A stretch of 64,000 nucleotides of DNA from a virus, in the IMG/VR virus record IMGVR_UViG_3300044568_002742, positions 7,068 to 71,067 of that record. One strand, given 5' to 3'. A program made the position numbers and the translations under genes. Below the pieces are notes generated by a model, which did not search any database, was not told where the DNA came from, and worked only from the letters and a program-made list of their open reading frames with translations. Below are positions 1 to 64,000 of this stretch, piece by piece; within the stretch, counting starts at the first letter, position 1; the number at the start of each line of letters is the position of its first letter.

Positions 1-339
1 ATGAGAGTGCGGCGGAGTGTCCGTTTGCCAGACTGGCAACCCCGATAGAGTACATTATACTCTTTAGTGCGGCGCTTGTCACTATCGCGATTGGGTTGAT
101 GTTTGTAATATGAAGATCCTGGGAAACATTCTACTCATGATAGCAGCTGCTGCCATATCTACGATCACCATTGTGGTGATGGCCCAAGAGTTACTGCGCA
201 CATTGTGATCAATTGGGTGCTGCTATGGTGTATCGAGGCTGTATTAATCTGCGGTTATGTGGGATTGATTATAGCCTGGAAGAAAAAGTTTGACAAGTAG
301 ACCTTGCTAGCTGTATAATACACATAACTTAACTGGGAG

Positions 340-558
340 ATGAATATGAATAAGCTTAAAGAGTGTCCACATTGCAGTGGTGAAGATCATGAATATCTAG
401 AATATGAATTCGATCGTGAGACCAATACTTTGCTGCAGATAGTTGAGTGTTGTGATTGTGGGACCCAATGGAATGAAGTATACAACACTCAATACAGTGG
501 CATCGATGATGTCAATGTACCACTTGGGCCCTTTGATTTAGATGAAGATATTGATTGA
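340..558 (+). CDS. Small zinc-ribbon protein (CPHC...CCDC)
   Basis: Two CxxC pairs; promoter 290-319 and GGAG RBS; similar to 17598-17789. Confidence 0.7.
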   Translation: MNMNKLKECPHCSGEDHEYLEYEFDRETNTLLQIVECCDCGTQWNEVYNTQYSGIDDVNVPLGPFDLDEDID

Positions 559-598
559 CATCCTGGCATTGCTAGCTGTATAATACACGTAACTTAAC

Positions 599-841
599 TT
601 GGAGTACAAAATGAAGATAACAGATAAACGAACTATTTTGGTGAGAAGTGCCGGTGTAAGTTTCCACACTACTGCCGGTGCCATTCGTGAAGGTGTTGGC
701 AATTATAGCAGCTTCAATGCTGCTTGTACATTGGCCCTAGGAGAGATGGAAAATTTCACCGATGAGGGGTCCAGGGATACCAGGGGAGTTATGGGGACCT
801 GGCGGGGTGTTACTCTTCAATTGGACATGCTAGCTGTATGA
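599..841 (+). CDS. Hypothetical protein (likely start 611)
   Basis: Promoter 555-584, GGAG RBS. Confidence 0.65.
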   Translation: MEYKMKITDKRTILVRSAGVSFHTTAGAIREGVGNYSSFNAACTLALGEMENFTDEGSRDTRGVMGTWRGVTLQLDMLAV

Positions 842-1024
842 ATGATAATAATTATAACTTAGAATTATCCCCTGAACGGCATTATAAGTTAATTCAGGTA
901 TTGACCGCGTATACTGATGTATTGAATGTAGGGGAATGTACCGACCAGGATATGGACCAATTAAGAGAAGTATTGATTGATAGTTGGAAAAATAGATTTG
1001 ACATGATGGATTGCTAGCTGTATA

Positions 1025-1354
1025 ATGGGAATGAAGTTATTTGTATATGGGACTTTGAAGAAAGGTTTCCCCAATCATTCTGTATTAGGCAACGCGTTAT
1101 TTGTTGGTTATCATACTACTAAACCAAACTATACGATGTATGATATGGGAGCATATCCAAGTATAACAATGACAGGTAATACCGCGATTATTGGCGAGGT
1201 ATATGAACTAGAAAGTTTAGATTACTGTGATCAATTAGAGGGTTATCCTATGTTTTATGATAGAACCGAGATAGAAACAGAATATGGATTAGCTTGGGTA
1301 TATCATTATTTTCCTAATAGCAAAAAAGTAATTGAAACTGGTATATGGAAATAG
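1025..1354 (+). CDS. Gamma-glutamylcyclotransferase (AIG2/GGACT family)
   Basis: LFVYGTLKKG motif, GEVY, D.LEGYP..Y.R, AWVY. Confidence 0.85.
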   Translation: MGMKLFVYGTLKKGFPNHSVLGNALFVGYHTTKPNYTMYDMGAYPSITMTGNTAIIGEVYELESLDYCDQLEGYPMFYDRTEIETEYGLAWVYHYFPNSKKVIETGIWK

Positions 1355-1413
1355 TTTGACAGCCTGAATTAATATGTTATAATAACCATTCATTAATCAA
1401 CTTGGAGCATGAC

Positions 1414-1761
1414 ATGGCATATATGAATCAAGAACGTAAGAAAGCAATCGCGCCGGCAGTAGCTGCGGTATTGAAGAAGCATGGTGTGAAGGGCAGCTTA
1501 GCGGTCCGGCACCATTCCACCTTAGTGTTGAATTTACGTTCTGGTAAGATTGATTTCGATACTAGCTACGGCCGTAGTGTGAATAATTATTGGTATAAAG
1601 AGCACTATACCGGACCGGCGTTATCCTTCTTGAATGAAGTCATGCCATTATTGAATACTGGTAACCATGACCGATCGGATATTCAATCTGATTACTTTGA
1701 TGTTGGTTGGTATGTTGATATCAATATTGGTCAATGGGATAAACCTTATATCTTGGAATAA
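1414..1761 (+). CDS. Hypothetical phage protein
   Basis: GGAGCA at 1404 fixes the start at 1414; C-terminal DYFDVGWYVDINIG. Confidence 0.75.
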   Translation: MAYMNQERKKAIAPAVAAVLKKHGVKGSLAVRHHSTLVLNLRSGKIDFDTSYGRSVNNYWYKEHYTGPALSFLNEVMPLLNTGNHDRSDIQSDYFDVGWYVDINIGQWDKPYILE

Positions 1762-1819
1762 ACATTTGACAGTACTGGCTAGTAGTGGTATACTATCCAT
1801 TCATTCATCAGGGGGTTTT

Positions 1820-1951
1820 ATGTATATTGTACATTATTGGGCAAAATGTTCTATTGTGGGTGAATATCTCGATCATCAAAAATTTGATGATTATGAGATG
1901 GCGAGGAAGTTTGCTAGGAAGCATGGCGAACGGGTAATGAGAATATTATAA
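1820..1951 (+). CDS. Small hypothetical protein (MYIVHYW...)
   Basis: Promoter at 1766, AGGGGG RBS; 3' part of track ORF 1667-1951. Confidence 0.55.
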   Translation: MYIVHYWAKCSIVGEYLDHQKFDDYEMARKFARKHGERVMRIL

Positions 1952-1986
1952 CTTGACAACTGCCAAGGATGGCGGTATAATGTCAA

Positions 1987-2065
1987 GATGGAAAACACTT
2001 GCTAGGATGGCATGTTGGCAGTCAATGCATATCCAGTAATTTCAAAGGTAGGTTGGTTGTTATTT
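1987..2065 (+). ncRNA. Candidate small RNA, copy A of five-copy family
   Basis: Own promoter 1953-1981; TGC-TAGGATG-GCA hairpin; core TCCAGTAATTTCAAAGGTA 2032-2050. Confidence 0.55.
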
Positions 2066-2147
2066 GACATAAATGCGAAGCAAGTTGGTCTGGCCATATA
2101 TGTCTTCCCTTGGCGGGCTTCACTTCTAATCCTTAGATGATGTGTCT

Positions 2148-2175
2148 ATTATACAGCATAGTTTATTCATGTCAA
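2148..2175 (-). promoter_or_regulatory. Minus-strand sigma70 promoter convergent on ncRNA copy A
   Basis: Reverse complement reads TTGACA-16-TATAAT followed by the same ACACATCATC leader as plus-strand promoters. Confidence 0.7.
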
Positions 2176-2256
2176 TAGGTAGAATAAAATAAAATAAAGT
2201 TGACAAGATGTTTTGATGTGTTATACTATGTACAACTTAAACGAAGTGGAGCAAGA

Positions 2257-2460
2257 ATGATGGAAGATGATAGATTTACACCTTCAGATTATATGTCTAA
2301 TGCGGAGTATATGGCTGAAGCATTATTTCAGTATGCTAGTGTATATGGTGAAGAGCGTCAAGATGAGGAATGGATATCTTCCCCATATGATACTTGGGAG
2401 AAAAACCCGCATTATAGAGGATTGCCAGGACGTCATCCAGAAGAAGATTACGACGAATAA
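2257..2460 (+). CDS. Hypothetical acidic protein
   Basis: GGAGCA RBS, promoter at ~2200. Confidence 0.7.
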   Translation: MMEDDRFTPSDYMSNAEYMAEALFQYASVYGEERQDEEWISSPYDTWEKNPHYRGLPGRHPEEDYDE

Positions 2461-2519
2461 AAGATTGACAACAATGGCTAGTAGGTGATATACTAGCCAT
2501 TCACTCATTGGAGCATATC

Positions 2520-2774
2520 ATGGAATTAAAACAATTCAAACAAGAACTTAAAGCACTAGGTTTTAAGGTATCTATCAAGTCACAATCATATGGTCGTCAT
2601 GCAACATATATTCATAAAGGAATGGATGAAGCATTGACCTTTAATGTATTCACGCCAGAGCGTCTTAAACGATGGACACCATTACGGGAATGGCAAACTG
2701 CTAATCAAGTACGACTTGGGGTATTACGTCAAAGAGAACAAATTCATGGATTATGTAATCTAGTAATCAATTAA
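2520..2774 (+). CDS. Hypothetical protein
   Basis: GGAGCA RBS, promoter 2465. Confidence 0.7.
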   Translation: MELKQFKQELKALGFKVSIKSQSYGRHATYIHKGMDEALTFNVFTPERLKRWTPLREWQTANQVRLGVLRQREQIHGLCNLVIN

Positions 2775-2833
2775 TACTTGACAACTGGTTAGTATTACCC
2801 TATACTAGCCAGAACATTCATTAGGAGCAGAAT

Positions 2834-3211
2834 ATGAGAGATTACACTACCTTATTGGAAACCACACGTGACCAGTTTGACATCGTTGTAGATAAGGCAT
2901 ACGAGGATGGTATTCATCCAAGAGATTGTTTTGATGATAGCATTGATCCAGAAACCAATAAGCCATACTTTGACATTGATCAGATGTGTAGAGATATTGA
3001 TGATGGTGACTTGGATTGGTTTTTCTTACGCACACGAGTATTCTATAAAGGTGTAGAACTTGCCGAAGAATTCTTAGGTGGATGCATGTATAAAGATGCC
3101 ATTGATGTATTGACAGATGGTACAGCGGAGGATCAAATTGAGCAAGCATTATATTCAGCAAAAAATGAAGCAAAGATATTAAAAGATATGTTTGCTTCTT
3201 TGGAAGTTTAA
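2834..3211 (+). CDS. Hypothetical acidic protein
   Basis: AGGAGCA RBS, own promoter. Confidence 0.75.
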   Translation: MRDYTTLLETTRDQFDIVVDKAYEDGIHPRDCFDDSIDPETNKPYFDIDQMCRDIDDGDLDWFFLRTRVFYKGVELAEEFLGGCMYKDAIDVLTDGTAEDQIEQALYSAKNEAKILKDMFASLEV

Positions 3212-3245
3212 TGTTATACTAGCCATTCACTTTTAGGAGCAGAAC

Positions 3246-3434
3246 ATGAATGAGAACGAAGTCCTTAAACAATGTCAAGCATATGCATTAGGTTATCACG
3301 ATGGATTGACCTATGGCAATGAAGAAACCAGAGATACCATTGATGATCCTTACCGTCATTATTATAAGATTGGTTATGAACGTGGCGTGAGTGATTATTG
3401 TGACGAAGCACATCCCGAAGATACTTTCAACTAG
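3246..3434 (+). CDS. Hypothetical protein
   Basis: AGGAGCA RBS. Confidence 0.65.
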   Translation: MNENEVLKQCQAYALGYHDGLTYGNEETRDTIDDPYRHYYKIGYERGVSDYCDEAHPEDTFN

Positions 3435-3445
3435 GAGAAGACATT

Positions 3446-3961
3446 ATGCCAAATTGGTGCCAGAACTATGTAACCTTAACACATGAAGACCCAGCGATGA
3501 TTGAAAAAGCATTGGGGGCATTCAGGAAAGGTGATTTCTTCAAAGAACTTGTTCCCAGACCAGAAGAGGAAGAAGAGAATTGGTATTCTTGGAACATTGA
3601 TAATTGGGGTACCAAATGGGATGTTGGTGATGAAGATGGTGTAGGCGATGATATGGATGAGAATATGTTATCATTACATTTTGATAGTGCGTGGTCGCCA
3701 CCTATTGCCGGATATGAGAAGTTAGAAGAACTAGGTTTTACAGTTGAGGGTTATTACTGTGAGGAAGGAATTGGATTTTGCGGATTGTATGCTTGTGGTC
3801 TTGATGATTGCTATGATATAGAGGGCGATTCCAAATGGGTAGTTGAGAACATCCCAAAAGAGATCGACGAGATGTTTGCAATATCTGAGAATATGGATAT
3901 GTGGGAACAAGATCAAGCCGAAGAAGAACTTAGAAATAAATCAACTAACGAAGAACAATAA
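3446..3961 (+). CDS. DUF1281/YubB(Api92)-like protein
   Basis: MPNWCxN, WY.W...NWGTKWD, FDSAWSPP, E.G.GFCG motifs. Confidence 0.7.
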   Translation: MPNWCQNYVTLTHEDPAMIEKALGAFRKGDFFKELVPRPEEEEENWYSWNIDNWGTKWDVGDEDGVGDDMDENMLSLHFDSAWSPPIAGYEKLEELGFTVEGYYCEEGIGFCGLYACGLDDCYDIEGDSKWVVENIPKEIDEMFAISENMDMWEQDQAEEELRNKSTNEEQ

Positions 3962-4018
3962 GTTGACAAGTGGCTAGTATTACCCTATACTAGCCAGAAC
4001 ATTCACTTGGAGCATATC

Positions 4019-4279
4019 ATGAAAAACTTAAACACCTATATTGTACAACAAAACTTTTGGAGAGGTTATGCCAACTTACCATTGTTTGATATCAAGAACT
4101 TATCCGCCAGTGATGTAACTGAACTGGCTGATGCATTAAGTAGCAACTTATCACCAGAGAACTTACATTGTGATGGTGAGATCACCATTACCGAAGCACG
4201 CGCCAAGTATGCGTATTACCTTAAGGTAATCCGTGAATTGGAAAAAGTAGGACATCACTTCACTATTACTGATCTTTAA
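4019..4279 (+). CDS. Hypothetical phage protein
   Basis: GGAGCA RBS; LSPENLHCDGE motif. Confidence 0.7.
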   Translation: MKNLNTYIVQQNFWRGYANLPLFDIKNLSASDVTELADALSSNLSPENLHCDGEITITEARAKYAYYLKVIRELEKVGHHFTITDL

Positions 4280-4337
4280 TACTTGACAGATCTGGCTGGT
4301 ATGTTATACTAGCCAGAACATTCATTAGGAGCAGAAC

Positions 4338-4622
4338 ATGTACAAGAAAGAAATGTTAAAGTTATTAAAGGCTAATGTTGGCAAGGGTGTAAGTTTCTAC
4401 CTTGGTAGCACTTATATGTCCCCGTATAAGGACAACTGGTATATCCTACCATTCACCAATGATGATTTACTCAGGGTAGTTTCACTTGACAGCGATAAAA
4501 AAGCATGGGTTACTGATCCAGATACCGTTATTACTGATACGACATTCAAGCCAAAAAACATAATGACATTCTCTATTACTCATTTTAGAATTGATCAATT
4601 AGTTGGTGTAACTATTTTTTAA
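4338..4622 (+). CDS. Hypothetical protein
   Basis: AGGAGCA RBS, own promoter. Confidence 0.7.
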   Translation: MYKKEMLKLLKANVGKGVSFYLGSTYMSPYKDNWYILPFTNDDLLRVVSLDSDKKAWVTDPDTVITDTTFKPKNIMTFSITHFRIDQLVGVTIF

Positions 4623-4649
4623 TAACTAGCCAATTGGGGGCATCACATC

Positions 4650-4904
4650 ATGGCATTATGTAAAGTAGCAAAAGAACATTACAATCTCTTACAAGCAATG
4701 AAGTATCAATGGGAGAATCCGCCAGCGGGTTTTAATTCCCAATATGATGCCGTCAAGGCAGAGAAGCATAAACGAGTTGAGAAGTTAGTCAAGGCTGGTT
4801 TAGATGCTTATCATTCAACCTTGAAGCGAGTTGGTATGGACGAGTATTATGATTTGATGGATGCTCGTGAAAAAGAGTTGCGATTACTATATAGTGGGGT
4901 ATAA
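4650..4904 (+). CDS. Hypothetical protein
   Basis: GGGGGCA RBS; ORF track. Confidence 0.65.
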   Translation: MALCKVAKEHYNLLQAMKYQWENPPAGFNSQYDAVKAEKHKRVEKLVKAGLDAYHSTLKRVGMDEYYDLMDAREKELRLLYSGV

Positions 4905-4905
4905 T

Positions 4906-5067
4906 ATGTTAAAACGATATATGGTAGTGTTAGAATTACGGGTAGAGGATGAAGAAGCCATTGACTTTACTTGGTTGGAGGAAGTCATTGGTGAACATCT
5001 TACTGAGGGTGGTGGTGAACACGTTAAGGTATCATGGCACAAGCCATATATCGAAGAAATATGTTGA
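4906..5067 (+). CDS. Small hypothetical protein
   Basis: Starts just after the upstream stop; acidic composition like its neighbours. Confidence 0.55.
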   Translation: MLKRYMVVLELRVEDEEAIDFTWLEEVIGEHLTEGGGEHVKVSWHKPYIEEIC

Positions 5068-5122
5068 CATCATCTTTTAATCTGTTATAATAATCACAAC
5101 TTAAACGTAATTGGAGATCAAC

Positions 5123-5500
5123 ATGGGATATAGAAGCGAAGTAGCAATCAAGGTATATGGTAAGGAAGAAAACATGGTAGGCTTTAAGAAAGCCTATGAT
5201 GAGGCACTTGCCCAACTACCCGAGGTGGAACAAGGTTACATTGATGATTTGATGCGTGATAATGAGAGAAACGGGTTTGATGATAATGTTTTTACCTTTC
5301 ATGCCGATTATATAAAGTGGTATGTAGGCTATGACTATGTTGGTGTAAATTTCTTCATGGGCTTATTAGAACTTGTTGATGACTTGGGAGTTAATTCTGA
5401 GTTCGTGCGAATTGGTGAGGAGTATGATGACGTTGAAACAGACTATCGAGGTGATTGTGAATATATTCTTGGTGTAACTAGAATGATAGATGGAATTTAA
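5123..5500 (+). CDS. Hypothetical phage protein
   Basis: GGAG RBS; MGYRSEV...FVRIGEE.DD.E motif. Confidence 0.7.
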   Translation: MGYRSEVAIKVYGKEENMVGFKKAYDEALAQLPEVEQGYIDDLMRDNERNGFDDNVFTFHADYIKWYVGYDYVGVNFFMGLLELVDDLGVNSEFVRIGEEYDDVETDYRGDCEYILGVTRMIDGI

Positions 5501-5518
5501 ATATTATTAAGGAATGAC

Positions 5519-6286
5519 ATGCTATTTATTTTTAAAAAGAAGACAATCGTATTAGATTGTATAACATCAAACTTGGGTATATTTAACTATTACCCGATAG
5601 TTAAATCTAGCACAAATTTGCCTACTTGGTGGAAGAATTTACCTGAAAGTTTTGTATGTGGTAGAACACCAGAATTTGACAAATTAGATAGACATTCATC
5701 AACGATGAAAAAGTGTTCAGGGTTTATTGATTTGCATAAAAACAGTATTGTCATTCCATCAAATTGTGATGTAAAGATACAAACAACCGAGAGTGGAATA
5801 TTTGGATATCAATTTTCAGATTCAAGTGGAATGGAAAACTTTTCTATTGATTCGCATTCCCGTGAAGAATTTGGTAGTGAACTTGATCATCTTATACATT
5901 TAAAGATAATATCCCCGTGGTTATTATTTGAAAAAACAGGTATTAACTTTCATGTATGTATGCCATTTTGGCATCATATTAAAACATTAGATAAAGTCTT
6001 TATACCGCCCGGCATAGTCAATTATAAATATCAGCACACATCACATATCAATATGTTTGTGCCAAGAGCCGATGACCTAATTGAATTCACTGCTGGAACA
6101 CCGTTATTACACCTCATACCATTGACGGAACGTAAGGTAGAAGTCAAGAACCATATAGTTGATGATGCTGAGTTTTTAAAATTACACAAACATGCTGGAT
6201 TACGATCAAGATTTTTAAACTCATATATGTTACAAAAGAAAATTTTAAAAGCAAGCAATAAATGTCCTTTTAATTTTAAAAATTGA
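5519..6286 (+). CDS. Hypothetical phage protein (TMKKCxGF, GTPL, C-terminal CPF)
   Basis: 255-aa ORF; lacks the GGAGCA RBS and is more K/F/I-rich than its neighbours. Confidence 0.7.
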   Translation: MLFIFKKKTIVLDCITSNLGIFNYYPIVKSSTNLPTWWKNLPESFVCGRTPEFDKLDRHSSTMKKCSGFIDLHKNSIVIPSNCDVKIQTTESGIFGYQFSDSSGMENFSIDSHSREEFGSELDHLIHLKIISPWLLFEKTGINFHVCMPFWHHIKTLDKVFIPPGIVNYKYQHTSHINMFVPRADDLIEFTAGTPLLHLIPLTERKVEVKNHIVDDAEFLKLHKHAGLRSRFLNSYMLQKKILKASNKCPFNFKN

Positions 6287-6341
6287 TTGACAAGTGGTTG
6301 GTATTACCGTATACTAGCCATTCACTTTTAGGAGCAATGAT

Positions 6342-6539
6342 ATGACAAGTTACAATCACGGGTTTGATGTATGTTTCGATATAGAAACAAGCAAAGAAGT
6401 AGAACGGATTACCAATCGAGAATTAATAATAGCATTGGAATCCAGAATACGAAGATTACGAGCTGAGTTTATTGATGCCGATACCTTAGATAGTCCAGCG
6501 AGTGATTGCTTTGGTTATATGGATTCATATGAGGTATAA
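6342..6539 (+). CDS. Hypothetical protein
   Basis: AGGAGCA RBS, own promoter. Confidence 0.65.
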   Translation: MTSYNHGFDVCFDIETSKEVERITNRELIIALESRIRRLRAEFIDADTLDSPASDCFGYMDSYEV

Positions 6540-6686
6540 TGATGGCAACTTATAAGATTACCCAAATGGTTGAAGAATTGTATTATATCGAGGCTGATTC
6601 AGAAGATGATGCCCTTGAAATATTATACGCTGGTGTTGATGAACCTACTCAATATGGTTCAATGAATATAACTGATATAACTTTAT

Positions 6687-6965
6687 GTGGAGCAGATGAT
6701 GAATGATATAGAATTAGTTAAAAGAATGGCACAAGACGCTAGTGTAATTATATATGATGGGATTGGCTATCAGGTATGTAATTGTGATTTTGATGATAGC
6801 AATTTACTTGACGATGATGAAGAAATGGGCATGACTGTATTAGATGAAGAAACCCAAGATAGTATGTTCATCGCCTATAGTGAAGTTGATTTAGAACGTG
6901 ATATGTTTTATAAGTTAGTAGTGATGGACGAGAATGAGTATAAAGTAGTTGACACAGTAGAATAA
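6687..6965 (+). CDS. Hypothetical acidic protein (likely start 6696/6699)
   Basis: GGAGCA RBS. Confidence 0.65.
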   Translation: MEQMMNDIELVKRMAQDASVIIYDGIGYQVCNCDFDDSNLLDDDEEMGMTVLDEETQDSMFIAYSEVDLERDMFYKLVVMDENEYKVVDTVE

Positions 6966-7004
6966 TCCCAGTATAATAACCTGTAACTTAACTAGGAGCA
7001 GACA

Positions 7005-7307
7005 ATGAATGAACCAATAGGTGCAAATGTCAAAATCAAATGGTTGGATGAAACATTCCATCCAGAACATGAAGTTGAAACATATTGGGTACACTTCTCA
7101 TTCAGTGAAGAACCAGACTTCTCTGAATGTACTGGGGAGGAAGTAGACCAACATGGAGTTCATGACTGGGATATATTCTATTATGTCGCTAATGAGAAAG
7201 AATTAGAAGACCTGATGAATGATGATCCGTATGATGGTTATGTGATATTGGATTACAAATTAGTTTATAGCATTGAAGAAATGTTAATTAATAAAAGAAA
7301 TTCTTGA
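7005..7307 (+). CDS. Hypothetical acidic protein
   Basis: AGGAGCA RBS, own promoter. Confidence 0.7.
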   Translation: MNEPIGANVKIKWLDETFHPEHEVETYWVHFSFSEEPDFSECTGEEVDQHGVHDWDIFYYVANEKELEDLMNDDPYDGYVILDYKLVYSIEEMLINKRNS

Positions 7308-7358
7308 CAAATGTGTCTGGTATGTTATACTAGACACAACATCAACTAGGAGCAGAAC

Positions 7359-7589
7359 ATGAATACCGATATAGCAGATTTTGTAGATGTCCTTGCCAGT
7401 AATCTAGATTATAATGGCTCATTATCATTAGCCGAGCGGGATATGGCAGTAACCAAGTTATTACAACATTGGGCGAAACAGATTGATTATGATGACTTAT
7501 TAGATTATTATATATCTGGTCAAGAAAATTACTTGACAGAGCTACCAGATAGTGAGATAATAGAAACCGTAAAGGAAGAACTCCTTTAA
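7359..7589 (+). CDS. Hypothetical protein
   Basis: GGAGCA RBS, own promoter. Confidence 0.7.
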   Translation: MNTDIADFVDVLASNLDYNGSLSLAERDMAVTKLLQHWAKQIDYDDLLDYYISGQENYLTELPDSEIIETVKEELL

Positions 7590-7735
7590 CCGATTATTAC
7601 TGTAAGGGACGATGCCTAAGAGGATGACCGTATATTTTGGGGTGGGTCAGCATCAATGAACCCCATTAGGGCAAGTCGCATTTTTGAATGGACACACTAT
7701 ATTTTTTTGGGTGTAGCCTTGCCAATATTAAGATT

Positions 7736-7772
7736 AGGATATAATAGAAACTACTATTATATCCTTTTTTTT
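7736..7772 (+). terminator. Intrinsic terminator
   Basis: AGGATATAATAG-6nt-CTATTATATCCT followed by a T run. Confidence 0.8.
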
Positions 7773-7843
7773 GTTTAAAATAAAGTTTGACAAACCTATT
7801 CAATATGTTATACTAATCACAACTTAAACGAGGAGCAAATCAA

Positions 7844-8137
7844 ATGAATGAATTAACTTATACTATCATCAATGGTCAATGGGACAAAATTCAAATGTCA
7901 AGTGGTCGTGGATCGGTACTGACTACCTATGATAAACTGGTAGAATTATTTGGCGAACCTGAAATAACCAATTGCGGTAAGACTCAGGTAGAATGGGATA
8001 TTGAATGGAGTGATGGCACAATATCGACTATCTATGATTGGAAATGCTATGGTGAAGAACCAGAAGAAATAACCGAATGGAACATTGGTGGCTTTGATGG
8101 CAACTCATTATACTATGTTGAAGAACTGCTAAAATAA
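7844..8137 (+). CDS. Hypothetical phage protein
   Basis: AGGAGCA RBS; L...FGEP, K..VEW, TIYDWK, W.IGG motifs. Confidence 0.75.
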   Translation: MNELTYTIINGQWDKIQMSSGRGSVLTTYDKLVELFGEPEITNCGKTQVEWDIEWSDGTISTIYDWKCYGEEPEEITEWNIGGFDGNSLYYVEELLK

Positions 8138-8196
8138 ATTTGACAAATGTGTCTGGTATGTTATACTAGACTGACTTTAACAAAGGAGCAAATAAA

Positions 8197-8496
8197 ATGG
8201 CAATAGATTACCGAGTAACAGTATTCATCCCAGACGAAGTTCTACACCATTATTGGGAAGATGGATTAAAGACTGGATTGGAAATGCTATCATTTGAAGG
8301 CGACATAGAAGATGTTTATTGTGGTAACTGGGTAGTTGAGTTTGATGCGTACAATAAAGCCGTCAATGCGGAAATCGAACTGGAAGCATTAGTTGAACGA
8401 TATACGTTATCATATAAACGATTGACTTCCGCGAAGGAAATGACCATTGCGGAGATTGAAGAAAAGTTAGGACATCCAATCAAGATAGTAAAATAA
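8197..8496 (+). CDS. Hypothetical protein
   Basis: AGGAGCA RBS; C-terminal EMTIAEIEEKLGHPIKIVK. Confidence 0.7.
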   Translation: MAIDYRVTVFIPDEVLHHYWEDGLKTGLEMLSFEGDIEDVYCGNWVVEFDAYNKAVNAEIELEALVERYTLSYKRLTSAKEMTIAEIEEKLGHPIKIVK

Positions 8497-8555
8497 ATTT
8501 GACAAGTGGTTATTATTCCATTATAATAACCACAACATCAACCGAGGAGCAAATC

Positions 8556-8708
8556 ATGGAATTAACATATAGTACAACATTGTACTTTGAAGTACCAGAA
8601 GAATATACCCCAGATGAATATATAAGATTCTTGGAAAAATTCCCAAGAATGGATATGGTTAGTTTTGCAACTGATGTCGGTGATGGTGGATGGGGAGTAG
8701 AAGAATGA
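8556..8708 (+). CDS. Small hypothetical protein
   Basis: GAGGAGCA RBS, promoter 8499. Confidence 0.6.
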   Translation: MELTYSTTLYFEVPEEYTPDEYIRFLEKFPRMDMVSFATDVGDGGWGVEE

Positions 8709-8754
8709 ATACAATAGATTTAAAATTATCATTATCAACAAAGGAGCAAAGATC

Positions 8755-8949
8755 ATGAGTTGTTTTTTCGGTATCACTAAGGCGAAGAAAGAAGCATTCA
8801 TTAAAGCATATATGAACACAACCGCGCGGGTAAGTGAAGAAGAATTGCGGGAGTTCTTTTATGACCACAATACAGTAGCAGAAGCAGATCATATTATGGA
8901 CTGTTGGTTGCTATGGTGTGATGGATTTGAACATAACGGGGTGGTATAA
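8755..8949 (+). CDS. Hypothetical protein
   Basis: AGGAGCA RBS. Confidence 0.65.
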   Translation: MSCFFGITKAKKEAFIKAYMNTTARVSEEELREFFYDHNTVAEADHIMDCWLLWCDGFEHNGVV

Positions 8950-9499
8950 TGAAAAAGATTAATTTAGAGATGAGTTTAGAACAGTTCTTATCATTAAAGG
9001 CATTGCTCTTATATGTATTGGATAACGAGCAGGACAGTTATGATGAGTATGTAGAGGAATGTGGTGATATGGGTAACCATATCTACTCATATGCCTTATC
9101 GGTAGCAGAAGCCCTTAAATAAAATTGGAGTACAACATGATTGACTTAACCAAGCTGGAACATCTAGTAGAAGAAATCACCGATATGTCAGCCGACCAAC
9201 TTTGGGATTTGGCTAAGTTGTTAAACCGAGCCAGTCCTGTTAATGCCAATATATTAAAAGCAGACCTTGACTTTGTTGAATCAATGTAATATAATAATCA
9301 CACATTAACACATTGGAGCAAGCAAATGAACATATATGAAATAACATTATCCAATAGATTGAATGAAGATGAGTTTGTTCTTTCAATCGGTACTGCGGTA
9401 GATGAGGAAACAGCAATCAAAGAATGCTTAGAAACATTTACCTTTCATGATATCGAATCTATCAATATCATTCCAGAAGAATTCTACTAGGAGCAAGAC

Positions 9500-10120
9500 A
9501 TGGGATTAGATCAATATTTTTATGCCAGCAAGACCTTATCGGCATTCAAGAAGAAAGAGAAGCTATATATTGATTATTTCAATACTGTAGACGAACCAGA
9601 TATGGACACCGATGAGGGATTATTCGTATCTGAATTTTGGGGCAATGGTGCGGTAATCAGTAAAGGCTTAGACGGATTGCCTACCTTAGATGGACAAGTC
9701 GGTACTATACGGATGGTTAAACGTATGGGTGATACCTATCAGGTAAGCACAGAAGCAATGTATTGGAGAAAATCCAATCAAGTTCATAATTGGTTTGTAG
9801 AACATCCACAAGGTGGCATTGATGATTGCGGGTATCATCCAGTAGGTGTGAATCATTTGGTGGATTTGCAAGAACGCGTCACTCAGATATTAGATGGGTT
9901 GGTGATGCCAAGAGGTAATAAACCCAACTGGATGGCACCATCAGTTAATGAATCAACTGCGAGGAAGTTATTACCTGCCACAAGTGGTTTCTTCTTTGGC
10001 TCTACGGATTATAACGAATGGTATTTTTATGATTTACATGAAACCAAGAAGTTTTTACGAAAAGTATTGAAGCAGTCTACACGCAAGAATTGGTCGTTCA
10101 TGTATCACAGTTCTTGGTAG
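9500..10120 (+). CDS. Hypothetical phage protein
   Basis: MGLDQY, YWRKxNxxHNWF, LLP...GFFFGSTDY, Y.SSW motifs; AGGAGCA RBS. Confidence 0.8.
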   Translation: MGLDQYFYASKTLSAFKKKEKLYIDYFNTVDEPDMDTDEGLFVSEFWGNGAVISKGLDGLPTLDGQVGTIRMVKRMGDTYQVSTEAMYWRKSNQVHNWFVEHPQGGIDDCGYHPVGVNHLVDLQERVTQILDGLVMPRGNKPNWMAPSVNESTARKLLPATSGFFFGSTDYNEWYFYDLHETKKFLRKVLKQSTRKNWSFMYHSSW

Positions 10121-10650
10121 AGAGAGAGTTGACATAATCAATATGAGCCATTATAATGGCTCATCAACAAATAGGAGCAAAATCACATGATAGTAGCAAT
10201 AACGGTATTATTTCTCGGTAGCGTCGTATTTGGTTATCTTTTAGCGAGGTGGTTATAATGTATCAAGTTCATTACCATAATGGCATCATCTCATTTCATA
10301 CAACCTTGGATAATGCAAAACTACTAGCACGCAAAGAACAAATAGATTACCAGATAATCGATACGGGGATAAATGAAATAATATGGGATATCAATGATGA
10401 TATCTTGGAACATCTCGAAAGTACTTGATTTATATAAAGATTAAATTAAAACGCGTTTAAACAGCATTATAATTACCACTACCCTTGGTGGTACCAAGGG
10501 TAAGGTATTTTAAGTGTTGAAAAAGTGAAAAAGTCTCTTATAAGCTATTGATTTATAAGAGGTGAAAACTAAGTTTTTTTCTGTAGAATAAAGCTTGACA
10601 GGATGTTTTAATGTGTTATAATAACTCATCATCACAACTAGGAGCAATAT

Positions 10651-10869
10651 ATGAATGACATTGAATTAAACGCCATCAAGATATCGACAAGATTTCACTT
10701 CAGTGAAGTGGAAGATGATGAGTTGGAAATCTATGGAGCATTATCTAATTCGGATACCGATGATGAGTTCCCCTATGTGGTATGGCGACCATTTGAAGAT
10801 ATGGCTAATGATCAATTATGGGATAGTGTTGAGGCATTGAAGGACGATATCATGAGGACATTTAAATGA
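10651..10869 (+). CDS. Hypothetical protein
   Basis: AGGAGCA RBS, promoter 10595. Confidence 0.7.
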   Translation: MNDIELNAIKISTRFHFSEVEDDELEIYGALSNSDTDDEFPYVVWRPFEDMANDQLWDSVEALKDDIMRTFK

Positions 10870-11099
10870 AGACATTTGATAAAACACTTAATATTGATGC
10901 CAGTAAATTTACAACTTATGCAGTAAAGAGAAAGCTAGAAGATATCTTATTGGATATCTATGGTGATAACTTACATAAAGAACGATATGTGGAACAATCT
11001 TTGTCCAATGACCCACAGGTATTATTTCTATATTATTCTGATATGAAACATGTTGCAACATGGAATAGTAATAAACGAGGTGGTTGGATATTTTGTTGA
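10866..11099 (+). CDS. Hypothetical protein
   Basis: Coupled to the upstream ORF. Confidence 0.65.
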   Translation: MKTFDKTLNIDASKFTTYAVKRKLEDILLDIYGDNLHKERYVEQSLSNDPQVLFLYYSDMKHVATWNSNKRGGWIFC

Positions 11100-11151
11100 C
11101 AGGATGTTTTAATGTGTTATAATAGTCCTAACTTAAACGAAGGAGCATAAC

Positions 11152-11379
11152 ATGTTGAAACCAGAGATAAGACGGTATAGTGAAATTGCACAAACATTTA
11201 TCACTAATGATAGCAAACGACATAACGGTAATGGAGAGATATGCTATCCATATGCCTTTGGTTATAGCTTATCAGAGATGGCTTGGACTCTTGAAAAATT
11301 ATCATTGAATAAAAGACAAATAAAAATATTAAAAGAGTTGACAACAAAGCTAGAAGCTGATATAATAGATATAACTTAA
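11152..11379 (+). CDS. Hypothetical protein
   Basis: AGGAGCA RBS, promoter 11096. Confidence 0.7.
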   Translation: MLKPEIRRYSEIAQTFITNDSKRHNGNGEICYPYAFGYSLSEMAWTLEKLSLNKRQIKILKELTTKLEADIIDIT

Positions 11380-11632
11380 CTGGGAGCAGATCATGAACAT
11401 AGAAGCAAAACGACTAGCAGTAATTGAGGATGCCTTTGATACTTGTTTGAATGATAGCCATTATTTGATGTTCATCTTAAAAGATCACTATGGTAATTTA
11501 TCAGATGAAGATGTTGAAAAATATTATGAAGATGCGTTTGGTGATAAGCCAGATTGCTTGTAGGAAATAAAACTTGACAATGTGGTTATTACTCGATATA
11601 ATAACCACAACATAAATTAACTGGAGCAGAGA

Positions 11633-12421
11633 ATGAATTTACTAGAAAGTGATGAACAAATTATGGAACGTCTTAGAGAACGATTTGAAATTCTCGAGGA
11701 TATGACCAAAGCATGTAAGGCAGGCAAGGTACGGGCATTATTAGTTAGTGGTGCGCCTGGGGTAGGTAAGAGTTTCGGTGTAGAGAAAGTTCTAAGTGGA
11801 CATGATGTATTCGCCACTATAGCACAAGACAAATCACTTAAGAAATATGAAGTAGTTAAAGGTGCCATTACCGCACTGGGATTGTATGCCAAGTTATATG
11901 AATATAAAGGTGATAAGAACATATTGGTATTTGATGATTGTGATAACTTGTTCTATGATGAATTATCATTGAACTTATTGAAAGCGGCATTGGATACAAG
12001 CGAGAAGCGTACATTAAATTGGAATGCAGAAAGTTATAAATTGAGAGATGAAGGCATTCCTAGTTCATTTGAATTCAAAGGCGGAGTGGTATTCATCACC
12101 AATGTAGATTTTGAACATATCCGTAGTAAGAAATTGCGCGACCATTTAGCCGCATTATCTTCACGATGTCATTACTTGGATTTGACAATTCATAGTGAAC
12201 GTGATAAGATTTTACGAATTAAACAGATCGTCGCTGATGGGATGTTAAATAAACATCAAATAACAGAAGAAGATAAAATTGATGTAGTGAACTTCATTAC
12301 AGAAAATAAACAACACCTGAGAGAGTTGTCATTACGTACAGTTATAAAATGTGCTGACTTGTGTGCTAGTTTCCCAGATAAATGGAAACGTGTCGCAGAA
12401 ATGACATTAATGAAAAAGTAA
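11633..12421 (+). CDS. P-loop AAA-type ATPase
   Basis: Walker A GAPGVGKS, Walker B ILVFDDCD, sensor FITN, arginine finger ALSSR. Confidence 0.85.
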   Translation: MNLLESDEQIMERLRERFEILEDMTKACKAGKVRALLVSGAPGVGKSFGVEKVLSGHDVFATIAQDKSLKKYEVVKGAITALGLYAKLYEYKGDKNILVFDDCDNLFYDELSLNLLKAALDTSEKRTLNWNAESYKLRDEGIPSSFEFKGGVVFITNVDFEHIRSKKLRDHLAALSSRCHYLDLTIHSERDKILRIKQIVADGMLNKHQITEEDKIDVVNFITENKQHLRELSLRTVIKCADLCASFPDKWKRVAEMTLMKK

Positions 12422-12433
12422 AACCCCCCCCCA

Positions 12434-12609
12434 GAGGCGCAAGCCTCAATAATAGATAAGTGAGTAGGATTGCTCCCTGAAAACTTATCCAATAAAGTAT
12501 TGAATAGGAAGGATTGCTCCCCTGATAATTCATTACTCCTGAGGACATTGTCCTCATTAACAAGCCCTAATATCGACGGTTGCTCCCCTAGATATCAGGG
12601 CTTTTTTTT
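12434..12609 (+). ncRNA. Structured 3'-UTR/small RNA with three TTGCTCC (anti-GGAGCAA) loops, ending in an intrinsic terminator
   Basis: Five consecutive hairpins; TTGCTCC at 12470, 12514, 12580; AAGCCCT/AGGGCTT stem followed by T8. Confidence 0.65.
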
Positions 12610-12679
12610 GTTTAGGCTATTGACAAAGTAATCCAATCAAGTATAATAGACACATCATCAACACCTTGGAGCAAATACC

Positions 12680-13354
12680 ATGACAATAGTTAAAGCAAAG
12701 TTAGTCCTCGACATTACCTATGATACCACAGAATTACAGGAAGATGGTGCGGATTTAGTTAAAGGACATTTAGAAGCATTGATGGATACTATATCTGGCG
12801 ATGGCGATTTATCAGGTTATAATGATATGACAGTTGAGGAATGGTCGGTAAAGGTTGCCACTCATGAAATCAAAACCCGTATCACCTATGATGAATTTGA
12901 AGAAAAGTATCAACCGATTAAGAATCATTTAGATGATAACGCATCCTATGATGGGGTTATGTATGAAACCTTTGGTGATGAAGTCCAATATATTTTATCA
13001 CTAGCTAATGACGAACATCATAAAGAAAGAGTATGGACAGTCATTGGTGATTGTAATGCCACAGTGGTAGTATCGGGTTATCATTTGGTCAATAGACTTG
13101 GTTATATTATCACCAGTAAGCCATTAGAGCAAGACTACATGGAGGTATATGACCCAGACTTAATCAAAGCAGTAGGCGATGAAGTATATTGGGAAGATTG
13201 CGACAATGATGAATCTTCTGGTTATTACACCATAGCGAAAATTAAAACACCAAGTGGTAAATTGACTGGTACTAGCGATGACGATGATACCATCATTCTA
13301 TTAACTAATGAAGATGGTGCTGAAACCGAAGTATGCTATTACGAAATATCTTAA
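12680..13354 (+). CDS. Hypothetical acidic protein
   Basis: GGAGCA RBS; YETFG.E...VWT...GYHLVNRLGY motif. Confidence 0.75.
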   Translation: MTIVKAKLVLDITYDTTELQEDGADLVKGHLEALMDTISGDGDLSGYNDMTVEEWSVKVATHEIKTRITYDEFEEKYQPIKNHLDDNASYDGVMYETFGDEVQYILSLANDEHHKERVWTVIGDCNATVVVSGYHLVNRLGYIITSKPLEQDYMEVYDPDLIKAVGDEVYWEDCDNDESSGYYTIAKIKTPSGKLTGTSDDDDTIILLTNEDGAETEVCYYEIS

Positions 13355-13440
13355 CAATGCTAGCTGTATCATAGGCGTATAATGCTTGACATGCTGGGTA
13401 GTATCATGTATACTACCCAGAACAAATGAAGGAAAAGACA

Positions 13441-13602
13441 ATGCAGGAATATGACGTAACATTAAGAGAGTATCACGAGGGTAGATGGTTGGATGAAATT
13501 GTATTTGAATGTTCAGCCGATGACCACGCACATGCTCAAGAACAAGCAGAGAATGCCTACCCAGATTGTATAGTGATGAGAGTAGAATTATATGAACAGT
13601 AA
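13441..13602 (+). CDS. Small hypothetical protein (MQEYDVTL..., 53 aa)
   Basis: Hand-translated; promoter at 13386, AGGA RBS. Confidence 0.55.
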   Translation: MQEYDVTLREYHEGRWLDEIVFECSADDHAHAQEQAENAYPDCIVMRVELYEQ

Positions 13603-13755
13603 CGGACATTATATCAGCACTCATGCGAGGGCTATTGCCCCGATGAATGAAATAAAACATGAAACAGATGTAATGATATACACGATCATAATTGCAATCT
13701 TTATATCAATCATAATCAGCTGTGTGAATGATATCAGTAATTCAATAGAAAAGCT

Positions 13756-14301
13756 ATGGAAAAATTAGAAAGAGATACCCCCGAGCTATTAATCACCATA
13801 GATAATTTTTTATCCAAGAGTGATAACAAAATAATAACTGATGCCTTTTTAGCACAGAGTGGATTAAGGTGGACTGATAATGATATCAATAATGTCAATA
13901 AAGAAAAAGATTTGGTTACATCTAAAATTTTAAATGAAGTTAATAAGCATTTTAGTTTAGAGAACATGGTAGGATATGAAGGCTGGGCTAGATGGAATAA
14001 TAGTATTCCGGATTGGCATTATGATGTAGATGAACATGTGTGGTTTCATGACAAAATAATGAAAACACCTATATGTAGTATTGTCTACTATGGTGTGATT
14101 AAAGATTTAGTTGGTGGTGAATTCGTTTCAGAAACACATAGCATAAAACCTAAAGAAAATATGTTATTGATATTTGCACCAAAAATATACCATAAGGTAA
14201 ATCAATATACTGGTGAACGTATGGGTATTGCCATTAACCCATGGGCATTCAAACCCGCTGATTACGTTATACAACCCAGCAGAACCAGAGCTATTTTTTA
14301 A
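13756..14301 (+). CDS. 2OG-Fe(II) oxygenase
   Basis: WHYD (HxD), GGEF, LIF...YHKV, R.GIAIN. Confidence 0.75.
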   Translation: MEKLERDTPELLITIDNFLSKSDNKIITDAFLAQSGLRWTDNDINNVNKEKDLVTSKILNEVNKHFSLENMVGYEGWARWNNSIPDWHYDVDEHVWFHDKIMKTPICSIVYYGVIKDLVGGEFVSETHSIKPKENMLLIFAPKIYHKVNQYTGERMGIAINPWAFKPADYVIQPSRTRAIF

Positions 14302-14329
14302 CTTGACTTACTGAAGCAGACATGACATA

Positions 14330-14635
14330 ATGTCTGACAACACACTTGCTAGCTGTATATATGGGAGGGGAAGAATGAAATCATGTCCAATGTTGGAAAA
14401 AGCCTATCAGGCAGAATATTACAAGAATAATATCGAGAAGATTAAAGAACAACGTAGACAATATTACCAGAATAACAAAGCTGCATTTGCTGCCAGAGGG
14501 AGGGCATCACGCGCTGCCAACCCAGAACTAACCAAACTGGTAGATAGATTGATTTATGAAAGAACACGCGAGGATAAGATTGCCAGATCAAAAGCACGTT
14601 ATTGGAAATTGAAGAAAGAAAGAGAAGAAGCATAA
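14330..14635 (+). CDS. Basic helical hypothetical protein (likely start 14375)
   Basis: YY..N.EKI repeats. Confidence 0.55.
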   Translation: MSDNTLASCIYGRGRMKSCPMLEKAYQAEYYKNNIEKIKEQRRQYYQNNKAAFAARGRASRAANPELTKLVDRLIYERTREDKIARSKARYWKLKKEREEA

Positions 14636-14799
14636 TGTATATTTTATTAATAGCACTATATAGTGGTGAGGTACTTCACACCTATCACGATACCTCCCAG
14701 GAATGTGAACGGGCATTATACCAGGCGATTGATGAGGGCAGGAGAAAAAAGATAGCGGATATTAAATGTTTTGATGCCAAAACTTACTATCAGGATTGA
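14635..14799 (+). CDS. Small hypothetical protein
   Basis: TAATG coupling with the upstream ORF. Confidence 0.5.
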   Translation: MYILLIALYSGEVLHTYHDTSQECERALYQAIDEGRRKKIADIKCFDAKTYYQD

Positions 14800-15056
14800 C
14801 TATGATACGCGCAGGTTCCCAAATGAAATGGCACTTAGCAGAAACCCCACCACCATTAGAGATTGAAGAATTCAATCGAATGGAATCAATACCAGTATTG
14901 GCATACTTGGGCAATAGCGTAGGTGCTGTAATGACAGTGGTTAAGTATAGCAGATATACCGACGAGGAAGAAGGATGTTGGATTGATAATGGAAGCGAGG
15001 CATGGGATGTATCGGGTGTTATAACACATTGGCAATTTTTACCACCGACTCCTTGA
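14796..15056 (+). CDS. DUF551-like protein
   Basis: W....TPP N-terminus and ITHWQFLPPTP C-terminus. Confidence 0.65.
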   Translation: MTMIRAGSQMKWHLAETPPPLEIEEFNRMESIPVLAYLGNSVGAVMTVVKYSRYTDEEEGCWIDNGSEAWDVSGVITHWQFLPPTP

Positions 15057-15110
15057 CATCTATGACTATTGTGTTATACTAGACACAACTTAACACCAAC
15101 GGAGCAAATC

Positions 15111-15344
15111 ATGGAATCACCAACTATCAAATACCCAGCAAATGGCACGGCTTATAAATTACTCAATGGTGTGTTGATGTTCGCACCATTAGATAATGAT
15201 AATGTCATCATTGAGGCATTTGGGGAAGAAGATTGGGGCGAGGTTGACTTTGACCGATTATCTACCGTGGATAGCCTATATCCCAAACAAGCCTTATTTG
15301 TTCTCAAAACCACTATGGAGATGAATGATTATTTGTTGAAATAA
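15111..15344 (+). CDS. Hypothetical protein
   Basis: GGAGCA RBS. Confidence 0.65.
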   Translation: MESPTIKYPANGTAYKLLNGVLMFAPLDNDNVIIEAFGEEDWGEVDFDRLSTVDSLYPKQALFVLKTTMEMNDYLLK

Positions 15345-15409
15345 GTGCTTGACTTAGTCCACGGATGGACTATAATAGACACAACATCAACACCAACGGA
15401 GCAAACATC

Positions 15410-15601
15410 ATGATATTATCTACACCAGAACAAATCAACAAATTCCAATTACTAACTTTGAAGTCAGCATTAAAGTTAGAAGTTTTGGGAATGGCAAGAC
15501 GAGGAAAATCAGCCAATACAATGGCTTGCCAATTACTAGGATTACCAAAGGGAACAAAAAAAGAAATAACCCTAGCAAAGTTAATTGAATATATCGGATA
15601 A
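15410..15601 (+). CDS. Hypothetical basic protein
   Basis: GGAGCA RBS; ALKLE..GM.R motif. Confidence 0.7.
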   Translation: MILSTPEQINKFQLLTLKSALKLEVLGMARRGKSANTMACQLLGLPKGTKKEITLAKLIEYIG

Positions 15602-15641
15602 AAGGTATTGACAAGGGCAAGGATGCCCTGTATAATTACAT

Positions 15642-15723
15642 CATCAAATCACAGGGAAGCAATGGCAGGAAGCCATGTCGGCAGTCGATGCGTATCCAGT
15701 AGTTTCAAAGGTAGGTCGTCTTT
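15642..15723 (+). ncRNA. Candidate small RNA, copy B
   Basis: Promoter 15608-15636; ATGGC-AGGAA-GCCAT hairpin; core 15695-15713; no GGAGCA-led ORF. Confidence 0.6.
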
Positions 15724-15803
15724 AAAAAATAATAAAAAATAAAGTTGACAAGTAGTAATTACCTGTTATAATAATCACAACATCAACACCAACGGAGCAA
15801 ATC

Positions 15804-16019
15804 ATGTTAGATTTAGTAAACGCAGTAAGACGTCATGCAATGGCAAATTATGACGTAGATGGCTGGGACTATTTGGTAGAGTGCTATGACGATGGCGACA
15901 TCATTGAAATTATATCAGATGCTGAAGCAACAACCGTGCCAGAAGCAATAAAGGCAGTTCATAAAGAAGTAAAATTCCAAGATGATTATCGAAAAGAAAT
16001 TCAATCAACCGAGTTTTAA
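15804..16019 (+). CDS. Hypothetical protein
   Basis: GGAGCA RBS, own promoter. Confidence 0.7.
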   Translation: MLDLVNAVRRHAMANYDVDGWDYLVECYDDGDIIEIISDAEATTVPEAIKAVHKEVKFQDDYRKEIQSTEF

Positions 16020-16082
16020 TTACTTGACATAACACAGGGACGTGTTATAATAATCACAACATCAACACCAACGGAGCAAATC

Positions 16083-16337
16083 ATGGCTTATCTAGCTAAA
16101 GTTCAATCAAGTATTTCTGGTATCCCTTGCTTAATAGGGGTAATGACATACGCCAATGTAAAACCTTGGAAGGGCTCAGCTCATTCTTGCCCATCAGACC
16201 TTGATTATTATGGTTACTGTGAGATGGAATATGACGTTTTAGACCGTAAAGGTTATATGGCAAATTGGTTATCCAAAAAAATTACCGATTATGATATAGA
16301 GCGAATCGAGGAAGCCGTACATAATCATTTTAATTAA
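16083..16337 (+). CDS. Hypothetical protein
   Basis: GGAGCA RBS; DYYGY...LDR.GY...WL motif. Confidence 0.7.
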   Translation: MAYLAKVQSSISGIPCLIGVMTYANVKPWKGSAHSCPSDLDYYGYCEMEYDVLDRKGYMANWLSKKITDYDIERIEEAVHNHFN

Positions 16338-16398
16338 CCTATTGACAAGGGCAACGGATTGCCCTATAATATCAGCTTACCAACTAGGAGCAACCAAA

Positions 16399-16560
16399 AT
16401 GAAAGATTTTATCGCATTCTACAAAGAAAAACAAATCGTAGTTCAAGCCAATTCCTCATATGAGGCACAAGAAACGGCTGCAAAGCTATTCAGGGCAAAG
16501 AAGTCCTATGAGGTATCTGTATTCTTAGCTGATAAAGCCGTCAATACCGCAAGTATATAA
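16399..16560 (+). CDS. Small hypothetical protein
   Basis: AGGAGCAACC RBS. Confidence 0.6.
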   Translation: MKDFIAFYKEKQIVVQANSSYEAQETAAKLFRAKKSYEVSVFLADKAVNTASI

Positions 16561-16600
16561 AATAAACTTGACAATGCACATGGACGTGTTATACTAGACA

Positions 16601-16682
16601 CATCAAATCAGGAAAGACATGCTAGGATGGCATGACGTCGTAACAACGAGAGTCCAGCAATTTCAAAGGTAGCTTGTCTTTT
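16601..16682 (+). ncRNA. Candidate small RNA, copy C
   Basis: Promoter 16568-16595; CATGC-TAGGATG-GCATG hairpin; core 16653-16671; ends AAAGACA/TGTCTTT can pair. Confidence 0.6.
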
Positions 16683-16984
16683 AAAAAATAAAAAAAATAA
16701 AGTTGACAAAGTATTTAATTCAAGTATAATAACATCATACCAACTAGGAGCAAATCATGAAAAAGAAATTCTTTGTACATTATACCGATCTTATGTGTGA
16801 TCAAGCATGCATTGCTGAAGTTTATGCGTATGATATCGAAGACGTAATGGAAGACTTCGACTACTCAGCTATACAGGTTGATTATATTAATACCGAAGCC
16901 GAGGAACAAGAAGAAAAATAAAATTGACAAGTGGTTATTATTCCATTATAATAATCACAACATCAACACTTTGGAGCAAATCGT

Positions 16985-17185
16985 ATGACTAGATACAAAC
17001 AGAATTGGTTTGAAACCTTGAATTCCGCATTAGAATCTGAAGGTCTGGTAGACTTATGGCCTCTTGGTACCAATGTATCATACGGGGAAAATGTCCGCTT
17101 TACGACCGAGTGTGGCAAGCACATCTCAGTATATCGCGAAAATGATGGCCGATACGAAAGGCCAATCCACTATAAGGTAAAATAA
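16985..17185 (+). CDS. Hypothetical protein
   Basis: GGAGCA RBS. Confidence 0.7.
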   Translation: MTRYKQNWFETLNSALESEGLVDLWPLGTNVSYGENVRFTTECGKHISVYRENDGRYERPIHYKVK

Positions 17186-17246
17186 ACTTGACAATGCACA
17201 TGGACGTGCTATAATATAATCTCTTTCAAAGCAATCGGAGCAAACC

Positions 17247-17441
17247 ATGTTACAAGCAATCTACCCAACTAAGAAAGCGTTAAAAGAATCAATCGGCAAA
17301 CAATTAAATTACCGTGAAACATCTATGTTCGGCTTAGAGTTTACACCAAATGGTAAATTCTGCGTAGCTGATGGAAGCCAAGCTAGAAAATGGTTTGCTG
17401 AAGTATGGATGGAAAATGGATTAATCGCTAAAGTAAAATAA
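17247..17441 (+). CDS. Hypothetical protein
   Basis: GGAGCA RBS; YPTKKALKE.IG..L.Y.ETSMFG motif. Confidence 0.7.
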   Translation: MLQAIYPTKKALKESIGKQLNYRETSMFGLEFTPNGKFCVADGSQARKWFAEVWMENGLIAKVK

Positions 17442-17597
17442 ACTTGACATAGCACATGGACGTGCTATAATGGTACATCATCAAAACTTTGGAGCAAACC
17501 ATGACAGTTATGCAAATGAACACCATAATACATCTTGTTGGATTGGCGATAATCGCAATCGCAATCATAGTACATAAATTCTGCTAGGAGGTAATAT

Positions 17598-17789
17598 ATG
17601 ATGGATGACGAGGAATATCTCAACGCTGGCGGAAATATCTGCCCATTTTGTAACAGTATAGAAATTCAAGAAGTTGGTAGCACCAACATCGAAGATGGTG
17701 TAGGCTGGCAGTTAATTGAATGTCTGGATTGCGATAAAGAATGGATCGACACCTATGCCTTAACTGGTTTTGTATTACCCCACTGCTAG
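17598..17789 (+). CDS. Small zinc-ribbon protein
   Basis: CPFC...CLDC..W; similar to 340-558; AGGAGG RBS. Confidence 0.7.
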   Translation: MMDDEEYLNAGGNICPFCNSIEIQEVGSTNIEDGVGWQLIECLDCDKEWIDTYALTGFVLPHC

Positions 17790-17803
17790 GAGATAATAAG
17801 AAC

Positions 17804-18031
17804 ATGGATACAAAAAAAGAAGAGGTTAGAGTATTACTTTACCCTGTTGATGACTATGACCGTGAACAGGCGGAAGACATGGAAAACAAGGCATACACTA
17901 TGGAAGAACTCAAAAGGGTATTGCCTGAAGATGTTATTAGTTATTCATTGGCGGACTTTATGAATGAGTGTAATGACCAAGAAATTGAATTAGAAGGTTA
18001 TTGGTTAAGCTATATTAGGGTAGAACTATGA
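17804..18031 (+). CDS. Hypothetical protein
   Basis: AGGAG RBS. Confidence 0.6.
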   Translation: MDTKKEEVRVLLYPVDDYDREQAEDMENKAYTMEELKRVLPEDVISYSLADFMNECNDQEIELEGYWLSYIRVEL

Positions 18032-18213
18032 ATGCACACTGCTAGGAGATAATATGCCAACATTAGAAGATCGATATAATAGCTATTGCCATTTTGCTGA
18101 ACAAATGGGCTGGTATGTTAAAACATTCGACGAATGGCTAGACAGCTAAAAAGATTGACAAGTGGTTATTAGCTGGTATAATGACACATCATCAACATCA
18201 ACGGAGCAAACAA

Positions 18214-18408
18214 ATGAAATTAACACCAGAGCAGGAATTATTTTTCGGCACAGAATTAGTAAGTCTATTGAACTTAAAGGAAAAGAATGGATTGTATAAA
18301 ACTGACTTTGGTGTAAAGACAGCCAAATCATTGGGAGCAATGATTGAAAGTTTATATCACGCTCATATAGCAGACAATAAAGAAACCCATATTAATTCAC
18401 AATTCTAG
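18214..18408 (+). CDS. Hypothetical protein
   Basis: GGAGCA RBS. Confidence 0.65.
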   Translation: MKLTPEQELFFGTELVSLLNLKEKNGLYKTDFGVKTAKSLGAMIESLYHAHIADNKETHINSQF

Positions 18409-18620
18409 TTGACATAGTACAAGGACGTGCTATAATAACTCATCATCAACGAAAGGGGAAAAGCAATGACTTATTATGACGTATGTTTTTGGGGCGGAAA
18501 TTACTACACCAGAGAAGTAAGACCACATTCTACCACAGTCTATATGGATACTGTAATATCATCACACGATGACCCCGACGAAGCTCAATTAGAAGCAGAT
18601 CGCCTTCAAGCAGAATTTGA

Positions 18621-18834
18621 AAACGACCCAGCAAATTGGGAGTAATACCATGCAAAAATACCTTATAGCATTGCCAATATTCAAAGGCGGGATAGGTTTT
18701 AACCACCCCACAATATTAGTTAGCGCTGTTAATAAAAGCGATGCCATAGCTATAGCAAGGCATTTAAAACCTGATTGTAATATAGGTGATGTCAAACAAG
18801 TCCATTACTAAAACGACCCAGCAAATTGGGAGTA
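18621..18834 (+). repeat. 25-bp direct repeat AAACGACCCAGCAAATTGGGAGTAA (18621-18645, 18810-18834)
   Basis: Exact match read in sequence. Confidence 0.85.
18650..18811 (+). CDS. Small hypothetical protein flanked by 25-bp direct repeats
   Basis: GGGAG RBS lies inside the upstream repeat. Confidence 0.6.
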   Translation: MQKYLIALPIFKGGIGFNHPTILVSAVNKSDAIAIARHLKPDCNIGDVKQVHY

Positions 18835-18875
18835 AAATAAATTTGACATAGCACAGGGACGTGCTATAATGTCAT

Positions 18876-18954
18876 CAAATCACAGGAAAGCAATGGCAGG
18901 AGGCCATGTCGGTAGTTAATACGTATCCAGTAGTTTCAAAGGTAACTCGTCTTT
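18876..18954 (+). ncRNA. Candidate small RNA, copy D
   Basis: Promoter 18843-18870; ATGGC-AGGAG-GCCAT hairpin; core 18926-18944. Confidence 0.6.
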
Positions 18955-19038
18955 AAAAAAATATAAAAAATAAATGTTGACAAGTAGTAATTACCTGTTA
19001 TAATAATCACAACATCTCAAAACGACTGGAGCAAGTCA

Positions 19039-19380
19039 ATGACCAAAGCTGAAATAATCGCATTATTGAACACTAATGACAAAGCTATCGCTAGAGCATT
19101 GGTGGTATTGAATGAAAGACAAACCGCAACAGAACAGCACTCAGGTGCTACCATCAACCAAAATGGCGAGGGCTTTACACCAGCCGATGCCTATATGGGT
19201 ACAAGTATGGCAAATGGCGTTATCAAGTATGGTAGATTGACCGAAAAGCAATTAGCATACTGGAGGCAACCAAACGCCAAAGGCACGCCACGTATCAACA
19301 AATACGCAGGTCAATTATTGGCTATCGCTCAGGCAAAGGCAAGATTGGCGATTGCCAATATGGAAAGAGAATTAGCATAA
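19039..19380 (+). CDS. Hypothetical phage protein
   Basis: RQT..EQ....T...NG.GF...DA motif; GGAGCA RBS. Confidence 0.75.
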   Translation: MTKAEIIALLNTNDKAIARALVVLNERQTATEQHSGATINQNGEGFTPADAYMGTSMANGVIKYGRLTEKQLAYWRQPNAKGTPRINKYAGQLLAIAQAKARLAIANMERELA

Positions 19381-19446
19381 TGGTATTGACAAGTGGCTAT
19401 TACCATGCGATAATAGCCACATCATCAACACATTGGAGCAAATCAA

Positions 19447-19698
19447 ATGGCTAGAATCAACACCCTAACAAGTATGGCTGAAAGTTTACAAATTGAATTA
19501 ATCTCACTAGAGGAAAAGTTCCTGCATAGAGCAATGAACTTAAACCCGCACTTACCAATGGGTGACGGTTTTAAAAACCAATGGATTGACGAGCGACAAG
19601 CCATTCGCGCTAAACGAGCAGAGCTAGACAAAGTAATCAAAGAAATCGATGACCTAAATGGCAATGACCAATATCGAGAAAAATATCTACATTTTTAG
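19447..19698 (+). CDS. Hypothetical coiled-coil protein
   Basis: GGAGCA RBS. Confidence 0.7.
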   Translation: MARINTLTSMAESLQIELISLEEKFLHRAMNLNPHLPMGDGFKNQWIDERQAIRAKRAELDKVIKEIDDLNGNDQYREKYLHF

Positions 19699-19731
19699 TT
19701 GACATAGCACAGGGACGTGCTATAATGTCAT

Positions 19732-19810
19732 CAAATCACAGGGAAGCAATGGCAGGAGGCCATGTCGGTAGTTAATACGTATCCAGTAGTTTCAAAGGTA
19801 ACTCGTCTTT
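19732..19810 (+). ncRNA. Candidate small RNA, copy E (near-identical to D)
   Basis: Promoter 19699-19726; core 19782-19800. Confidence 0.6.
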
Positions 19811-20069
19811 AAAAAAATATAAAAAAATAAATGAAAATAAATTTGACAAATGGTAATTACCTGTTATAATAATCACAACATCAACAAAGGAGCAAACCAA
19901 ATGATTGAAGATACATTAGCTTTTGCGGAATACGAAGCCTATCTGGAATTTCAAGCCGAATTTAACGAGCCTTGGCCAGACTTAGCCGAGGAAATATTTT
20001 TCATCTAAGGGATTGACACAGCACATGGACGTGCTATAATGGTACATCATCAACAAAGGAGCAAACATC

Positions 20070-20525
20070 ATGGCAACATCACATCAAGTAACTGTATTCT
20101 TTAATCCCAGCCTACCCTTTTCAAAAGAAGACAAAGCCAAATATAAAAAGTTGAAATTATGTGCGGAGTGTACTGATGACTATATCTTTTTTGATCTAGA
20201 CTCGGCAACAGATACCGCAGTTAAAAAATTCGTGGCAGACTTCAAAGAACTAAGTGGATTAGATAATCCAACCATACGGTATAATATATACATGGAAGCA
20301 CCAGAATATACGTGGGATTTAATAGACTCTGATGACTTCAATGAGGCATTTGCCAATCATTTCGGCAATGGTTACGACATAGTATGTGGTGATGAGTTTT
20401 TTGTAAGTGGCGATACCAGAGAGGAAGCCAAAGACAAGTTAAAACAAGTTAAAGCATTTGTAAAAGAATATATAAAAAATCAAAAACGTAATAGACTGCT
20501 AACACGATTAGAACAATACGCCTAA
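20070..20525 (+). CDS. Hypothetical protein
   Basis: AGGAGCA RBS, own promoter. Confidence 0.75.
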   Translation: MATSHQVTVFFNPSLPFSKEDKAKYKKLKLCAECTDDYIFFDLDSATDTAVKKFVADFKELSGLDNPTIRYNIYMEAPEYTWDLIDSDDFNEAFANHFGNGYDIVCGDEFFVSGDTREEAKDKLKQVKAFVKEYIKNQKRNRLLTRLEQYA

Positions 20526-20586
20526 TATTACTTGACATAGTACATGGACGTGCTATAATGGTACATCATCAACAAAGGAGCAAATC

Positions 20587-20850
20587 ATGTTAGAAAACGT
20601 AAGCAATCTATCACCAGAAGAAGTTTTGAACTATATCGAAATGCCAGTCCATGCCAGCCGTGTAATCAACGAATTAATGGATCAGGTAGCTGAACTCGAA
20701 ACAACCGTAGAAACACTGGAAAATATTCAAAGCGACCTCGAAAATTACTATCATGACCTTGAACATATCATCAACCAAGACCGCGTCAATTATGATAATA
20801 TCATAGCAGAGTTAAAGCAATTAAGCCATAGAATGTATTTGACAATATAA
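20587..20850 (+). CDS. Hypothetical coiled-coil protein
   Basis: AGGAGCA RBS. Confidence 0.7.
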   Translation: MLENVSNLSPEEVLNYIEMPVHASRVINELMDQVAELETTVETLENIQSDLENYYHDLEHIINQDRVNYDNIIAELKQLSHRMYLTI

Positions 20851-20867
20851 CCATATGGAGCAAAGCA

Positions 20868-21170
20868 ATGGCAAAGAAAGACAATAAACAATTGATGATC
20901 GACCTAAATGCCTATAAGCAATTAGAACGCGAGGTGAAAGAGTTAAAAGCCCAATTATCTTCCTCTTATCATTTTGCACACCAAACCATAGACAAGGCAT
21001 CAATCGATCGATTACTCGGTAGTGGTGTATTGTTAGAATTGACTGGCATAGGCGGTAAAGAAATTATCTCACCAGTAATGATCCTCAATGGATTGAGCAA
21101 AGAAACCATCGAGGCACTAAAGGCAGACTTCAAACGAAGCTACGATTATGCAACTGAGTTAAGAGTGTAA
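20868..21170 (+). CDS. Hypothetical protein
   Basis: GGAGCA RBS. Confidence 0.7.
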   Translation: MAKKDNKQLMIDLNAYKQLEREVKELKAQLSSSYHFAHQTIDKASIDRLLGSGVLLELTGIGGKEIISPVMILNGLSKETIEALKADFKRSYDYATELRV

Positions 21171-21237
21171 AAAGAATTTGACATATGGTTATTATTCCAT
21201 TATAATAATCATAACATCAACACATTGGAGCAAACGC

Positions 21238-21498
21238 ATGACACCAAGCAAATTAAAATGGGAAGTTCAAAACACCAACACGGATAAGTATTTTTTCACC
21301 AGAGATACCATGAAGTTCTTTGGCGATACCATGTCCAATTATGGCGTTAGAGCCAAACCAGTAATGGTCAATGGTCAGACCTGCTGGGAGCTTTATCGCA
21401 GACGAGCAGTAAAGAATAACATAATCGATTCAGCGTTTTTTGATGTTATTACATTCAAACGAGTAATTCCAAACGTCAGTATAGTGGAATGCTCATAA
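21238..21498 (+). CDS. Hypothetical protein
   Basis: GGAGCA RBS; FF.R.TMKFFG motif. Confidence 0.7.
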   Translation: MTPSKLKWEVQNTNTDKYFFTRDTMKFFGDTMSNYGVRAKPVMVNGQTCWELYRRRAVKNNIIDSAFFDVITFKRVIPNVSIVECS

Positions 21499-21561
21499 TA
21501 ATACTTGACAATGCACATGGACGTGCTATAATGACTCATCATCAACAAAGGAGCAAACACC

Positions 21562-21765
21562 ATGGCATCATTAATTACCGTTTCCAAAAAACCCAACTTC
21601 CAATCACAGCACCCGAACTCACCAAAGATGCTATCAGCAATTTGCCTTCAAATATGCGGTGGTGGTCTGACCACTACACAAACCGCACAAGCAATGGAAT
21701 TACAATCCAAAATACTGGCAAACGGCAAAGCAACCAAGAACAAATATACCATCACACTAGCGTAA
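21562..21765 (+). CDS. Hypothetical protein
   Basis: AGGAGCA RBS. Confidence 0.65.
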   Translation: MASLITVSKKPNFQSQHPNSPKMLSAICLQICGGGLTTTQTAQAMELQSKILANGKATKNKYTITLA

Positions 21766-21826
21766 ATGCTTGACAATGCACATGGACGTGCTATAATGGT
21801 ACATCATCAACAAAGGAGCAAACCAC

Positions 21827-22198
21827 ATGATTAAAATAATTAATGACAATGGCAGACCTTGGGCAATCGAAATAGCAGATGATCTAGTGTCATTCTATGA
21901 TGCCCGTTATGAGCATACAGACCTAGGCCAGTTTGTTTCAAAGTATTATATCAAGACAATTCTAGAAGGCAATAGCGGTTTATGTCTAGATGGTGGCGTT
22001 CCTGATTGGTCAATCTCACAAGCAGGTATGCAGAGAATTCGAGCTTGGATTAAAGCACAACAAGCAACAGAATACTTTACCGTGTGGGCGGGAGGGACTG
22101 AAGTCAATGACTTTAACCTGACTGAAGAGCAAGCACACATTATCGCAGAACAATTCAAAGTTCTGGGTTATGACGATATTATAATCGAACGAGTATAA
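21827..22198 (+). CDS. Hypothetical protein
   Basis: AGGAGCA RBS; V.FYD.R...GQFVS.Y...GL.L.GGV..W motif. Confidence 0.75.
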   Translation: MIKIINDNGRPWAIEIADDLVSFYDARYEHTDLGQFVSKYYIKTILEGNSGLCLDGGVPDWSISQAGMQRIRAWIKAQQATEYFTVWAGGTEVNDFNLTEEQAHIIAEQFKVLGYDDIIIERV

Positions 22199-22510
22199 TG
22201 CTAGCTGTAAATATATCACTTGACAGCCACACCCGCGTTTGATACACTATGCACTCACTAACACACATATGGAGCAACACACATGACTAAGAAACACTTT
22301 ATCGAAATGGCTAAAATCATCAAAATGAATCAAGACCTGATTGCCCGTAAACAAACCGCTGATGATTTTGCCAAGATGGCTATACAGGCCAATCCACGTT
22401 TCAACAAAGAAACATTCTTTAAGGCTTGCGGAATTTAAAAAACCACTGTATAATATCACTCAATGGTTAAGGGATCGGCTCTTAACCATAACCACTTTTG
22501 AGGATCTGAT

Positions 22511-22741
22511 ATGAACGAAGTTATTACCCGACCTTCCTTCCAAACCATCGAACAAGCTTGGGAATGGCTTGGAGAAATGGATTTGGAATACTCAGATAAT
22601 TGCCGATTTGCATTTACCGACGATCATACCGCTGTGGGTAAGTACGAAGATCAACAAAACCACGGCTGTTGTGGCTCATTCGATGCCATCATTGAAGTCG
22701 ATGGCAGAAGAGCATATATCGGCTGTAATTACGGTCACTAG
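22511..22741 (+). CDS. Hypothetical protein
   Basis: GAGGA RBS; GCCGSFD, IGCNYGH. Confidence 0.65.
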   Translation: MNEVITRPSFQTIEQAWEWLGEMDLEYSDNCRFAFTDDHTAVGKYEDQQNHGCCGSFDAIIEVDGRRAYIGCNYGH

Positions 22742-22793
22742 CAGGACACCAGCAGGACACCAGCAGGACACCAGCAGGACACCAGCACCAGCA
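22740..22793 (+). repeat. Tandem 11-bp repeat (AGCAGGACACC)x4 plus partial copies
   Basis: Read directly; intergenic. Confidence 0.9.
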
Positions 22794-22890
22794 AAAATTT
22801 ATTTTCATTAGGGTATTGCTTTATTGATTCAACGTGGTATAATTATTTCACGGTTTGGGATTGTCCCAAACCACTACGGGAGCAAACCAA

Positions 22891-23433
22891 ATGATTACTG
22901 TTAATACTATTAAGGCACTATTGGCTAACTTAACTGGCACTACATTCGCTAACATCGATTACACCACTGTAGTGCCTACCAGTGCTGGCAATAAGCATAT
23001 CACTATCACTAAGCACACTAACGCTAATGTACAGTTATTCAATGGCATAAAAGATTATGCTAACGTGTACTTGAAAGCAGTACAAAGAACGGCTAACAAG
23101 CTGGATAACAATCCAGAGAACGTAGAAAACTTCATCGTGTCGCCTACTTGGTTTAATCATAGTGATGATTGCTTCAGCCTAGTTAATCATAATAAAACTG
23201 GTGATGCTTATCTGTTTGCCATCTATAATAACGCTAAATCAGAATACTTCATTGATGGCGTTAAGGCATCAAAACAAGCCGTAGCGACCTATTTAACTCC
23301 TAGTGCCAGCAAGGCATTACTTGGTGACGGAACGGTCTATAACGCTACCAATGACGTTACCCATAACGTTACCGTCCGCACCATAGCATTGGCTAACATC
23401 AATACCATCAAGGCGATGGGCGCGACCATCTAG
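22891..23433 (+). CDS. Hypothetical protein, last gene of the early block
   Basis: GGGAGCA RBS; 5' leader hairpin GGTTTGGGA/TCCCAAACC. Confidence 0.75.
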   Translation: MITVNTIKALLANLTGTTFANIDYTTVVPTSAGNKHITITKHTNANVQLFNGIKDYANVYLKAVQRTANKLDNNPENVENFIVSPTWFNHSDDCFSLVNHNKTGDAYLFAIYNNAKSEYFIDGVKASKQAVATYLTPSASKALLGDGTVYNATNDVTHNVTVRTIALANINTIKAMGATI

Positions 23434-23442
23434 GCGACCATC

Positions 23443-23465
23443 ACGTCCCCCCAATGGGGGGACGT
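23443..23465. terminator. Strong GC hairpin closing the early block
   Basis: ACGTCCCCCC-AAT-GGGGGGACGT perfect inverted repeat; no clear U tail. Confidence 0.5.
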
Positions 23466-23614
23466 ACCATACCTGATTATCATTGTCAAATTTATTTTGT
23501 GATGACGACCACGATCATAGTTTTTTTATTTTGTCAAATTTATTTTGCGAGAGGGGCGATCATGCATTTTTACATTTGTCAAATTTTTTTGAAGTTGCCG
23601 TGAAAAACTTTTTG

Positions 23615-23673
23615 ATTTTATCTTCTATTTTATCTTCTATTTTATCTGCTATTTTATCTGCTATTTTATTTCT
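23615..23673. repeat. Tandem 12-bp repeat ATTTTATCT(T/G)CT x4 plus a partial copy, in the non-coding boundary
   Basis: Read directly. Confidence 0.85.
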
Positions 23674-24161
23674 ACTCTTCTAAAAACAAGTAGTATGTGC
23701 AAAAACAGGTCGCACAAAGTTTAAGTAGTGTATATCAATTTTCTACGGATAAATTTTTTATTTCGTCAAAATCCGAAATTACTACCCAGAGAGAATGGAA
23801 ATGTTCCACAAACTCTATCAATTCTTTTTTAAGAATATAAGAGTTCGTAGGGTAATAAAAAAGTAAGTAGGCATACTAGAAAACGGTTTTGAAAAATTCG
23901 CCAAAAAAATTTTCCACGATTGTGGAAAAACTTTATCCTTACCCTGTTCGACTCTATAGATTCTTAAAAAACCTTTTGAGTTTATGAGAATGAATGGGAG
24001 TGACGGGGGGGGTGAAAAGTAAGTGGGGGTATATCGGGAATGGATTTCAAATTTTTCTGGAAAATTTTTTTAAATTTGTTGAATTTGAAAAATCCTGTAG
24101 GATATAAAAAATTTTCACGATTGTGAAATAATAGTAAGTGTGGTGGTTTTTCAAAAAATAG

Positions 24162-24788
24162 TTAGAATATTGGATCTGTAATTACGGGGATATCACCGCG
24201 CATCATCATATTTCTGGAGCTCAGATCGAGTAGGTAATTTGATTTAGCCATATCGTACAAGACAGTAAAGATACCGGGATATTTTTCTTTAAACTTAAGC
24301 ATAGTTTGTTGATAGTCTTGGTCCAGGTCATGTAGTTCTCTTCTTGCGAATAATCTAAAGATAGGAGCGACGTTATTAAATTCATTATTAAAAAAGGTAT
24401 TAGACATAGGTGACAATTTTTCGACTCTAATGACGTAAGTCGTATCATTAATTTTTATAAGATTACCTTTTATTTTGGGAAGGTTTTCGTTATGTTGATT
24501 AGTTTTTGCGTATTTAAAAAAGTGAATATAGCCAGGGTCATCTTTAAAGATTTTGAATATCCATGGATAGTTAGGATGTTCATAGACACCGGCAAAATTA
24601 CCGGAACCCAGATATTTAAATCCGTGGTCAGTCATATAATTTTGCCATTTTGTTAATTGATCTTCTCTATTATATTCTCGTTCATATTTAGCCATTGTTC
24701 CTGCATGGGCTTTTGGGTTTTTGAATATAGCATTGGCTTGTTGGTAGTGTGGATTAGTTTTATAACCTGATAGTTCATCGATTTTCAT
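24162..24788 (-). CDS. Protein-kinase-like protein
   Basis: Gly loop LGSGNFAGVY, FKI, DL...N catalytic-loop-like segment, VITDP. Confidence 0.65.
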   Translation of the reverse strand: MKIDELSGYKTNPHYQQANAIFKNPKAHAGTMAKYEREYNREDQLTKWQNYMTDHGFKYLGSGNFAGVYEHPNYPWIFKIFKDDPGYIHFFKYAKTNQHNENLPKIKGNLIKINDTTYVIRVEKLSPMSNTFFNNEFNNVAPIFRLFARRELHDLDQDYQQTMLKFKEKYPGIFTVLYDMAKSNYLLDLSSRNMMMRGDIPVITDPIF

Positions 24789-24837
24789 AATGATATTTAT
24801 TTGTTTATTAGTTAATAAATATGATAAAGGAATTTGA

Positions 24838-25371
24838 ATGAAGGTAAGAGAAATAATAAATGAAGCGCATCATTCTATAATAGCGACTATGGAAATTGGT
24901 GATTGGATATTAGATATTGATTCCCATTATATTGCCACGATTGCGGATCGTAGTAATAAGGTAAATGCCAAAGAAGTAACTAGTATAATATCATTTGCGT
25001 GTTTGTATTCAGAAGAGTTAAAGAAGCTACCTAGAGGAACGGGGGCATTTGTACAAGACACTGTATCTAATATATCTATATTTTTGCATCGATATAAAAA
25101 CCAGCCTAATCGATTACGACTGGAGACTGTTTTGACACCGGACATGACTCCAAAGGATCGTATTATTAGGATAACGGTTCCATCTACTAATACCAAGATG
25201 TCGAGGAAGGATATAAAAAACATAGAGCGTGTAAGGATGGATACCCAATTGAGGGGTAGGGACAGTGTTAGTCAAGATTATGAAAACAACAAAGATGTGA
25301 TTGATGCTATGTCTACTATGGATAGAAATCAGCGTAGGGTGTTAAAAAAGAATTTAGCGCGTATTAGATAG
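24838..25371 (+). CDS. Hypothetical protein with MKVREIINE N-terminus
   Basis: TAAATA late-type promoter at ~24815. Confidence 0.7.
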   Translation: MKVREIINEAHHSIIATMEIGDWILDIDSHYIATIADRSNKVNAKEVTSIISFACLYSEELKKLPRGTGAFVQDTVSNISIFLHRYKNQPNRLRLETVLTPDMTPKDRIIRITVPSTNTKMSRKDIKNIERVRMDTQLRGRDSVSQDYENNKDVIDAMSTMDRNQRRVLKKNLARIR

Positions 25372-25530
25372 TGACATGTTAAATAAGAGTGGATTAGTTG
25401 AACCTAAGCATCGATATTCAAAGCGTGAAAAAGCAAGAGCTGAACCGTATGATTATGTGGATAAAGTATTGTCTACGCATTCAGGCAAAGAAGTAGACCG
25501 AGTTAGCAAATTAGCAGAGAGATTGCTTAG

Positions 25531-26130
25531 ATGAAGATAAAAGACATTATAGTAGAGATGAGTCAGTTGATCGATCCAGTAATAAGCCTATTAGCTAATC
25601 CGACTCGTAATTTAGAGCAATACAAATCTTTCATGCAACAAGTTCGCTATGATCCTCTCTACACGGTTGTTGGTCGTTTGGGTGATGTTCTTCTATATAG
25701 TGGTAATAATGGGCATGTTCATCAATACATTGCCGTTGATCCAACGCGAGAGCGTATTGTATATAAGATGGAATTTAAAGTTCATCAGCATAGGTTATTG
25801 GGGAGTTATGTCGTGCAGGAATGGTTATGGGCGGATCCCTCCTACAAGTTAGATCTTCCCAGTAGGGTATTTGAAGAGTTGTTAGCGGATTATTTGACTG
25901 TTGTGTGTGATGCGGAGCAGACTGAGTTGGGTAAGAAGTTTTGGTTAAAGCAATTGAGTAAGGCATTTAGTCGGGGATTGTCTGTCCTCTATGTAGATTT
26001 TTCCAACAATGTCAAGATAGTGGTACCCGATATGCCTTCCCTCAATGCTTTTGATCGTCGGTATAAGATATGGACACGATTGGAATCATCTACCAATCGT
26101 GTTTTTGCCATTAGCACGATTGTAAAATAA
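25531..26130 (+). CDS. Hypothetical protein (possible degenerate GNAT fold) with MKIKDIIVE N-terminus
   Basis: W.DP.Y, D..QT..GKKFW motif. Confidence 0.6.
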   Translation: MKIKDIIVEMSQLIDPVISLLANPTRNLEQYKSFMQQVRYDPLYTVVGRLGDVLLYSGNNGHVHQYIAVDPTRERIVYKMEFKVHQHRLLGSYVVQEWLWADPSYKLDLPSRVFEELLADYLTVVCDAEQTELGKKFWLKQLSKAFSRGLSVLYVDFSNNVKIVVPDMPSLNAFDRRYKIWTRLESSTNRVFAISTIVK

Positions 26131-26226
26131 ATACATTATGTTTTACCGTGATCCCTTGCTATTATGTAGTGTAATCATAATAGCAATCCTACTTGATCTG
26201 TTAGAAGATCTATTTTACCTTTAGGG

Positions 26227-26664
26227 TTACCATTTACGGCAAGACCAGTATCTCGCTTTAGTTCTCGGTCCTGGGTTATCGCAATTATGTCTAGCGCGAA
26301 AACTTTTGCGTCTAGCTGGGTTTGATTTTTTGATACGCATATTAGGGTCGCCGAAGTTTACTTTTTTGATATTGCCAGTACTGGGGTCTCTAACATAGAC
26401 TTTAAATTTCTTGACATCGCCTTGTTGTGGTTTACCGAGTGTAACTGAATGTCCCTGGTAATCTGCTTCATCCAGCATATCTTCATTATAGTACAAATCA
26501 CCATATGCCTCATAGAAGTCATCGCCATGATAGGTTTCCTCAATGGCAACACAGTTATTAACTCTGGTATCACCTTTCATCTTACTGCCTTGTTTTTTGT
26601 ATCCTTTCCAGCATTTAGCATCTAGGCGTTGTTTAGTTTCTGATATTATTTCGAGTATTTTCAT
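26227..26664 (-). CDS. Conserved phage protein (DUF6321-like)
   Basis: KKFKVYV...KKVNFGD, RRKSFRARHNC, YWSCRKW. Confidence 0.7.
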   Translation of the reverse strand: MKILEIISETKQRLDAKCWKGYKKQGSKMKGDTRVNNCVAIEETYHGDDFYEAYGDLYYNEDMLDEADYQGHSVTLGKPQQGDVKKFKVYVRDPSTGNIKKVNFGDPNMRIKKSNPARRKSFRARHNCDNPGPRTKARYWSCRKW

Positions 26665-27884
26665 TAGTGTATCATCAGGTATGTATTGAGTACATCCCTC
26701 CTTTTAGCTGCTAGGTCACCCGCCCCTGGTGGTACGATGACATTCCACACTGGTTTATCCCCGAGTGGTAATTGTATTACTTGGTTGTAGGTTATGATAG
26801 ATTCTTTACTGATATTAAATCCTGTCACCATTCTATCCTTAAAGGTAGAGAGTGATTGTTCATCTTTAAATTGAACCTGTCCGGATTTATCTTTAATTTT
26901 TTTATTTCCCTTTTTGGCAATCAAATCATTGAACATGCTACTGGGGATAACTTCTGCCCTGAGTACGACATTGCCTTGTTTTTCATAATCGGCAACTTGT
27001 CTAGCTTGGCTGGTAGTAGAACCTGTAGAGAATCTATTGAGCCAATTAGGAGGAGTATTTCCCGTGATGGCGATAGCCATTTTGGTATAGGCATAGAATT
27101 CCACATTGGGATTCTTATTAGCGATATTGTAGGCGAGGTCGAGGTATTCCTTACTGAAAAAATCTCCTGCATCGTGCCATCGAACCACCAGTTTAATCAT
27201 TCTAGCCTGTAGTCTCTTTTCCGTATTGGCGATTGTTGCGTTAATCATATTAGCGAAGCCAGTTGGGTCATTGAGGAGGAAATTAAGATATCGAGCTGCG
27301 CTCATGCTACTACCTGGGAATTGTCTATATCCGCCTTTTCTCGCATAGCAGAAAATTTTACATTCTCCTGCTCCCGGGCAGGTATTGACATCGACGAACT
27401 CCATAGTTTCCTCATCTACAACTAAACCCGATAGAGCAGGCAGGGTGATATCGAAGATTACTTCATTGCTCCCACTGGAGGTTTTCATCTTTTTATTACC
27501 CGTTAGGGCGAAGTTATCGGCTTGTTGTGGTGTAGTCTTGCCTGATTTTTTCATCTTGCTATTAACGGCGATGACATTTTTGGCATTTGGTCTAACCATA
27601 ATCTGTTTAGCTAATTCTTGCAGATCCCATTCTTCGCCGGTATCGTTAAGGACTTTAAGATTACTGGCATGAAGGATAGGGCGTAGTTTATCCTTGGTAC
27701 TGGTATGTGTTTTGCTTTTAATCCTACCGGCATAATCATGAATATCCCCATGTGATAATCTGGTATGTGGAGCATTAAGGTGGATAGCCTCATCGATATC
27801 TTGATCGACTGGGCCGAGTACCTCTACGGGGAAACCGCCTAATTGGCGTTGTTTCATTTCTGTAATTACTTCTAATATCTTCAT
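26664..27884 (-). CDS. Gp88-like (radical-SAM-related CxxxxxCxxxC) protein
   Basis: TCPGAGECKIFCYARKG, RWHDAGDF, FYAYTK. Confidence 0.7.
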   Translation of the reverse strand: MKILEVITEMKQRQLGGFPVEVLGPVDQDIDEAIHLNAPHTRLSHGDIHDYAGRIKSKTHTSTKDKLRPILHASNLKVLNDTGEEWDLQELAKQIMVRPNAKNVIAVNSKMKKSGKTTPQQADNFALTGNKKMKTSSGSNEVIFDITLPALSGLVVDEETMEFVDVNTCPGAGECKIFCYARKGGYRQFPGSSMSAARYLNFLLNDPTGFANMINATIANTEKRLQARMIKLVVRWHDAGDFFSKEYLDLAYNIANKNPNVEFYAYTKMAIAITGNTPPNWLNRFSTGSTTSQARQVADYEKQGNVVLRAEVIPSSMFNDLIAKKGNKKIKDKSGQVQFKDEQSLSTFKDRMVTGFNISKESIITYNQVIQLPLGDKPVWNVIVPPGAGDLAAKRRDVLNTYLMIH

Positions 27885-27994
27885 AAAAGGTATTTATGAA
27901 ATAAATAATAGATGTTTTATAAAGATCCAGTACTTTTATGTATAGCGGTAATGGTCATATTAGCGATAGTAAAAGTATCGCTTGATATCTTCTA

Positions 27995-28996
27995 TCAATC
28001 AGTTTTACCAGGTTGAAATTTTTGAAATTGTCCCTTGCTGCCTCTAATGCTAACTGGTGGGACAAAGCCTGTAGTTGGGTTTCTTGAATTAGCGGCGATT
28101 TCTGTTCCGTTATTAAAGCTATTACTTGGGGTATTTTGTCTTACATTTTTAATTTTTGCCTTTTCCCAATTATATCCTGCTTTATGACCGGAGCAATCTT
28201 TTGTACATTGTCTACCGTGGAATGTCAATTCATTAAATATCTCTTCATCCAATTCTTTAAATATTTTCTCCAGTCCTTCCTCGTAGGTGAAGTCTGAGCG
28301 TTTGCCATATTTTGGGTCTTTGAGTAGAATAAGTCCGCCGATTTGAATGGCGCGTGAGCCGGACAGTACTGGTCGTCGATTGCTTCTATCATAGAAGAAA
28401 GAATGTCGTCTAGGGTCCATACCTATTTGTATCCAGTCAGGGTCTGACATGGCAATGTTGGCTTGTTCTCTTGCTTCTTCCGTAGAGGCATTTTCCCACG
28501 ATCCGGTAATAGTCGCTAGTGGATATTTAGAAATTTCCCCTCTGGCGATATGGATTGGGTGACCTTTTTTATCTATTGCGTTATCATGTGAGATATGCAT
28601 GCTGGCATTATTGATAATTGCGGTTGGTTTATGGGAGATTGAATCTCCTATTTGGCCCGTTGAGGTACCGGCATGTATGGTAGGTGCCCAGACGTTATGT
28701 CTCGTATAGGCGGGAATATCTAATCTCAGATGAACAATTTGTCCTTGTGGAATTTCTGCATCGATCTTATCAGCTTGTCCTTTACCCTTAAGACCTCTTT
28801 CTAGGTCTTGTCTGGTTGCGCTTACTGGTAGTTCCTCATAGGGTGTTACTGGACGGTATTTACCGACGAGTTTCCAATATTCTCGTGAGGACATTTCGCC
28901 ATCGTGAACTTTTTGGGCAGCGGCGATCAATTCAGGATGTTTATCATCGAATTCCTTATGTGATTTATTATTTTCAAGTAAGTCTTGTATTTTCAT
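27995..28996 (-). CDS. Hypothetical protein with MKIQDLLE N-terminus
   Basis: LRLDIPAY, MDPRRHSFFY, CTKDCSGH.AGY.W. Confidence 0.7.
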   Translation of the reverse strand: MKIQDLLENNKSHKEFDDKHPELIAAAQKVHDGEMSSREYWKLVGKYRPVTPYEELPVSATRQDLERGLKGKGQADKIDAEIPQGQIVHLRLDIPAYTRHNVWAPTIHAGTSTGQIGDSISHKPTAIINNASMHISHDNAIDKKGHPIHIARGEISKYPLATITGSWENASTEEAREQANIAMSDPDWIQIGMDPRRHSFFYDRSNRRPVLSGSRAIQIGGLILLKDPKYGKRSDFTYEEGLEKIFKELDEEIFNELTFHGRQCTKDCSGHKAGYNWEKAKIKNVRQNTPSNSFNNGTEIAANSRNPTTGFVPPVSIRGSKGQFQKFQPGKTD

Positions 28997-29003
28997 CTAG
29001 TAT

Positions 29004-29714
29004 TTATCCCTTTATACCTGGTATATTGGCATTTGCCCATTCGACTGTGTTGAAAATTTGTTCTACTGAGTGGCTTTCTATTATTCCATGATTGTCCGGT
29101 ACTGGAGGGGATATTTTGTAATCGCTCAATGGTTTAATCTCACTTCCATTTAACCGTAATGCCTTGACGTCTATATTGGAAAATTCCATATTGGGACTTT
29201 CTTTCTTTCCAAAATGATCTAATACTTGTTTTGCGGTATCTTCTTTATTGAGGAAAAAATCATTTGATTTAATCCACAGTACATCTTCGGTCTTTTTCAT
29301 TTTTAGAACACAGGCCGCCCAGAAGATAGCATGAAGTTGCAATATAGTTTCTGGTTCTAAATGTGATAGTTCCGTTCCTTTAATTTCCTTCCACCATGTG
29401 CCATATAGTTGTTTCCTACCGGCAATCCATTCATCACTACAGGTGGTCATTTTAACTAGATATTGGTCGAGTGGTCTATAGAGGAATACTTTTGGACCAG
29501 GTGGTTTAAAGGCTATTATGGTTGCGATACTTTGAAATTTAACAATCGAGTCATAATAATCTGTTATTTCATCAGGGCATTTAGTGTTATTAAACAGACC
29601 GTGTGTCCAAGGTGGTTCACTAAAAGTTTGTTGGCAATTTGACAATAACGAGGTTAGTAATGTCGACCCACATCTGGCAACGTGATATATTTGATAAAGT
29701 TCACTCTCATGCAT
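29004..29714 (-). CDS. Sulfotransferase-like P-loop protein
   Basis: YHVARCGSTLL (PAPS-binding loop-like), SEP, FLYRP; start moved to MHES, which is coupled to the upstream stop. Confidence 0.6.
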   Translation of the reverse strand: MHESELYQIYHVARCGSTLLTSLLSNCQQTFSEPPWTHGLFNNTKCPDEITDYYDSIVKFQSIATIIAFKPPGPKVFLYRPLDQYLVKMTTCSDEWIAGRKQLYGTWWKEIKGTELSHLEPETILQLHAIFWAACVLKMKKTEDVLWIKSNDFFLNKEDTAKQVLDHFGKKESPNMEFSNIDVKALRLNGSEIKPLSDYKISPPVPDNHGIIESHSVEQIFNTVEWANANIPGIKG

Positions 29715-30351
29715 TTTGTATATATTCGTCGGGAGAACGATTAGTAATAGAGAGGAATTGTGATATACAATATCGTCCATTTCCCTCCCAATAGTCATCT
29801 TCATTGATTGCCACTTCCTTTACCGCATGTTGAATATATCCAGGAAAGATAATGATGGAATTATCCTCACAGTTAAAAGTATAATCATATTCTGGAAAAT
29901 ACACCTCCCCACCGGCAAATTGCTTAGGAGTTTTGTGAAAATAAGAGAACAATAAAAAATCGTTCCTCCAATCAGTATGGGGATCATATTTGTCCCCATT
30001 ATAATAATATCTAACTTTTGTAATAAATCGTGATATACGACTAAGCCGTAGATAGGATGGCCATTGTTCTATTGCCGATTGGATAACTTCATTGTTCAAA
30101 ATAGTATTATAGATTGTAAGTATATTGGAAAGTTCAGGTATCCTATATGCTTCTTCTAAACATAACGCACGACTAGATGTACTTCCCCCTAGTCCTCCTG
30201 CACCATGATGAATTCCTGGTAGGAAAAGTTTAGTTTCTTTTGTCAAAAATTTGAGTTCTTCCCATATATCTTTAAGTTGATCTTCATCAAAAAAATTACT
30301 ACCTAGAATATGAGGAAATGGAGTTTTTATTAGCTCTACTGTTCTCATCAT
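29707..30351 (-). CDS. 2OG-Fe(II) oxygenase (prolyl-hydroxylase-like)
   Basis: Y.PHTD, F.GGE..F, IIFP...HAV..V, GRY.I. Confidence 0.85.
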   Translation of the reverse strand: MMRTVELIKTPFPHILGSNFFDEDQLKDIWEELKFLTKETKLFLPGIHHGAGGLGGSTSSRALCLEEAYRIPELSNILTIYNTILNNEVIQSAIEQWPSYLRLSRISRFITKVRYYYNGDKYDPHTDWRNDFLLFSYFHKTPKQFAGGEVYFPEYDYTFNCEDNSIIIFPGYIQHAVKEVAINEDDYWEGNGRYCISQFLSITNRSPDEYIQNA

Positions 30352-30641
30352 AGATGTTCAAAAAATCGTCTAGGTGGTATAGTCTGGCGTGGCAGTAATG
30401 GAGGAGCGACGAAGATATCTTGTTCTGGGTCATACGTCATTCCTATACTGGCAAAGATACCTCTATAATTGCCAGTATAGGAAGTTTGTTTCCAACTGGT
30501 GCCAGGACCATGAAGCATCTGACAAAACGCTATTCCTTGTTGTTCGCTTTCTTGCCCGGTATCATCTATAATATCACTGTTGTCAACAACAATAACTTCT
30601 ATCACTATATTATTTTCGTCTATTTTTGCAAAGTGTGCCAT
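30348..30641 (-). CDS. Fibre-associated small phage protein
   Basis: MAHFAKID.NN.V..V.V, W.QTSY, IG.TYD...D.F. Confidence 0.7.
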   Translation of the reverse strand: MAHFAKIDENNIVIEVIVVDNSDIIDDTGQESEQQGIAFCQMLHGPGTSWKQTSYTGNYRGIFASIGMTYDPEQDIFVAPPLLPRQTIPPRRFFEHL

Positions 30642-30647
30642 AATCTT

Positions 30648-33236
30648 TTAATTAAATGTTAATGTTCCAGAACCTGTAAATTCATGGAAGAAATATGCAG
30701 TTCCGCCTACGGTTGCCGTATAGGTAGAACCGCCCCCTGTTGCTTTCGCTACTGAACCGGGATATCGAATAATTATTATACCGGACCCACCCGTTGAAGA
30801 AACTGGTGTTAACGCACTAGATGATCCTCTAGCACCGCCTCCGGTATTTGCTGGAGCTGAAGCAATCGTAGGATATGTGGAACTTCCATTATTTCCGCTA
30901 GTTCCGAGATTACCTGCACCATCAGCGCCTCCGCCTCCGCCACCACCATAAGCAACAATGTTTGCAACGCCTCCTTTAAATAACGCTAAGTCATATCCTG
31001 TACCACCAGTAGCACCATTGTTTGACGTTACATTGGCTCCAACACTGTTTTTCCCACCGCCGCCACCGGAACCGGTAACGGTACCCTGTGTTGTGCCTGC
31101 TGTTCCGCCAGCATATCCCTGTCCCGATATTCCAGTTCCCACTACAGAAGATGCTAGTGGGTAATTATATGACGCCCCAGCCCCCGATCCTCCATTTCTA
31201 CTAACAGAAGATACACCTTCTGGTGCGCCATTCCCACCACCTATAGCTGTGGTAACTGCTGCCCCACCAGAAGTTAATGCATAATAGGAATTTGACGCTA
31301 CAGTAGTGGCACCTCCTCCAGCACCAACTGTAATATAAAGAACTTGTCCAGTAGTACTGCTACCGGTAGTGGTTAATAATCCACCAGCGCCTCCGCCTCC
31401 TGCGCCAATATGTCGAGCTGCGACGACATCATCATCAGCCAAGCCAGCTGGTGCATAAGACACATATGTAGTGGCGGTGGCACCACCACCACCCATGAGT
31501 AACATATCCCATGAGACAGCTGCAGCTGTTGGAGTAACTTGATTACTTATAGTACTTGCCGAACTTGTCCCTGCTGAGTTAGTAGCCGTAACAGTAAAGG
31601 TATAAGGAGTGCCAGCTGTTAATCCAGCAACGGTAATTGTACCAGACCCTGCTTGACTTACCATACCGGTAATTCCACCCGGGTTACTTGTTGCCGTATA
31701 GGTGGTAATTGTTGCTCCACCGTTTGCCGATGGAGCATAGAAAGGTACTGAAGCCTGTTCTACTCCAGCAGTTACTCTTCCAATAATTGGTGCTAATGGT
31801 ACGTTTGCTGTAACTGCACTTGTACTGTTTGAATTAGCCGATATTGATCCACCAGAATTAGTGGCAGTTACTACACATCGTATGGTTGATCCAACATATG
31901 TCTGGTCAATCACATAGGTGTTTGAAGTGGCACTTGGTATATTGGTTGTTCCATATTGCCATTGATACAAATAAGTTATACCCGTACCTGTCCAAGTACC
32001 AGTAGTACTTGATAGAGTTTGTCTTACCTGTGCGGTTCCTGATACCACTGGTGCTACGGTATTGACTGCGATTGCTACCGGGGGTGTGATTTGATTACTT
32101 GGACTACTTGCTGAACTTGTCCCTACTGAGTTAGTAGCCGTAACGGTAAATGTATAATCAGTTGATTGTGCCAAACCATTAACTGTAATGGTACCAGATC
32201 CCGCTTGACTTAACGTACCGGTAATTCCGCCAGGGCTACTTGTTGCCGTATAGGTGGTAATAGTTGCCCCGCCATTATCAGTTGGTGCTGTAAATGCCAC
32301 AGTTGCTGAAGTTGATGAGGTTGCTGTTGCTGTTCCTATAGTTGGAGCCAACGGTACAACTGCGGTTATCGCAGTGGTATTATTTGAATTAGCCAATACA
32401 GCACCACCACTATTAGTGGCAGTTACTACACATCGTATGGTTGACCCAGAGTATGTTGGTTCAACTACATAGGTGCTTGATGTTGCACTTGGTATATTGG
32501 TTGTTCCATATTGCCATTGATACGAGTAAGTTATACCTGTACCTGTCCAAGTACCAGTAGTACTTGATAGGGGTTGTCTTACCTGTGTGGTTCCTGATGC
32601 CACTGGTGCTACGGTATTGACTGGAACTGGCGTTCCTACTGTAACTTGATTACTTGGACTACTTGCTGAACTTGTCCCTACTGAGTTAGTAGCCGTAACA
32701 GTAAATGTATAAGGCGTGCCGTTTGTCAATCCATTAACTGTAATGGTACCAGACCCTGCTTGACTTAATGTGCCGGTAATTCCGCCCGGGTTACTTGTTG
32801 CCGTATAGGTGGTAATAGTTGCCCCGCCATTATCAGTTGGTGCTGTAAATGCCACGGTTGCTGAAGTTGGGGATACCCCAGCTGCTATTCCTATAGTTGG
32901 TGCCGATGGCACAGCGGCGATAACCGCAGTGGTATTTGTGGTATTAGCTGAAATTATGTTTCCAAAATTTGATGCCGTGACCACACATCGTATGGCTGAT
33001 CCAACATATGTCTGGTCAATCACATAGGTGCTTGATGTGGCACTTGGTATATTGGTTGTTCCATATTGCCATTGATACGAGTAAGTTATTCCAAATCCCG
33101 TCCATGTCCCTGTTGAAACGCTCAATAGTTGTCTTGCTTGTGTGGTACCAGATATAACTGGCACTACTGTATTGACCGGGCGTGGGAATGTCGTATATGT
33201 AAGTCCTTTATTTGCTAATGTGGTAATCCGTGGCAT
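30648..33236 (-). CDS. Tail-fibre/virion protein with three Ig-like + FN3 repeat units and a glycine-rich C-terminus
   Basis: Repeated P.NTVAP..SGT..V...L....GTW and P.AP.IG...FTAP..NGG..IT.Y...YTFTVTATN..G; GGG-rich tail ending GGSGIIIIRY. Confidence 0.8.
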   Translation of the reverse strand: MPRITTLANKGLTYTTFPRPVNTVVPVISGTTQARQLLSVSTGTWTGFGITYSYQWQYGTTNIPSATSSTYVIDQTYVGSAIRCVVTASNFGNIISANTTNTTAVIAAVPSAPTIGIAAGVSPTSATVAFTAPTDNGGATITTYTATSNPGGITGTLSQAGSGTITVNGLTNGTPYTFTVTATNSVGTSSASSPSNQVTVGTPVPVNTVAPVASGTTQVRQPLSSTTGTWTGTGITYSYQWQYGTTNIPSATSSTYVVEPTYSGSTIRCVVTATNSGGAVLANSNNTTAITAVVPLAPTIGTATATSSTSATVAFTAPTDNGGATITTYTATSSPGGITGTLSQAGSGTITVNGLAQSTDYTFTVTATNSVGTSSASSPSNQITPPVAIAVNTVAPVVSGTAQVRQTLSSTTGTWTGTGITYLYQWQYGTTNIPSATSNTYVIDQTYVGSTIRCVVTATNSGGSISANSNSTSAVTANVPLAPIIGRVTAGVEQASVPFYAPSANGGATITTYTATSNPGGITGMVSQAGSGTITVAGLTAGTPYTFTVTATNSAGTSSASTISNQVTPTAAAVSWDMLLMGGGGATATTYVSYAPAGLADDDVVAARHIGAGGGGAGGLLTTTGSSTTGQVLYITVGAGGGATTVASNSYYALTSGGAAVTTAIGGGNGAPEGVSSVSRNGGSGAGASYNYPLASSVVGTGISGQGYAGGTAGTTQGTVTGSGGGGGKNSVGANVTSNNGATGGTGYDLALFKGGVANIVAYGGGGGGGADGAGNLGTSGNNGSSTYPTIASAPANTGGGARGSSSALTPVSSTGGSGIIIIRYPGSVAKATGGGSTYTATVGGTAYFFHEFTGSGTLTFN

Positions 33237-33242
33237 ATATTA

Positions 33243-34181
33243 TTACCCGTAAGTGCCCAGTGACCCAGTCACCGTATAGCTACTAGTAGCGGTACAGATA
33301 AATGTAAAACTTACAAAATCAGTTTTATTCGCATATCCGGCAGGGGTAACACCAGCTAACCATTTAATAGTTTGACTGGCTGAATTAATAGTTAATACAT
33401 TTGGAATATAAGCAGTTGATCCTTGTGAAATAATTATCGTAACGGACATCGTCTGTCCGGCAGTAGTTGGTATATTTGTAAAATTTGCGGTAATATTTGC
33501 CGCATTGCTCCCTAATGTAAAAATTCCACCAGAGGAAAAATCAAGTGTTACTGCGTTTAATATAATTGATGTACTTGTAAATTTTTCAACAGTTTGCTGT
33601 ATAGTAGTCGCACCAGTTAATGTCACCCCTGATATTGTCGGGGTTGTGTCAAATACAATTTTTCCAGTTCCAGTTGCGCCAGTTGCCGTAACTCCTTCCA
33701 CTGTAATATGTCCAGTAAATGACGGACTTGCTAATGGTGCTTTTGCTGATAATGCGGTGGTAATAGTGCTTGCATAATTTGCATCATCGCCTAATGCTGC
33801 TGCTAATTCATTTAATGTGTCAAGAGCTGGTGGGGCAGCATCAAGTAAATCACTGATAGCAGTAGAAATGGCAGAATTCATATCGACCGTATCTGTGTAG
33901 CTGGCCAGTGTTAAACTTGTCACATACGAGGTTAATGTTTCAGTCAGTTCAATATCTGTCACATATGGGTTCAATGCAGTGGTCAGTTCACTTTGACTTA
34001 TTGTATTGTCATTGACCCACGCCTGTGATGCTAATGACCTACCACCTCTCAATGATCCATCCATGATACGAATAGTTTGGTTGGTGTTATCATAGAAAAT
34101 TTCTCCAACTTCGCCTGTTTTTTTATCAAGTACAGTTGAAGAATTTGCTATTAATCTTATTGATCGATTTACGGTTGTCAT
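33243..34181 (-). CDS. Tail-fibre-like structural protein
   Basis: APPALDTLNELAAALGDD...KAPLASPSFTG motif. Confidence 0.75.
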   Translation of the reverse strand: MTTVNRSIRLIANSSTVLDKKTGEVGEIFYDNTNQTIRIMDGSLRGGRSLASQAWVNDNTISQSELTTALNPYVTDIELTETLTSYVTSLTLASYTDTVDMNSAISTAISDLLDAAPPALDTLNELAAALGDDANYASTITTALSAKAPLASPSFTGHITVEGVTATGATGTGKIVFDTTPTISGVTLTGATTIQQTVEKFTSTSIILNAVTLDFSSGGIFTLGSNAANITANFTNIPTTAGQTMSVTIIISQGSTAYIPNVLTINSASQTIKWLAGVTPAGYANKTDFVSFTFICTATSSYTVTGSLGTYG

Positions 34182-34212
34182 TATACTAATCCTTGTAGAT
34201 TAGTATTTATAT

Positions 34213-35607
34213 CTATTCTGGGAAGTTATTTAAAAGATCTCTAAGTTTACTACTTTTGATCTCTGCGGTAACTTTACCAATTTCAGCCCCGTTAGTTGGG
34301 TCTATTACTGAGCTTTTTTGTTTAAGGTTATTCAAAAGATTGCTACCGGTAGATTGAGCGGCGTCATAATCATTTTCATCACAATCTGTTATCCGCAAAG
34401 TATCGATATCATACTCCAAATCTATCTTCATACCAACGCCACTTGAGCTTCTAGTTTTCATAAGTTGTATTTGATACCTACCACGTTCACGCATAGCTCT
34501 ACTTGTAAAGATACCAAACACGTTATCGGCAGTTTGTATCTTAGATAGTCCACCTGATATATGACTATGATCAAATTCAACTTCTTCAACCGCACCTCTA
34601 TTCAGCTGTGCCGCTGTGACAAATATACAGTTCTTTTCCACAGCCAAATTTCTAAGTTCCTCACTAACGTATTTGTCTTTGATAAACAAATCAGTTGGGC
34701 TAATCTTTTTGCTTATGGGCATGAGTAGATCCAAGTAATCCACTAATAATACATCAACTTTGCGTCCAAGTTTAATTTCGTATTCTTTAAGATACGCTCT
34801 AATATCGTTAGCAGTTTTACCGCTTGGCATATATTTTACTTGGAATGTACCAGATTTCTTACCAATCATTTTAACTTTTATTTCTACATCGTCTAGATTC
34901 TTAAACACTTCTCTAGTTGGTATTCCAGTAAGCATACTATCAATACGCATACTCACAAGTTCTTCACTAAGTTCAAGTGTTAAGTACACAACATTCAATC
35001 CTTGTAATGCCCAGTTACATCCTAGATTAGCCAAAAATAAACTTTTACCAGCACCAGAACCTCCAGCAAAGATATTCAATTCTCCTCGATTCATACCGCC
35101 AAATAGTTTATCATCAACTGATTTCCAACCAGTGGTTATCTGTCCATTCTTATCTTTAATCTTCATAAGTCTAGTTCTTGGATCTAAGAAATAGTCAGTA
35201 CCAAGATCTTTCTGCAAACCTACTTGTAATGCTTTTTTAATTATAGCCTCCACAGGACCATATTCACCCTTTTCAAGTAAGTCAGATGATTCTAGGATTG
35301 CTTTTTCAAGACCTTTATGTATAATAAAAGTTTCAAAGTCGTTTAACAGCCAATCAAAGTGTTCTTCTTTTAAATCGTATGATACTTTAAAGTTGCTATT
35401 AGTAGCTGCATTTATTATGTCTTGAGTGGGCATTATATTATGATTTTCTACATATTCATTAATAAATGCTGCGGCTTGTTGTAGTTTTCGATCAAACAAT
35501 GTATGATCAAAAATGCTTTGACATCTAGCAAATGTAGCTGCATCTGCAAGCATCATTTCTAAATATAATTTTTGTATATCGTGTCCATAATCTATGTTTT
35601 GTTTCAT
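34213..35607 (-). CDS. Replicative DnaB-like helicase (T4 gp41-like)
   Basis: GGSGAGKS, TLELSE, VDYLD, AQLNR, SKIQTAD, MKTR; start set at MKQNIDY with AGGA RBS. Confidence 0.9.
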   Translation of the reverse strand: MKQNIDYGHDIQKLYLEMMLADAATFARCQSIFDHTLFDRKLQQAAAFINEYVENHNIMPTQDIINAATNSNFKVSYDLKEEHFDWLLNDFETFIIHKGLEKAILESSDLLEKGEYGPVEAIIKKALQVGLQKDLGTDYFLDPRTRLMKIKDKNGQITTGWKSVDDKLFGGMNRGELNIFAGGSGAGKSLFLANLGCNWALQGLNVVYLTLELSEELVSMRIDSMLTGIPTREVFKNLDDVEIKVKMIGKKSGTFQVKYMPSGKTANDIRAYLKEYEIKLGRKVDVLLVDYLDLLMPISKKISPTDLFIKDKYVSEELRNLAVEKNCIFVTAAQLNRGAVEEVEFDHSHISGGLSKIQTADNVFGIFTSRAMRERGRYQIQLMKTRSSSGVGMKIDLEYDIDTLRITDCDENDYDAAQSTGSNLLNNLKQKSSVIDPTNGAEIGKVTAEIKSSKLRDLLNNFPE

Positions 35608-35791
35608 AATTTCCTGTATCCTGTATCTAGTTATTAATTCTTTTTGGTATATCGTGTCCATAATCTATGTTTTGTTTCATAATTTCCTGTATCCTGTATC
35701 TAGTTATTAATTCTTTTTGTATATCGTGTCCATAATCTATGTTTTGTTTCATAATTTCCTGTATCCTGTATCTAGTTATTAATTCTTTTTG
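35574..35791. repeat. Three tandem 72-73-bp copies spanning the helicase start
   Basis: Copies at 35574, 35647, 35719. Confidence 0.9.
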
Positions 35792-35974
35792 GTATATATT
35801 GTTCCATTCTTCCTGTGTACTAATATTAAAACATAAGTTAATAGCAGTTTGTGCATCTATATCAGAGACTAGTTCTGTGTTTAATAGTTCTAATAGTTCA
35901 TCAAACACAGATTGTGGTAAGCCTAAACCATCGGGTCCTCCATGTTTAGGTATTTTAATCACTCTCTGAACCAT
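35627..35974 (-). CDS. Hypothetical protein whose C-terminus runs through the tandem repeat
   Basis: ORF track; QKELITRYRIQEIMKQNIDYGHDI occurs twice. Confidence 0.45.
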   Translation of the reverse strand: MVQRVIKIPKHGGPDGLGLPQSVFDELLELLNTELVSDIDAQTAINLCFNISTQEEWNNIYQKELITRYRIQEIMKQNIDYGHDIQKELITRYRIQEIMKQNIDYGHDIPKRINN

Positions 35975-36927
35975 TTCTTTGCTCTAAGTCTTATCTTCAA
36001 TGGATATGTTTCTATTGATTGTTTAATCAGCCATAAGGTTGCCAATCTACCTAATTTAACCACCGCATCATTTACATCTTTGATGCCGTCTGGCCATTCT
36101 GGCATACTAACGCTCCAACCATATTCAATTGCTTGTTCGACAGTTTTTGGACCCTCATGATCTCTATCTGGAACTAATACGATTTCTTTACCGAGTTGTT
36201 TTAATAGCCAATATTGACTTTCTTTAATTTCCGATCCCATGATAGAACATCCCTGAATACTAATGGCATCAATTGGTCCTTCGCATACTATGACGAAAGT
36301 TCTATCATCATGTTGAGCATCGATATTGAATACATACCCGGGTTGTTGATCTGATAGATATTTTGGCTTGGCATCATTAATAGCTCTAGCGGTATATCCA
36401 ACTATTTCGTTCTTGTAATAGAATGGTATTATCAATCTATTATCATAACCAATTTTTGGCGTCCAATAAAAATTATAATCAGTCAAATATAGATTTCTAC
36501 CATTAAGGTATTCTAAAATTGGTACTAGCTTGGTCGGCATATCGTCTAATAAATCCATAATGGCTACTGCATCGATAGGCAATGCCCTACTGGTAAATTT
36601 AGGAATAGGAGAAATAACAGCCAAGGTACTTTGTTCATGTAATAGCCGTAATGCTTCAAAGCTCAACTGAGTAATTGTTGAATCGCCGACACCAAGATGA
36701 GTCAGGAACTCTTTCATATTTTTACTTAATGAACGACCTGGTTGCCAACTTGCTTTAACGCCACAATTAAAGCAATGATAACTAACTGCATCACCGGCAT
36801 TGAATATCAATCCACCACGTTGTCTTTTATCATCACAACACGGGGCGTTAAACGAAATCCACCCACTAGGAGTTTGTTTTCGTTTAGCTGGAAGGTATGA
36901 AAGGATTGTTTCTGTTATAATGCTCAT
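35959..36927 (-). CDS. DNA primase (T4 gp61-like, Zn finger + TOPRIM)
   Basis: PCC...YHCFNC, RLIIPF, GYTAR, VCEGPIDA, PDRD..G, KDVND. Confidence 0.85.
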   Translation of the reverse strand: MSIITETILSYLPAKRKQTPSGWISFNAPCCDDKRQRGGLIFNAGDAVSYHCFNCGVKASWQPGRSLSKNMKEFLTHLGVGDSTITQLSFEALRLLHEQSTLAVISPIPKFTSRALPIDAVAIMDLLDDMPTKLVPILEYLNGRNLYLTDYNFYWTPKIGYDNRLIIPFYYKNEIVGYTARAINDAKPKYLSDQQPGYVFNIDAQHDDRTFVIVCEGPIDAISIQGCSIMGSEIKESQYWLLKQLGKEIVLVPDRDHEGPKTVEQAIEYGWSVSMPEWPDGIKDVNDAVVKLGRLATLWLIKQSIETYPLKIRLRAKKWFRE

Positions 36928-36935
36928 ATAGAGCT

Positions 36936-36964
36936 ATTATACTACATTACGGTGATGTTGTCAA
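36936..36964 (-). promoter_or_regulatory. sigma70 promoter for primase
   Basis: TTGACA-17-TATAAT, 8 nt before the ATG. Confidence 0.7.
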
Positions 36965-38024
36965 GTAATCCTGAATAATTAACACCAGAAACTACACTAG
37001 TACCATTTCCAACAGCGGCTGTACCAATCCACGTTATGCCACTAATAGAACCCATTGTGTAACTAGATCCTATTCCAGCTACGGAAGTAACCGTGACGAT
37101 TACATCATTAATACCATCGACCCCGCCTAGTTGTCCACCTAAAATTTTAATTAACGCTCCAGCCATATAACCAGTTCCACTATTGCGAACAATCACCTGA
37201 TATGATTCATTTGACCGAATCACGTCGAAGTTTGCCCCGATTCCAGTCTGGGATGTCGCTTGATAGGATATTCTAAAATATTTGTAAGAATTCACTGGTA
37301 TGTTTGAGCCGAATGGAATAATTCCTGTGAACAATCCATCGGCTGGAAGTTGTGTCCATGAACCAAATGGCTTACCCGCCGCCCTAAATGCCTCTACGGA
37401 AATCGTTTCATTGGTCGTCGCATCTATCCATATAGTACCGACGAAGCCAGTTACCTGTATGGCAAATGTCATAGTAGGGGTAGTAACTGCCTCATAGAAG
37501 GTAGCTGGTATTGCGCTAGAGTGATATATGGGGTTGCCATGTAGATCAATTTCTGCAGTAAAGGATTTATAGATTCTTTCGTTTCTTATTACTGGCATTG
37601 CGTCACCGACTAATTCTATGGTGCCAACTGCTCCAAATTTAGAATTAGCATATAACATCACATCATTGCCATTTTTAATGGCGCTGACGCTATATTTGAG
37701 ATATTGCTCGGTCAAGTCAACCAGGTCTTCTTGTGGGATAATAGTTGTACCGATACCTTTGATAAGAGTTGGCGTAATGACATATGGGCTATTTGGGAGT
37801 GCATACCCACTAGCATCCATGACATTCATTTCTATTTGACTAATGGTTGTTAGATCTATTCGTTTTTGATCAGCATTTTTAATGTCGAACTCAATAGTAT
37901 TATCAATACCATTATATATTTTTATATTTCGTTGATACACGTTTGTAAACTCCACGGAAAATCCGGCCAGATCAGCTAAAAGCTCTACTCTATTTGGGTA
38001 TAAATAACTTGATATTTTTTGCAT
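36942..38024 (-). CDS. Hypothetical (probably structural) protein
   Basis: 360-aa ORF, TAAATA upstream. Confidence 0.7.
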   Translation of the reverse strand: MQKISSYLYPNRVELLADLAGFSVEFTNVYQRNIKIYNGIDNTIEFDIKNADQKRIDLTTISQIEMNVMDASGYALPNSPYVITPTLIKGIGTTIIPQEDLVDLTEQYLKYSVSAIKNGNDVMLYANSKFGAVGTIELVGDAMPVIRNERIYKSFTAEIDLHGNPIYHSSAIPATFYEAVTTPTMTFAIQVTGFVGTIWIDATTNETISVEAFRAAGKPFGSWTQLPADGLFTGIIPFGSNIPVNSYKYFRISYQATSQTGIGANFDVIRSNESYQVIVRNSGTGYMAGALIKILGGQLGGVDGINDVIVTVTSVAGIGSSYTMGSISGITWIGTAAVGNGTSVVSGVNYSGLLDNITVM

Positions 38025-38118
38025 ACAGCCAAAATCCTTTTAATTGGTGAATTGTTAAACACCTGATTAATATATTTATCGTAATGTTATATGATAAATA
38101 TTTCCATGGAAATTATAA

Positions 38119-38490
38119 ATGACTACACTTAGAGACAATATAGAACAAAACCTGCCATTTATCAGCGTAATAACATATGGTGGCAATGAATACATAGGAA
38201 TAATCATTAACCAAGATCAATATGTGACTAGCTTTTATGATTATAATTCAATCAAGACGCCAGAAGAAAAAACTGCGTTTTTAGAGATAGGAGAGATATG
38301 GTGGTGGGAATCTAACCGACAGTTTCCAATATCTATATTTTGTAAATCACAATTAAAACCGTATAGTCATGCGGTTAAAACATTTAATAGTAAGGATACT
38401 CGAATAATATTGGGCCCAGTTGTAAATTTAATGGAGCTTACTATTAAACGAGTAAAACGTAAATCAATCACTCTTGTTCGTAAAGGTTAA
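38119..38490 (+). CDS. Hypothetical phage protein
   Basis: PFIS...YIGII, WWWESNR.FPI; TAAATA upstream. Confidence 0.7.
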   Translation: MTTLRDNIEQNLPFISVITYGGNEYIGIIINQDQYVTSFYDYNSIKTPEEKTAFLEIGEIWWWESNRQFPISIFCKSQLKPYSHAVKTFNSKDTRIILGPVVNLMELTIKRVKRKSITLVRKG

Positions 38491-39045
38491 TTGTTCTATT
38501 AACAAGTTCATTTGTACAACGATGGCCATCGCGTAACTAATCGCATGTGCCTTCTTAAAGTAATATTCATTTGTGGTTGGTTTAATCCAGACCTCGTTCA
38601 TTATCGTAATCCAGTCTTTCCCAATCAGATAACGCTTTGCGGGTCTTATCATCGATAGGACGGCAGCTAATTGTTCCACTGAAGTCGGCTGGGTCGTTCT
38701 CAGAATATCTCCGTGCCCGTTCAAATGAAATAGCAGATTTACAAATTCGTCTTGTTTTAATAGGTCCCATATAGGCTCAGTCTCCATAAGGTTAGATAAG
38801 TGTTCATGGTCTCTCACGCCATTATACACATGTACATTCAAGAAATCTATCTTAAAGTATCCTCTTTTTTCAGCAGTCTTATAATCTATTGTACTCAAAT
38901 TAGTAATTGGATTATAAGGAATTGCATGTACATACACTCCAGTATTATGAACATTCAATTCGACATCAGTTTGCCGTGATGCCACTATATGTTTTAGTTT
39001 ATTCAATGCTTCTTTTCTATCGAAGAAATCTATATCGATATCCAT
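38464..39045 (-). CDS. Miniature DNA polymerase III alpha (DnaE)-like protein
   Basis: DIDIDF, HNTGVY, GYFKIDFL, LAA..S.IRP, YYFKKAHAISYA. Confidence 0.7.
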   Translation of the reverse strand: MDIDIDFFDRKEALNKLKHIVASRQTDVELNVHNTGVYVHAIPYNPITNLSTIDYKTAEKRGYFKIDFLNVHVYNGVRDHEHLSNLMETEPIWDLLKQDEFVNLLFHLNGHGDILRTTQPTSVEQLAAVLSMIRPAKRYLIGKDWITIMNEVWIKPTTNEYYFKKAHAISYAMAIVVQMNLLIEQLTFTNKSD

Positions 39046-39740
39046 TATAATCTCGATGCCGTAATTACTTCGTTGACAATCGCAACATCATTTGGTAGTT
39101 TTCTAAATCGCATCATCCAAAATTGTGGGTCGATGACTACACTGATTGCCGACAATTGCCCATCATCTAGTTTCTTCAAAAGAGATTTTCCAGATTGACA
39201 ATTAAGTATCAACCAGGGACTAATCTTACCATCTTTTATGTCATAGGTAGCACGTGATAAACTTACATAAGAGAAGTATTGATCCCATGAGGAATTATTA
39301 ACATCCGCCCATTCTAGCATGTGATTGATACTACGTTCTAGGGCAGTAGCGACATTTTCTGTTCTTATTAGATCAACTACGTACTTATCATATAAGTCAT
39401 CTCTACACCAATGATCTAATTTAACCCCACTACGCACTACGTACTGGATAAACTTAAATGGATACAAAGGCTTAACGTTGCTTACAAAACTTCCAAACTT
39501 TACAAAAGCATTATAATAAGGACTTTTACAAAAATCTAGATAAACTAATTCAACTTGTCTATTTTGATTTTGTTTAAGAAATGTATTATATGCTTCAAAT
39601 CCCAACACTACATGTTTTTCATTTTGGGCTAATGCTCTGCGTTTTTGCTCGCAAACATGCGTGAAAAGTGTACTTTCCCGTGTATAGCCGTGATTGCAAT
39701 ATTGACAAATATAAGGTTTCGTAGTTGCTAATGCCATCAT
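39045..39740 (-). CDS. Hypothetical protein with N-terminal zinc finger
   Basis: CQYC...H.C. Confidence 0.7.
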   Translation of the reverse strand: MMALATTKPYICQYCNHGYTRESTLFTHVCEQKRRALAQNEKHVVLGFEAYNTFLKQNQNRQVELVYLDFCKSPYYNAFVKFGSFVSNVKPLYPFKFIQYVVRSGVKLDHWCRDDLYDKYVVDLIRTENVATALERSINHMLEWADVNNSSWDQYFSYVSLSRATYDIKDGKISPWLILNCQSGKSLLKKLDDGQLSAISVVIDPQFWMMRFRKLPNDVAIVNEVITASRL

Positions 39741-40228
39741 TTTAATGCTTTTTTAATTTCAGTTTCTGTCAGACCACAATCCTTAGCCAGCGATTTTAAT
39801 TCTTTATCTGTTATAATTGATGCCAGTATTTCAATATCGACCATTTTTTTATTAGGATAGAAATCAGCTAAGAATGCTATTTTTTTATTGTTACTTTTTC
39901 CTGTTTTCTTTTTGTTTCCAATCCATTCATGATAGAATAATTTCTTACCATCATAACTGCACATACATAACAATTGCCATAATAGTTTTGGATGTTTCTG
40001 TATAGTGTTCCAGTCTTTGTTAAAATATTCATTTACAGATAGGACAAAATGTTCTTGTATTTCTCTAGTAGTACCCTTTACATTACTGATATAACGATTG
40101 AGATTGTATAAGTCGCCAATAATTTCTTTACGACCTTCCTCGGTTGATGCATCCCACAAATCTTTTATTCCAAGATCTACAGCTGGTATCATATCTTTAA
40201 ATAGATCTATATGTGTATTTTTGCCCAT
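39737..40228 (-). CDS. Hypothetical protein (possibly clamp-loader small subunit-like)
   Basis: Y.LNRY.S motif, replication context. Confidence 0.4.
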   Translation of the reverse strand: MGKNTHIDLFKDMIPAVDLGIKDLWDASTEEGRKEIIGDLYNLNRYISNVKGTTREIQEHFVLSVNEYFNKDWNTIQKHPKLLWQLLCMCSYDGKKLFYHEWIGNKKKTGKSNNKKIAFLADFYPNKKMVDIEILASIITDKELKSLAKDCGLTETEIKKALK

Positions 40229-40268
40229 ATGGTATTATATCCTATCTAGTGTAAAAAGTAAATAACTA

Positions 40269-40901
40269 TTATTCAAGATTATCTTTTGGTTCTAATGCGA
40301 CATCAAATGCCATTACTGTCCTATGACCAGTACCATTCCACGGATACACGGTATGTGGCAAATGACTGGGAAATAGTATAACGGTACCTGCTTGTGGATT
40401 ATACTTCCAGGTATCGTTCATGATAAATTTACCAACATCTTTAGTAAATGGTAATCTAAATAATATTTGACTGTCAGATGGCAAACTATCAAATGCCAAA
40501 TCTGGAGTACTTATGTACATATTACCACTTAAATTGCCACCAGGATGAGTGTGCATTTCTTGATATTGTCCCGCATATTGGCGAATAGTCCATATACTAG
40601 TTACTGTTGGTTTACAATATTTTAACTCCTCAGTACCTGATTGTGCGATAATCAATTCTAAATATCCTTGGCAGATTGTCTCCAACCAAGATATCAACCA
40701 AGATACATCTAATCCAATTTCATTTGGGTATACTTGTATTTGTTGACCACCTCGAATACTGATGAGTGGATTATTTGCATCATTTAATTCAGGTCTTCCA
40801 TGTAACATCTCTGCCAAATTATAAATCTGGCTAAATTCCACTGGTGGAATTTGATCTATCGCAATAGTTACTGGTTGAAAATATGCTACTTTTAATGCCA
40901 T
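40269..40901 (-). CDS. 2OG-Fe(II) oxygenase-like (TIGR02466 type)
   Basis: HTHP...LSG..Y, G..ILFPS.L.H.V.P, R...AF. Confidence 0.8.
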   Translation of the reverse strand: MALKVAYFQPVTIAIDQIPPVEFSQIYNLAEMLHGRPELNDANNPLISIRGGQQIQVYPNEIGLDVSWLISWLETICQGYLELIIAQSGTEELKYCKPTVTSIWTIRQYAGQYQEMHTHPGGNLSGNMYISTPDLAFDSLPSDSQILFRLPFTKDVGKFIMNDTWKYNPQAGTVILFPSHLPHTVYPWNGTGHRTVMAFDVALEPKDNLE

Positions 40902-40914
40902 GGCTATATTCCTA

Positions 40915-41442
40915 TTAAAGTAATTTATCTAAATGTATCATTTCACTTTGTCTGGAAACTTCTTTCACAAAGTAAGCACATTCAGGTTTATGTGTAGATT
41001 GTAATGGGGTTGCTAATAATTGCCCATTTTTCATTTTTGGAAAATACCACTTCACATCATTGTAAAAGTTTATAATCTCAACTGGTTTAAATTCTAATCT
41101 AAATGAACTAAGTGGATTATATATGAATGCATCGAATCCCCTATCATTTAAACTAGTTAATGGTAGTATTTCAATATTGGTCGCACTACTACTATCACCA
41201 ACCGCTATACACCAATCTAACGGCATAGTTACTTCATCATCGCCAATTTTTAGTACCATTGCCGGAGCATTGAATGATTCTAAAAATATCAATGGGACGA
41301 AAAAGAAATCTGGGTCTTGAGGATTGCTGTTGTCCAATACAGCAAATCTAGTAGTATCATCTACTTCATCTGGTAGATTATTTAATGAAAATGTAATGTT
41401 GTCTAATGTTAAAATTTGCATGTATGTCCTTATTTGTTCCAA
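40915..41442 (-). CDS. Hypothetical phage protein (likely start 41421)
   Basis: Long ORF coupled to the UvsW-like gene. Confidence 0.7.
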   Translation of the reverse strand: MEQIRTYMQILTLDNITFSLNNLPDEVDDTTRFAVLDNSNPQDPDFFFVPLIFLESFNAPAMVLKIGDDEVTMPLDWCIAVGDSSSATNIEILPLTSLNDRGFDAFIYNPLSSFRLEFKPVEIINFYNDVKWYFPKMKNGQLLATPLQSTHKPECAYFVKEVSRQSEMIHLDKLL

Positions 41443-42896
41443 TCTACTTTTGTTAAAGTGAAAGGGTATTTTGCATCTTTATAAAATTTCTTCCTTTCGG
41501 TAAGATGCCGTTTAGCAAACTTACAAGTAGAAGTAATATCCCATATTTGTACAAAGTCCTTATCTTCCGCCTTCCTAATACCTCGGCCAATAGATTGTAT
41601 AACTCTGGTAAAACTCTTGCCTGATTCCAATATGACTAAATTAAATATACGGGGAATATTCAAACCTACTGCGGCAACTCCATATGTCGCTACAATAATT
41701 TTGTTATCACTAGTTCTAATTTCATCATATTCGATCTTTCTATCTTTTGTTTTAACATCACCACTTACAAAAACAGCACCATCAATTTCATTAATGAGAA
41801 ACTTTCCAGAATCAATTCTATTGACCAATACTAGTGTGTTACCAGTTTCCGCAATTGTTTTAATCATTTTACTAATGTATATCATTCTATCATCATTGGT
41901 AACTAGATACTTCAATTCATCCGCATATGCGACAAATTCGGGCAAGTCAATCAACTGTGTGATATTCACATGACATCCAGACAGTACGCCTATTTCTTGT
42001 AATTCGTGTGCCTTAATACCACCTACTACTCGTCCTAAACTGGCAAATATACTTTCATATTCAAATGCCAACTTGGGAACAGTACCGGTCAATCCCCAAC
42101 GAATTGGAGCATTACACAAGTTCTGGGTTAACAGATTTTTTAGAACATCAGCTTTTGCCATATGCACTTCGTCAACAATAACGGTTTTAACTTCATGTAA
42201 AAATTCAGCTAAGGTAATTACATCATGTTCAGAATTCTTACTTTTCTTATCAAAAATATTAAGACTTTGCCAAGTACAAATAGTATGGGTCTTATACAAA
42301 TCTTTACGATCTCCATAATAAACACCAACATCCAATCCACAATTGATAAAATCTTCTTCTGTCTGTTCTACCAATGATTTATTCGGGACAATGATTATTG
42401 ACCGACCAAATTGTTCAGACAATTGTGATAAGGTAGCAGTAGTGATTGTCTTACCCGCACCAGTGGCAATTTCCTGTAATGATTGTGGATTCGTCAAGAA
42501 CGCATTGACTGCAGCAACTTGATAATCTCGCAACATAATTGGCTGTCCTGCCTGTCCATGACCAGGTGGCCATACTTTGCCTTGATCAGCCCAATAATTT
42601 TCTGTCACCATATTGAATGTTAGATTGATTGGTGTTCTTTCATCAACCACATCCTCAATTGCAATTCCCATGCTATCAAGAATTTCCAATATTGTTTCTA
42701 ATTGGCTCAGATAGCCATTGCCACCTAGACCAAATAAACTTACCGTACCATCCCATCTGCCCAACTTAAAAGAAGGACGATGACGGGCAGTTGGATCTTC
42801 ATATTTAAATTTTGCTGCTAATTTTTTTCTTGCGACAAGAGGTAAATTTTCTAATTTTATGTTTACCTCATCTCTAATGATTAATCTTACTGACAT
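41430..42896 (-). CDS. uvsW: SF2 helicase (UvsW-like)
   Basis: LRDYQ, ATGAGKT, VDEVH, GLTGT, QSIGRGIR. Confidence 0.85.
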   Translation of the reverse strand: MSVRLIIRDEVNIKLENLPLVARKKLAAKFKYEDPTARHRPSFKLGRWDGTVSLFGLGGNGYLSQLETILEILDSMGIAIEDVVDERTPINLTFNMVTENYWADQGKVWPPGHGQAGQPIMLRDYQVAAVNAFLTNPQSLQEIATGAGKTITTATLSQLSEQFGRSIIIVPNKSLVEQTEEDFINCGLDVGVYYGDRKDLYKTHTICTWQSLNIFDKKSKNSEHDVITLAEFLHEVKTVIVDEVHMAKADVLKNLLTQNLCNAPIRWGLTGTVPKLAFEYESIFASLGRVVGGIKAHELQEIGVLSGCHVNITQLIDLPEFVAYADELKYLVTNDDRMIYISKMIKTIAETGNTLVLVNRIDSGKFLINEIDGAVFVSGDVKTKDRKIEYDEIRTSDNKIIVATYGVAAVGLNIPRIFNLVILESGKSFTRVIQSIGRGIRKAEDKDFVQIWDITSTCKFAKRHLTERKKFYKDAKYPFTLTKVDWNK

Positions 42897-42914
42897 TTAA
42901 TATTCCTTATTATT

Positions 42915-44093
42915 TCAATAACAGCTCTCCATTAGAAGAGGGGCATGTTCTGAATGTGTTATTATTAAATCACATCGAGCAGCATATATTGATGTTTTAC
43001 TACTATGTAAATTGTTACTGAAACTGTTGCTAAGGGAAATTACACTCATTGGTTGCCAATCGGTTCGTATAAAGAACTTTGGTAATTTACTAAAATGCAC
43101 ACCTGCCACTACTGTATTGTTATCCAATAAACAATTATATTTTTTTTCAGAAATTATATGGTTGAACTCATGTCCACATGAATTTTTCAACCTAACATAA
43201 ATTCCTATTTTATCACAAATACCAACTTCCTCCAAGGCATTTGATACTTCTTTTAATTTTTGGGTAGCCAATAAAGGATCAAATGTATCAAATGTAAAAA
43301 GAATTGGGAGTCGTTGTAATTCTATTAATGAACGGAGTATATCAACTAATGAATATTTCATGCTATCAATCCATATTTTGGAAGTTTTTCTGGTAGCAAT
43401 CATGCCGGACAATGTCGTTTCATCAACCGAATGTTCAGCTATATATTGATACCGATGTCCACGATCCATTATTATTAATTTGTCAGTCACATTCGCAGAT
43501 TGTAAATTATCTGGTAATTCAGTTAATATATTTTTATCAACGATATTTGATACTAAAAATTGATTTCTAATAGTATCTTCATCCCAGGCAGATATGATAG
43601 AATAATAATTTAACAGATTTGTGTCAATGTCAAAGCCACATTCTTTCAACATAGCTACAAGTGCGTAGATATTTTTTTCAGTAATGTCAGCATGGTATAA
43701 TTTACCATTGGTAATTTGACGTACAAAATTACACTTGAACATTAACGAACGTAATGCTGGGGAGTATGAAAATGAAATGACTATCACGGGTATGTCATTA
43801 TGAACAGATAAAAATAATTTTCGAATATTTTCTATCTGTCTAAATGGCGCAGACCAATTTGATGGTGTTGATAATATCTGCTCGATTGACGCATCTTTAA
43901 TAGCTAGAGCTAATTGATGTCTAGTAAGGACACTGACCAACAATTTAGATTGATCTTCGGTAATGAACCAGTTATTATTTACTGCGGATGCCAGACTACG
44001 TAATAGCTTTACATCTTTAGGTGGTAGTAGTGTTTCTAATGGAATTTCAGAATCACCAACTAGGTGTATTAATAATTGATCTATAGTTTTCAT
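42915..44093 (-). CDS. Hypothetical protein
   Basis: TTGACT-17-TATAAT promoter ends 7 nt before the MKTIDQ start. Confidence 0.7.
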   Translation of the reverse strand: MKTIDQLLIHLVGDSEIPLETLLPPKDVKLLRSLASAVNNNWFITEDQSKLLVSVLTRHQLALAIKDASIEQILSTPSNWSAPFRQIENIRKLFLSVHNDIPVIVISFSYSPALRSLMFKCNFVRQITNGKLYHADITEKNIYALVAMLKECGFDIDTNLLNYYSIISAWDEDTIRNQFLVSNIVDKNILTELPDNLQSANVTDKLIIMDRGHRYQYIAEHSVDETTLSGMIATRKTSKIWIDSMKYSLVDILRSLIELQRLPILFTFDTFDPLLATQKLKEVSNALEEVGICDKIGIYVRLKNSCGHEFNHIISEKKYNCLLDNNTVVAGVHFSKLPKFFIRTDWQPMSVISLSNSFSNNLHSSKTSIYAARCDLIITHSEHAPLLMESCY

Positions 44094-44158
44094 TGAAGGT
44101 ATTATACACCAGGAATTAAGAAAAGTCAATAGGTATATTAGAAATATACCTATTATAA

Positions 44159-44614
44159 TTATATATTTGCGTCTTCCATACCGGCTACACGTAACCGAAT
44201 TATGTTGCTTAACGCATATGATTTTTGGTCAAAAGCTTTCGTGATACCCAACCATTTATTTCGTATGAGGGCAAACTCATTGATCATTTTTTCAAAGTCA
44301 ACAACGTCTGCCTCACCTTCAATAAATCGATCACAATCTCTGCTACTTAAAGCTCGATTATAATTTTCTAGATATTTTCTAAAATGTTGGCTTTTTAATC
44401 TACGAAGTTCGATGTTAAGGTATTCTAAAATTGCTTCGATCTCTTGTAATTGACCGAACCTATGCTCAACAAGACCTGGCATTGATGCCGCTGCTTTTTC
44501 AACATTGCCAACAATATTACATTCTCGTTTCGCAACTAATATTTCAGATTCGAAGAACGCAATAGCTGTTGGAATTTTAGTTATATCTCTAGCTATATCA
44601 GAATACCAACTCAT
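44159..44614 (-). CDS. uvsY: Recombination mediator UvsY-like
   Basis: Coiled coil; K.Y.LSNII.LR C-terminus; next to UvsX. Confidence 0.6.
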   Translation of the reverse strand: MSWYSDIARDITKIPTAIAFFESEILVAKRECNIVGNVEKAAASMPGLVEHRFGQLQEIEAILEYLNIELRRLKSQHFRKYLENYNRALSSRDCDRFIEGEADVVDFEKMINEFALIRNKWLGITKAFDQKSYALSNIIRLRVAGMEDANI

Positions 44615-44865
44615 TAAAAATCCAAGTCTTTAATGTCGTCATCATCCTCTTCTTCATCCTCATCATCTTCAAGATAATAAGCAATAGCTTGATCCAATAC
44701 AGGATCTGCTCCAGTAGCACCTTGCAGTACTCTATCACGAACGCCATAATCTGCCAGCATTTCTATATATCTTTCGGCAACTAGTTCTGTTTGCTTCTTA
44801 TCGATGTAATCAGAAAATAATAGCCAAAAATCCCCTATTTGTGTTTCATTCAACATATTCTTCAA
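44614..44865 (-). CDS. Hypothetical acidic protein
   Basis: ORF track; acidic tail. Confidence 0.65.
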   Translation of the reverse strand: MKNMLNETQIGDFWLLFSDYIDKKQTELVAERYIEMLADYGVRDRVLQGATGADPVLDQAIAYYLEDDEDEEEDDDDIKDLDF

Positions 44866-45925
44866 TTTCCTCTAATGTATCTTCAATTGTAATAATTGAA
44901 CTTGGATTAGCGGCGAATTCTACCATAACAGTATCTAAACATGCATTAGTGTTATGTTCCCATTCTTTACGATACTGTTTAAGTTCAGTACCATCCGCCA
45001 ATACATATTTAAGTCTATTGCCGTCTTTTTGTAAAAGTCCTTTTTGTTCAAAGACATCAACCAAACCACTATATGGGTTCATCCCAGTAGTATATGGTAT
45101 TTTTAATTGAACACCTTCAAATGGTTTTGAATATCTAGTTTTCATAATTTTACAAGCAGCTCTAATACCATTAACTTCTTTGGTTTTATTACCGTCGAGA
45201 TCTTCTTTTAGTTTCATTTTCTTCATCGCAACTACAATAGAGGATGCATAAACGAAACCTTGCCCACCTGAAATTTTATCATCAGGATCAAACATATCCT
45301 GCGAGGCATATGTATGATTGGTACATACCATACCGACATTATAGCTACCAAACATATTAACACAATTACGAACAAGTGCGGTAAGTGCTTTAGGTTTGCG
45401 ACCCATATCACCTTTTAAGTCACCTGCTTCAAACTGGTTAATGTCTGTGGGGGTAAGTAACATGCCCAATGAATCAATAACAAACAATACTTTAGGACGA
45501 TTTTCTTCTGGCATTGTTTTATATTCTTTCATAAACTCACTGATTGTTTTAGCTACATCATCGATCATAGCCATATTGAGTTTAAGCAGGTGTTCCTCAC
45601 TGGTATTAACACCGAGTGCTTGTAACCAAGATTCATCTAAAGCATTTTCACTATCGATTAATACAACATAGATGCCTTGTTCTTGTGCGTGTTTTACAAT
45701 GTTACCTGAACAAATGTAACTCTTACCAGCACCAGACTCTCCTGCAAATACAGTAACTTTTCCAAGTGGAATACCTTTATTAAAGTCTGAGCTAATAAGA
45801 TAATTGAGAGCATAGTTTCCAGTGCTTACCCAATCAGTAGGATCATTAAATCCTACACCTAATCCATCAATACTTTTGGTTAGGGTTTTACGAAATTTTG
45901 ATAAATCGAAGGCTTTTGTCGCCAT
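44846..45925 (-). CDS. uvsX: RecA-like recombinase UvsX
   Basis: AGESGAGKS, IDSENA, VIDSLG, TNHTY, SGG.G..YASS. Confidence 0.9.
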   Translation of the reverse strand: MATKAFDLSKFRKTLTKSIDGLGVGFNDPTDWVSTGNYALNYLISSDFNKGIPLGKVTVFAGESGAGKSYICSGNIVKHAQEQGIYVVLIDSENALDESWLQALGVNTSEEHLLKLNMAMIDDVAKTISEFMKEYKTMPEENRPKVLFVIDSLGMLLTPTDINQFEAGDLKGDMGRKPKALTALVRNCVNMFGSYNVGMVCTNHTYASQDMFDPDDKISGGQGFVYASSIVVAMKKMKLKEDLDGNKTKEVNGIRAACKIMKTRYSKPFEGVQLKIPYTTGMNPYSGLVDVFEQKGLLQKDGNRLKYVLADGTELKQYRKEWEHNTNACLDTVMVEFAANPSSIITIEDTLEEIEEYVE

Positions 45926-45980
45926 ATAATTCTCCTAGTAGAAATAGTGGGGAGATCCATTCTCCCCACTGGTTATGATA

Positions 45981-46961
45981 TTATTGTGCTTGACTGCGAC
46001 TACGAATCATCGCAAGTATATCTTGAGCACGGTTATCACTACTAGTTGTTTCTACAGCAGTAGTTTCTACAACGGGAGTTTCAACAACAGTTGTTTCGAC
46101 GATACCAGAAGTTGATTGTACTGGTGCACGTTGAGTTGCTTGAGTTGGATCACCAGTTGCTTGGTTTAATCCGGCTGGTTTGAAGTATTGTCCCCAACGT
46201 GCCGCATCATATGCTTCACCATCGACCGATGCTTCAAACATTTCCATCATAACACGTAATTCAACGTCATTTGGTTTTTTAGGTAGGAAGCTGGATAGGT
46301 TATTCAATCCATGTTTAGAAACTGAAGATTGTTCAATATCAGTTAATGGACGTGTACGACGACTCCAATTAGAAGTAGAGTAATCAGCATATCCGCCTTT
46401 ACTTCCTTTTTTCAATCTGAAATCCAGACCATTAACATAATCAGTTGGCATATCTTCTAATTCTGGATCAACCAATGCTGCTTTAATTAATGTGAAAATT
46501 TGTGGACCGATAATAAATCTACGTACTGGATTTTCTGGTTTATCTTGTTCATTCAATCCATCTTCAGCTACTAATCCTTGAAAGATATATGAACGTTTTT
46601 TCCAATATTTTCTTCCCATCTCTTCCATAGCTGGATCTTTGAACCAACCTCTAACTTCTGATAGAATTGGACATACTGATCCATCATTGTACATTTCTAC
46701 ACATGGGACCTGTACTGTAATTTGTTTACTATCCGCTTCGCCTTTAATACCCGCGAATGGTAATTTAATCATTGCTCTTTCTACCCAAAAGTAAATGTTG
46801 TCTTGATCGCCGTCTGGGAGAAATCGAAGGACTGAGTCTTTGCCTTCTTGGATATTCCAAAATGGATAAATTGAATTATCACTTTGAAATCTTTGATTTG
46901 TATCTGAAGAACCTGTTTCAGATTGTTTTAATTTTGCACGAATTTCTGCTAATGTAGCCAT
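45981..46961 (-). CDS. Single-stranded DNA-binding protein (T4 gp32-like)
   Basis: LRFLP, C....CP, YWKKRSY, G.DF.L.K...G.YADY..S. Confidence 0.85.
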   Translation of the reverse strand: MATLAEIRAKLKQSETGSSDTNQRFQSDNSIYPFWNIQEGKDSVLRFLPDGDQDNIYFWVERAMIKLPFAGIKGEADSKQITVQVPCVEMYNDGSVCPILSEVRGWFKDPAMEEMGRKYWKKRSYIFQGLVAEDGLNEQDKPENPVRRFIIGPQIFTLIKAALVDPELEDMPTDYVNGLDFRLKKGSKGGYADYSTSNWSRRTRPLTDIEQSSVSKHGLNNLSSFLPKKPNDVELRVMMEMFEASVDGEAYDAARWGQYFKPAGLNQATGDPTQATQRAPVQSTSGIVETTVVETPVVETTAVETTSSDNRAQDILAMIRSRSQAQ

Positions 46962-47050
46962 TGTTATATTCCCTTATATTTGCCTTAATTGGACTTTAGT
47001 TTTTGCCTTTAGTTAGCTAAGCAACCTTGCTTAACTAAAAATACATACAT

Positions 47051-47167
47051 ATTATATGCGATATTATTTATCTTGTCAAGTTTTATTTTAACAATTTGTT
47101 GATAAAGAATTAGTTCTAACTCAACAACGCATATAAGGATTATACACGCCGTTGGTTATATTGTCAA
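47051..47167 (-). promoter_or_regulatory. Two tandem sigma70 promoters upstream of the SSB gene
   Basis: TTGACA-17-TATAAT at 47079-47051 and 47167-47139. Confidence 0.75.
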
Positions 47168-47179
47168 GCTATTTTTTAA

Positions 47180-48298
47180 TTATTTTCCACTCAAACTTAT
47201 TATTCTAGCAAGATCTTGGTCATACCCAAATGATACATGTTCACTAATGGGTGATGCCAATTCTGCATTTTGTTTAGCGGCATAATCAGAGCCAAATTCT
47301 TTTTCATAGGCCAGCACACGTTGTGTATCTGGACCCATTATGCCATCAGGTTTCAGTTCGTATCCTTTAGCGATTAATTCTTTTTGTAGTTTAAGTACTG
47401 CTGGGTCTGCTTTTGTAGTAGGGTGTGGAGCAGGAGCGGGTGCAGGAGCGGGTGCAGGAGCGGGTGCAGGAGCGGGCGCTGGTGGTTCAGTAGGAATATC
47501 TGCAGCTGAAAATGGTTTTGCCGCTGCTGGATCTACTGATGGAATATTTGCTGCCGAAAATGGCTTAGCTTGTCCAGGTTTACGTTGGTTAGCTCGTGCA
47601 GTACCAGTAATATCCATAGAGTTTTCATCAGGTATTGGTTGACCAAAAAAAGATGCCTCTACCATATTCATATATTTCTTCATAGAATCACTCAACGAAA
47701 TGTCTTCTTTTAAACCAAATTGACTGCCAGTGGATTTTGATTGTGCTGCTGCTTGATCCCATGCAGATGTAGGTGCTGCTGGTTGTGCGCCAGTAGCAGG
47801 TTTCGAAGCAGCTAAATTGTATGCATGTTGTTGTTCTGGAGACATTTTAAGATAAGCATCCATTTCCGTTGCTCTATCATGTGCACCACCTGTTGCAAAT
47901 TCTTGCTGAGCTGCTTGCGTGGCAGGTCCCATAATGCCATCAGCTTTAATTTTTGCACCACGAGCTATTAATTCTTTTTGAATTCTCAAAACTTCTGGAT
48001 CTGGTGCTTGACGAGGTTTAGCAGCGGCTGGCTTAGCCTGTGGTTTGGCAGCAGTACCGGCAGCAGTACCGGCAGCAGTTTGGGCAGCGTTATATCCCTT
48101 GGAAACATCACCGGAAAAACCCTTAATGGCATTGGTAATACCAGGTTGTTTTGTAGCCCATCTATTGGCAATGTCAGAACCTATTCCACCAAGCCATTCG
48201 CCAACACCATCATTTAGTTGTGAATTTTCAATTATTGCCATTTTTTCTTGTAAGGCTGATACTTTTTGATTTAAATCTTGTTCTGTAACTTTTTTCAT
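47180..48298 (-). CDS. Ala/Pro-rich protein with two peptidoglycan-binding (PG_binding_1-like) motifs
   Basis: V..IQ.EL...G....ADGIMGP.T and V..LQ.EL...GY...DGIMGP.T. Confidence 0.7.
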   Translation of the reverse strand: MKKVTEQDLNQKVSALQEKMAIIENSQLNDGVGEWLGGIGSDIANRWATKQPGITNAIKGFSGDVSKGYNAAQTAAGTAAGTAAKPQAKPAAAKPRQAPDPEVLRIQKELIARGAKIKADGIMGPATQAAQQEFATGGAHDRATEMDAYLKMSPEQQHAYNLAASKPATGAQPAAPTSAWDQAAAQSKSTGSQFGLKEDISLSDSMKKYMNMVEASFFGQPIPDENSMDITGTARANQRKPGQAKPFSAANIPSVDPAAAKPFSAADIPTEPPAPAPAPAPAPAPAPAPAPHPTTKADPAVLKLQKELIAKGYELKPDGIMGPDTQRVLAYEKEFGSDYAAKQNAELASPISEHVSFGYDQDLARIISLSGK

Positions 48299-50502
48299 TA
48301 TAATAATCCTGCGTTTCTTTTAATTTGTGCCATGACACCCTCTGCCAATGGTTGTTCTTTCATAACTTTTATGTTGTTTAATAGGCTACTTTCACGAGTA
48401 TCGATATGTTCTTCATTGGGTTTTTTAACACCCGCCAATCTCAACACATCATTTTGTTGTTGATCATTTTCTTCTGAACTCGGGTCCATTTTACTAATCA
48501 TCATTAATACTCGTTTAACATCATCATCGGTTGCGGATGGACATTCACCATCTTCCACTGCTTTTGCTATTTTAATTTTAGCGCGAGTTCCCCCGATAGT
48601 AAAGTTACGTTCTTCTTTATTCCAAAATCCAACAATAGTTTTTAATAATTGATCTACACCAGATTCTTGTGGTTCGATACTTTCTTCCTCATAACCACAT
48701 TCCATTGGTGTCATACCACATTCTTTAATTACGTCGCGAATAGTCATGCCTTCAGCGAATGGTGTATCCAATGTCGCACCAGCAGTTTTTGCTTTAGCCA
48801 ATTTAGCTTTCATTTTCATTGATTTGCTAACACTTTCTGCCATTGGCACAGGTGGTTGACCAGGAACTGGTGGCGCTGTTTCAGGGGGCATTGCTTCAGG
48901 GGGCATTGCTTCTGGTGGTAATTCTGGAGCAGGAGCAGGTGGTATTGCTTCTGGCGCCGATGGCACATCAGTTCCACCTATTTCCGCAGGATCTTCAGTT
49001 GTCAATGCTGGTAACAATCCTAATAATTCTGGATTTTTATCCAATATATAATCTTTAATTTCTTGACGAATTTCCTCGTCAGTACTCAATGCTTCAATCT
49101 TATTAGTTAATTCTGGGTCATTTATAATGCCATGTAGTGCTAGCATACCAGGAGTACCACCTGCCAACTCAGAAGATAATAATATATTAAGTTCTTCAAT
49201 TGCTTTATTTTGAGCAGCTGGATATGAACTAAATATGCCATCGTTATCTTCAGCTACTATGCTTTCAATAAATGATTCAAATGCCATTTCAGGATTAAAT
49301 GATTCATCCTTCTTGCCAAATTTTTCCTTCCATGCTTTAGAACGTTCTTCTTCTTCAGCAGAAGCTTTCGCATGGCGTTCTTCTTTTTCCTTTTTACCTT
49401 TTTCCCAATAATCGCTATCGCCAAAACCTTGTTTTTTCAATCTTTTAGACAACGCTTCTTTACCAAATGCTTCGTCAAGCAAATCATCAGCATCTATTTC
49501 ACGAATTGGTAATTCACTTTCATCTACGATATTGTACAAATATGGAAATACCCCTTTCAATTCTTCATTAAACGTGCGAACTGTCAACCGATCAACCCAA
49601 TCATTCATTATTTCTTCTGGGATAATTCTTTCTTCTGCTTCATTAAATGATTCAGCAAATGCTTCATAAAACGAGCCACGTTGTAAATTATGCACTTCTT
49701 TCTTAACTGCTTCGATACGTTCTAAAACCTTATTAGTTACCGAACCCATTGCTTCAGAAACTTGTTCTTGTCTGGTAACATAACCTTTGAATTTACGTAA
49801 TTGTGCCAATTCTTCACTCAATCCAGTAATATGCCTACCAATTGAATCATATGGATTGCCGCCATGTTTTATATGTTCGGCTAATGCACGAGCACCATGA
49901 AGATGTTTATATGGATATTTGAATCTTTCGCCATCGGCATTTTCTATATAGATGCCTTTAATATGCTGAGACCTGCCAGCGGCAAAATCTGGGTTAATAG
50001 GTTGAGAATGTTTTACAATCAAACGTGCTTCACCTAAATCTTGATAACTGATACGACTAGTACCAAACATTTTACTTTCCATCACTGGGGTTTCCTTTGG
50101 TAATTCTATTTGAATTTCTTTTGGTTTGGCTTGAAATTCATAATCTCTTTTGTCTAAATTGCTTTTGCCAATATTTTGTACATCAAAGTTTAATAACCGA
50201 GTTTTGGCAAATTTCCTAAATGATCGGATAAATCTAAATGCGTCATGATATTGTGAAGATGTATCATTAGCAAAATCACCGCTAACTTGTATTACTATTC
50301 CATCATCGGCATCTAACGTAATGGCAATAGTGCCAAGTGGATTACCATTCTCCTCATATTCAAATTCAAAAAATCTGGCATTTGGAATATCACTCTTTTT
50401 TGTTAATACTTGTGCGTTTTCATCCCCGATTTTAATATCTGGGAAACGCGTTTGTATTTTACCATATAGGTCTAACGCAACTTTATCTAAATTATTGTCC
50501 AT
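48298..50502 (-). CDS. Large acidic (probably head-associated) protein
   Basis: Long ORF; start at MDNNLD, 4 nt after TAAATA. Confidence 0.7.
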   Translation of the reverse strand: MDNNLDKVALDLYGKIQTRFPDIKIGDENAQVLTKKSDIPNARFFEFEYEENGNPLGTIAITLDADDGIVIQVSGDFANDTSSQYHDAFRFIRSFRKFAKTRLLNFDVQNIGKSNLDKRDYEFQAKPKEIQIELPKETPVMESKMFGTSRISYQDLGEARLIVKHSQPINPDFAAGRSQHIKGIYIENADGERFKYPYKHLHGARALAEHIKHGGNPYDSIGRHITGLSEELAQLRKFKGYVTRQEQVSEAMGSVTNKVLERIEAVKKEVHNLQRGSFYEAFAESFNEAEERIIPEEIMNDWVDRLTVRTFNEELKGVFPYLYNIVDESELPIREIDADDLLDEAFGKEALSKRLKKQGFGDSDYWEKGKKEKEERHAKASAEEEERSKAWKEKFGKKDESFNPEMAFESFIESIVAEDNDGIFSSYPAAQNKAIEELNILLSSELAGGTPGMLALHGIINDPELTNKIEALSTDEEIRQEIKDYILDKNPELLGLLPALTTEDPAEIGGTDVPSAPEAIPPAPAPELPPEAMPPEAMPPETAPPVPGQPPVPMAESVSKSMKMKAKLAKAKTAGATLDTPFAEGMTIRDVIKECGMTPMECGYEEESIEPQESGVDQLLKTIVGFWNKEERNFTIGGTRAKIKIAKAVEDGECPSATDDDVKRVLMMISKMDPSSEENDQQQNDVLRLAGVKKPNEEHIDTRESSLLNNIKVMKEQPLAEGVMAQIKRNAGLL

Positions 50503-50512
50503 AGTATATTTA

Positions 50513-51622
50513 TTAAAAATTAGTTGAAACATAGATGGGCAATGGTGCTTCCCACTCAGTGTTTATTTCGTCTATGCTGAGGGTTTCAAATACAAATGGG
50601 TCCCATTCTGCTAGCACCACGCTCATTCGTATAATTAGTAATAATGCCGAAACTAAGTCGTCATGTTGCCCCGCCTTTGCTTTAAAACTTACCCCTGATG
50701 CGATAAAAGTTTTCAATTCGCTCAATAGCACTCGACTATTAATGACCATTTTATCTTCTTCTATCAAAAATTTCAGTCTAGCACATGATGATATTTTGTT
50801 ACCAAATGTAGTATTGAAACCTTTTCTAAACTTTTTTACATGCCCTTTTCGCAATGGTTCGCTTAAGAATAACCCAGGAAACGTCTCTTCTCCTAGATTT
50901 TCAACAACTACCAGAGCACTTTCTCCAACATTATTATTCTCGATTGACCAGTATATACTATTTGTATTTTCCATGCCTATTTCATCTTGAATATATCGTA
51001 TCACATCTCTAAATATCTTAACTTGTCCCTGTATAGGAGTAAGGTTATGTTGCCATTCTGCCACCTGTGTAAAACTAGGCAATTCAAATACTTGAATACC
51101 ACCATAATCTCCACCAGTTCCCAAACTTGGGTCTAATGCCAACAAATACAAATGACCAGGGGTTGGTTTTTTATACCATCTAACTTGTCCCATTTTTAAT
51201 ATTGGTTCTTTACCCACTAAATCTGACAGTTTAAGACTGCTAACTAATGTTTCATCATAGATTAAAAATTCGCAATTTTTGATTAAAATGTCATTTGCAT
51301 AATATCTATGATTTTTTTCAACATTGAAGAGATCATATACCGGCTCTTCATCTAACAGCCATTTAACAGATACAACATTATCAAGTTTACCATTAACTAA
51401 TATTTTTTGTTTAGGCAACAATAATCTACCTTCGATCGGTTTAAATCCATTAAGAAAATATTTATGATCAGGTGTGCTCATAAGTGAATGATGCTGCGTA
51501 GTTACCTGAAGGATTTTTTTAACACCTTTAACTAAAATCCCATCAAAATTGCTCCAACCGGTATCAGTCAGAACTGTTAATCCTAACTTATTTTTTATTA
51601 ATTCTTCCGCGTGTAAATCCAT
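50513..51622 (-). CDS. terL: Terminase large subunit part 3: C-intein 2 (116 aa) + nuclease domain
   Basis: TPDH, VYD..., YYANDILIKN|CEF; LALDPSLGTGGDY, IENN, HDDLV. Confidence 0.88.
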   Translation of the reverse strand: MDLHAEELIKNKLGLTVLTDTGWSNFDGILVKGVKKILQVTTQHHSLMSTPDHKYFLNGFKPIEGRLLLPKQKILVNGKLDNVVSVKWLLDEEPVYDLFNVEKNHRYYANDILIKNCEFLIYDETLVSSLKLSDLVGKEPILKMGQVRWYKKPTPGHLYLLALDPSLGTGGDYGGIQVFELPSFTQVAEWQHNLTPIQGQVKIFRDVIRYIQDEIGMENTNSIYWSIENNNVGESALVVVENLGEETFPGLFLSEPLRKGHVKKFRKGFNTTFGNKISSCARLKFLIEEDKMVINSRVLLSELKTFIASGVSFKAKAGQHDDLVSALLLIIRMSVVLAEWDPFVFETLSIDEINTEWEAPLPIYVSTNF

Positions 51623-52367
51623 TAAGTTCCGTTCCTTCTTTAAATTGTTTATTAATTACTCCGTTGTTATACCAATTCATACCTCGTTTTGATAATTGTA
51701 ATTTAGGAAGCCTTCCTTTAATGAATCCGTCAGGACAGCTATCTTTATATGTCTCAATAACTCCATTGTTAAACCATTGCTTGCCTTTTGCCGAGCCTGG
51801 TTTTCCTTTTTTAGATTCGCTTATCTTTTTTGCTCGTATTGGACATTTGGTAAACTCATAATATCCTGGATGGCTTCTAACTAATCGTTGTGTTTCCCGT
51901 TCAGTTTCTGACCATTTAGTGCCTAATGTACGACCGCCGATTCCCGGACGAGTCATGCCCTTGTTGTATGGAACGGTTCCTTTTCGTTGGATACTTAGTA
52001 ATTGTTTAGTTTTTTCGGTGTGCTTATATCCAGTACAACCATCACCACCTACTGTTTTATTTGTCAACGGCCCAGTATGATCGATTAATCTCCCGTACTG
52101 TTTAATTAGATCAATTTCAAGAGATTTTGCTGCTGCATCAGTTAAATCAAGTTGATACAGTTCTATAATAGGTGTTAAATTTTGAGCTAATATTCTAGAA
52201 ATTACTGCAAATTTTAAATGATTACAGGTAGTTTCTGCAGTTTCTGATAAATGATCTTTATATCGGCTTCCGTGGCCTTTACCAATATAAAACGGTTGAT
52301 CTGCTAAAATACTCATATAACTTACTGTAATGTTAATTGGTGTTTTATAAATATATACATAATACAT
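51588..52367 (-). CDS. GIY-YIG homing endonuclease with NUMOD3-like repeats
   Basis: YYVYIY...FYIGKG..R...H, E..LI..YG, LTN...GGDG, HTEKTK. Confidence 0.8.
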   Translation of the reverse strand: MYYVYIYKTPINITVSYMSILADQPFYIGKGHGSRYKDHLSETAETTCNHLKFAVISRILAQNLTPIIELYQLDLTDAAAKSLEIDLIKQYGRLIDHTGPLTNKTVGGDGCTGYKHTEKTKQLLSIQRKGTVPYNKGMTRPGIGGRTLGTKWSETERETQRLVRSHPGYYEFTKCPIRAKKISESKKGKPGSAKGKQWFNNGVIETYKDSCPDGFIKGRLPKLQLSKRGMNWYNNGVINKQFKEGTELNGFTRGRINKK

Positions 52368-52393
52368 ATTAGTATTTATCATTTCGTCATATA

Positions 52394-54011
<1,618 letters not shown>

Positions 54012-54038
54012 ATATTTATACAAACGCAAACTCGTCAT

Positions 54039-54665
54039 TTAAATAATCTGTGTAGGATTGTATAATCGTACATATAGATCTTGTAATGTAATATCTTCTT
54101 CAACCAATGTTATTTTATTTCGTATTTTAACAGTAGAATCACCATCAAGACAATATAATAATGAAATAGACATACCTCGACCAGTTGTACCAGTGGTTGT
54201 TTGACTTACTATTCTGGAACCATTGTCAAATTCCAATGAACCTTTATTATAACTTACTACCCCGGCTCGTAAAAAATCAGGACATAATTCATATCCATAT
54301 CTAATACGTTGCATAATTTCTTGCGCACCAGTAAATTTATGAGCGGCTACCAATATAGTTTGGTCGGGATGAAACATAGCAAACCATAATAGATATGCTG
54401 ATGCGCAGGTGGTTTTCCCAGATTGTCGTGGCAACATATTAATATTAAAACGATTATTATGATAACTGCTTAGTAGGCGTTCTTGATATTCAAATGGTTC
54501 AAATAATAATTTACCCTTAACCGCGTGTTGGATATGAAAGAAATATTTTGAGAAGTGTAGATACCCAAAGTCAGGGTCCATACATAGCATCATGTCTTGA
54601 ATTTGTTGTTCAGTCCATTGTTGTTTTATATGTGCTTTTTTTGTTAGTGAATTATCTGCTGCCAT
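54039..54665 (-). CDS. terL: Terminase large subunit part 1: ATPase N-terminus + N-intein 1 (37 aa)
   Basis: YQ, PRQSGKTT, GRGMSISLLY|CLDGDSTV. Confidence 0.88.
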   Translation of the reverse strand: MAADNSLTKKAHIKQQWTEQQIQDMMLCMDPDFGYLHFSKYFFHIQHAVKGKLLFEPFEYQERLLSSYHNNRFNINMLPRQSGKTTCASAYLLWFAMFHPDQTILVAAHKFTGAQEIMQRIRYGYELCPDFLRAGVVSYNKGSLEFDNGSRIVSQTTTGTTGRGMSISLLYCLDGDSTVKIRNKITLVEEDITLQDLYVRLYNPTQII

Positions 54666-54723
54666 AATGTTATTTACATAAAAAATGGGCACGGAGCCCA
54701 TTTTTTAGTTTATGTAATTTATA

Positions 54724-55323
54724 TTATCGACTCTTTACTTCATTATATAAATTGTTTAAATTTCTTATTAATGATTCATCGACTTTTCGTAATGGATTGC
54801 TTCCAGGAGCTCTCGATGATGGACTTGGTCCACCTTTGCTCGCTAGGTCATCTCCAATTGCAGTTACTGCGGCAATGCCATATGTTTTAGGACCAGAAAA
54901 TCCCTTGGCTGAATTTTCAAAATCATCTTCTAATTCTTCTTCACCGCCGAGTATCATATCAGCAGGAACTTCGTGTTGAGGTTCTTGTGGTTCGTACTCT
55001 TCGTATGATTCGGCAGGATTACCAATAACAACAACTTCTTCTGGCTCTTCTGGTTCATCATGTGATATCTGCGGTGCCATCATTGGTCCCGCTGGCTCTT
55101 CTGGTTGTTTATCGATATTTTTTAATATATCCATAAGGTCCCGAATACCATTAGAACCTTGACCAGTAATAGATACATTCATGTTTACGGTATCTTGTTG
55201 GACAGGCTGGTCAGGTGTTCCATCACAGGCACATTCGCTTAATGATTCATCCAATGATTCATCCAACGGTTTTACTGGCTTATCCAAGTTTGCAATTTTT
55301 TTATATAATTCTTCAAAATTCAT
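54724..55323 (-). CDS. Hypothetical acidic protein
   Basis: ORF track; followed by hairpin AAAAATGGGC/GCCCATTTTT. Confidence 0.7.
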   Translation of the reverse strand: MNFEELYKKIANLDKPVKPLDESLDESLSECACDGTPDQPVQQDTVNMNVSITGQGSNGIRDLMDILKNIDKQPEEPAGPMMAPQISHDEPEEPEEVVVIGNPAESYEEYEPQEPQHEVPADMILGGEEELEDDFENSAKGFSGPKTYGIAAVTAIGDDLASKGGPSPSSRAPGSNPLRKVDESLIRNLNNLYNEVKSR

Positions 55324-55324
55324 T

Positions 55325-55948
55325 TTATTTTCCTATTGTAGCGGCGGTTGGTTTTTCAATTTTTTGAGAACCGACTGCGCTAACTGTACCTATTTTTTTA
55401 TCAGCTTTAACCGTGGTAACTTTTTCACTCGGTGCTTTTTTAGCTAAAATTTTATCATTGACACCTTTATATTGCGTGCCTTGATGTTTTTCTTTACCCA
55501 ATTCTTTCAATAGGCTCATGATATGTTTATCACCGACGACGTCTTGATGCGAAGATTTATCATAGTCAGTTCCCAATAGTGGAATGTCACTTTTCTCATC
55601 ATAGGCATGATTAATGGCATCTTCGTCCTGTTCGCTTGATGTACGAATTTTAACACAACTATGTGATAAGTTTAATGCTTCAGCTACCAAGTTTTGAATC
55701 TGTACAGTAGTTGCTGGATAGCACAAATCTGCTTCAAACATCGTTACACTGACATTTTGATGCGAAGGAAAGTCCGCTTGTGTTTCTTGGATGGGTGTAG
55801 TTTTAGCTTCTGAAAAAGTTTCAACCTTATATCTATCCAATACTGATTTGATTTTATCAGCAGCTTCCGCATCTTGATCGCCCACGATTTTAATCTTAAA
55901 ATTATAGGTTTGTTTGCTTTCTATTAAGTGTTCTCTAAATGATTTCAT
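55325..55948 (-). CDS. Hypothetical protein with MKSFREHLIES N-terminus
   Basis: N-terminus resembles T4 capsid-targeting sequences. Confidence 0.7.
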   Translation of the reverse strand: MKSFREHLIESKQTYNFKIKIVGDQDAEAADKIKSVLDRYKVETFSEAKTTPIQETQADFPSHQNVSVTMFEADLCYPATTVQIQNLVAEALNLSHSCVKIRTSSEQDEDAINHAYDEKSDIPLLGTDYDKSSHQDVVGDKHIMSLLKELGKEKHQGTQYKGVNDKILAKKAPSEKVTTVKADKKIGTVSAVGSQKIEKPTAATIGK

Positions 55949-55969
55949 TATGTAATCCCAATACTGTAT

Positions 55970-56449
55970 TTATTTCATATTCTTTAATTTCTCAAGTAAG
56001 GAATTTCGATCTGCTACTACAAATCCCTCCCCTTGAATGTCAATGCTATTATCAGTTGGCGTAGCATCATTGTCTAGTTTTTGTTTTTTAAGTTGAAGTT
56101 CAATCATCTTAAGTTTCTTATCTATTTTGGCAGATTTAGCATCTATGGCATTTTTCAACATACTGGATGCTACCTCAAATACCCTTGCTGAATATCGTGC
56201 TTCTACATTCATGCCCAAATCCATCAAATCATCATATGCCTGAGTAGCCCTGGTAGCCAACTCATCAAATTCCGTATCTGATATGTCTCCCAACCCTTTA
56301 ACATGTGGCAATGCTGCTGAAATTTTATCAAACTCTGATATATTTCTAAAATTTTTAGGAGCTGGTTTTATTTGGTTATGTTTTATTTCTTCCGCATTGG
56401 CAATTACTTTACTTTCCGGTAAGTTTAAAAGTTCTTCAAGTTTCTTCAT
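55970..56449 (-). CDS. Possible terminase small subunit
   Basis: AR.FEVA..M, coiled coil, C-terminal V...LL; upstream of TerL. Confidence 0.5.
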   Translation of the reverse strand: MKKLEELLNLPESKVIANAEEIKHNQIKPAPKNFRNISEFDKISAALPHVKGLGDISDTEFDELATRATQAYDDLMDLGMNVEARYSARVFEVASSMLKNAIDAKSAKIDKKLKMIELQLKKQKLDNDATPTDNSIDIQGEGFVVADRNSLLEKLKNMK

Positions 56450-56457
56450 GCTATTAC

Positions 56458-56895
56458 TTATCTTCCACCTTGATGGAAAAGGTCATTTTCGTTAAGTATT
56501 CTAAATTTAATACCTTGCTGCTTACACCACGCATATGCTGCTGTCCATTTGGCTTGGTTTTTTATAAACTGTGCTTGATTATATTTACTTTTTCCTACCT
56601 TTTCGAAAATTTGTTGACTGGCGGGTTTTATTTCAATTAATTCAACATTTAATTTATTATTTTTATCAAGATATTGAATAAAGAAGTCTGGAACATATAT
56701 GGTATTTCTACCACTCAATGGATCTTTATAGGGTATGTTTACTGCTTCACTTGCCCATTTTTGTATACTTGGACTAGTGTCACAAAAATTCATAAATGAC
56801 AGTTCCCAACTAGATCTATATTGTGGTATTTTAGTACCTATATATTTGCTAGGATTCTTCATGTTAAATTTACCTTTTGCAAATTTATGGCTCAT
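56458..56895 (-). CDS. Head completion nuclease (T4 gp4-like)
   Basis: YRSSWE..FM..CD, W.SE, Y.PDF, IEIKP, N.AKW.AA. Confidence 0.85.
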   Translation of the reverse strand: MSHKFAKGKFNMKNPSKYIGTKIPQYRSSWELSFMNFCDTSPSIQKWASEAVNIPYKDPLSGRNTIYVPDFFIQYLDKNNKLNVELIEIKPASQQIFEKVGKSKYNQAQFIKNQAKWTAAYAWCKQQGIKFRILNENDLFHQGGR

Positions 56896-57260
56896 ACTAA
56901 TATATTACGTGCTTCATAAGTGTCGACAATTGGTGCTATTCTATAACCCAATAAGCTAACTTTTTCACGATACGCGTTAAGTACCTGCGCGACTACTTGG
57001 CTCAATTGTACATCAGTTAATGTCTTCAATGTATCTATTAATTGGAAGACATTTATTTCGTCTATCCTAGCTTGATTTAATAATACGATTGCCGTTGATC
57101 TAGCACTTTCTAAATCAAATGAGCGTTTTAGGAAAAATCCCACTACCGCATCAATCTGGTTACTTGGAAAACTAACTTGATGGACAAAAAACTTGTCGAA
57201 GAATTGTTTAACTTCGGCTGAACTATCTGTGTTGGTTGATGTAGGTAGGTTTATAGACAT
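56892..57260 (-). CDS. Hypothetical protein
   Basis: ORF track. Confidence 0.7.
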   Translation of the reverse strand: MSINLPTSTNTDSSAEVKQFFDKFFVHQVSFPSNQIDAVVGFFLKRSFDLESARSTAIVLLNQARIDEINVFQLIDTLKTLTDVQLSQVVAQVLNAYREKVSLLGYRIAPIVDTYEARNILV

Positions 57261-57266
57261 GATTAA

Positions 57267-58289
57267 TTACCGAAAAGTTCTCAATGTAGCTTGTGTTGTA
57301 TTTGTATTAACAGGAATCGCCACCGGAAATGAAACTCCTTGTAGCCCACCAACGCCTTGTGTCACTTCAAGTAACTTCGTTGATATCCCAGGGGTTCCAG
57401 GATTATTTAATGATTGTGTATTCTGATAGGTGTTAATCTGTGTCGTTATAGTATTGGCAAATGCAGGTGCAAATTGCTTTACATCCATGGCATTAGTAAA
57501 TGACGGACTACTATTGGCGTTGGTTGTATTATTATAAAACGCAGACGGTGCCGCCTCTGTCAATGGTGATGGTGTTTGATCATAATGTTCCGTACCAAAT
57601 CCTTCCACGGTATCCGGTGAAACTATACCAGAGGAATACGATACTGCCTCATAAGCGATGCTCATAGAAAAACTACTATTTTCAGCACTGCTATATGCCA
57701 ATGCCGAACTACCGCCCCAACTTGCTATAATGGGATTTGACAACGTATAACTAACATATTCGTGTCTAGCCATTTGATATATTTTTATATATTTGAAAAA
57801 TGGATTTAAGCTACCATTATCAAAGCCATAATTACCATTGATGTAATCAAAGCTTTTAGTTGCATTTCTAGTATAGGATTTTCCAGAAGCAGCCGATGAG
57901 GAGTCTGCGTAATAATAACTGTAGTAATTTTGCCACAATTGATTAATCAATCCCATATTATCATCATGAAAAACAATATCGATGTTTTCCATTTTATGTT
58001 GATTTTGTACAACTTTTTTTCTGTTGTATTGATTTAGTGTTTCCGTCGTTATCGTAAATTTAGGTAAGGTGGTGCTTTTAACCATCATATTAATTTCATT
58101 TCGATGACGTTGTACTAGGTCGATATTCTTCAACGTGTCTTGATTAATACCAAATGCTACATGAAATAAGAATCCTGATTTTGGAGCAAGTCTAAATTGA
58201 TCATCGACAAATAAGCGTGAAGCATGTTGTTGATTACGAAACCATGTGGTCGAATCGGCGTTTAATTGATTAATTGGAGTAAATGACAT
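57267..58289 (-). CDS. Tail-tube-like/baseplate protein
   Basis: LPK...E.LNQYNRK, I.FHDD, Y.L.NP; next to the tail tube gene. Confidence 0.6.
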   Translation of the reverse strand: MSFTPINQLNADSTTWFRNQQHASRLFVDDQFRLAPKSGFLFHVAFGINQDTLKNIDLVQRHRNEINMMVKSTTLPKFTITTETLNQYNRKKVVQNQHKMENIDIVFHDDNMGLINQLWQNYYSYYYADSSSAASGKSYTRNATKSFDYINGNYGFDNGSLNPFFKYIKIYQMARHEYVSYTLSNPIIASWGGSSALAYSSAENSSFSMSIAYEAVSYSSGIVSPDTVEGFGTEHYDQTPSPLTEAAPSAFYNNTTNANSSPSFTNAMDVKQFAPAFANTITTQINTYQNTQSLNNPGTPGISTKLLEVTQGVGGLQGVSFPVAIPVNTNTTQATLRTFR

Positions 58290-58332
58290 AATATTATTTA
58301 TGAAATAATTATATACATACTTAATGATAAGT

Positions 58333-58354
58333 AAAAAGCCCGTATGGGCTTTTT
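58333..58354. terminator. Intrinsic terminator after the tail tube gene
   Basis: AAAAAGCCC-GTAT-GGGCTTTTT. Confidence 0.7.
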
Positions 58355-58372
58355 ACAAATGTAATATTACTA

Positions 58373-58996
58373 TTAGCTACCAATGGCCATTGTGCCAGTA
58401 GTACGTGCAAAATTACTTGTACCGAATCCAGCAGTTGGCCCAATTTGTACACAATTATCAGGTTGTATTGATAATGATAATTGTATAATTTCTTGTCCGG
58501 CATATTTCAAGGCACTGTAGTCAGTATCCTTAAGGAAACAACCATAACATTCCCATGTTTCAAGAACAGTAGGAGTGTTAGCACCATTACCACCATCTAA
58601 CATTTCAATACGCATAGTAAATTTATAATCACCAGCAGAAGCAGCTGAACTTTGTTCAAAAAAGTCAAATTGTTTCTGATTTTGTTCACCAATCAATTTA
58701 CTAACCGCACCAGTTACATCGTCGCGTAATTTAATAGCAATAGGACTAAAAGTTGGTCTGCCTGTTAAGTTAATAGTTGAGTTATAAACTTCTATTTTGT
58801 TATCAGCAAATGTAACTTTTGGTCTAGCAGCTTCCGCCACTTGTTTAGTTAATTCAGTAGTTGAACCTGATACACCAAAGTTTTCGAACATAATTCGAAA
58901 ACGGTTGGCATACTTAGGCATCAACATACCTTGTGTGCTAGCACTTTGATCTGATGCTAGCGGAACAGTAAATCTTGTTAATGTTGCAATTGACAT
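58373..58996 (-). CDS. Tail tube protein (T4 gp19-like)
   Basis: PK...RFR, ARP, G+PT..PI.I.LRDD, W...GCF; follows the sheath gene. Confidence 0.8.
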   Translation of the reverse strand: MSIATLTRFTVPLASDQSASTQGMLMPKYANRFRIMFENFGVSGSTTELTKQVAEAARPKVTFADNKIEVYNSTINLTGRPTFSPIAIKLRDDVTGAVSKLIGEQNQKQFDFFEQSSAASAGDYKFTMRIEMLDGGNGANTPTVLETWECYGCFLKDTDYSALKYAGQEIIQLSLSIQPDNCVQIGPTAGFGTSNFARTTGTMAIGS

Positions 58997-59005
58997 GTTA
59001 TACTC

Positions 59006-62000
59006 CTATTTTCCTAAGCCTTTAATTTCACCAGTATTTTTCAAACGTAATGGAATATAAATAAATTCCACTGCTTTAACTGGCTCAATCGCGATATCAA
59101 GATATAATTCATTGCGATCAATTCTAGCTGGTGTGTTGTTGCTTGTATCACATACTACAACATAATCATACAATGCGCGTTGACCTACTAATTCTAATAA
59201 TAGATTTTCTGCTGCTTGTTTAATTTCATCACGTGTGATTTTATCATTTGGTTCGAAGATATATGGCTTCGCCAATTGTGATAGTTGTCTACGAAGGTAA
59301 ATTACCAATCTAGCTACGTTAATACGATCTAATGAACTTGCGTTTCTAGCACGAGTTAATTGACCATAATTAACAAGACCACTTCCTGTGATATATGTAA
59401 TTGGATTAACTTTTATACTAGCTAACGTATCACGTTGTCCAGTAGTCAGCGCAACTGATTGAAATTCACCCTCACTGGTGATATATCCAGTAGCACTAGC
59501 ATTTGTGATACCACCACGGCGTGTTCCAGCAGGAGCAAACCAAGGATACGAAACATTATCACTTAATGCAATCGTACGTAATATCATGTGACTAGGTGGA
59601 ACAACTATATTGTTACCAATATTATCACTAGTATATCCCCATGGGTAGAAAACTCCCAAATATTCATCACTTGACACTAAACCGATATCGTTATCTTCAG
59701 TAGCTGACCCAACATTAAAGCCCCAGTTACTCAATGAAGTAGCATCTGGTGTTAATCGTGCTGGCGAATCACCAACCACGAAAGCAGTTAATCCACGGTC
59801 TGTGTTTAAACTAACCAATTCACTAACAAGTTCAGGATATCCCGGACATGCTAATAGATTGTACACACGGCTTTCTTCGTCACGTAGCTGTTGATTACTG
59901 TTAACTAATGCTTGTAAAGATTGAATAACAACTTTACGTTGTGCTTTACGACCAAATGTACCAGAACCATCTTCTTGATTCCCAGCTTCACTAATCCAAC
60001 GATGTGGATAATAATCTGTCATTGGTTCATTGTTGTTATATCTAACATTTCTAGCCAAAGTATCAACATAATCTACAGCAAATCTTTTTACATTAAAGCC
60101 ACTTCTACGTAGATTCCATAATAACATACCTTTTGGGTATAGTGCTGGATCTGGTGCGTCAAAGTCAACGAAATCACTTGATAGCAGGTCAGTTATAGAA
60201 CTAGCAGTTGTAGATTCACCAGAAGTAGACCAACGTGCGTCATGAAATAATATTCCATCTTCGGTTGTTTGATCACTATTGTCAACTAATACCCATTTTG
60301 CTATGAAGCTGTTCCATTTGTAAACTAATGGAAAATTTTCCAAATCAGCAGTACTGATCCATAAATCGCCATCTGCCAATGTAGTAGAGCCATCACTTTG
60401 TTTTTTAGGAGCAGTTGCTGAAATTTGAGGACCCATTTCATCAGTGCCAACTAATTCATTGCGATATCCTGCCCATTTTTCACCATCGTGAATCATGATA
60501 TCTACTTCATCGATAACACTATTGTACCATAGTTGCCCGTCTTCCGCGATAGTTGTAGGGGCATCAGTAGTCGCTATAGCGAATCCACCAGTTTTATCAT
60601 CAGTTAATGCTGTCCACAAACTTGCCACGAATCCGGCGCTGGCTGGATCGGCATAATAATTGACAGTAGTTGATGTTGAGAATAATGCCGCTAATGGTGC
60701 ATTAACTACATCTATCAACTTTATATCACCGCCATTAATGTGACTGATTGTGATTTGATTTGATGAATTTAAAGTAGCAACGATATTCGAGCCAACCAAA
60801 GCTGCCTGAATAGCAGTCAACACCGCTCCAGAATTACCAGCTGCCGTTGGAGTTCCAGATATAGTAAATCCCACAGTTACTGGCGTGGTATAAGCAGAAG
60901 TGCCTATAGTTGTTTCAGATATTTGGAATGAATATGCCTGAGCAGAAAATGTACTAGCAACGATCACACCAGAAGTAATGTTAGTTGCACCAACGCCTCT
61001 GCGACGATACAATTTAAAATTAGCAAGTGCGTCAATTTCTTCTGTATCATTTGATTTAACATAAAGCGTGTTTGCAGCAAGATTGATGCCGCCGCCAGTT
61101 GAATCAACACCAAGTAACGCAGCTGCGCTAGATGGATAAATGGGAGCAGCAACCTCTGACCACGCACCTGTATTTGCATTATAGCGTTTTACAATCCAAT
61201 CAGCGCCTAAATTAGGAGTAGTTGTTTTAATCCATAACGAACCGCTTGGAAGATTGCTAGCACTTAATTTATAAGGCGGCACTTGTGTATGAGGAGCTAT
61301 TGTTGTTCTTGGTGCTTTGTATATTCTAAGATCTATACCGACAGTAGTCGCAGCAGTACCAGAAGCAATATTTACATCAACCCCAGTAGAGTATATTTCC
61401 AATTTGCTATTAATAATAGCAGCAGAAATGCCGGCACTAGCAAGTTTAGTATTAATATCATCAACTAAGTCAACCAGTGTTGCCCCGGCAGTAGATACTG
61501 TATTGATAACTAGTGTTTTACCACCGGTTAAATCTGGAGCACTTACTGTACCCTGTACTACAGGCCAGCTTGCTATCCAGTCTTCAGTACCAACTTCTAC
61601 CCAACCAGCAACTGTATTAGTGAGTGCTTTTTTATACCATAATTTAATAGAAGTAGTTACCGCAACGATAGCATAACTACCGACAGCACCAATACTAGAT
61701 AGTGGTGAATAATCCGCACCAGAAAAGTCAGTGACTTTAGTAGTATCAGTAATTACGGTAGGATATTTTACCATAAATGTTTGACCATTGGTCACTGCTG
61801 CCGAAGAAGCATTCCATTCAAAAACACCAAATTTAGTATTTGCTGTATCGAACCAAAATGTTCCATCTAATGGAGTGCCATTTGGACTTGCTGTTTGAGC
61901 AGTTAATTGTGCTAAATCAATGTCAGCACGAACAACGTATGCTCGGTTACTAACACCCAAATAACTATAGGCTGCTTGAAGTCCATATTCATTTTGTTCA

Positions 62001-62263
62001 CCAGCATGTACTGGATTGTTGCTTGCGTCTGTGATAAATTTTGGAGTACCAAAAGTATCTGATAAATCTTTTTGACTGGTAAGTAAGTATACTTTACCAG
62101 CATTTGCTGCTAATGTTCCAGCGGCAATGCCGGTGGATGATCCGTTTTGTTTGCTTTCTTCTGAAGCAACAACAATTAAAGGAACCGTGCCAGGTGCCGC
62201 TGGTGTGTAGAAACTTTCATCGATAACTGTTACACTAACGCCTGGTGAGCTAAGTTGGGCCAT
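59006..62263 (-). CDS. Tail sheath protein (T4 gp18-like)
   Basis: SPGV.V...D.S, PWFAPAG..RG, RD.L...VNPI, DRINVARL, FEPND..TR, P.KAVEFI. Confidence 0.92.
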   Translation of the reverse strand: MAQLSSPGVSVTVIDESFYTPAAPGTVPLIVVASEESKQNGSSTGIAAGTLAANAGKVYLLTSQKDLSDTFGTPKFITDASNNPVHAGEQNEYGLQAAYSYLGVSNRAYVVRADIDLAQLTAQTASPNGTPLDGTFWFDTANTKFGVFEWNASSAAVTNGQTFMVKYPTVITDTTKVTDFSGADYSPLSSIGAVGSYAIVAVTTSIKLWYKKALTNTVAGWVEVGTEDWIASWPVVQGTVSAPDLTGGKTLVINTVSTAGATLVDLVDDINTKLASAGISAAIINSKLEIYSTGVDVNIASGTAATTVGIDLRIYKAPRTTIAPHTQVPPYKLSASNLPSGSLWIKTTTPNLGADWIVKRYNANTGAWSEVAAPIYPSSAAALLGVDSTGGGINLAANTLYVKSNDTEEIDALANFKLYRRRGVGATNITSGVIVASTFSAQAYSFQISETTIGTSAYTTPVTVGFTISGTPTAAGNSGAVLTAIQAALVGSNIVATLNSSNQITISHINGGDIKLIDVVNAPLAALFSTSTTVNYYADPASAGFVASLWTALTDDKTGGFAIATTDAPTTIAEDGQLWYNSVIDEVDIMIHDGEKWAGYRNELVGTDEMGPQISATAPKKQSDGSTTLADGDLWISTADLENFPLVYKWNSFIAKWVLVDNSDQTTEDGILFHDARWSTSGESTTASSITDLLSSDFVDFDAPDPALYPKGMLLWNLRRSGFNVKRFAVDYVDTLARNVRYNNNEPMTDYYPHRWISEAGNQEDGSGTFGRKAQRKVVIQSLQALVNSNQQLRDEESRVYNLLACPGYPELVSELVSLNTDRGLTAFVVGDSPARLTPDATSLSNWGFNVGSATEDNDIGLVSSDEYLGVFYPWGYTSDNIGNNIVVPPSHMILRTIALSDNVSYPWFAPAGTRRGGITNASATGYITSEGEFQSVALTTGQRDTLASIKVNPITYITGSGLVNYGQLTRARNASSLDRINVARLVIYLRRQLSQLAKPYIFEPNDKITRDEIKQAAENLLLELVGQRALYDYVVVCDTSNNTPARIDRNELYLDIAIEPVKAVEFIYIPLRLKNTGEIKGLGK

Positions 62264-62376
62264 ATTATAATCTCCTTGAATACAAGTTATGAATGTATTT
62301 ATGAAGTTTTATAGTTTTGGCATTGATATACAAGGAAAAAAAGGGACAAAAAGGTCCACTTTATGTAAATAAAGAT

Positions 62377-62706
62377 ATGAGACCACTTTGTTCATGCGGA
62401 TGCAAACCAGCCGCAATAAATTACATTAAGAATGGGCGTACTTATTATAGAAAGCTATGCGAGGCGTGCCTCAAAGGCACCCCCAGTGTTTGTCGATGGT
62501 ATAAAGCTGGGTATCGTATCAAAAATCAATGTGATAAATGTGGATTTAAGTCAGGATATGCGGAAGTATTTAATGTCTGCCATATAGACGGCAACTTAAA
62601 CAATTGTCGTCCTAGTAATCTCAAAACAGTCTGTGCGAACTGTCAGAGATTACTTCATAGAGAAGGGGTTGTTTGGAAACAGGGGGATTTACGACCAGAT
62701 TTTTAA
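62377..62706 (+). CDS. HNH endonuclease with Zn fingers
   Basis: C..CG...HIDGN..N....NL.TVCANC; TAAATA 5 nt upstream. Confidence 0.75.
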   Translation: MRPLCSCGCKPAAINYIKNGRTYYRKLCEACLKGTPSVCRWYKAGYRIKNQCDKCGFKSGYAEVFNVCHIDGNLNNCRPSNLKTVCANCQRLLHREGVVWKQGDLRPDF

Positions 62707-63353
62707 ATAACTAAATTATTTATTTGTTGATATAACTCATCTATGGTTCCATCATTTTTTAATACGTGTGAGAACTCTAATCCAACCCATGCCCATTCAC
62801 TACTATGAATATTATAACTATTCATTAGTTCTTTATAGTGTTCCAATAAATATTCATTTTCTATTCCGCGATTAATTACTGATGCCACACTAAACCATTC
62901 TGGATCATCCCCTCTTCTAACTCTAATAATTTTACCACCAGCATTTTGAATAGCTTTGAATTCATTGGGAAATCGGCAATCAGAAATGACAATATTATCG
63001 TCACTAGAAAGTAATTTTCTCTCTAAACTCGCAATCCATATATCATCATGAAAAGCCATGCGACAGGTATCAGTACCAAAATATTGTAATACCCAACGAG
63101 GAGTTAGATGAGGCATGTTTAATCGTGTAGCCCACCATTCATCTGGCTGTTCTCGCCATTCCCGTGATTGCTTAGTGCGCCCTTCTAGTAAATTTCTATC
63201 CCAGCCAAAGATAGCCGCCACGGCATCTTTTAAACTTGTGGCAAATGATTCTCTACGGAAACTATGAAAGTTAGTTAAGTAATCAGCTACGGTATCCTTT
63301 CCAGCGCCAATTGCGCCGACAATTCCAATGATATGTTTGTGTTGTGTATTCAT
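62703..63353 (-). CDS. Deoxynucleoside monophosphate kinase (T4 gp1-like)
   Basis: IIGIVG.IGAGKDT, FA..LK, TPR..LQ..GT, ISDCRFPNE, HSSE. Confidence 0.85.
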   Translation of the reverse strand: MNTQHKHIIGIVGAIGAGKDTVADYLTNFHSFRRESFATSLKDAVAAIFGWDRNLLEGRTKQSREWREQPDEWWATRLNMPHLTPRWVLQYFGTDTCRMAFHDDIWIASLERKLLSSDDNIVISDCRFPNEFKAIQNAGGKIIRVRRGDDPEWFSVASVINRGIENEYLLEHYKELMNSYNIHSSEWAWVGLEFSHVLKNDGTIDELYQQINNLVI

Positions 63354-63406
63354 GTGATCTCCCAAATGATGGTATTATACATCAATGGGAGGAGAATGTC
63401 AACTGA

Positions 63407-63997
63407 TTATCCAATAATAAATGTAGTAGGAGTTCCACCAGCCATAAATTCGTTCAATTCTTTATCTAGTGCTGCTAATTCTTCTTTCCCTTCGGCAATC
63501 AACGCAGTTCCGTTTAGGGTTATACCACCGCCAGTTGGACCAGCAATATTACCAAATAGACTACGAGCTTGTCCTAGCATAATTTTACAAGATGCAAGAG
63601 TATAATCTCGCAACCATTGTTTAGCATAGATGTCGGTAAGTAGTACAAAGTCGGGACGAAAATTATGAGTTTTTATTAATATCTGCTCGCCTTGAGCAAA
63701 TGGTCGTTGAAGAATAGTAAGAATATGACTTTGTTGTTTCCATTTGAATTCAATATAGCTACCAAACATTCTACCTACGAGTTTTTGATATCCAGAAAAT
63801 AATTCATAAGTTGCCAAACCACCCATCATACTACCACTCATCAAGTAAGTATTGGTATAGGCTAAGTTAAATGGTTCAAATAATGTCCCACCAGCACCCA
63901 TTCCAGATCTTGAACCAATTGCACGTCGAAATATACTTTGAACTTCGATAACTTCATCTGGTAATTTATACTCATTTTGGTCTTGTATCAATTCCAA
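63407..63997 (-). CDS. Neck protein (T4 gp13-like), 5' end outside window
   Basis: WL.DY..A..K..LG..R..F..I.GP.GG.TLNG..L..EG..E...L. Confidence 0.8.
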   Translation of the reverse strand: MELIQDQNEYKLPDEVIEVQSIFRRAIGSRSGMGAGGTLFEPFNLAYTNTYLMSGSMMGGLATYELFSGYQKLVGRMFGSYIEFKWKQQSHILTILQRPFAQGEQILIKTHNFRPDFVLLTDIYAKQWLRDYTLASCKIMLGQARSLFGNIAGPTGGGITLNGTALIAEGKEELAALDKELNEFMAGGTPTTFIIG

Positions 63998-64000
63998 AAA

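Follow-up and report, generated by a model that had tools for sequence, protein, structure and literature searches.

The DNA analysed here, a 64,000-nt stretch referred to below as the window, comes from an uncultured lake giant phage in which, judged from the sequence, about 44 early genes share a private tag at their ribosome-binding sites. Its gene blocks and the genes needed for the argument are as follows.

290..23433, plus strand: early region of small genes, almost all preceded by a separate consensus sigma70 promoter, a short leader rich in A and C, and the Shine-Dalgarno (SD) tag GGAGCA(A)
11574..11602, plus strand: perfect TTGACA-N17-TATAAT promoter of the ATPase gene (consensus match)
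11633..12421, plus strand: AAA-type ATPase gene (phrog_1250), tagged with GGAGCA at 11623-11628
24162..63365, minus strand: middle and late genes without the tag (0/37 tagged)
35959-36927, minus strand: primase, untagged
44846-45925, minus strand: UvsX, untagged, AGGAGA site
58373-58996, minus strand: tail tube, untagged, AGGAGT site
59006-62263, minus strand: sheath, untagged, AGGAGA site

The window has 71 copies of the hexamer GGAGCA; shuffled sequences have 18.8 ± 4.3, and none of 100 shuffles reached 71. Between positions 1148 and 22884 there are 47 plus-strand matches, and 44 of them lie upstream of an ATG that opens an ORF of 20 aa or more, at a distance of 8-16 nt from the start of the motif; these 44 tagged starts bear out the proposal of the initial annotation that about 40 early genes share this ribosome-binding site. 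The plus strand of positions 1-24500 holds 51 sigma70-consensus promoters, and in 37 of them GGAGCA lies 15-23 nt past the -10 hexamer. A sigma70-type promoter was found for 33 of the 40 tagged ORFs of the window versus 4 of the 31 untagged ones, and in a group of related loci (clade 1) a sigma70-type promoter was found for 276/391 tagged versus 44/722 untagged ORFs. The tagged early leaders of the window nearly lack G outside the tag, are unstructured (mean fold energy -1.7 kcal/mol) and sort into near-identical classes that look duplicated.

None of the 37 minus-strand genes has GGAGCA in the 40 nt before its start. The earlier statement that late genes avoid this site, with AGGAGA at UvsX and the sheath and AGGAGT at the tail tube, thus holds, but the claim that they are either leaderless or of the AGGAGA/AGGAGT type is overstated, because only 6/37 are leaderless candidates and most of the others have short AGGA[AT]-type sites.

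The complement of the tag is concentrated in the 3'UTR of the ATPase gene, whose elements are listed below.

12422..12609, plus strand: putative anti-SD RNA, the 3'UTR of the ATPase gene (sequence motifs, fold z = -4.92)
12434..12447, plus strand: GAGGC-GCAA-GCCUC hairpin (sequence and predicted fold)
12455..12489, plus strand: hairpin 1, loop motif UUGCUCCC at 12470-12477 (motif search and predicted fold)
12496..12537, plus strand: hairpin 2, loop motif UUGCUCCC at 12514-12521 (motif search and predicted fold)
12541..12555, plus strand: plain hairpin GAGGAC-AUU-GUCCUC without the motif (predicted fold)
12562..12609, plus strand: terminator hairpin, loop UUGCUCCC at 12580-12587, then T8 (motif search and predicted fold; relatives share the design)

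The element thus comprises a C9 run, a GNRA hairpin, three UUGCUCCC hairpins, one plain hairpin and a T8 run. TTGCTCCC is found at 12470, 12514 and 12580, with spacings of 44 and 66 bp (7 copies in the whole window versus 1.09 expected), and these three are the only minus-strand copies of GGAGCA within positions 1-23000. The exact complement had been noted three times at 12434-12609, and we found all three copies in hairpin loops. The predicted fold of 12422-12612 has an energy of -57 kcal/mol (z = -4.92), which was equalled by none of 200 shuffles; in the minimum-energy structure parts of the motifs lie in inner helices of 2-4 bp and the loops are 7, 8 and 6 nt in size. The promoter scan listed no promoter-like site on the plus strand of 12210-12620, and the probable source of the transcript is the ATPase promoter at 11574..11602 (plus strand). 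A search of RNA runs for this stretch gave no match. There is a stoichiometry concern in that one RNA offers three sites and 44 messages are made from consensus promoters. A search of Rfam, which includes a C4 family, gave no match for the window RNA (E ≤ 5), c4 homology in sequence or structure included, and none for the RNAs of five relatives (E ≤ 0.1); no Rfam family or published description of such an RNA was found.

We compared 120 distinct related jumbo-phage loci. At least two loop copies, taken as retention of the RNA family, are present in 97 of them, and the RNA sits 3' of the ATPase gene in every RNA-bearing relative. There is one RNA locus per genome of about 350 kb, next to which the tagged genes are grouped. 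Across the family the loop motif is UUGCUCCC, AUUCGCUCC or GCCCUC, and the tag changes with the loop. The 60 loci with loop CGCUCC (1,133 ORFs) have GGAGCG at 288 ORFs, GGAGCA at 74 and GAGGGC at 2; the 37 loci with loop GCCCUC (761 ORFs) have GAGGGC at 188, GGAGCG at 3 and GGAGCA at 18; and in the same locus comparison the window, with loop UGCUCC and 71 ORFs, has GGAGCA at 38 and neither GGAGCG nor GAGGGC. Position 6 of the tag is loose, as seen in the 74 GGAGCA sites of the CGCUCC clade and in two loci (L075 and L078) that mix GGAGCA, GGAGCG and GGAGCU. In a nested clade of 16 loci without the RNA, any of the three tags is found in 0 of 243 ORFs, and in four sister loci in 9 of 69. A tree of the ATPase, the single protein used for it, places the GCCCUC clade (100/100) within a CGCUCC grade and the no-RNA clade (100/97) within the GCCCUC clade (99/91); the outgroup branch of this tree is very long, and that of the window is long as well. 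Loop and tag have shifted together in two lineages and been lost together in a third, which strongly supports the anti-SD RNA half of the initial annotation; on these sequences, the association counts as only about three independent evolutionary events.

The stems of the RNA vary while the loops are fixed: among the 129 hairpin modules of 64 distinct elements there are 107 different 5' arms, and the mean contiguous helix is 9.05 bp versus 5.76 bp with permuted 3' flanks, a value reached in 0/200 permutations. It could be supposed that the tag and its inverted copies are an operator or iteron bound by a DNA-binding protein, the hairpins being incidental, since a double-stranded site reads alike in either orientation and the window has three copies 44 and 66 bp apart. 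We regard this as extremely improbable, because the loops stay fixed while 107 different stems keep pairing, a run of T6-10 follows the last hairpin in 81/81 loci examined, and the spacing between copies differs widely among relatives.

The predicted energies are consistent with pairing between loops and tags. Duplexes of the window loops with the start regions of the 44 early genes have means of -12.8 to -13.1 kcal/mol, as against -6.3 to -6.6 kcal/mol with those of the 37 minus-strand genes; a generic 16S tail on the early sites gives -7.45 kcal/mol. In a swap test, start regions of the GCCCUC clade gave -9.78 with their own loop versus -6.00 and -6.68 with foreign loops, and the window loop was not separable by energy from the clade-1 loop (-8.01 versus -8.09). 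Co-variation and co-loss across relatives argue that tag and loops very probably are a base-pairing pair, which would control early protein synthesis.

A pairing confined to the RNA's own message, in which the 3'UTR folds onto the ATPase tag and the other tags are an inherited promoter-leader cassette, has a precedent in icaR of Staphylococcus aureus, where according to the cited account a UCCC-type motif in the 3'UTR pairs with the SD of the same message, which prevents initiation and yields a substrate for RNase III (PMC3868564). The phage 3'UTR likewise has a motif complementary to an SD, but its potential partners are about 44 tagged genes. The tag of the ATPase gene at 11623, the constant position of the RNA 3' of that gene and the near-identical, duplicated-looking leader classes all agree with such action in cis. 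Descent of a cassette leaves unexplained, however, why the tags switched in step with the loops at dozens of genes per clade and why they were totally lost (0/243) where the RNA was lost, and in relatives distal genes of other classes hold 10-11 nt of complement to the loops. We therefore consider action in cis only to be very unlikely.

The likeliest role of the RNA appears to be the shut-off of early translation, and with moderate confidence we propose that the ATPase 3'UTR RNA pairs with the tagged early SDs, occludes them and silences the early genes as a class. Pairing in vivo, repression as its sign and the timing are what we infer from the comparisons above. The 3'UTR would be a conserved phage regulatory RNA with two or three hairpin loops (UUGCUCCC in the window) that pair with a private SD extension (GGAGCAA in the window), and this extension would label the early genes transcribed by the host RNA polymerase. 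The tail of host 16S rRNA would match the GGAG core only and the phage RNA 7-9 nt, so the latter should out-compete ribosomes at tagged sites. Made from an early promoter, highly structured and terminator-ended, the RNA is expected to be stable and to accumulate, and the delay is assumed to come from this accumulation because the driving promoter is early. The accumulating RNA would occlude the tagged sites, perhaps also triggering cleavage of the duplexes, so that early protein synthesis is switched off as a class; middle and late messages, having no tag and in some cases seemingly no leader, would be untouched.

Whether regulation is negative or positive cannot be read from sequence, and the same co-variation also fits a pairing that is positive or protective, shielding the sites from a host or rival nuclease, stabilising early messages or holding them in reserve; the RNA would moreover be made simultaneously with its targets. 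We think this unlikely: in the cited accounts of LhrC, 6C, icaR and c4 an SD duplex of 7-9 bp blocks 30S binding, and the leaders of the phage are already unstructured, so that no opening by the RNA is needed. The co-variation is fitted equally well by the RNA serving as a surrogate anti-SD, docked on S1 or on the small subunit of the ribosome, perhaps via the conserved internal loops adjoining the motif, while its other loops capture tagged messages. This is very unlikely in our view; if true, early genes would have an orthogonal, phage-owned initiation route that the host can neither use nor block.

Repression by such an RNA has parallels in known systems. As described for Alphaproteobacteria, the Cuckoo/CcsR RNAs (RSs0680, alpha-r14) have two to four adjacent hairpins with a conserved loop motif and compensatory stems, as in the phage RNA; these RNAs are encoded on chromosomes, often in several copies, and the only sequence they conserve is a C/U-rich loop motif, which mimics the universal anti-SD (PMC4615179). 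In contrast, the phage RNA is a single phage locus behind an ATPase gene, and its loop is complementary to a private tag, which co-evolves with one temporal class of genes. The Cuckoo/CcsR loop nonamer is not present in the phage RNA, whose loops are those given above, and no Cuckoo/CcsR match was obtained with Rfam in the window or five relatives, Rfam 15 being a release that may or may not include this family. LhrC of Listeria (PMC4132741) and 6C of Mycobacterium (PMC6486639), like the phage RNA, present several redundant C/U-rich sites, some in loops, to the AG-rich start regions of many messages, and they block translation independently of a chaperone or without needing one. As far as these reports go, both are encoded by the host and act at ordinary SDs of scattered stress or virulence genes, with neither a private tag nor a temporal class. 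In phages P1 and P7 the loops of the c4 antisense RNA are reported to pair around the ribosome-binding site and to block translation, with a specificity that differs between related phages (PMC12197685). The phage loops are likewise complementary, by sequence, to the ribosome-site region of their targets; c4 as described there has the single target ant and acts in temperate-phage immunity, as against dozens of lytic-phage early genes here.

The remaining part of the initial annotation proposed that host CsrA/RsmA, which if left free would repress early sites with GGA, is titrated by GGA hairpins and five small RNAs before the anti-SD RNA silences the regulon. The five paralogous units are the following.

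1953..2075, plus strand: ncRNA copy A, promoter and ~80-nt unit with GGA hairpin (promoter scan, paralogy)
15608..15725, plus strand: ncRNA copy B, same design (promoter scan, paralogy)
16568..16685, plus strand: ncRNA copy C, same design (promoter scan, paralogy)
18843..18958, plus strand: ncRNA copy D, same design (promoter scan, paralogy)
19699..19814, plus strand: ncRNA copy E, same design (promoter scan, paralogy)

The annotated set, at least 15 early hairpins and five GGA-hairpin small RNAs, is indeed present. The plus strand of 290-23433 has 34 hairpins with GGA in the loop; 100 dinucleotide shuffles gave 15.9 ± 3.4 and at most 26. Of the 34, 15 lie in promoter spacers and 5 in these promoter-driven non-coding units. 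In four of the 15 spacer hairpins the GGA is retained within unrelated stems, and each ncRNA has one GGA hairpin, with compensatory changes at 4/8 predicted stem pairs, and an extra unpaired GGA about 16 nt upstream; known CsrB and RsmX-Y-Z sponges have more GGA motifs than these two per unit. Against titration, 11 of the 15 belong to near-identical copies of a single promoter cassette, and spacer hairpins are transcribed by read-through only. Among 28 relatives with the tag/RNA pair GGA-loop hairpins are not enriched (241 observed versus 213.6 expected), spacer hairpins number 8 in 273 promoters versus 15 in 51 in the window, and the ncRNA core is missing from 287 loci, its 6 IMG/VR matches being unrelated. 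No match to Rfam CsrB/Rsm families was obtained in positions 1-24000 (E ≤ 5), and no CsrA gene was found in the phage record, only about 20% complete, and four relatives (G000-G004), the control being positive in 3/14 genomes. Titration of CsrA/RsmA is thus unsupported, and the sequence of titration and silencing appears unlikely. Two of the four elements were found to co-occur in relatives and two were not; with its anti-SD half supported and its CsrA half not, the circuit is partly supported overall.

A functional comparison for shut-off of early translation is T4 RegB, according to the cited report a protein endoribonuclease aided by S1 that inactivates early messages as a class at GGAG-containing ribosome sites and spares all late and most middle messages (PMC3014915). 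The window resembles this system in having GGAG in 44 early sites and the tag in 0/37 later genes, but recognition would here be by RNA pairing instead of a protein. A RegB gene was found in 0/5 records (G000-G004, G000 being the incomplete record) and not in PA5oct, and the control, the T4-like phage Merlin, gave E 4.8e-69.

If the pairing works as proposed, a large clade of jumbo phages from lakes and the sea would have a self-contained, RNA-based address system for translation, consisting of a private tag on one temporal gene class and one small RNA that reads it. It would be an RNA counterpart of the early shut-off by T4 RegB. With more than 100 natural lock-and-key variants already in hand, it would also show ribosome-binding sites under orthogonal control in nature and supply matched tag/anti-tag pairs for synthetic biology.

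The window covers 64 kb of an IMG/VR virus record 71 kb long, whose completeness CheckV puts at about 20%, and the relatives of the window are contigs of 300-365 kb; it is therefore a piece of an uncultured jumbo myovirus genome. DNA near-identical to it was found in lake and estuary metagenomes from 20 studies, and a near-identity search with 11000-14000 gave no match among cultured phages. Judged by the UvsW helicase and an AAA-type ATPase, the closest phages are Phosso, Atu_ph07 and PA5oct (about 48-53% identity). The genes fall into two parts:

290-23433, plus strand: block of small genes, the early region
From 24 kb on, minus strand: replication and structural genes (DnaB-like helicase, UvsX, SSB, primase, tube, sheath)

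The hexamer GGAGCA, the extended Shine-Dalgarno (SD) site of early genes and hereafter the tag, was found 71 times in the window against 18.8 expected. Forty-seven copies lie on the plus strand of the early block, and 44 stand 8-16 nt upstream of an ATG opening an ORF of at least 20 aa, which bears out the initial annotation's estimate of about 40 early genes sharing this site. A few early genes have GGAGAT, GGAGTA or GGGG-type sites in its place. Of 51 near-consensus sigma70 promoters in the early block, 37 have the tag 15-23 nt past the -10 hexamer, and the early leaders are A/C-rich, unstructured and almost free of G except in the tag.

None of the 37 minus-strand genes carries the tag (0/37); they have short AGGA[AT]- or AGGAG[AT]-type sites. 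ATAAATA ends 4-6 nt upstream of the ATG in four of them (starts 24788, 27884, 28996 and 58289) and a sigma70-type -10 ends 8 nt upstream of the start in two, so that six of the 37 may be leaderless. Late genes had been described as either leaderless or preceded by AGGAGA/AGGAGT, without GGAGCA; the absence of the tag stood, but only six of the 37 genes look leaderless and AGGA[AT] sites are also used. ATAAATA resembles the T4 late promoter; the late region has 14 copies on its coding strand, the early region one on the plus strand.

The predicted anti-SD RNA lies directly behind the ATPase gene:

11633-12421: ATPase gene encoding 262 aa, with a promoter and a tag of its own (GGAGCA at 11623)
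12422-12609, plus strand: predicted anti-SD RNA
12470, 12514 and 12580: complement of the tag, TTGCTCCC

The three complement sites, which confirm the earlier claim of an RNA at 12434-12609 displaying the exact complement three times, are the only minus-strand GGAGCA copies in 23 kb. The 191 nt past the ATPase stop fold with -57 kcal/mol (z = -4.92). The predicted structure comprises a GNRA hairpin, two long hairpins that carry the motif at the apex, a hairpin lacking it, and a terminator hairpin that has the motif in its loop and T8 behind it; in the lowest-energy fold, inner helices of 2-4 bp conceal part of each motif. A run of nine C at 12424-12432, directly after the ATPase stop codon, stands at the 5' edge of the RNA. 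No promoter-like site was listed between 12210 and the next gene's promoter at 12620, so the simplest reading of the RNA is as the 3'UTR of the ATPase mRNA, which also carries the tag. Rfam searches at gathering and permissive thresholds and a tRNA search gave no match on this RNA or on the five small RNAs considered below.

Parts of the window are carried by 24 DNA sequencing runs, and RNA runs among those listed number zero. Contigs from four lake DNA runs differed from 11560-13400 at one position within the RNA (12493 T>C), with the loops unchanged, so this variation was too small for use. Relatives were sought in IMG/VR with the ATPase protein (250 places, 80 kept) and with a divergent ATPase member (191 further places, 80 kept); the downstream gene 12680-13354 had three weak related loci and was left out of the comparison.

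Hairpins ending in a T-run were found behind the ATPase gene at all 80 first-set loci and in the window. Of the 64 distinct versions, 59 carry two hairpins with the motif, three carry three and two carry one. The 129 hairpins have 107 different 5' arms and still pair, which bears the signature of an RNA family whose loops would be read and whose stems would merely hold the loops up. The mean contiguous helix is 9.05 bp, versus 5.76 bp when 3' flanks are reassigned among the modules, and none of 200 permutations reached 9.05. This partner-permutation test was used in place of column-wise consensus folding, which gave 0 pairs for the terminator modules because stem positions are shifted between them.

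The comparative evidence is the decisive part. Tags were counted in 120 distinct loci, at -18 to -4 of the first ATG of ORFs of at least 50 aa.

Tags upstream of ORFs, by loop motif
CGCUCC (clade 1): 60 loci, 1133 ORFs; GGAGCG 288, GGAGCA 74, GAGGGC 2, canonical GGAGG 14
GCCCUC: 37 loci, 761 ORFs; GAGGGC 188, GGAGCG 3, GGAGCA 18
UGCUCC (window): 71 ORFs; GGAGCA 38, GGAGCG 0, GAGGGC 0

Predicted loop motif and local SD consensus thus go together. In a swap test, start regions of the GCCCUC clade gave -9.78 kcal/mol with their own loop (44% at or below -10) versus -6.00 and -6.68 with foreign loops. The window loop and the clade-1 loop were inseparable by duplex energy, as a U-G wobble would predict; position 6 of the tag is loosely matched, GGAGCA standing before 74 of the 1133 clade-1 ORFs and A, G and U being mixed in two loci (L075 and L078). 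A conserved 16S helix, which presumably resembles two of the tags, misfits the third, and that idea was dropped.

A maximum-likelihood ATPase tree was built from 66 rows picked by hand from the loci, with PA5oct added. The window is placed on a long branch within a basal CGCUCC grade, in which a monophyletic GCCCUC clade (100/100) is nested; nested in the latter (99/91) is a monophyletic clade (100/97) where the RNA is missing and the ATPase gene abuts the next gene directly. In 16 distinct loci of this no-RNA clade, any of the three tags precedes 0 of 243 ORFs, versus 9 of 69 in four sister loci. PA5oct, the closest cultured phage by the RNA-adjacent ATPase (48%), has no RNA behind this gene. 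Together, the nesting and the tag counts record two concordant tag/loop switches and one concordant loss, about three independent events in all, and the tree is of a single protein and has long branches. In PA5oct (L164:2662-3816, 385 aa), and apparently in most relatives, the ATPase domain forms the C-terminus of a larger protein.

A sigma70-type promoter within about 90 nt was found for 276 of 391 tagged versus 44 of 722 untagged starts in clade 1, 90 of 190 versus 60 of 563 in clade 3, and 33 of 40 versus 4 of 31 in the window. By these counts, the tag belongs to the host-polymerase class of genes.

In four relatives of 83-100% completeness, each genome has 3-5 copies of the loop 8-mer, two of which lie within the RNA, and 13-19 of GGAGCG-N3-8-ATG, mostly within about 10 kb adjoining the RNA; the 44-gene regulon of the window is therefore unusually large. 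Four near-complete relatives have single genes distant from the early cluster with a loop complement just upstream of the ATG:

L284:364; L285:314, 354; L286:367; L287:300 (-): 10-11 nt complement

Their products are a membrane protein of 194-196 aa, a small holin-like membrane protein of 93 aa and a secreted protein with repeats; these genes may be additional targets that lie beyond the early class. Many clade-1 relatives also have a conserved non-coding block about 60-200 nt past the RNA terminator (L001-L080; e.g. L001:2700-2860) with G-rich runs, a TATA-like stretch, a TTGT...ACAA inverted repeat and a conserved sequence of about 35 nt, for which the candidates are a further RNA, an origin or promoters of another class. 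In some relatives, 3-4 tRNA genes lie clustered a few kb ahead of the ATPase gene (L012:1375-1619, L072:1848-2095, L084:5564-5879, L086:6572-6820); the tRNA search found none in the window.

The window's own two-loop motif matched at least 119 stretches in IMG/VR; three of the 80 loci listed passed a loose filter, none of them relatives, and no second UGCUCC-type genome was found among the matches listed. In bacterial genomes the two-loop pattern gave 76 stretches, of which 14 were inspected and all 76 filtered; these are tandem repeats in other contexts with one exception, a true member of the RNA family (L350:2230-2330, minus strand) with two loops, a terminator and then TTGACA. It lies on a 9.5-kb contig, probably of a phage, binned with an Ignavibacteria MAG; this is at best a faint hint of an Ignavibacteria host, a single contig being too weak for naming one.

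The initial annotation had further proposed that early RNAs titrate host CsrA/RsmA, citing at least 15 ANGGAN hairpins and five small RNAs. The sequence features were recovered: 34 hairpins have GGA in the loop versus 15.9 +/- 3.4 in shuffles, and 15 lie in promoter spacers, 11 as near-identical copies of one cassette and four with unrelated stems around a kept GGA. The five small RNAs are:

Promoters at 1953, 15608, 16568, 18843 and 19699: paralogous ncRNA units of about 80 nt (copies A-E), reading frame not conserved

Each unit has two small hairpins, with both-sided changes in four of eight predicted pairs, and the leaders resemble decayed copies of the early promoter-leader cassette. Copy A is faced by a perfect TTGACA-N16-TATAAT at 2148-2175 (minus strand), the sole 12-of-12 minus-strand promoter in 1-13000.

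The proposed co-occurrence of these elements in relatives failed: in 28 of the 120 distinct loci, picked for length, GGA-loop hairpins numbered 241 versus 213.6 expected and spacer GGA hairpins eight in 273 promoters, and the ncRNA core pattern was found in 0 of 287 loci, its six IMG/VR matches being unrelated chance hits. Rfam gave no CsrB/Rsm-type match, and no CsrA gene was found in five phage records by a search that detects CsrA in E. coli, B. subtilis and T. maritima. In the window genome the GGA features are genuine, but they do not accompany the tag/RNA pair in relatives; what was read as a CsrA layer is specific to this lineage, and the ncRNAs are possible CsrA titrators only if the host has CsrA.

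Among known systems, the cuckoo/CcsR sRNAs are closest in architecture, with modular hairpins, compensatory stem changes and, as the sole conserved sequence, an anti-SD-like loop (PMC4615179). The C-rich-loop sRNAs LhrC and 6C, the icaR 3'UTR and phage c4 RNA would be alike in action. T4 RegB, which inactivates early messages via GGAG sites while later classes escape (PMC3014915), is a parallel in logic; a search with a positive control detected no RegB gene in the window record and four relatives. By motif or model the RNA belongs to none of these. Our literature search, which took in parts of a 2025 phage-sRNA review (PMC12197685) and of a huge-phage survey (PMC7162821), found no description of such a tag/RNA system. 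What is new is that an entire temporal class bears a private tag, that tag and loops co-evolve, and that the setting is a phage.

The observations of the initial annotation stand, and its interpretation is borne out in part. On the sequence evidence, the tag and its anti-tag RNA are a real, conserved and co-evolving pair. The proposal that the RNA silences the GGAGCA regulon gains from the co-switch and co-loss of tag and loop in relatives, but the direction of control and its timing, like the stoichiometry, are what we infer. Early translational shut-off would be the best-supported mechanism, and we consider it rather probable that the phage uses the RNA in this way.

Follow-up and report, generated by a model that had tools for sequence, protein, structure and literature searches.

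The window, the whole 64-kb stretch of phage DNA analysed here, carries five copies of a structured RNA family that is absent from Rfam and has real covariation behind it. An earlier note had described the five units as non-coding, promoter-driven RNAs with a conserved core, a description that is supported; its five copies are real, and its coordinates lie within ~8 nt of the covariance-model matches at all of them. The reading that we tentatively favour, from sequence comparison, is that the phage makes small RNAs from the end of an insertion sequence (IS), which would pair with the transposase transcripts of that IS. The features are as follows, R1 being the covariance model made from RNA-A only.

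1953..1981, plus strand: promoter of copy 1, TTGACA-17-TATAAT (consensus 12/12)
1983..2068, plus strand: RNA-A copy 1, long form; core 2032-2050 (R1 83.2 bits, E 6.5e-19; core match)
2069..2141, minus strand: RNA-B of copy 1, convergent paralogous RNA, extent approximate (sequence, module-B profile, alignment with 12 other long forms)
2148..2175, minus strand: RNA-B promoter, TTGACA-16-TATAAT (consensus 12/12)
15608..15636, plus strand: promoter of copy 2 (consensus 12/12)
15646..15731, plus strand: RNA-A copy 2, short form; core 15695-15713 (R1 92.7 bits)
15661-15666/15672-15677, plus strand: hairpin 1 of copy 2, loop AGGAA (read from the sequence)
15681-15683/15689-15691, plus strand: hairpin 2 of copy 2 (read from the sequence)
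16568..16595, plus strand: promoter of copy 3, -10 TATACT (consensus 11/12)
16603..16689, plus strand: RNA-A copy 3, short form with c3-type hairpins; core 16653-16671 (R1 90.9 bits)
18843..18870, plus strand: promoter of copy 4 (consensus 12/12)
18877..18962, plus strand: RNA-A copy 4, short form; core 18926-18944 (R1 91.1 bits)
19699..19726, plus strand: promoter of copy 5 (consensus 12/12)
19733..19818, plus strand: RNA-A copy 5, short form, nearly identical to copy 4; core 19782-19800 (R1 90.9 bits)

Upstream of all five copies is a sigma-70 promoter (TTGACA-N16/17-TATAAT/TATACT, 11-12/12 consensus), and the core copies lie 45-55 nt downstream of their promoters. The surrounding early region consists of many near-identical promoter cassettes; window positions 1-20000 hold 28 promoters with 12/12 consensus on the plus strand and 1 on the minus strand. 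As the earlier note had remarked, no GGAGCA-led ORF follows the promoters of the five copies; the element takes the place of the expected gene start, GGAGCA plus ATG.

The layout of RNA-A is an A-rich leader with GGA, hairpin 1, hairpin 2 and an invariant 19-nt segment. The two hairpins proposed earlier are both borne out, with covariation, by the 22 copies now counted. Hairpin 2 is a 3-bp stem, closed in the 16 non-c3-type copies by a pentaloop G-N-Y-R-A; all three pairs form in 22/22 copies, with compensatory changes at each (GC/UA/CG, CG/UA/GC and AU/GC/UA/CG). In hairpin 1, 80% of the cells of the 22-copy alignment are paired, and one pair occurs as CG in 9 copies, GC in 6 and AU in 3. None of 500 shuffles reaches the observed covariation score, and all slid controls fall far below it. 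Hairpin 1 contains eight U-G pairs that would become C-A mismatches on the opposite strand, which points to the plus strand as the RNA strand. A third hairpin shows no covariation in the 22-copy alignment. Single-sequence folding energy is ordinary in four copies (z -0.02 to +0.54), and copy 3 has z = -3.2; the predicted unpaired probability is 0.55 for the core vs 0.51 for the whole RNA. Hairpin 1 has AGGA in its loop and AUG in its 3' arm, features that would tentatively go back to the start of a phage gene.

Copy 1 has the long form: a promoter on the minus strand, convergent with that of RNA-A, would drive a paralogous RNA, RNA-B. This partner was absent from the earlier account. The 5' hairpin of RNA-B has the loop AAGGA and is followed by CCC-GCCAA-GGG; the module-B profile matches positions 2051-2200 (E 1e-28), and the -35 and -10 elements of the RNA-B promoter are conserved, with variable spacers, in 13/13 long forms. 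R1 matches the opposite strand tail-to-tail in 11/13 long forms (E 3e-4 to 0.2) and also in G001:C332; it gave no match on RNA-B of copy 1 or of L085. In the long form the convergent promoters stand ~190 bp apart, with a shared hairpin and U-run between them.

The 19-nt core, TCCAGYARTTTCAAAGGTA, has five matches in the window, all on the plus strand (starts 2032, 15695, 16653, 18926 and 19782); shuffles predict 0.04 matches, and 0/100 shuffles gave five. The entire 71-kb record gives five forward matches, none in reverse and none for the reversed control. Besides the five window copies, RNA-A was counted 12 times on 10 metagenome contigs and five times in one MAG titled Methylococcaceae (three copies on one 22-kb contig, two on further contigs). 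The 17 copies outside the window lie on related uncultured contigs, and the window itself comes from an uncultured giant freshwater (lake) phage, a jumbo myovirus. Rfam covariance models found nothing in the 64 kb at gathering score, nor, at E up to 10, any match overlapping the elements at the five loci. No RNA-A homolog occurs among 50,697 cultured-phage records, and an exact core scan of 185,579 species genomes returned phage-like contigs and chance matches only. No RNA run is listed as containing the region.

From the core variants the earlier note had deduced a single pairing target, 5'-UACCUUUGAAAUUGCUGGA-3'. No trans target of the core was found within the 71-kb phage record. The deduced target exists elsewhere: 17 of the 19 core nucleotides, contiguous, match the right end of a ~1.7-kb IS, and this segment, TCCAGCAATTTCAAAGGGT, has 38 dispersed copies in one 2.97-Mb Methylococcales genome, in which the search pattern gave 44 matches vs 4 in the reversed control. 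All pyrimidine and purine variants of the core can pair with the 38-copy allele via G-U wobble. The suggestion that the target is a host defence RNA does not hold; it is instead the 3' end of the transposase gene. TCCAGCAATTTCAAAGGGT occupies positions 24-40 of the element, whose terminal repeats are 23 bp long and whose DUF6399 ORF of 500 aa ends in ...GELPLPRNSRKRVFSNPLKLLDVPS. The segment is antisense to the final transposase codons (PLKLLD), and the minus frame of the phage copies gives (G/D)ELPLKLLD.

The similarity extends beyond the core. Next to the core, L174a has the block GGCGAGTTACC unchanged, and copies 4 and 5 agree with it at 10/11 positions; a clean in-frame loss of 39 nt is implied. 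Hairpin 2 is similar to the terminal inverted repeat of the IS, GGCTACCAA(T/C)TTAAGACGGGACA, which the phage copies carry in a shorter, modified form. The phage element is collinear with the IS right end through (i) the terminal repeat, (ii) the last transposase codons, and (iii) the upstream GELP block. Related IS alleles with the same kind of variation occur in 40/401 Methylococcales genomes (reversed control 0), and the G+C content is 37.8% at the loci of the IS-bearing genome and 33-44% in the phage. The profile-to-IS match, at nhmmer E 0.043 for 6 Mb, is marginal taken alone, and by our own arithmetic a contiguous 17-nt match would arise by chance in a set of 61 genomes with a probability of roughly 0.2. 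No IS allele matching the core at 19/19 was found; the MAG holding phage contigs has one DUF6399 copy, with a diverged 3' end. There is no DUF6399 gene in the phage record, and five candidate host genomes gave no spacer-like matches to the phage.

Taken together, the phage element appears to be a derivative of the right end of a DUF6399 IS, related to it by descent rather than by mobility. Since the element is itself an IS-end fragment, the match between core and IS is at least partly due to descent, and homology alone could explain the complementarity. The phage elements were also considered as mobile IS or MITE copies, a classification rejected for want of intact terminal inverted repeats. 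DUF6399 proteins are hereby placed in a high-copy IS with 23-bp terminal repeats, and Methylococcales methanotrophs become a candidate host lineage for an uncultured freshwater jumbo phage.

The favoured reading would run as follows. The five elements would be genes for the ~85-nt RNA-A, transcribed by host RNA polymerase from early promoters; the long form of copy 1 would represent the ancestral arrangement, with RNA-B made convergently. The right end of a DUF6399-type IS of Methylococcales would have supplied the stretch that begins with hairpin 2 and stops shortly after the core: the terminal inverted repeat in compressed form, together with the final transposase codons in antisense. Early in infection the phage would supply a high dose of RNA-A, whose core and adjacent blocks may pair with the 3' end of the host IS transposase mRNA, lowering transposase levels or acting on IS transcripts in another way; shielding of the replicating phage genome from IS insertion is one example of a possible benefit. 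The family, its promoters, the RNA structure, the lack of a conserved ORF and the sequence link to the IS end are established; transcription, pairing in trans and an effect on the IS are what we infer. That a host-transposon fragment has been domesticated and amplified, that its antisense RNAs silence the multi-copy IS during infection, and that the core variants track synonymous transposase alleles is possible, though doubtful.

An improbable alternative is a cis-acting element on early transcripts, for example a nut/put-like processive antitermination site or a 5' stabiliser, in which an arginine-rich phage protein would bind hairpin 2, and a host or phage factor the core. An early promoter immediately precedes the element in every case, and the four short window copies have no recognisable terminator and continue into the next gene; their 3' tract may resemble boxA. 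Hairpin 2 also resembles lambdoid nut sites, in which a boxB hairpin whose pentaloop has a GNRA-like fold follows closely on early promoters (PMC12550061): its G-N-Y-R-A loops include GACAA, the P22 boxB pentaloop, and the c3-type loop has UAAC, like the phi21 boxB hexaloop. The boxB stem, however, has 5 bp whereas that of hairpin 2 has only 3, and no N-like protein was identified. A second full consensus promoter follows every short form, which makes the downstream gene independent of the element, and most long forms end at once in a hairpin, U-run and convergent partner. Only ~2 convincing terminators occur in 20 kb, and the IS homology and the synonymous-only variation would be left unexplained.

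The elements could instead work as DNA, IS-end relics serving as transposase-binding decoys (target immunity) or marking recombination-prone promoter cassettes, which is slightly less probable again. In its favour are the homology to the IS right end, including its compressed terminal repeat, and contig joints between repeated promoters and copies in related populations (e.g. 15602 to 19699), although these joints, seen in short contigs assembled at repeats, could be artefacts. It does not account for compensatory changes that preserve two hairpins, for strand-specific G-U pairs or for the single orientation of all copies relative to the promoter. Moreover, the most conserved part of the phage element is internal to the terminal repeat, and the repeat itself is the most altered.

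It is quite unlikely that the elements are functionless remnants which a single old IS insertion left behind and which spread passively as promoter cassettes were duplicated. An IS-derived origin in a region of many near-identical cassettes fits such a history, but the core is invariant or variable only synonymously while its flanks differ by 25-30%, and both hairpins show compensatory changes among the 22 copies, which come from at least 14 contigs.

Very unlikely, too, is a protein sponge titrating CsrA/RsmA or another binder of GGA hairpin loops. GGA occurs in 19/20 leaders, 18/20 hairpin 1 loops carry AGGA, RNA-B adds further GGA motifs, and one early-promoter class has covarying palindromes centred on GGA. 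Yet RNA-A offers ~2 GGA motifs, vs many per RNA in the CsrB/RsmZ type, and both can be explained as ribosome-binding-site relics; the hairpin 1 loop of L079 is AAGA, GGA-loop hairpins are not enriched (78 observed vs a shuffle mean of 65.7 and maximum of 81), and a sponge explains neither hairpin 2 nor the invariant core.

The 16-codon plus frame, named in the earlier note as the product that would overturn the RNA reading, is open in 16/22 copies and closed in 6/22: five well-conserved c3-type copies (copy 3, by stops, L093, L120b, L075 and L110b) and L174a, which has lost the start codon. These closures make a conserved plus-strand peptide unlikely, and the frame has three unrelated N-termini and variable ends. 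On the minus strand, the seven codons LPLKLLD keep their peptide in 21/22 copies, all variable sites but one being synonymous, and some long forms offer an AAGGA-AUG start. A small protein, either M..YPV(V/I)SKV.. or a transposase-tail mimic ending in GELPLKLLD, is nevertheless as unlikely as the sponge: the short forms offer the minus frame neither promoter nor start, 5 of the 11 long forms examined close it, and hairpin covariation cuts across the codons.

Several known systems invite comparison. Type I toxin-antitoxin loci such as par/Fst are convergent RNA pairs, and the long form shares with them its convergent promoters and common hairpin and U-run; the candidate was rejected, since neither strand has a small hydrophobic ORF that is conserved and there is no frame, including on the minus strand, that is open in all long forms. 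T4-type phages carry promoter-stem-loop cassettes, which are repeats of a promoter and a terminator. Like the present elements they are early-promoter cassettes that recur among small early genes and show traces of recombination, but they lack a conserved transcribed RNA with covarying hairpins. Phage and prophage trans-acting sRNAs resemble RNA-A in having their own promoter, a length of ~60-100 nt and a conserved pairing segment, and RNA-A, as in base-pairing sRNAs that act in trans, combines its own promoter with no conserved ORF.

IS10 RNA-OUT, the ISPpu9 sRNAs and the IS200-derived RNAs exert antisense control of transposases (PMC5006887, PMC8450116 and PMC5435999). They too are small, strongly expressed, hairpin-bearing and complementary to transposase mRNA, strong expression being a prediction for the phage RNA; they are encoded inside the IS and act at the 5' end or the ribosome-binding site. 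RNA-A, by contrast, is phage-encoded, present in five copies and complementary to the last codons and terminal repeat, and the 5' rather than 3' action of the known systems weighs against the favoured reading. A term search of a review of phage-derived sRNAs (PMC12197685) finds no mention of transposons, insertion sequences or jumbo phages. Our literature search found no earlier phage RNA directed against a transposable element of the host, and RNA-A, if the mechanism is true, would be the first found. The nearest parallel in kind is with eukaryotic piRNA clusters, in which transposon fragments kept in the genome give antisense transcripts that act on active copies. It is an analogy only, drawn from another kingdom with other machinery and with no known processing pathway for the phage RNAs; were the mechanism true, phages, like eukaryotic genomes, would turn captured transposon fragments into antisense guards.

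RNA-A is a family of predicted ∼85-nt structured RNAs whose near-invariant 19-nt segment, the core, occurs five times in the window, always on the + strand, against 0.04 occurrences expected by chance. Each copy (1–5, by position) stands behind a promoter scoring 11 or 12 of 12, without the usual gene start, and the layout is the one the earlier note described: a leader with GGA is followed by hairpin 1, whose loop has AGGA, by the short hairpin 2 and by the core. No further core lies within two mismatches in the whole 71,067-bp record, and Rfam returned nothing at the gathering score for the window, nor at E up to 10 for the five loci. A core scan of metagenome contigs gave at least 118 loci; among the matches listed, a profile of the five copies recognised 12 full-length copies on 10 contigs, the other loci being chance matches. 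A scan of one genome per species (185,579 genomes) matched 18 stretches; three of them are true copies sharing a single 22-kb contig, which is binned in the metagenome-assembled genome G001 (titled ‘uncultured Methylococcaceae bacterium’), and a covariance-model search of G001 added two diverged copies on other contigs. Five window copies and 17 related ones thus make at least 22, the metagenome share being counted from the matches listed. In IMG/VR the core scan gave 43 stretches, none like the element; a pattern for module B, the extra downstream part of the long form, gave at least 114 stretches with no profile match among those listed; and for a protein encoded beside the element no relative was found there. 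A CRISPR-repeat mimic was rejected, as the 185,579 species genomes hold no arrayed core matches.

The 71,067-bp record is ∼20% complete by CheckV. Among the products of the window are a tail sheath of 1085 aa, a tail tube, helicases and virion proteins, and the sheath shares 41–43% identity with its counterparts in Agrobacterium phage Atu_ph07 and Pseudomonas phage PA5oct, which makes the window a fragment of an uncultured jumbo myovirus. Against 50,697 records of cultured phages, megablast and blastn turned up no close relative, and the window has no tRNAs. The early-gene array (window 1–22000) consists of small + strand ORFs; every one is preceded by a consensus sigma-70 promoter of its own, a leader of ∼28 nt and a GGAGCA ribosome-binding site. 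In window 1–20000 the consensus is matched at 12 of 12 positions by 28 + strand promoters and a single minus-strand one.

Features of the early region (window positions)
1953, 15349, 15608, 16024, 16342, 17188, 17444, 18409, 18843, 19699, 20013, 20532, 21505, 21770: promoters with an inverted repeat
2175–2148, minus strand: RNA-B promoter, TTGACA-16-TATAAT; no other consensus promoter on that strand in window 1–20000
7533: promoter, TTGACA-17-GATAAT
7736–7765, + strand: intrinsic terminator, 12-bp hairpin and T-run
10480–10502, + strand: intrinsic terminator
15602/19699, 18152/18955, 8757/17442, 7827/11156 and others: breaks or joints in lake-water contigs

The array holds ∼55 near-consensus sigma-70 promoters, about one per small ORF and with nearly uniform leaders, and only about two convincing intrinsic terminators. 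One promoter class has an inverted repeat between −35 and −10 with a conserved A-N-GGA-C/T centre and covarying arms (GCAC/GTGC, GGGCA/TGCCC, GTCCA/TGGAC, GGGCAA/TTGCCC, GCCA/TGGC); relatives show the same repeat with yet further arms, and the spacers of other early-promoter classes differ (GCTAGCTG; GGTTATTATTCC). No ORF follows the promoter at 7533, the first terminator lies ∼200 nt downstream of it, and window 7533–7800 may be another small RNA unit. In four lake-water DNA runs, contigs end at the repeated promoters and RNA-A copies or are joined across them, one joint (15602/19699) leading from just before the copy 2 promoter to the copy 5 promoter; this may stem from recombination that removes cassettes in some strains, or from misassembly at repeats.

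Copy 1 and 12 related copies are long forms, with an extra ∼110-nt module downstream whose far side carries a minus-strand promoter in 13/13 cases, conserved at −35 and −10 and variable in its 16-nt spacer. The predicted product, RNA-B, begins with a 5′ hairpin with an AAGGA loop, followed by CCC-GACAA-GGG. In 11 of the 13 long forms the covariance model R1, built from RNA-A only, matches RNA-B on the opposite strand (E 3e-4 to 0.2; no RNA-B match in copy 1 or locus L085), always tail-to-tail with the RNA-A copy and likewise in G001:C332, so RNA-A and RNA-B are convergent paralogs; at locus L129, RNA-B has the core-like UCCAGAUAUGUCAAAGGUA. A short hairpin and a U-run separate the two RNAs in most long forms. 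Copies 2–5 are short forms (RNA-A alone) and end in an A-rich tract that doubles as the upstream element of the next promoter. Contigs C62, C332, C164 and C344 of G001 carry RNA-A or RNA-B copies, or DNA like the window (55 nt at 89% identity); fragments of a related jumbo phage thus form part of this bacterial bin, which is either a weak hint at the host or bin contamination.

RNAalifold recovered hairpin 2 unaided from 17 copies, with double changes at all three pairs and none broken. The alignment of 22 copies is model-fitted and so biased towards the given structure; in it, hairpin 2 is paired in 22/22 copies at each position.

Hairpin 2 pair types in 22 copies
First pair: GC 13, UA 7, CG 2
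Second pair: CG 17, UA 4, GC 1
Third pair: AU 8, GC 7, UA 4, CG 3

In hairpin 1 of the same alignment, 80% of cells are paired, and one pair reads CG 9, GC 6 and AU 3. The covariation score is 0.417 versus 0.157 in shuffles (0/500 reach 0.417) and at most 0.127 with partners slid; an unfitted alignment shows the same picture. Read from the opposite strand, eight U-G pairs of hairpin 1 become C-A, which indicates that the structured RNA is on the + strand. Hairpin 3, 3′ of the core, shows no covariation, and single-sequence folding z-scores are near 0 for four of the five window copies, hence uninformative. A third RNA-A subtype with a different 5′ part (L120 4288–4373; G001:C332:779–875; G001:C164:1830–1908) has the core UCUAGCA(A/G)UUUCAAAGGUA and shares hairpin 2 with RNA-B, as CCC-GACAA-GGG or, with a compensatory change, UCC-GACAA-GGA; this suggests exchange between A and B modules.

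The 16-codon ORF that the earlier note had entertained as a possible conserved product does not hold up: it is open from an in-frame ATG in 16/22 copies and closed in 6/22, namely five well-conserved copies with hairpins like copy 3 (c3-type: copy 3, L093, L120b, L075, L110b) and L174a, where the start codon is lost. Its N-termini are of three unrelated kinds (M-S/L-x-x-x-x-YPV, MPDKGGLA, MARRRNNESPA) and its ends vary. Compensatory changes in hairpin 2 tie the third codon to the fifth and sixth, which RNA pairing explains and a peptide does not, and a conserved + strand peptide is therefore unlikely. A type I toxin was also rejected, no conserved ORF having been found.

A probable origin of the core emerged from bacterial genomes. 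The core was searched at up to three mismatches in 61 genomes of the family of G001 (Methylococcaceae), with the reversed pattern as control; 60 were at control level, and G010, a Methylococcales genome in a single 2.97-Mb contig, gave 44 matches versus 4. Of these 44, 38 are identical, dispersed copies of TCCAGCAATTTCAAAGGGT on both strands, which agree contiguously at 17 of 19 nt with the single pairing target deduced in the earlier note. R1 found no match in G010 among 150 of 1175 candidates scored. Counted from the right tip, TCCAGCAATTTCAAAGGGT occupies positions 24–40 of an element of ∼1.7 kb present in 38 copies, with 23-bp terminal inverted repeats (GGCTACCAA(T/C)TTAAGACGGGACA) and one 500-aa ORF on the strand opposite TCCAGCAATTTCAAAGGGT that matches Pfam DUF6399 (9e-64) and no NCBIfam model.

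Example of the element
G010:C2, L326 1492–2994: one copy, right tip near G010:C2:20002

The ORF has >2000 homologs, mostly on 1.7–2.3-kb contigs, as expected for a repeat that breaks assemblies, and two are named by their source as Methylococcales proteins. The element is an insertion sequence (IS), and DUF6399 appears to be the C-terminal domain in a transposase family not described before. Many IS copies in G010 have shortened reading frames, with 211–540 aa open.

The 17 nt common to phage and IS are the antisense of the last ORF codons (...GELPLPRNSRKRVFS-NPLKLLD-VPS-stop), a C-terminal tail kept across the DUF6399 family, and the minus strand of the phage copies reads (G/D)-E-L-P-L-K-L-L-D. 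The likeness extends to both sides. The IS block preceding the 17-mer, GGCGAGTTACC, is identical in L174a and agrees at 10/11 positions in copies 4 and 5, L110b and L075; it adjoins the 17-mer in the phage and lies 39 nt (13 codons) off in the IS, implying a clean in-frame deletion. Hairpin 2 aligns, compressed, with the IS terminal repeat (GGCAGTCAAT versus GGCTACCAAT; AGTTAATACG versus ATTTAAGACG), and CCAGTTAAAGAC of the L120a type aligns with CCAATTTAAGAC, the minus frame reading LLD-L-P against LLD-V-P in the IS. By our own arithmetic estimate, each flanking block has a chance probability of ∼1e-3; the profile search alone gives only E 0.043 in a 6-Mb search space. Descent of the phage element from the IS end is highly probable. 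The IS-derived part begins right after ATGTC, so that RNA-A resembles an early-gene start (promoter, leader, ribosome-binding site, ATG) with an IS insertion; an IS may have inserted there, most of it being lost later.

The peptide of seven minus-frame codons, L-P-L-K-L-L-D, is kept in 21/22 phage copies, with only synonymous variation (CTA/TTA, TTA/CTA/TTG/CTG, CTG/CTA, GAT/GAC) plus one GGT, and the two preceding codons vary freely. Of 401 genomes in the order, 40 have IS alleles (reversed control: no match in any genome), and these vary at the same sites: TTG or TTA; GAT, GGT or AAT; CCT, CCA or CCC. The wobble argument of the earlier note also stands, since, with G-U pairs permitted, each of the three variants among the five window copies can pair with the allele of G010. 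Synonymous-only variation on a strand without promoter or start is expected under selection for pairing with a synonymously varying coding target, or for a translated minus-strand peptide; the latter frame is closed in 5/11 long forms examined and has no start in short forms, and a peptide from either strand fits less well. A few of the order-level matches to the IS 24-mer belong to an unrelated CusB-like periplasmic adaptor gene, which in many Methylococcales (L361–L372, e.g. L362 907–2319) encodes ...RLKLLDVP... with 15 nt identical to the core complement; the likeness of the peptides probably makes this a chance-level cross-match, and the gene is a less probable candidate target.

The favoured reading is that the phage makes antisense RNAs against the transposase. 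At very strong early promoters, host RNA polymerase would start transcription of the five RNA-A genes and the single RNA-B gene, and the RNAs, folded into hairpins 1 and 2, would pair with the 3′ end of the DUF6399 transposase message, to which ∼17 + 11 (+8) nt of them are complementary. Pairing could trigger cleavage, or yield a message without a stop codon, and the effect would be less transposase at a time when the phage genome, large and slow to replicate, is in one cell with tens of IS copies. The 185,579 species genomes gave no 19/19 target, and the sole DUF6399 copy in G001 has a diverged end. The G010 IS loci have 37.8% G+C, only a loose compositional fit to the phage, and spacer-like matches of the window in five candidate genomes include none that convinces (best 28/31 nt, E 0.004). 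No terminator is recognisable in the short forms, predictions give the core no special accessibility, and pairing with the IS 3′ end in RNAduplex is uninformative. A phage-encoded target was rejected, the best non-self energy of the core against the 71-kb record (−20.4) falling within the range of ten shuffled cores (−17.2 to −23.2; RNAduplex).

Three other functions are less favoured. Two features favour a nut-like cis element on early transcripts: RNA-A comes after early promoters, and its hairpin 2 loop resembles boxB. In the 16 copies that are not c3-type this loop is G-N-Y-R-A (GUCAA, GAUAA, GUUAA, GACAA, GUCGA); GACAA is the P22 boxB pentaloop, with a GNRA-like fold, and the phi21 boxB hexaloop has UAAC, as does the c3-type loop (PMC12550061). 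The stem of only 3 bp, the second promoter or terminator that comes next and the IS relation weigh against this reading. A DNA-level decoy or recombination site fits the origin of the element, but not the strand-specific covariation, nor a terminal repeat that is its least conserved part. Against a CsrA-type sponge, each RNA has just two GGA motifs, and hairpins with GGA in the loop show no enrichment. A functionless relic fits less well than antisense control.

Phage small RNAs and antisense control of transposases are both kinds already known. For phage-encoded RNAs against transposase messages, the sources surveyed, as far as their searched text goes, describe only IS-encoded antisense systems; a term search found transposons unmentioned in the searched text of a review of phage-derived sRNAs (PMC12197685), and the term ‘DUF6399’ was not found in the literature searched. 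If the mechanism is confirmed, there is a real chance that it amounts to more than a variant of known sRNA or antisense control.

Follow-up and report, generated by a model that had tools for sequence, protein, structure and literature searches.

Loops of an RNA behind an early phage ATPase gene very probably pair with early ribosome-binding-site tags to regulate early translation

Behind an early ATPase gene of an uncultured giant phage, three hairpins present the same apical word, UUGCUCC, which is the complement of GGAGCAA, a sequence found in the ribosome-binding sites (RBSs) of the early genes. This raises the question of what the complement of an early RBS is doing, in several copies, at the 3' end of a single early message. 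The answer proposed here is that pairing of the RNA loops with the early RBS tags very probably controls early protein synthesis, and there is no experiment behind this answer. Stated in full, the 3' UTR of the early ATPase gene (approximately 12422–12609) is read as a multi-hairpin RNA with UUGCUCC loops that block early RBSs of the form GGAGCAA. This reading is given a probability of roughly 0.7, and in it, the accumulation of the RNA, its action in trans and repression itself are inferred.

The window, that is, the whole stretch of DNA that was analysed, is 64 kb long and corresponds to bases 7068–71067 of a 71-kb IMG/VR record, the completeness of which is approximately 20% (CheckV). It encodes a 1085-aa tail sheath as well as a DnaB-type and other helicases. 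As the records of relatives with the same ATPase are 345–364 kb in length, the window phage is placed in an uncultured clade of roughly 350-kb myophages. The stretch is present in sequencing runs of lake, freshwater and estuary metagenomes; 24 such runs were listed, none of which is on record as RNA, and this list has no bearing on expression. Small genes on the plus strand fill the first 23 kb, and from 24 kb on, genes with replication and structural functions are located on the minus strand. Perfect TTGACA-N16/17-TATAAT promoters precede many of the early genes, with six that match at 12 of 12 positions falling within 10–13 kb. No tRNA or tmRNA gene was found in the window. In many relatives, tRNA genes lie 1.5–3.8 kb upstream of the ATPase gene (loci L003, L005, L010, L017, L028, L049, L057 and L078), and in L057, a second tRNA gene is located ~2.9 kb downstream of it. 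The ATPase locus and the parts of the RNA element, in window coordinates, are as follows:

11574–11602, plus strand: sigma-70-type promoter, perfect TTGACA-17-TATAAT (12/12 matches), which drives the ATPase gene and, by position, also the RNA behind it
11623–11629, plus strand: the RBS tag of the ATPase gene itself, GGAGCAG, which can form 6 Watson-Crick pairs and one G-U pair with the loops
11633–12421, plus strand: ATPase ORF, 262 aa, ending in TAA; the conserved carrier gene, of which the RNA is the 3' UTR
12424–12432, plus strand: C9 run directly 3' of the ATPase stop, differing in length between strains
12434–12447, plus strand: GNRA hairpin, GAGGC-GCAA-GCCTC; the strain variant 12438 C>T retains a G-U pair
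12455–12489, plus strand: anti-RBS hairpin 1, outer stem GATAAGT/ACTTATC, apex GATTGCTCCC at 12468–12477
12496–12537, plus strand: anti-RBS hairpin 2, stem AGTATTGAAT/ATTCATTACT, apex GATTGCTCCC at 12512–12521
12540–12556, plus strand: plain 7-bp hairpin with a 3-nt loop, TGAGGAC-ATT-GTCCTCA (inverted repeat I5), without the anti-RBS motif
12562–12603, with T8 to 12609, plus strand: anti-RBS hairpin 3, stem AAGCCCT.ATATC/GATAT.AGGGCTT, apex GGTTGCTCCC at 12578–12587
12620–12647, plus strand: next perfect early promoter, the 3' boundary of the RNA unit
12668–12674, plus strand: example target, the following early gene (ORF 12680–13354), whose tag reads GGAGCAA; one of 44 tagged starts

The ATPase is a match to phrog_1250 (E 4e-85), and its Pfam AAA_16 match is weak and under the cut-off. 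A preliminary description of this DNA had placed three large hairpins with a shared apex motif behind the stop codon, and this anatomy is borne out: the 10-mer GRTTGCTCCC occurs three times in the window, at 12468, 12512 and 12578, and every copy is in a large hairpin. The GNRA hairpin of that description is also present at its place behind the stop, so that its list of hairpins stands except for the omission of the plain hairpin at 12540–12556. Strain variation is consistent with paired stems in hairpin 3, where one divergent strain carries two compensatory changes (12567 C>T with 12598 G>A, and 12570 A>T with 12595 T>A). The same contig has one further change in a bulge and one in a linker, and no loop is altered. 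The C9 run is 3 nt shorter, by deletion, in the contigs of runs X7 and X10.

On average, 0.14 copies of the 10-mer are expected in shuffled sequence, and 0 of 100 shuffles reach three. The notion that the element is no more than a chance series of ordinary tandem terminator hairpins, which is suggested by the T8 following the last of them, retains almost no weight. Besides the shuffle result, more than 100 deduplicated relatives have retained the element, with stems that co-vary, and the chance reading is already contradicted by this co-variation and by the tag counts of the relatives, both of which are given below.

Whether the motif is accessible was addressed by structure prediction. The 191-nt stretch is predicted to fold with -57 kcal/mol (z = -4.9), and none of 200 shuffles was as good. 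Within the apices, short inner stems of 2–4 bp are predicted in which the flanking GG pairs with 3' C's, leaving an open loop of 6–8 nt, e.g., AUUGCUC. In the predicted ensemble, the unpaired probability of UUGCUC is ~0.6–1.0 in all three loops, and the cost of opening the full 7 nt is calculated as 3.6, 0.4 and 1.3 kcal/mol for loops 1, 2 and 3, respectively. The motif had first been described as simply lying at the apex; this holds insofar as UUGCUC is predicted to be mostly unpaired, and needs refinement insofar as inner stems that pair part of the motif had gone unnoticed. In the model, such partial pairing, at 3.6 kcal/mol for loop 1, counts against the main reading.

The element lies behind a promoter-driven ATPase gene, ends at the sole strong terminator before the next promoter, and overlaps the stop codon in relatives; together, this indicates that the RNA is made as an early 3' UTR. 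Here, hairpin 3 with its T8 (12602–12609) forms the intrinsic terminator. In the relatives, the first anti-RBS motif, which lies on the stop codon or immediately after it, takes the position of the C9 run, and since hairpin 1 overlaps the ATPase stop codon in several of them, the element is part of the ATPase mRNA. A search for a dedicated promoter of the RNA gave, as the best candidate, a 10/12 match inside the ATPase gene (12182–12210).

A 3' UTR of this kind could act in cis only, by pairing, in the manner of icaR, with the RBS of its own ATPase message and otherwise by serving as terminator and stabiliser, with the other genes sharing the tag merely by way of a duplicated promoter-leader module. 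This is in keeping with the ability of the ATPase RBS, GGAGCAG, to pair with the loops, with the constant location of the element behind the same gene, with the motif on the stop codon in relatives and with the repetition of the module. As to the latter, the depth of the run X7 contig over 12634–12680, which includes the -10 box, the leader and the RBS, rises from ~31 to as much as 812, and this jump indicates that related genomes contain many repeats of the promoter-leader module. An effect restricted to cis is nevertheless held to be unlikely, as the tag is kept in 44 genes with otherwise differing leaders and, as explained below, has switched together with the loops in dozens of genes of each genome. 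In addition, the 2–4 loops per RNA exceed the needs of one cis target, and cis and trans action are not mutually exclusive.

The main reading, in which the loops block early RBSs at large, depends on there being a common sequence for them to recognise. Tagged starts were defined as GGAGCA followed by N3–8 and ATG, and were required to open an ORF of 20 codons or more. There are 44 of these on the plus strand between 1404 and 22879, carrying GGAGCAA (32 starts), GGAGCAG (8) or GGAGCAT (4), in agreement with the earlier claim that UUGCUCC is complementary to the GGAGCAA RBS of about 40 early genes. In the main reading, GGAGCAA is a phage-private extension of the Shine-Dalgarno (SD) core, GGAG. 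When each target is paired with its best loop, 11 sites form 6 contiguous pairs, 28 form 7, four form 8 and one forms 9. The shortness of this pairing, which is limited to 6–7 contiguous pairs in 39/44 targets, is a point against the main reading. The longest duplexes had also been foreseen: 9 contiguous pairs are formed with loop 3 at 16387 (GGAGCAACC), where ~16388 had been given, and 8 at both 6331 and 10641 (GGAGCAAT).

The tag is restricted to the early block. For counting, crude longest-ATG ORFs were used and not curated gene calls, and with these, GGAGCA is present at -22 to -3 in 37 of 67 early ORFs versus 0 of 42 late minus-strand ORFs, so that the claimed absence of GGAGCA from late-gene RBSs was confirmed. 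TTGCTCC has 43 matches when both strands are searched versus 6.3 expected, and 33 of these are plus-strand GGAGCAA located from 2.2 to 22.9 kb. The early block spans 30.7 kb in the full record, and its plus strand has 49 copies of GGAGCA and five of TGCTCC, three of the latter being in the RNA. In divergent strains, the tag at 12668–12674 is unchanged while flanking bases vary. Further support came from duplex energies, as the median for the best duplex of a loop with a start region is -11.9 kcal/mol in early and -7.25 kcal/mol in late genes (Mann-Whitney p = 2.7e-7). The control with shuffled loops is no more than moderately clean: their median is -9.0, and the observed value is attained by 5 of the 200 shuffles.

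Two other features of start regions in the window were noted. The late genes (24000–64000, minus strand) are untagged and have weak SD sequences (AGGA, GGAGA), and in several of them, TATAATA lies directly before the ATG, similar to T4-type late promoters with very short leaders. Separately, the region 15640–15730 is promoter-driven and is without a tagged ORF; its 5' part, GGGAAGCAATGG, equals the early tag with one extra A, and this stretch could act on the anti-RBS loops as a decoy or be one of their targets.

If loops and tags function as pairs, a change in one should be accompanied by a change in the other, and co-variation of the loop with the early RBS consensus in related phages had been put forward as a check; loops kept without matching RBSs would argue for refutation. 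Relatives were collected from IMG/VR in two scans, one with the window ATPase (250 relatives, of which 80 were kept) and one with the ATPase of locus L078 (191 relatives, 80 kept). After deduplication by downstream sequence, with at least 200 nt behind the gene being required, 119 loci remained. In 62 of these (class A), two or three hairpins with A(U)UCGCUCC loops (AUUCGCUCC) follow the ATPase gene; in 41 (class B), GCCCUC loops lie behind the same ATPase; and in the remaining 16, another ORF comes directly after the ATPase gene and there is no RNA. The tags counted in these groups are as follows:

Class A (CGCUCC loops), 62 loci, 786 plus-strand RBS windows: GGAGCG 234, GGAGCA 49, GAGGGC 3
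Class B (GCCCUC loops), 41 loci, 644 plus-strand RBS windows: GGAGCG 2, GGAGCA 19, GAGGGC 189
No RNA, 16 loci, 183 plus-strand RBS windows: GGAGCG 0, GGAGCA 0, GAGGGC 0

The tag matching the loop is the commonest of the three in 55/62 class A loci and in 37/41 class B loci. Three matched loop/tag pairs are therefore observed, namely UUGCUCC/GGAGCAA in the window, UUCGCUCC/GGAGCGAA in 62 loci and GCCCUC/GAGGGC in 41 loci, with RNA-less relatives being untagged, and the check is passed. Between the window pair and class A, one loop base has changed together with the complementary base of the tag. The loop word is also rare outside the locus: TCGCTCCC is present 3–5 times per 345–364-kb genome, and 2–3 of these copies are in the RNA locus. 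In one relative (G004), GAGGGCA clusters at 6.4–20.6 kb, around the RNA, and the early leaders have AGAGGGCAA before the ATG.

The structure co-varies as well. A gap-free alignment of 66 class A hairpins shows the 9-nt loop, A(U)UCGCUCC, to be invariant, and the three-pair helix that closes it is 92.4% paired with 26 double-change cells, a value reached by 0 of 500 shuffles. Controls in which the helix was slid out of position are 12–56% paired. Protein operators, too, typically combine invariant loops with variable stems, and it could be argued that the fixed loops bind or decoy a protein, such as a translational repressor, a chaperone or a nuclease, with the complementarity to RBSs being incidental. 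This is very unlikely, as each of the three loop words is matched by a complementary RBS word in the same genomes, which one protein would not explain. Of more particular resemblances, CsrA-type GGA loops were considered on account of the AGGA in loops 1 and 2, and were set aside since loop 3 and the relatives are without GGA. Mimicry of a tRNA T-loop or anticodon and a likeness to boxA were dropped, with no test result behind either.

The refuting outcome was met only in part. Locus L076 has UCGCUCC loops, yet its tagged genes are mostly GGAGCAA/C, giving 5 pairs and a mismatch; L128 has a single UGCCCCUCA loop, yet its RBSs are GGAGAUC; and L116 and L124 have mixed tags. Furthermore, GGAGCA is the commonest tag in two class A and two class B loci despite their class A or B loops. 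The number of independent events is also small. In an ATPase phylogeny (FastTree, 120 rows), the classes come close to monophyly and the four of them need only three changes, which is the minimum, so that there have been only about 2–3 independent co-switches. In each co-switch, 2–4 loops and 10–44 RBSs were changed in concert.

Several relatives have features of their own. The RNA-less ones (L131, L135, L139, L150, L154, L159 and 10 more) have hardly any SD-like RBS, with AGGAG in 11 of 352 windows on both strands. In L128 (1500–7200), early leaders have CTCC words upstream of GGAGA(T/C)C sites, which the lone downstream hairpin loop mismatches, and from the sequence it is possible that these words are an anti-SD inside the leader itself. 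In L002–L005 and many class A loci, a conserved non-coding block with the words ACAACAGCGCATGGGTACCGAAGTA and AAGTACTTCTTTATAA lies ~150–330 nt behind the ATPase stop.

So far, carriers of the RNA have been found only among uncultured phages. A twin-loop pattern search of IMG/VR gave 18 matches, all of which are coding repeats without tagged RBSs and none of which is a relative, so that, outside this record, the UUGCUCC variant has been seen only in near strains from lake and estuary runs. Among cultured phages, the best ATPase matches are in PA5oct-type Pseudomonas phages (47–48% identity), and in PA5oct, a gap of just 44 nt separates the ATPase gene from the start of the next gene, too little to accommodate the RNA. 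A DNA search of INPHARED with 11600–13400 gave no match, and no cultured phage carrying the RNA was found.

How, then, might the pairing act? In the main reading, the RNA would be made alongside the early messages from its consensus promoter and, as it is heavily structured, is proposed to outlive them and accumulate. Its loops would pair with 6–9 nt of early RBSs and block initiation, including that of its own ATPase message (GGAGCAG). The untagged middle and late messages, with only weak SD sequences, are proposed to escape and would inherit the ribosomes. Accumulation of the RNA (as a separate processed species of ~175 nt or as a UTR), its action in trans and repression are each inferred, and no transcript, processing or effect data exist. 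Delayed negative feedback on the tagged early regulon is the most economical reading, the direction of the effect being inferred too. There is, however, a problem of stoichiometry: one three-loop RNA faces 44 promoter-driven messages and must therefore greatly exceed them in stability or in abundance.

The same complementarity and co-variation would hold if the RNA were instead a helper, that is, if it paired with early RBSs only to shield GGAG from a RegB-type endonuclease or to store messages. T4-type phages do cut GGAG in early messages, which lends this idea some support. The region that pairs, -13 to -5, falls within the 30S footprint and a duplex there should exclude ribosomes, and a helping role is accordingly assigned only a small likelihood. 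In T4, RegA and RegB shut off early messages via the RBS, and to our knowledge, early-translation shut-off in that phage is known only from these proteins. The blocking of early RBSs proposed here would, by analogy, be the RNA-only counterpart of the T4 shut-off; RegA and RegB are proteins, and the phage system is RNA.

The element does not correspond to a described RNA. In Rfam, no family matches the locus: the whole window (gathering threshold) and 12300–12720 (E up to 10) gave only tRNAs elsewhere and chance-level matches, as did 10 relatives with E up to 1. No description of such a phage RNA was found in the literature, in which transcript tables in supplements were not covered. In architecture, the closest system is the cuckoo/CcsR sRNAs of Alphaproteobacteria (RSs0680, alpha-r14), which consist of 2–4 adjacent hairpins with the loop motif CCUCCUCCC (PMC4615179, PMC8034643). 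The criterion of adjacent hairpins with variable stems and one shared anti-SD-like loop motif is met here, and both RNAs come from the 3' UTR of an upstream co-transcribed gene and have a terminator-like last hairpin. In contrast to CCUCCUCCC, the loops here are G(A/G)UUGCUCCC, and those of the relatives are AUUCGCUCC or GCCCUC. The upstream gene of cuckoo/CcsR is DUF1127 (ccaF), whereas that of the phage RNA is an ATPase (phrog_1250, weak AAA_16). The cuckoo/CcsR RNAs are described as chromosomal, stress-induced and Hfq-bound, whereas the targets of the phage RNA are the phage's own early genes with a private RBS extension. As the loop word, carrier gene, host and family model all differ, the phage RNA is not a member of cuckoo/CcsR.

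Individual aspects of the proposed mechanism have bacterial precedents. In icaR of Staphylococcus aureus, a C-rich 3' UTR motif, UCCCCUG, blocks initiation by base-pairing to the SD region (PMC3868564). There, a single gene is controlled in cis or through dimers, with RNase III; the phage RNA has several loops and many genes. In Vibrio cholerae, OppZ and CarZ are 3'-end-derived and pair with start regions of their own transcription unit, giving delayed negative feedback; they are RNase E-processed, Hfq-dependent and have one or few targets (PMC7398697). By its sequence, the phage RNA is similar in that it forms the 3' part of a protein-coding message, the terminator of which it shares. Complementarity to its own message is likewise found at the level of sequence, where the ATPase GGAGCAG forms 6 Watson-Crick pairs plus a G-U. 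In the 514-nt RNAIII, a host RNA of S. aureus, the loops pair with SD sequences, and several targets are reached in this way.

Among phages, the closest parallel, by analogy, may be the c4 antisense RNA of P1 and P7. The loops of c4 pair with the RBS region of the phage's own message, and P1 and P7 differ by matched loop/target changes. The likeness, which is an analogy of mechanism only, is in loops complementary to an own-phage RBS region together with matched changes between relatives. The c4 RNA serves one operon (icd-ant) in lysogenic immunity, whereas the phage RNA would serve a regulon of ~44 early genes in a lytic giant phage, and the c4 family has no sequence or model match at the locus. 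A role of c4 in ant control is described (PMC8201110).

What is new in the window is the tag/loop pair UUGCUCC/GGAGCAA itself, with three loops and 44 tagged early starts. For the clade as a whole, the odds are only slightly in favour of the wider statement that uncultured giant aquatic phages have a co-evolving SD-extension address system, in which a multi-loop RNA from an early 3' UTR switches a regulon off without protein, using orthogonal pairs (GGAGCAA, GGAGCGAA and GAGGGCA) according to lineage. If true, this would be an RNA-only global translation switch in a lytic phage, and it would show that a virus can mark an entire class of genes with a private ribosome-site tag evolving jointly with its reader. 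The three natural orthogonal pairs found so far would be ready compensatory controls and potential orthogonal translational switches, and the early-to-late transition of uncultured giant phages would become testable from sequence alone.

Follow-up and report, generated by a model that had tools for sequence, protein, structure and literature searches.

Promoter-early stem-loops (PeSLs), described in the T4-type phages RB49 and phi1, combine strong sigma-70-like promoters with stem-loops located most commonly between the -35 and -10 boxes or in overlap with the latter, and are flanked by an AT-rich stretch upstream and by an SD sequence and start codon at their 3' end (PMC2839356). PeSLs also occur in PST/T4 and nt-1/KVP40 (Arbiol et al. 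2010, PMC2839356; Comeau et al. 2014, PMC4122927), and one stem-loop of RB49 has reportedly been assayed for terminator or attenuator activity (PMC2839356). Both layouts were recovered when the 110-160 kb region of RB49 was processed with the script used for our locus: among 30 promoters, eight displayed whole-spacer hairpins (mean free energy -12.9 kcal/mol) and others carried hairpins overlapping the -10 box.

The window (the whole 64,000-nt stretch of DNA analysed here) originates from an uncultured giant phage found in lakes, with a genome of roughly 350 kb of which the contig represents about 20%. The tail sheath shares 41-43% identity with the Atu_ph07 and PA5oct proteins, so that this is not a classical T4-like phage. 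On its + strand the window has 50 promoters close to the sigma-70 consensus, 15 of which have a spacer that folds into a hairpin with an ANGGAY hexaloop (ATGGAC, AGGGAC, AAGGAC, AAGGAT or ACGGAT) flanked by a stem of at least 4 pairs. These class A promoters consist of TTGACA or TTGACT, a 16-17 nt spacer and TATAAT or TATACT, cluster at 15.3-21.8 kb, and were all found where an earlier note had placed 15 promoters with ANGGAN spacer hexaloops:

1953..1981, + strand: class A promoter driving ncRNA copy 1; 17-nt spacer, stem ACTGCC/GGCGGT, loop AAGGAT
15349..15376, + strand: class A promoter; stem TAGTCC/GGACTA, loop ACGGAT
15608..15636, + strand: class A promoter driving ncRNA copy 2; stem AGGGC/GCCCT, loop AAGGAT
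16024..16051, + strand: class A promoter; stem TAACAC/GTGTTA, loop AGGGAC
16342..16370, + strand: class A promoter; stem AGGGCA/TGCCCT, loop ACGGAT, sole A-T closure
16568..16595, + strand: class A promoter driving ncRNA copy 3; stem GCAC/GTGT (G-T pair), loop ATGGAC, -10 box TATACT
17188..17215, + strand: class A promoter; stem GCAC/GTGC, loop ATGGAC
17444..17471, + strand: class A promoter; stem TAGCAC/GTGCTA, loop ATGGAC
18409..18436, + strand: class A promoter; stem TAGTAC/GTGCTA (T-G pair), loop AAGGAC
18843..18870, + strand: class A promoter driving ncRNA copy 4; stem TAGCAC/GTGCTA, loop AGGGAC
19699..19726, + strand: class A promoter driving ncRNA copy 5; stem TAGCAC/GTGCTA, loop AGGGAC
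20013..20040, + strand: class A promoter; stem AGCAC/GTGCT, loop ATGGAC
20532..20559, + strand: class A promoter; stem TAGTAC/GTGCTA (T-G pair), loop ATGGAC
21505..21532, + strand: class A promoter; stem GCAC/GTGC, loop ATGGAC
21770..21797, + strand: class A promoter; stem GCAC/GTGC, loop ATGGAC

Thirteen other hairpins of the window overlap the -10 box (class B), for 28 hairpin promoters in both classes:

2465..2502, + strand: class B promoter; 11-bp hairpin formed by the spacer with the -10 box and the adjoining downstream bases
2778..2814, + strand: class B promoter, hairpin over the -10 box
3963..3999, + strand: class B promoter, hairpin over the -10 box
4283..4318, + strand: class B promoter, hairpin over the -10 box
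7304..7339, + strand: class B promoter, hairpin over the -10 box
8140..8175, + strand: class B promoter, hairpin over the -10 box
8499..8535, + strand: class B promoter, hairpin over the -10 box
10129..10165, + strand: class B promoter, hairpin over the -10 box
11574..11610, + strand: class B promoter of a conserved 262-aa early gene; the orthologous promoter of relatives often has a spacer hairpin instead
13386..13422, + strand: class B promoter, hairpin over the -10 box
16924..16960, + strand: class B promoter, hairpin over the -10 box
19386..19422, + strand: class B promoter, hairpin over the -10 box
21178..21214, + strand: class B promoter, hairpin over the -10 box

A hairpin placed in a promoter spacer is not new, and those of the window match the PeSL cassettes of RB49 and phi1; the earlier note had described a real architecture but had not recognised it as this known design (PMC2839356). 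As far as the published description of PeSLs extends, the two share near-perfect TTGACA-N16/17-TATAAT promoters with a stem-loop between the -35 and -10 boxes or over the latter, AT-rich DNA upstream, and a conserved leader that includes the SD sequence and the start codon; in both, each small ORFan of a variable early region has its own cassette, and indels between related genomes end in cassettes. AT content upstream of the -35 box reaches 75% as compared to 63% regionally, and an SD sequence and ATG lie 22-38 nt past the -10 box in 48 of the 50 promoters. Within the class-A block (15.4-22.2 kb), a Pfam family scored above the cut-off in only one of ten ORFs, and nine of the ten stand directly behind class A promoters. 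All 28 hairpin promoters have an ORF stop within 80 nt upstream (within 10 nt for 26 of them), whereas this is the case for 12 of the 22 hairpin-less promoters (Fisher P = 6e-5). When contigs from four lake or estuary DNA runs were compared with the region, 8 of the 15 rearrangement joints listed had both ends inside cassette windows, against 4% expected (P = 5e-8).

We therefore favour, with a probability of about 65%, the view that class A and class B hairpins form the stem-loop part of cassettes of the PeSL type, which would attenuate or end read-through or protect the 3' end of a message, and would serve as recombination seams. Each cassette would run from an AT-rich stretch through a strong promoter of the host type, the stem-loop, a short leader and a ribosome site to a start codon, and would stand between one small early ORFan and the next in a giant phage distantly related to T4. 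The same 16-17 bases would act in DNA as promoter spacer and, in a read-through transcript, would fold just past the stop codon of the preceding gene, where the hairpin would most likely attenuate or end read-through or shield the 3' end of the upstream message. Every gene cassette would thereby be kept transcriptionally separate, and the repeated cassettes may double as seams at which genes are added, deleted or swapped. Such a double duty of the spacer, proposed in the earlier note, gains indirect support from the confinement of the hairpins to sites behind ORF stops, from the near absence of classical terminators in the early block (simple terminator scan), and from the GNRA/UNCG-type loops and G-U pairs of the spacer hairpins of related giant phages. 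These relatives carry a spacer hairpin in 163 of 663 unique promoters, as compared to 75 in shuffles. The strand test, however, is only suggestive: in the window, G-U pairs number 10 on the + strand versus 4 on the - strand (Wilcoxon P = 0.085), and in relatives mismatches are of the G:T type in 40 cases versus 27 of the A:C type.

Terminator or attenuator activity of the class A and B hairpins is inferred by analogy with the one RB49 stem-loop. Class A hairpins resemble intrinsic terminators in lying a few bases past a stop codon and in preceding a U/A-rich segment, which the -10 box provides as UAUAAU, but differ from them in their stems of only 4-7 pairs. None of them has a U-tract beyond UAUAAU and none was flagged by the terminator scan; termination may therefore be poor. 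Class A stems are also shorter and weaker than the G/C-tract stems of RB49, four of them having 4 pairs only, and the hairpin alone has a mean RNA free energy of -6.4 kcal/mol (range -2.9 to -10.1).

The class A stems covary, as previously proposed. The 15 copies represent 12 distinct hairpins in about four unrelated stem families (CTGCC; GTCC; GGGC; GCAC/GTAC/ACAC), and the count of 15 overstates their independence because 10-11 near-identical copies, with an ANGGAC loop and often a shared leader, form the single GCAC family. Stem pairs 1-4 form in every one of the 12, each position showing 2 to 4 types of pair and four of the pairs being G-T, and 58 of 60 cells pair as compared to a mean of 41.2 after shuffling (0 of 2000 shuffles reached the observed value). 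Hexaloop hairpins number 20 on the + strand of the window, 15 of them in promoters, and 3 on the - strand, whereas shuffles averaged 4.7 and reached 12 at most. Fourteen of the 15 promoter hairpins are closed by C-G, confirming the earlier count, and in these 14 the loop with its closing pair fits CANGGANG, variation being confined to the two N positions. This motif occurs 19 times on the + strand (7.9 expected), 14 of them in class A spacers.

The unusual feature of this locus is a C-ANGGAY-G loop kept unchanged in pattern across four stem families that are unrelated to each other. The description of PeSLs used here (PMC2839356) makes no mention of a conserved loop, and at the orthologous promoter of the 262-aa gene in relatives the stems covary while the loops vary freely (GCAA, TCAA, GCGA, TCAG, TACG and others). 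The PeSL model leaves this conservation unexplained. We treat it as a lineage-specific extra layer that may be read by some factor, a CsrA-family protein being the leading candidate; such a layer is compatible with the PeSL reading.

Resemblance of the loop to the CsrA consensus, down to which positions vary, is real, and CsrA binding by the GGA-loop hairpins is possible. Longer forms of this consensus also exist. The ACAGGATGT reported in two more promoters is present at 10598 and 11099, but these promoters are mutual duplicates in which the -35 box supplies the ACA, and the pair is not counted as significant. With CsrA/RsmA-binding hairpins and sponge RNAs of the CsrB/RsmZ type, the class A hairpins share a GGA carried by a short stem-loop and present in many copies, a second GGA (the ribosome site) about 30 nt away, and small ncRNAs with GGA loops nearby:

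1988..2066, + strand: ncRNA copy 1; AGGAU-loop hairpin, conserved 19-nt core, class A promoter upstream
15644..15730, + strand: ncRNA copy 2; CACAGGGAAG and a hairpin with stem ATGGC/GCCAT, loop AGGAA
16604..16690, + strand: ncRNA copy 3; hairpin with stem ATGCT/GGCAT, loop AGGAT
18877..18965, + strand: ncRNA copy 4
19733..19821, + strand: ncRNA copy 5

All five copies stand behind class A promoters (15 of the 50), each has a further GGA hairpin, and CACAGGGAAG is found in two. The hairpins in read-through RNA could be high-affinity CsrA/RsmA-family sites that, together with the five ncRNAs, titrate the protein as a distributed sponge. Or the protein could bind at once to the hairpin and to the GGAG of the ribosome site, about 30 nt downstream, which would confine repression to read-through copies. 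Retention of the loop on four unrelated stems, set against its free drift in relatives, agrees with this, and 4-pair stems would suffice for a protein site while being weak for a terminator. We nevertheless consider it unlikely. The support is confined to a motif match, the sites lie scattered among the intergenic spacers of mRNA rather than gathered in one sRNA, and no match to the Rfam Csr/Rsm families was found. Neither the contig nor any of five related genomes (CheckV 83-100% complete) gave a CsrA family match, and csrA is patchy in bacteria, some proteobacterial classes being devoid of it (PMC7366521). The gammaproteobacterial host suggested earlier is without support. RB49, a phage of csrA-positive E. 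coli, has no consistent GGA loop. CsrA binding cannot be the general role of spacer hairpins because relatives carry other loops, a C-ANGGAY-G-type hairpin occurring in 1 of their 663 unique promoters.

A phage factor that changes with the lineage, such as a small boxB/N-type RNA-binding protein, a processing nuclease or a partner RNA, might instead read the loop in RNA. Lambda-type boxB hairpins are read by N proteins, and they share with the present ones a short stem whose sequence is free and a loop of 5-6 nt that is conserved, on read-through early RNA, with GNRA-type loops in relatives. The central spacer motif is indeed lineage-specific, C-CAAAA-G occurring in 133 of the relatives' 663 promoters (in a hairpin loop in 62 of the 133), and the contig covers only about a fifth of the genome. 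This is quite improbable, however: neither a candidate or N-like protein nor a nut-site context was identified here, the loop sequence is unrelated to boxB, RegB had no family match in 5 records, no counterpart of the ncRNA core was found in relatives, and by eye no RNA of the window showed more than 4-5 nt of complementarity to the loops.

Highly doubtful is a double-stranded DNA site, the 8-bp CANGGAYG, through which a transcription factor would switch the class A subset, the motif falling in the loop only because this is the sole non-palindromic part of the spacer. Relatives' CCAAA does look DNA-level: it and its reverse complement TTTGG occupy fixed spacer positions in 134 and 157 of the 663 promoters, and about half of the CCAAA copies are outside any hairpin; class A promoters are moreover clustered and head all five ncRNA copies. 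In the window, though, the motif has a single orientation and is inside a hairpin in 15 of 15 cases, no factor is known for it, and a pure promoter switch would not need to stand behind ORF stops. That the loop merely reflects recent duplication of one cassette, with no function of its own, would fit the near-identical GCAC family but is scarcely credible, as the four stem families differ by compensatory changes at nearly every paired position yet keep the A, the GGA, the Y and the C-G closure, and neutral drift would change the loop at least as fast as the stems.

Scanning the plus strand of positions 1-23000 for promoters with no more than one mismatch across both hexamers, or with a perfect TTGACA combined with TATACT, GATAAT or CATAAT, we recovered 50 near-consensus sigma-70 promoters between 290 and 21800, nearly every small gene being preceded by one; an independent scan reported 28 perfect 12-of-12 sites in 4000-23900. 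Leaders over 290-21800 are C/A-rich and have no G before the ribosome site GGAGCA(A), a layout common to nearly all early genes. Hairpins occur in two arrangements, one of which is accompanied by a small non-coding RNA (ncRNA) family:

1953 and 15349-21797, plus strand: class A promoters (n = 15), the spacer between -35 and -10 forming a hairpin with an ANGGAY hexaloop
2465-21214, plus strand: class B promoters (n = 13), with a hairpin overlapping the -10 box
1988-2066, 15644-15730, 16604-16690, 18877-18965 and 19733-19821: ncRNA copies 1 to 5

All 15 class A promoters listed in the earlier note were recovered, each with the A-N-G-G-A-Y hexaloop on a stem of 4 to 7 pairs, and the closing C-G pair claimed for 14 of them was borne out, the exception being A-T. 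The stems had also been said to covary: when pairs were counted by a script anchored on the loop, 58 of the 60 cells of the first five pairs were paired as against 41 with shuffled 3' arms, and none of 2000 shuffles reached the observed value. The 15 sites comprise 12 distinct hairpins in about four unrelated stem families, and since 10-11 of the 15 are near-copies of a single family, the independent evidence amounts to four families and not fifteen sites. Over the window, ANGGAY-loop hairpins number 20 on the plus strand (15 of them in promoters) and 3 on the minus strand, compared with 4.7 in shuffles; strand tests, comparing G-T with A-C mismatches and the folding of the plus with that of the minus strand, were suggestive only. 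At 1953-1995, 18843-18885 and 19699-19741 an outer helix was also observed, in which the -35 TTGACA pairs with TGTCAA or TGTCAT just past the -10 box and encloses the spacer hairpin (folding energy up to -17.5 kcal/mol, at 1953); a similar outer pairing is found in the T4-type phage RB49.

The class B stems, of 9-12 bp, join the spacer to the -10 box and the 5-6 bases following it, with RNA hairpin energies of -10 to -19 kcal/mol. An ORF stop lies directly upstream of 28/28 hairpin promoters (within 10 nt in 26) as against 12 of the 22 hairpin-less ones (Fisher P = 6e-5), the remaining hairpin-less promoters being located downstream of non-coding stretches. This constant place behind ORF stops links the hairpins with the end of the preceding gene, rather than with the function of the promoter containing them, and so speaks for a role in RNA transcribed from further upstream. 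In a terminator scan, classical terminators were almost absent from the plus strand of the early block, making read-through from upstream plausible. From the few terminators of the early block and the position behind ORF stops, we infer that the hairpin sites are probably present in RNA. The hairpins themselves do not have the form of intrinsic terminators, a G+C-rich stem followed by a U-tract: the scan reported 0 of the 28, and whereas intrinsic terminators end in a U-tract, class A hairpins run into the -10 box itself.

This organization is that of the promoter-early stem-loop (PeSL) cassettes of the T4-type phages RB49 and phi1, in which Arbiol et al. (2010, PMC2839356) describe a near-perfect sigma-70 promoter with an AT-rich upstream stretch, a stem-loop located mostly between -35 and -10 or overlapping -10, a ribosome site and the start of the next gene. 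The corresponding elements are all found in the window: 50 promoters of the TTGACA, 16-18 nt, TATAAT type, a hairpin in the spacer (15) or over the -10 box (13), an AT content of 75% upstream of the -35 box versus 63% for the region, and a Shine-Dalgarno sequence with ATG 22-38 nt past the -10 box in 48 of the 50 promoters. The hairpin promoters are moreover intergenic, among small ORFans in a variable region. Applied to 110-160 kb of RB49, the same script identified 30 promoters, with a hairpin filling the whole spacer in 8 and a hairpin over the -10 box in others, the two layouts also present in the window. Class A hairpins differ from those of RB49 in being weaker, and they have no U-tract; the stem-loop of a PeSL would also terminate or attenuate transcription arriving from upstream, and a single RB49 stem-loop cut reporter expression to a degree comparable to a strong terminator (PMC2839356). 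PeSLs have been extended to the phage pairs T4/PST and KVP40/nt-1 (Comeau et al. 2014, PMC4122927). We conclude that the class A and class B structures are PeSL-type cassettes, an element of a known kind, to which the window adds a new phage clade and fresh evidence in its favour.

Part of this evidence concerns recombination; gene gains, gene losses and mini-circles have been explained by exchange between PeSLs (PMC2839356). Contigs from four DNA runs, of lake or estuary origin, were placed on window positions 1900-21850, a cassette window being defined as -15 to +75 around a promoter start. Among the 15 joints listed of 43, both ends fell in cassette windows in 8 (chance 4%; P = 5e-8), and indels and exchanges ending in cassettes, as in PeSLs, are thus present in these populations. 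In one joint a gene is cleanly lost between promoter starts 16703 and 16924; in another the class A promoters 16342 and 17188 are joined at an identical offset (+21), and in a third the leader of 17444 is joined to the leader of 20013. Crossovers are positioned at the leader or at one of the two promoter boxes (-35 or -10), a placement consistent with homologous recombination between repeats and giving no hint of cleavage at the loop. These joints add natural-population evidence for PeSL cassettes as recombination seams. Separately, a direct repeat of ~26 nt (18594-18645, 18785-18836) flanks the gene at 18650-18811, and the 190 bases between its copies are missing from contigs of two runs (joint 18619 to 18810).

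The window covers 64 kb out of the 71 kb of an IMG/VR viral contig whose completeness was estimated at ~20% (CheckV). Its tail sheath protein (1085 aa) shares 41-43% identity with those of the giant phages Atu_ph07, Phosso and PA5oct, its PHROGs names comprise a sheath, helicases, a UvsX-like recombinase and terminase pieces, some of the relatives recovered via a 262-aa early protein are contigs of 345-365 kb, and the DNA runs containing the stretch are from lake, river and estuary water. Runs X1 and X2, from lakes in which the phage is abundant, contain 97% of the sampled words of the stretch. Taken together, these observations mark the window as early-region DNA of a giant, uncultured freshwater phage with a distant relationship to T4. 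The closest accessible relatives are ~65% identical in the 262-aa protein. No match to 15000-22000 was found by blastn among cultured phages, the three early proteins tested (20070-20525, 16083-16337 and 19039-19380) had no relatives in IMG/VR viral_contigs, and no Pfam family scored above cut-off for nine of ten ORFs of the class A block (of the ten, nine lie directly behind class A promoters). A host assignment from MAG bins was abandoned: the bins containing contigs of relatives were labelled Ignavibacteria, Flavobacteriaceae or unclassified, labels that are mutually inconsistent and were judged to reflect mis-binning by composition. PeSL cassettes, described so far in cultured T4-type phages, are now also seen in a large clade of giant lake phages that are uncultured.

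Across 80 loci of these relatives, a spacer hairpin was detected in 163 of 663 unique promoters versus 75 in shuffles, with GCAA, GAAA, UACG and CAAAA as frequent loops. One orthologous promoter was compared at a conserved gene:

L006, L023, L025, L028, L033, L036, L041, L046, L055 and other loci of relatives, just upstream of the match: spacer hairpin of the promoter of the 262-aa gene

There, a 7-bp hairpin extends from the CA of the -35 box to the TG before the -10 box, and its stems covary fully while the tetraloops change freely; in the window, the promoter of this gene has the layout overlapping -10 instead. The excess over shuffles and this covarying stem indicate that the spacer hairpin is selected clade-wide. 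PeSLs have so far been based on few phage pairs, and hairpin covariation is here seen across hundreds of promoters. The ANGGAY hairpin occurs in 1 of the 663 promoters of relatives versus 15 of 50 in the window and is therefore not a clade-wide feature, unlike the spacer hairpin itself, and the RB49 hairpins display no consistent GGA loop. The exact class A promoter pattern had no match in viral_contigs and a single one in metagenome_contigs, an unrelated bacterial tRNA promoter (locus L081); the looser pattern TTGACA, N5, CANGGANG, N3, TATAAT gave five single matches, corresponding to two distinct sequences, in unrelated IMG/VR viral contigs, and no multi-copy system.

The GGA loop of the window is the part of these cassettes that deserves experiment, together with its link to the ncRNA family. 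This ncRNA of ~85 nt is present in five copies, all five behind class A promoters; each copy has a separate covarying hairpin whose loop is AGGAR, the invariant core measures ~19 nt, and reading frames are not conserved across copies. Downstream of the copies no terminator was found, only an A-rich tract and then the next promoter. The core has no counterpart in the loci of relatives, where nine fuzzy matches were all attributable to chance. Copy 1 exhibits a 23-base insertion at window position 2021 in contigs of three runs.

The four class A stem families differ compensatorily at nearly every pair and all keep C-A-N-G-G-A-Y-G, varying only at two N positions. The CsrA/RsmA consensus had been proposed in the earlier note to match these sites, and 14 of the 15 indeed fit CANGGANG, the GGA being placed in a short-hairpin loop. 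This conservation across stem families has the pattern of the CsrA/RsmA site, a short hairpin whose loop contains GGA (PMC7366521). The class A hairpins on early read-through RNA and the five GGA-hairpin ncRNAs might serve, early in infection, as decoys or a sponge for CsrA/RsmA of the host or for a functional analogue, a reading that we regard as doubtful. A reader of the GGA loop would fit with the loop being kept on four stem families, with the location of all five ncRNA copies with their AGGAR hairpins behind class A promoters, with the presence of CACAGGGAAG in two of these copies as well, and with the weakness of several class A stems, which lack the strength to pass for terminators. Against CsrA itself, csrA (PF02599) was found neither in the contig (0/1, ~20% of the genome) nor in five related genomes (0/5; CheckV 83-100% complete), the Rfam Csr/Rsm families were unmatched at gathering score over the whole window and at E up to 1 over 1-23000, and the distribution of csrA in bacteria is patchy (PMC7366521). 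The central motif of the relatives moreover differs: CCAAA occupies spacer position 7 in 134 of the 663 unique promoters and its reverse complement TTTGG position 2 or 10 in 157, about half of the CCAAA copies lying outside a hairpin. Fixed in position in both orientations, this motif hints at a lineage-specific and perhaps DNA-level reader. The match to the motif is what speaks for a CsrA sponge, an unlikely function. Searches of the window for known RNA families and tRNAs found none, and RegB (PF10715) had no match in the contig or the related genomes. PeSL hairpins turned into decoys would constitute, in the improbable event, the first sponge of the Csr type to be encoded by a phage, and one located within promoter spacers. 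If a CsrA-type protein does read the GGA loop, early transcription of the phage would have a direct rewiring effect on one of the host's global post-transcriptional regulators; if not, the loop would still mark a lineage-specific reader of RNA or DNA signals embedded in promoters.

Other explanations of the loop, judged by eye, were dropped: a sigma-54 or other alternative promoter within the spacer has unfit spacing, the hairpin GGA as ribosome site of a small ORF would need an ORF and none is conserved, and pairing of the loop with the ncRNA core is limited to 4-5 nt of complementarity. In the non-coding stretch 12434-12609 the sequence TTGCTCC, complementary to GGAGCAA, the ribosome-site tag of early genes, occurs three times, and a hairpin and a T-run come after the copies; pairing of the class A loop with this anti-ribosome-site RNA was likewise dropped, no match being seen by eye. 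Finally, the promoters at 15745-15772, 18977-19004 and 19843-19870, which follow ncRNA copies 2, 4 and 5, carry in their spacers a loop-less palindrome, GTAATTAC or GGTAATTACC, that looks more like a site in duplex DNA than an RNA hairpin.
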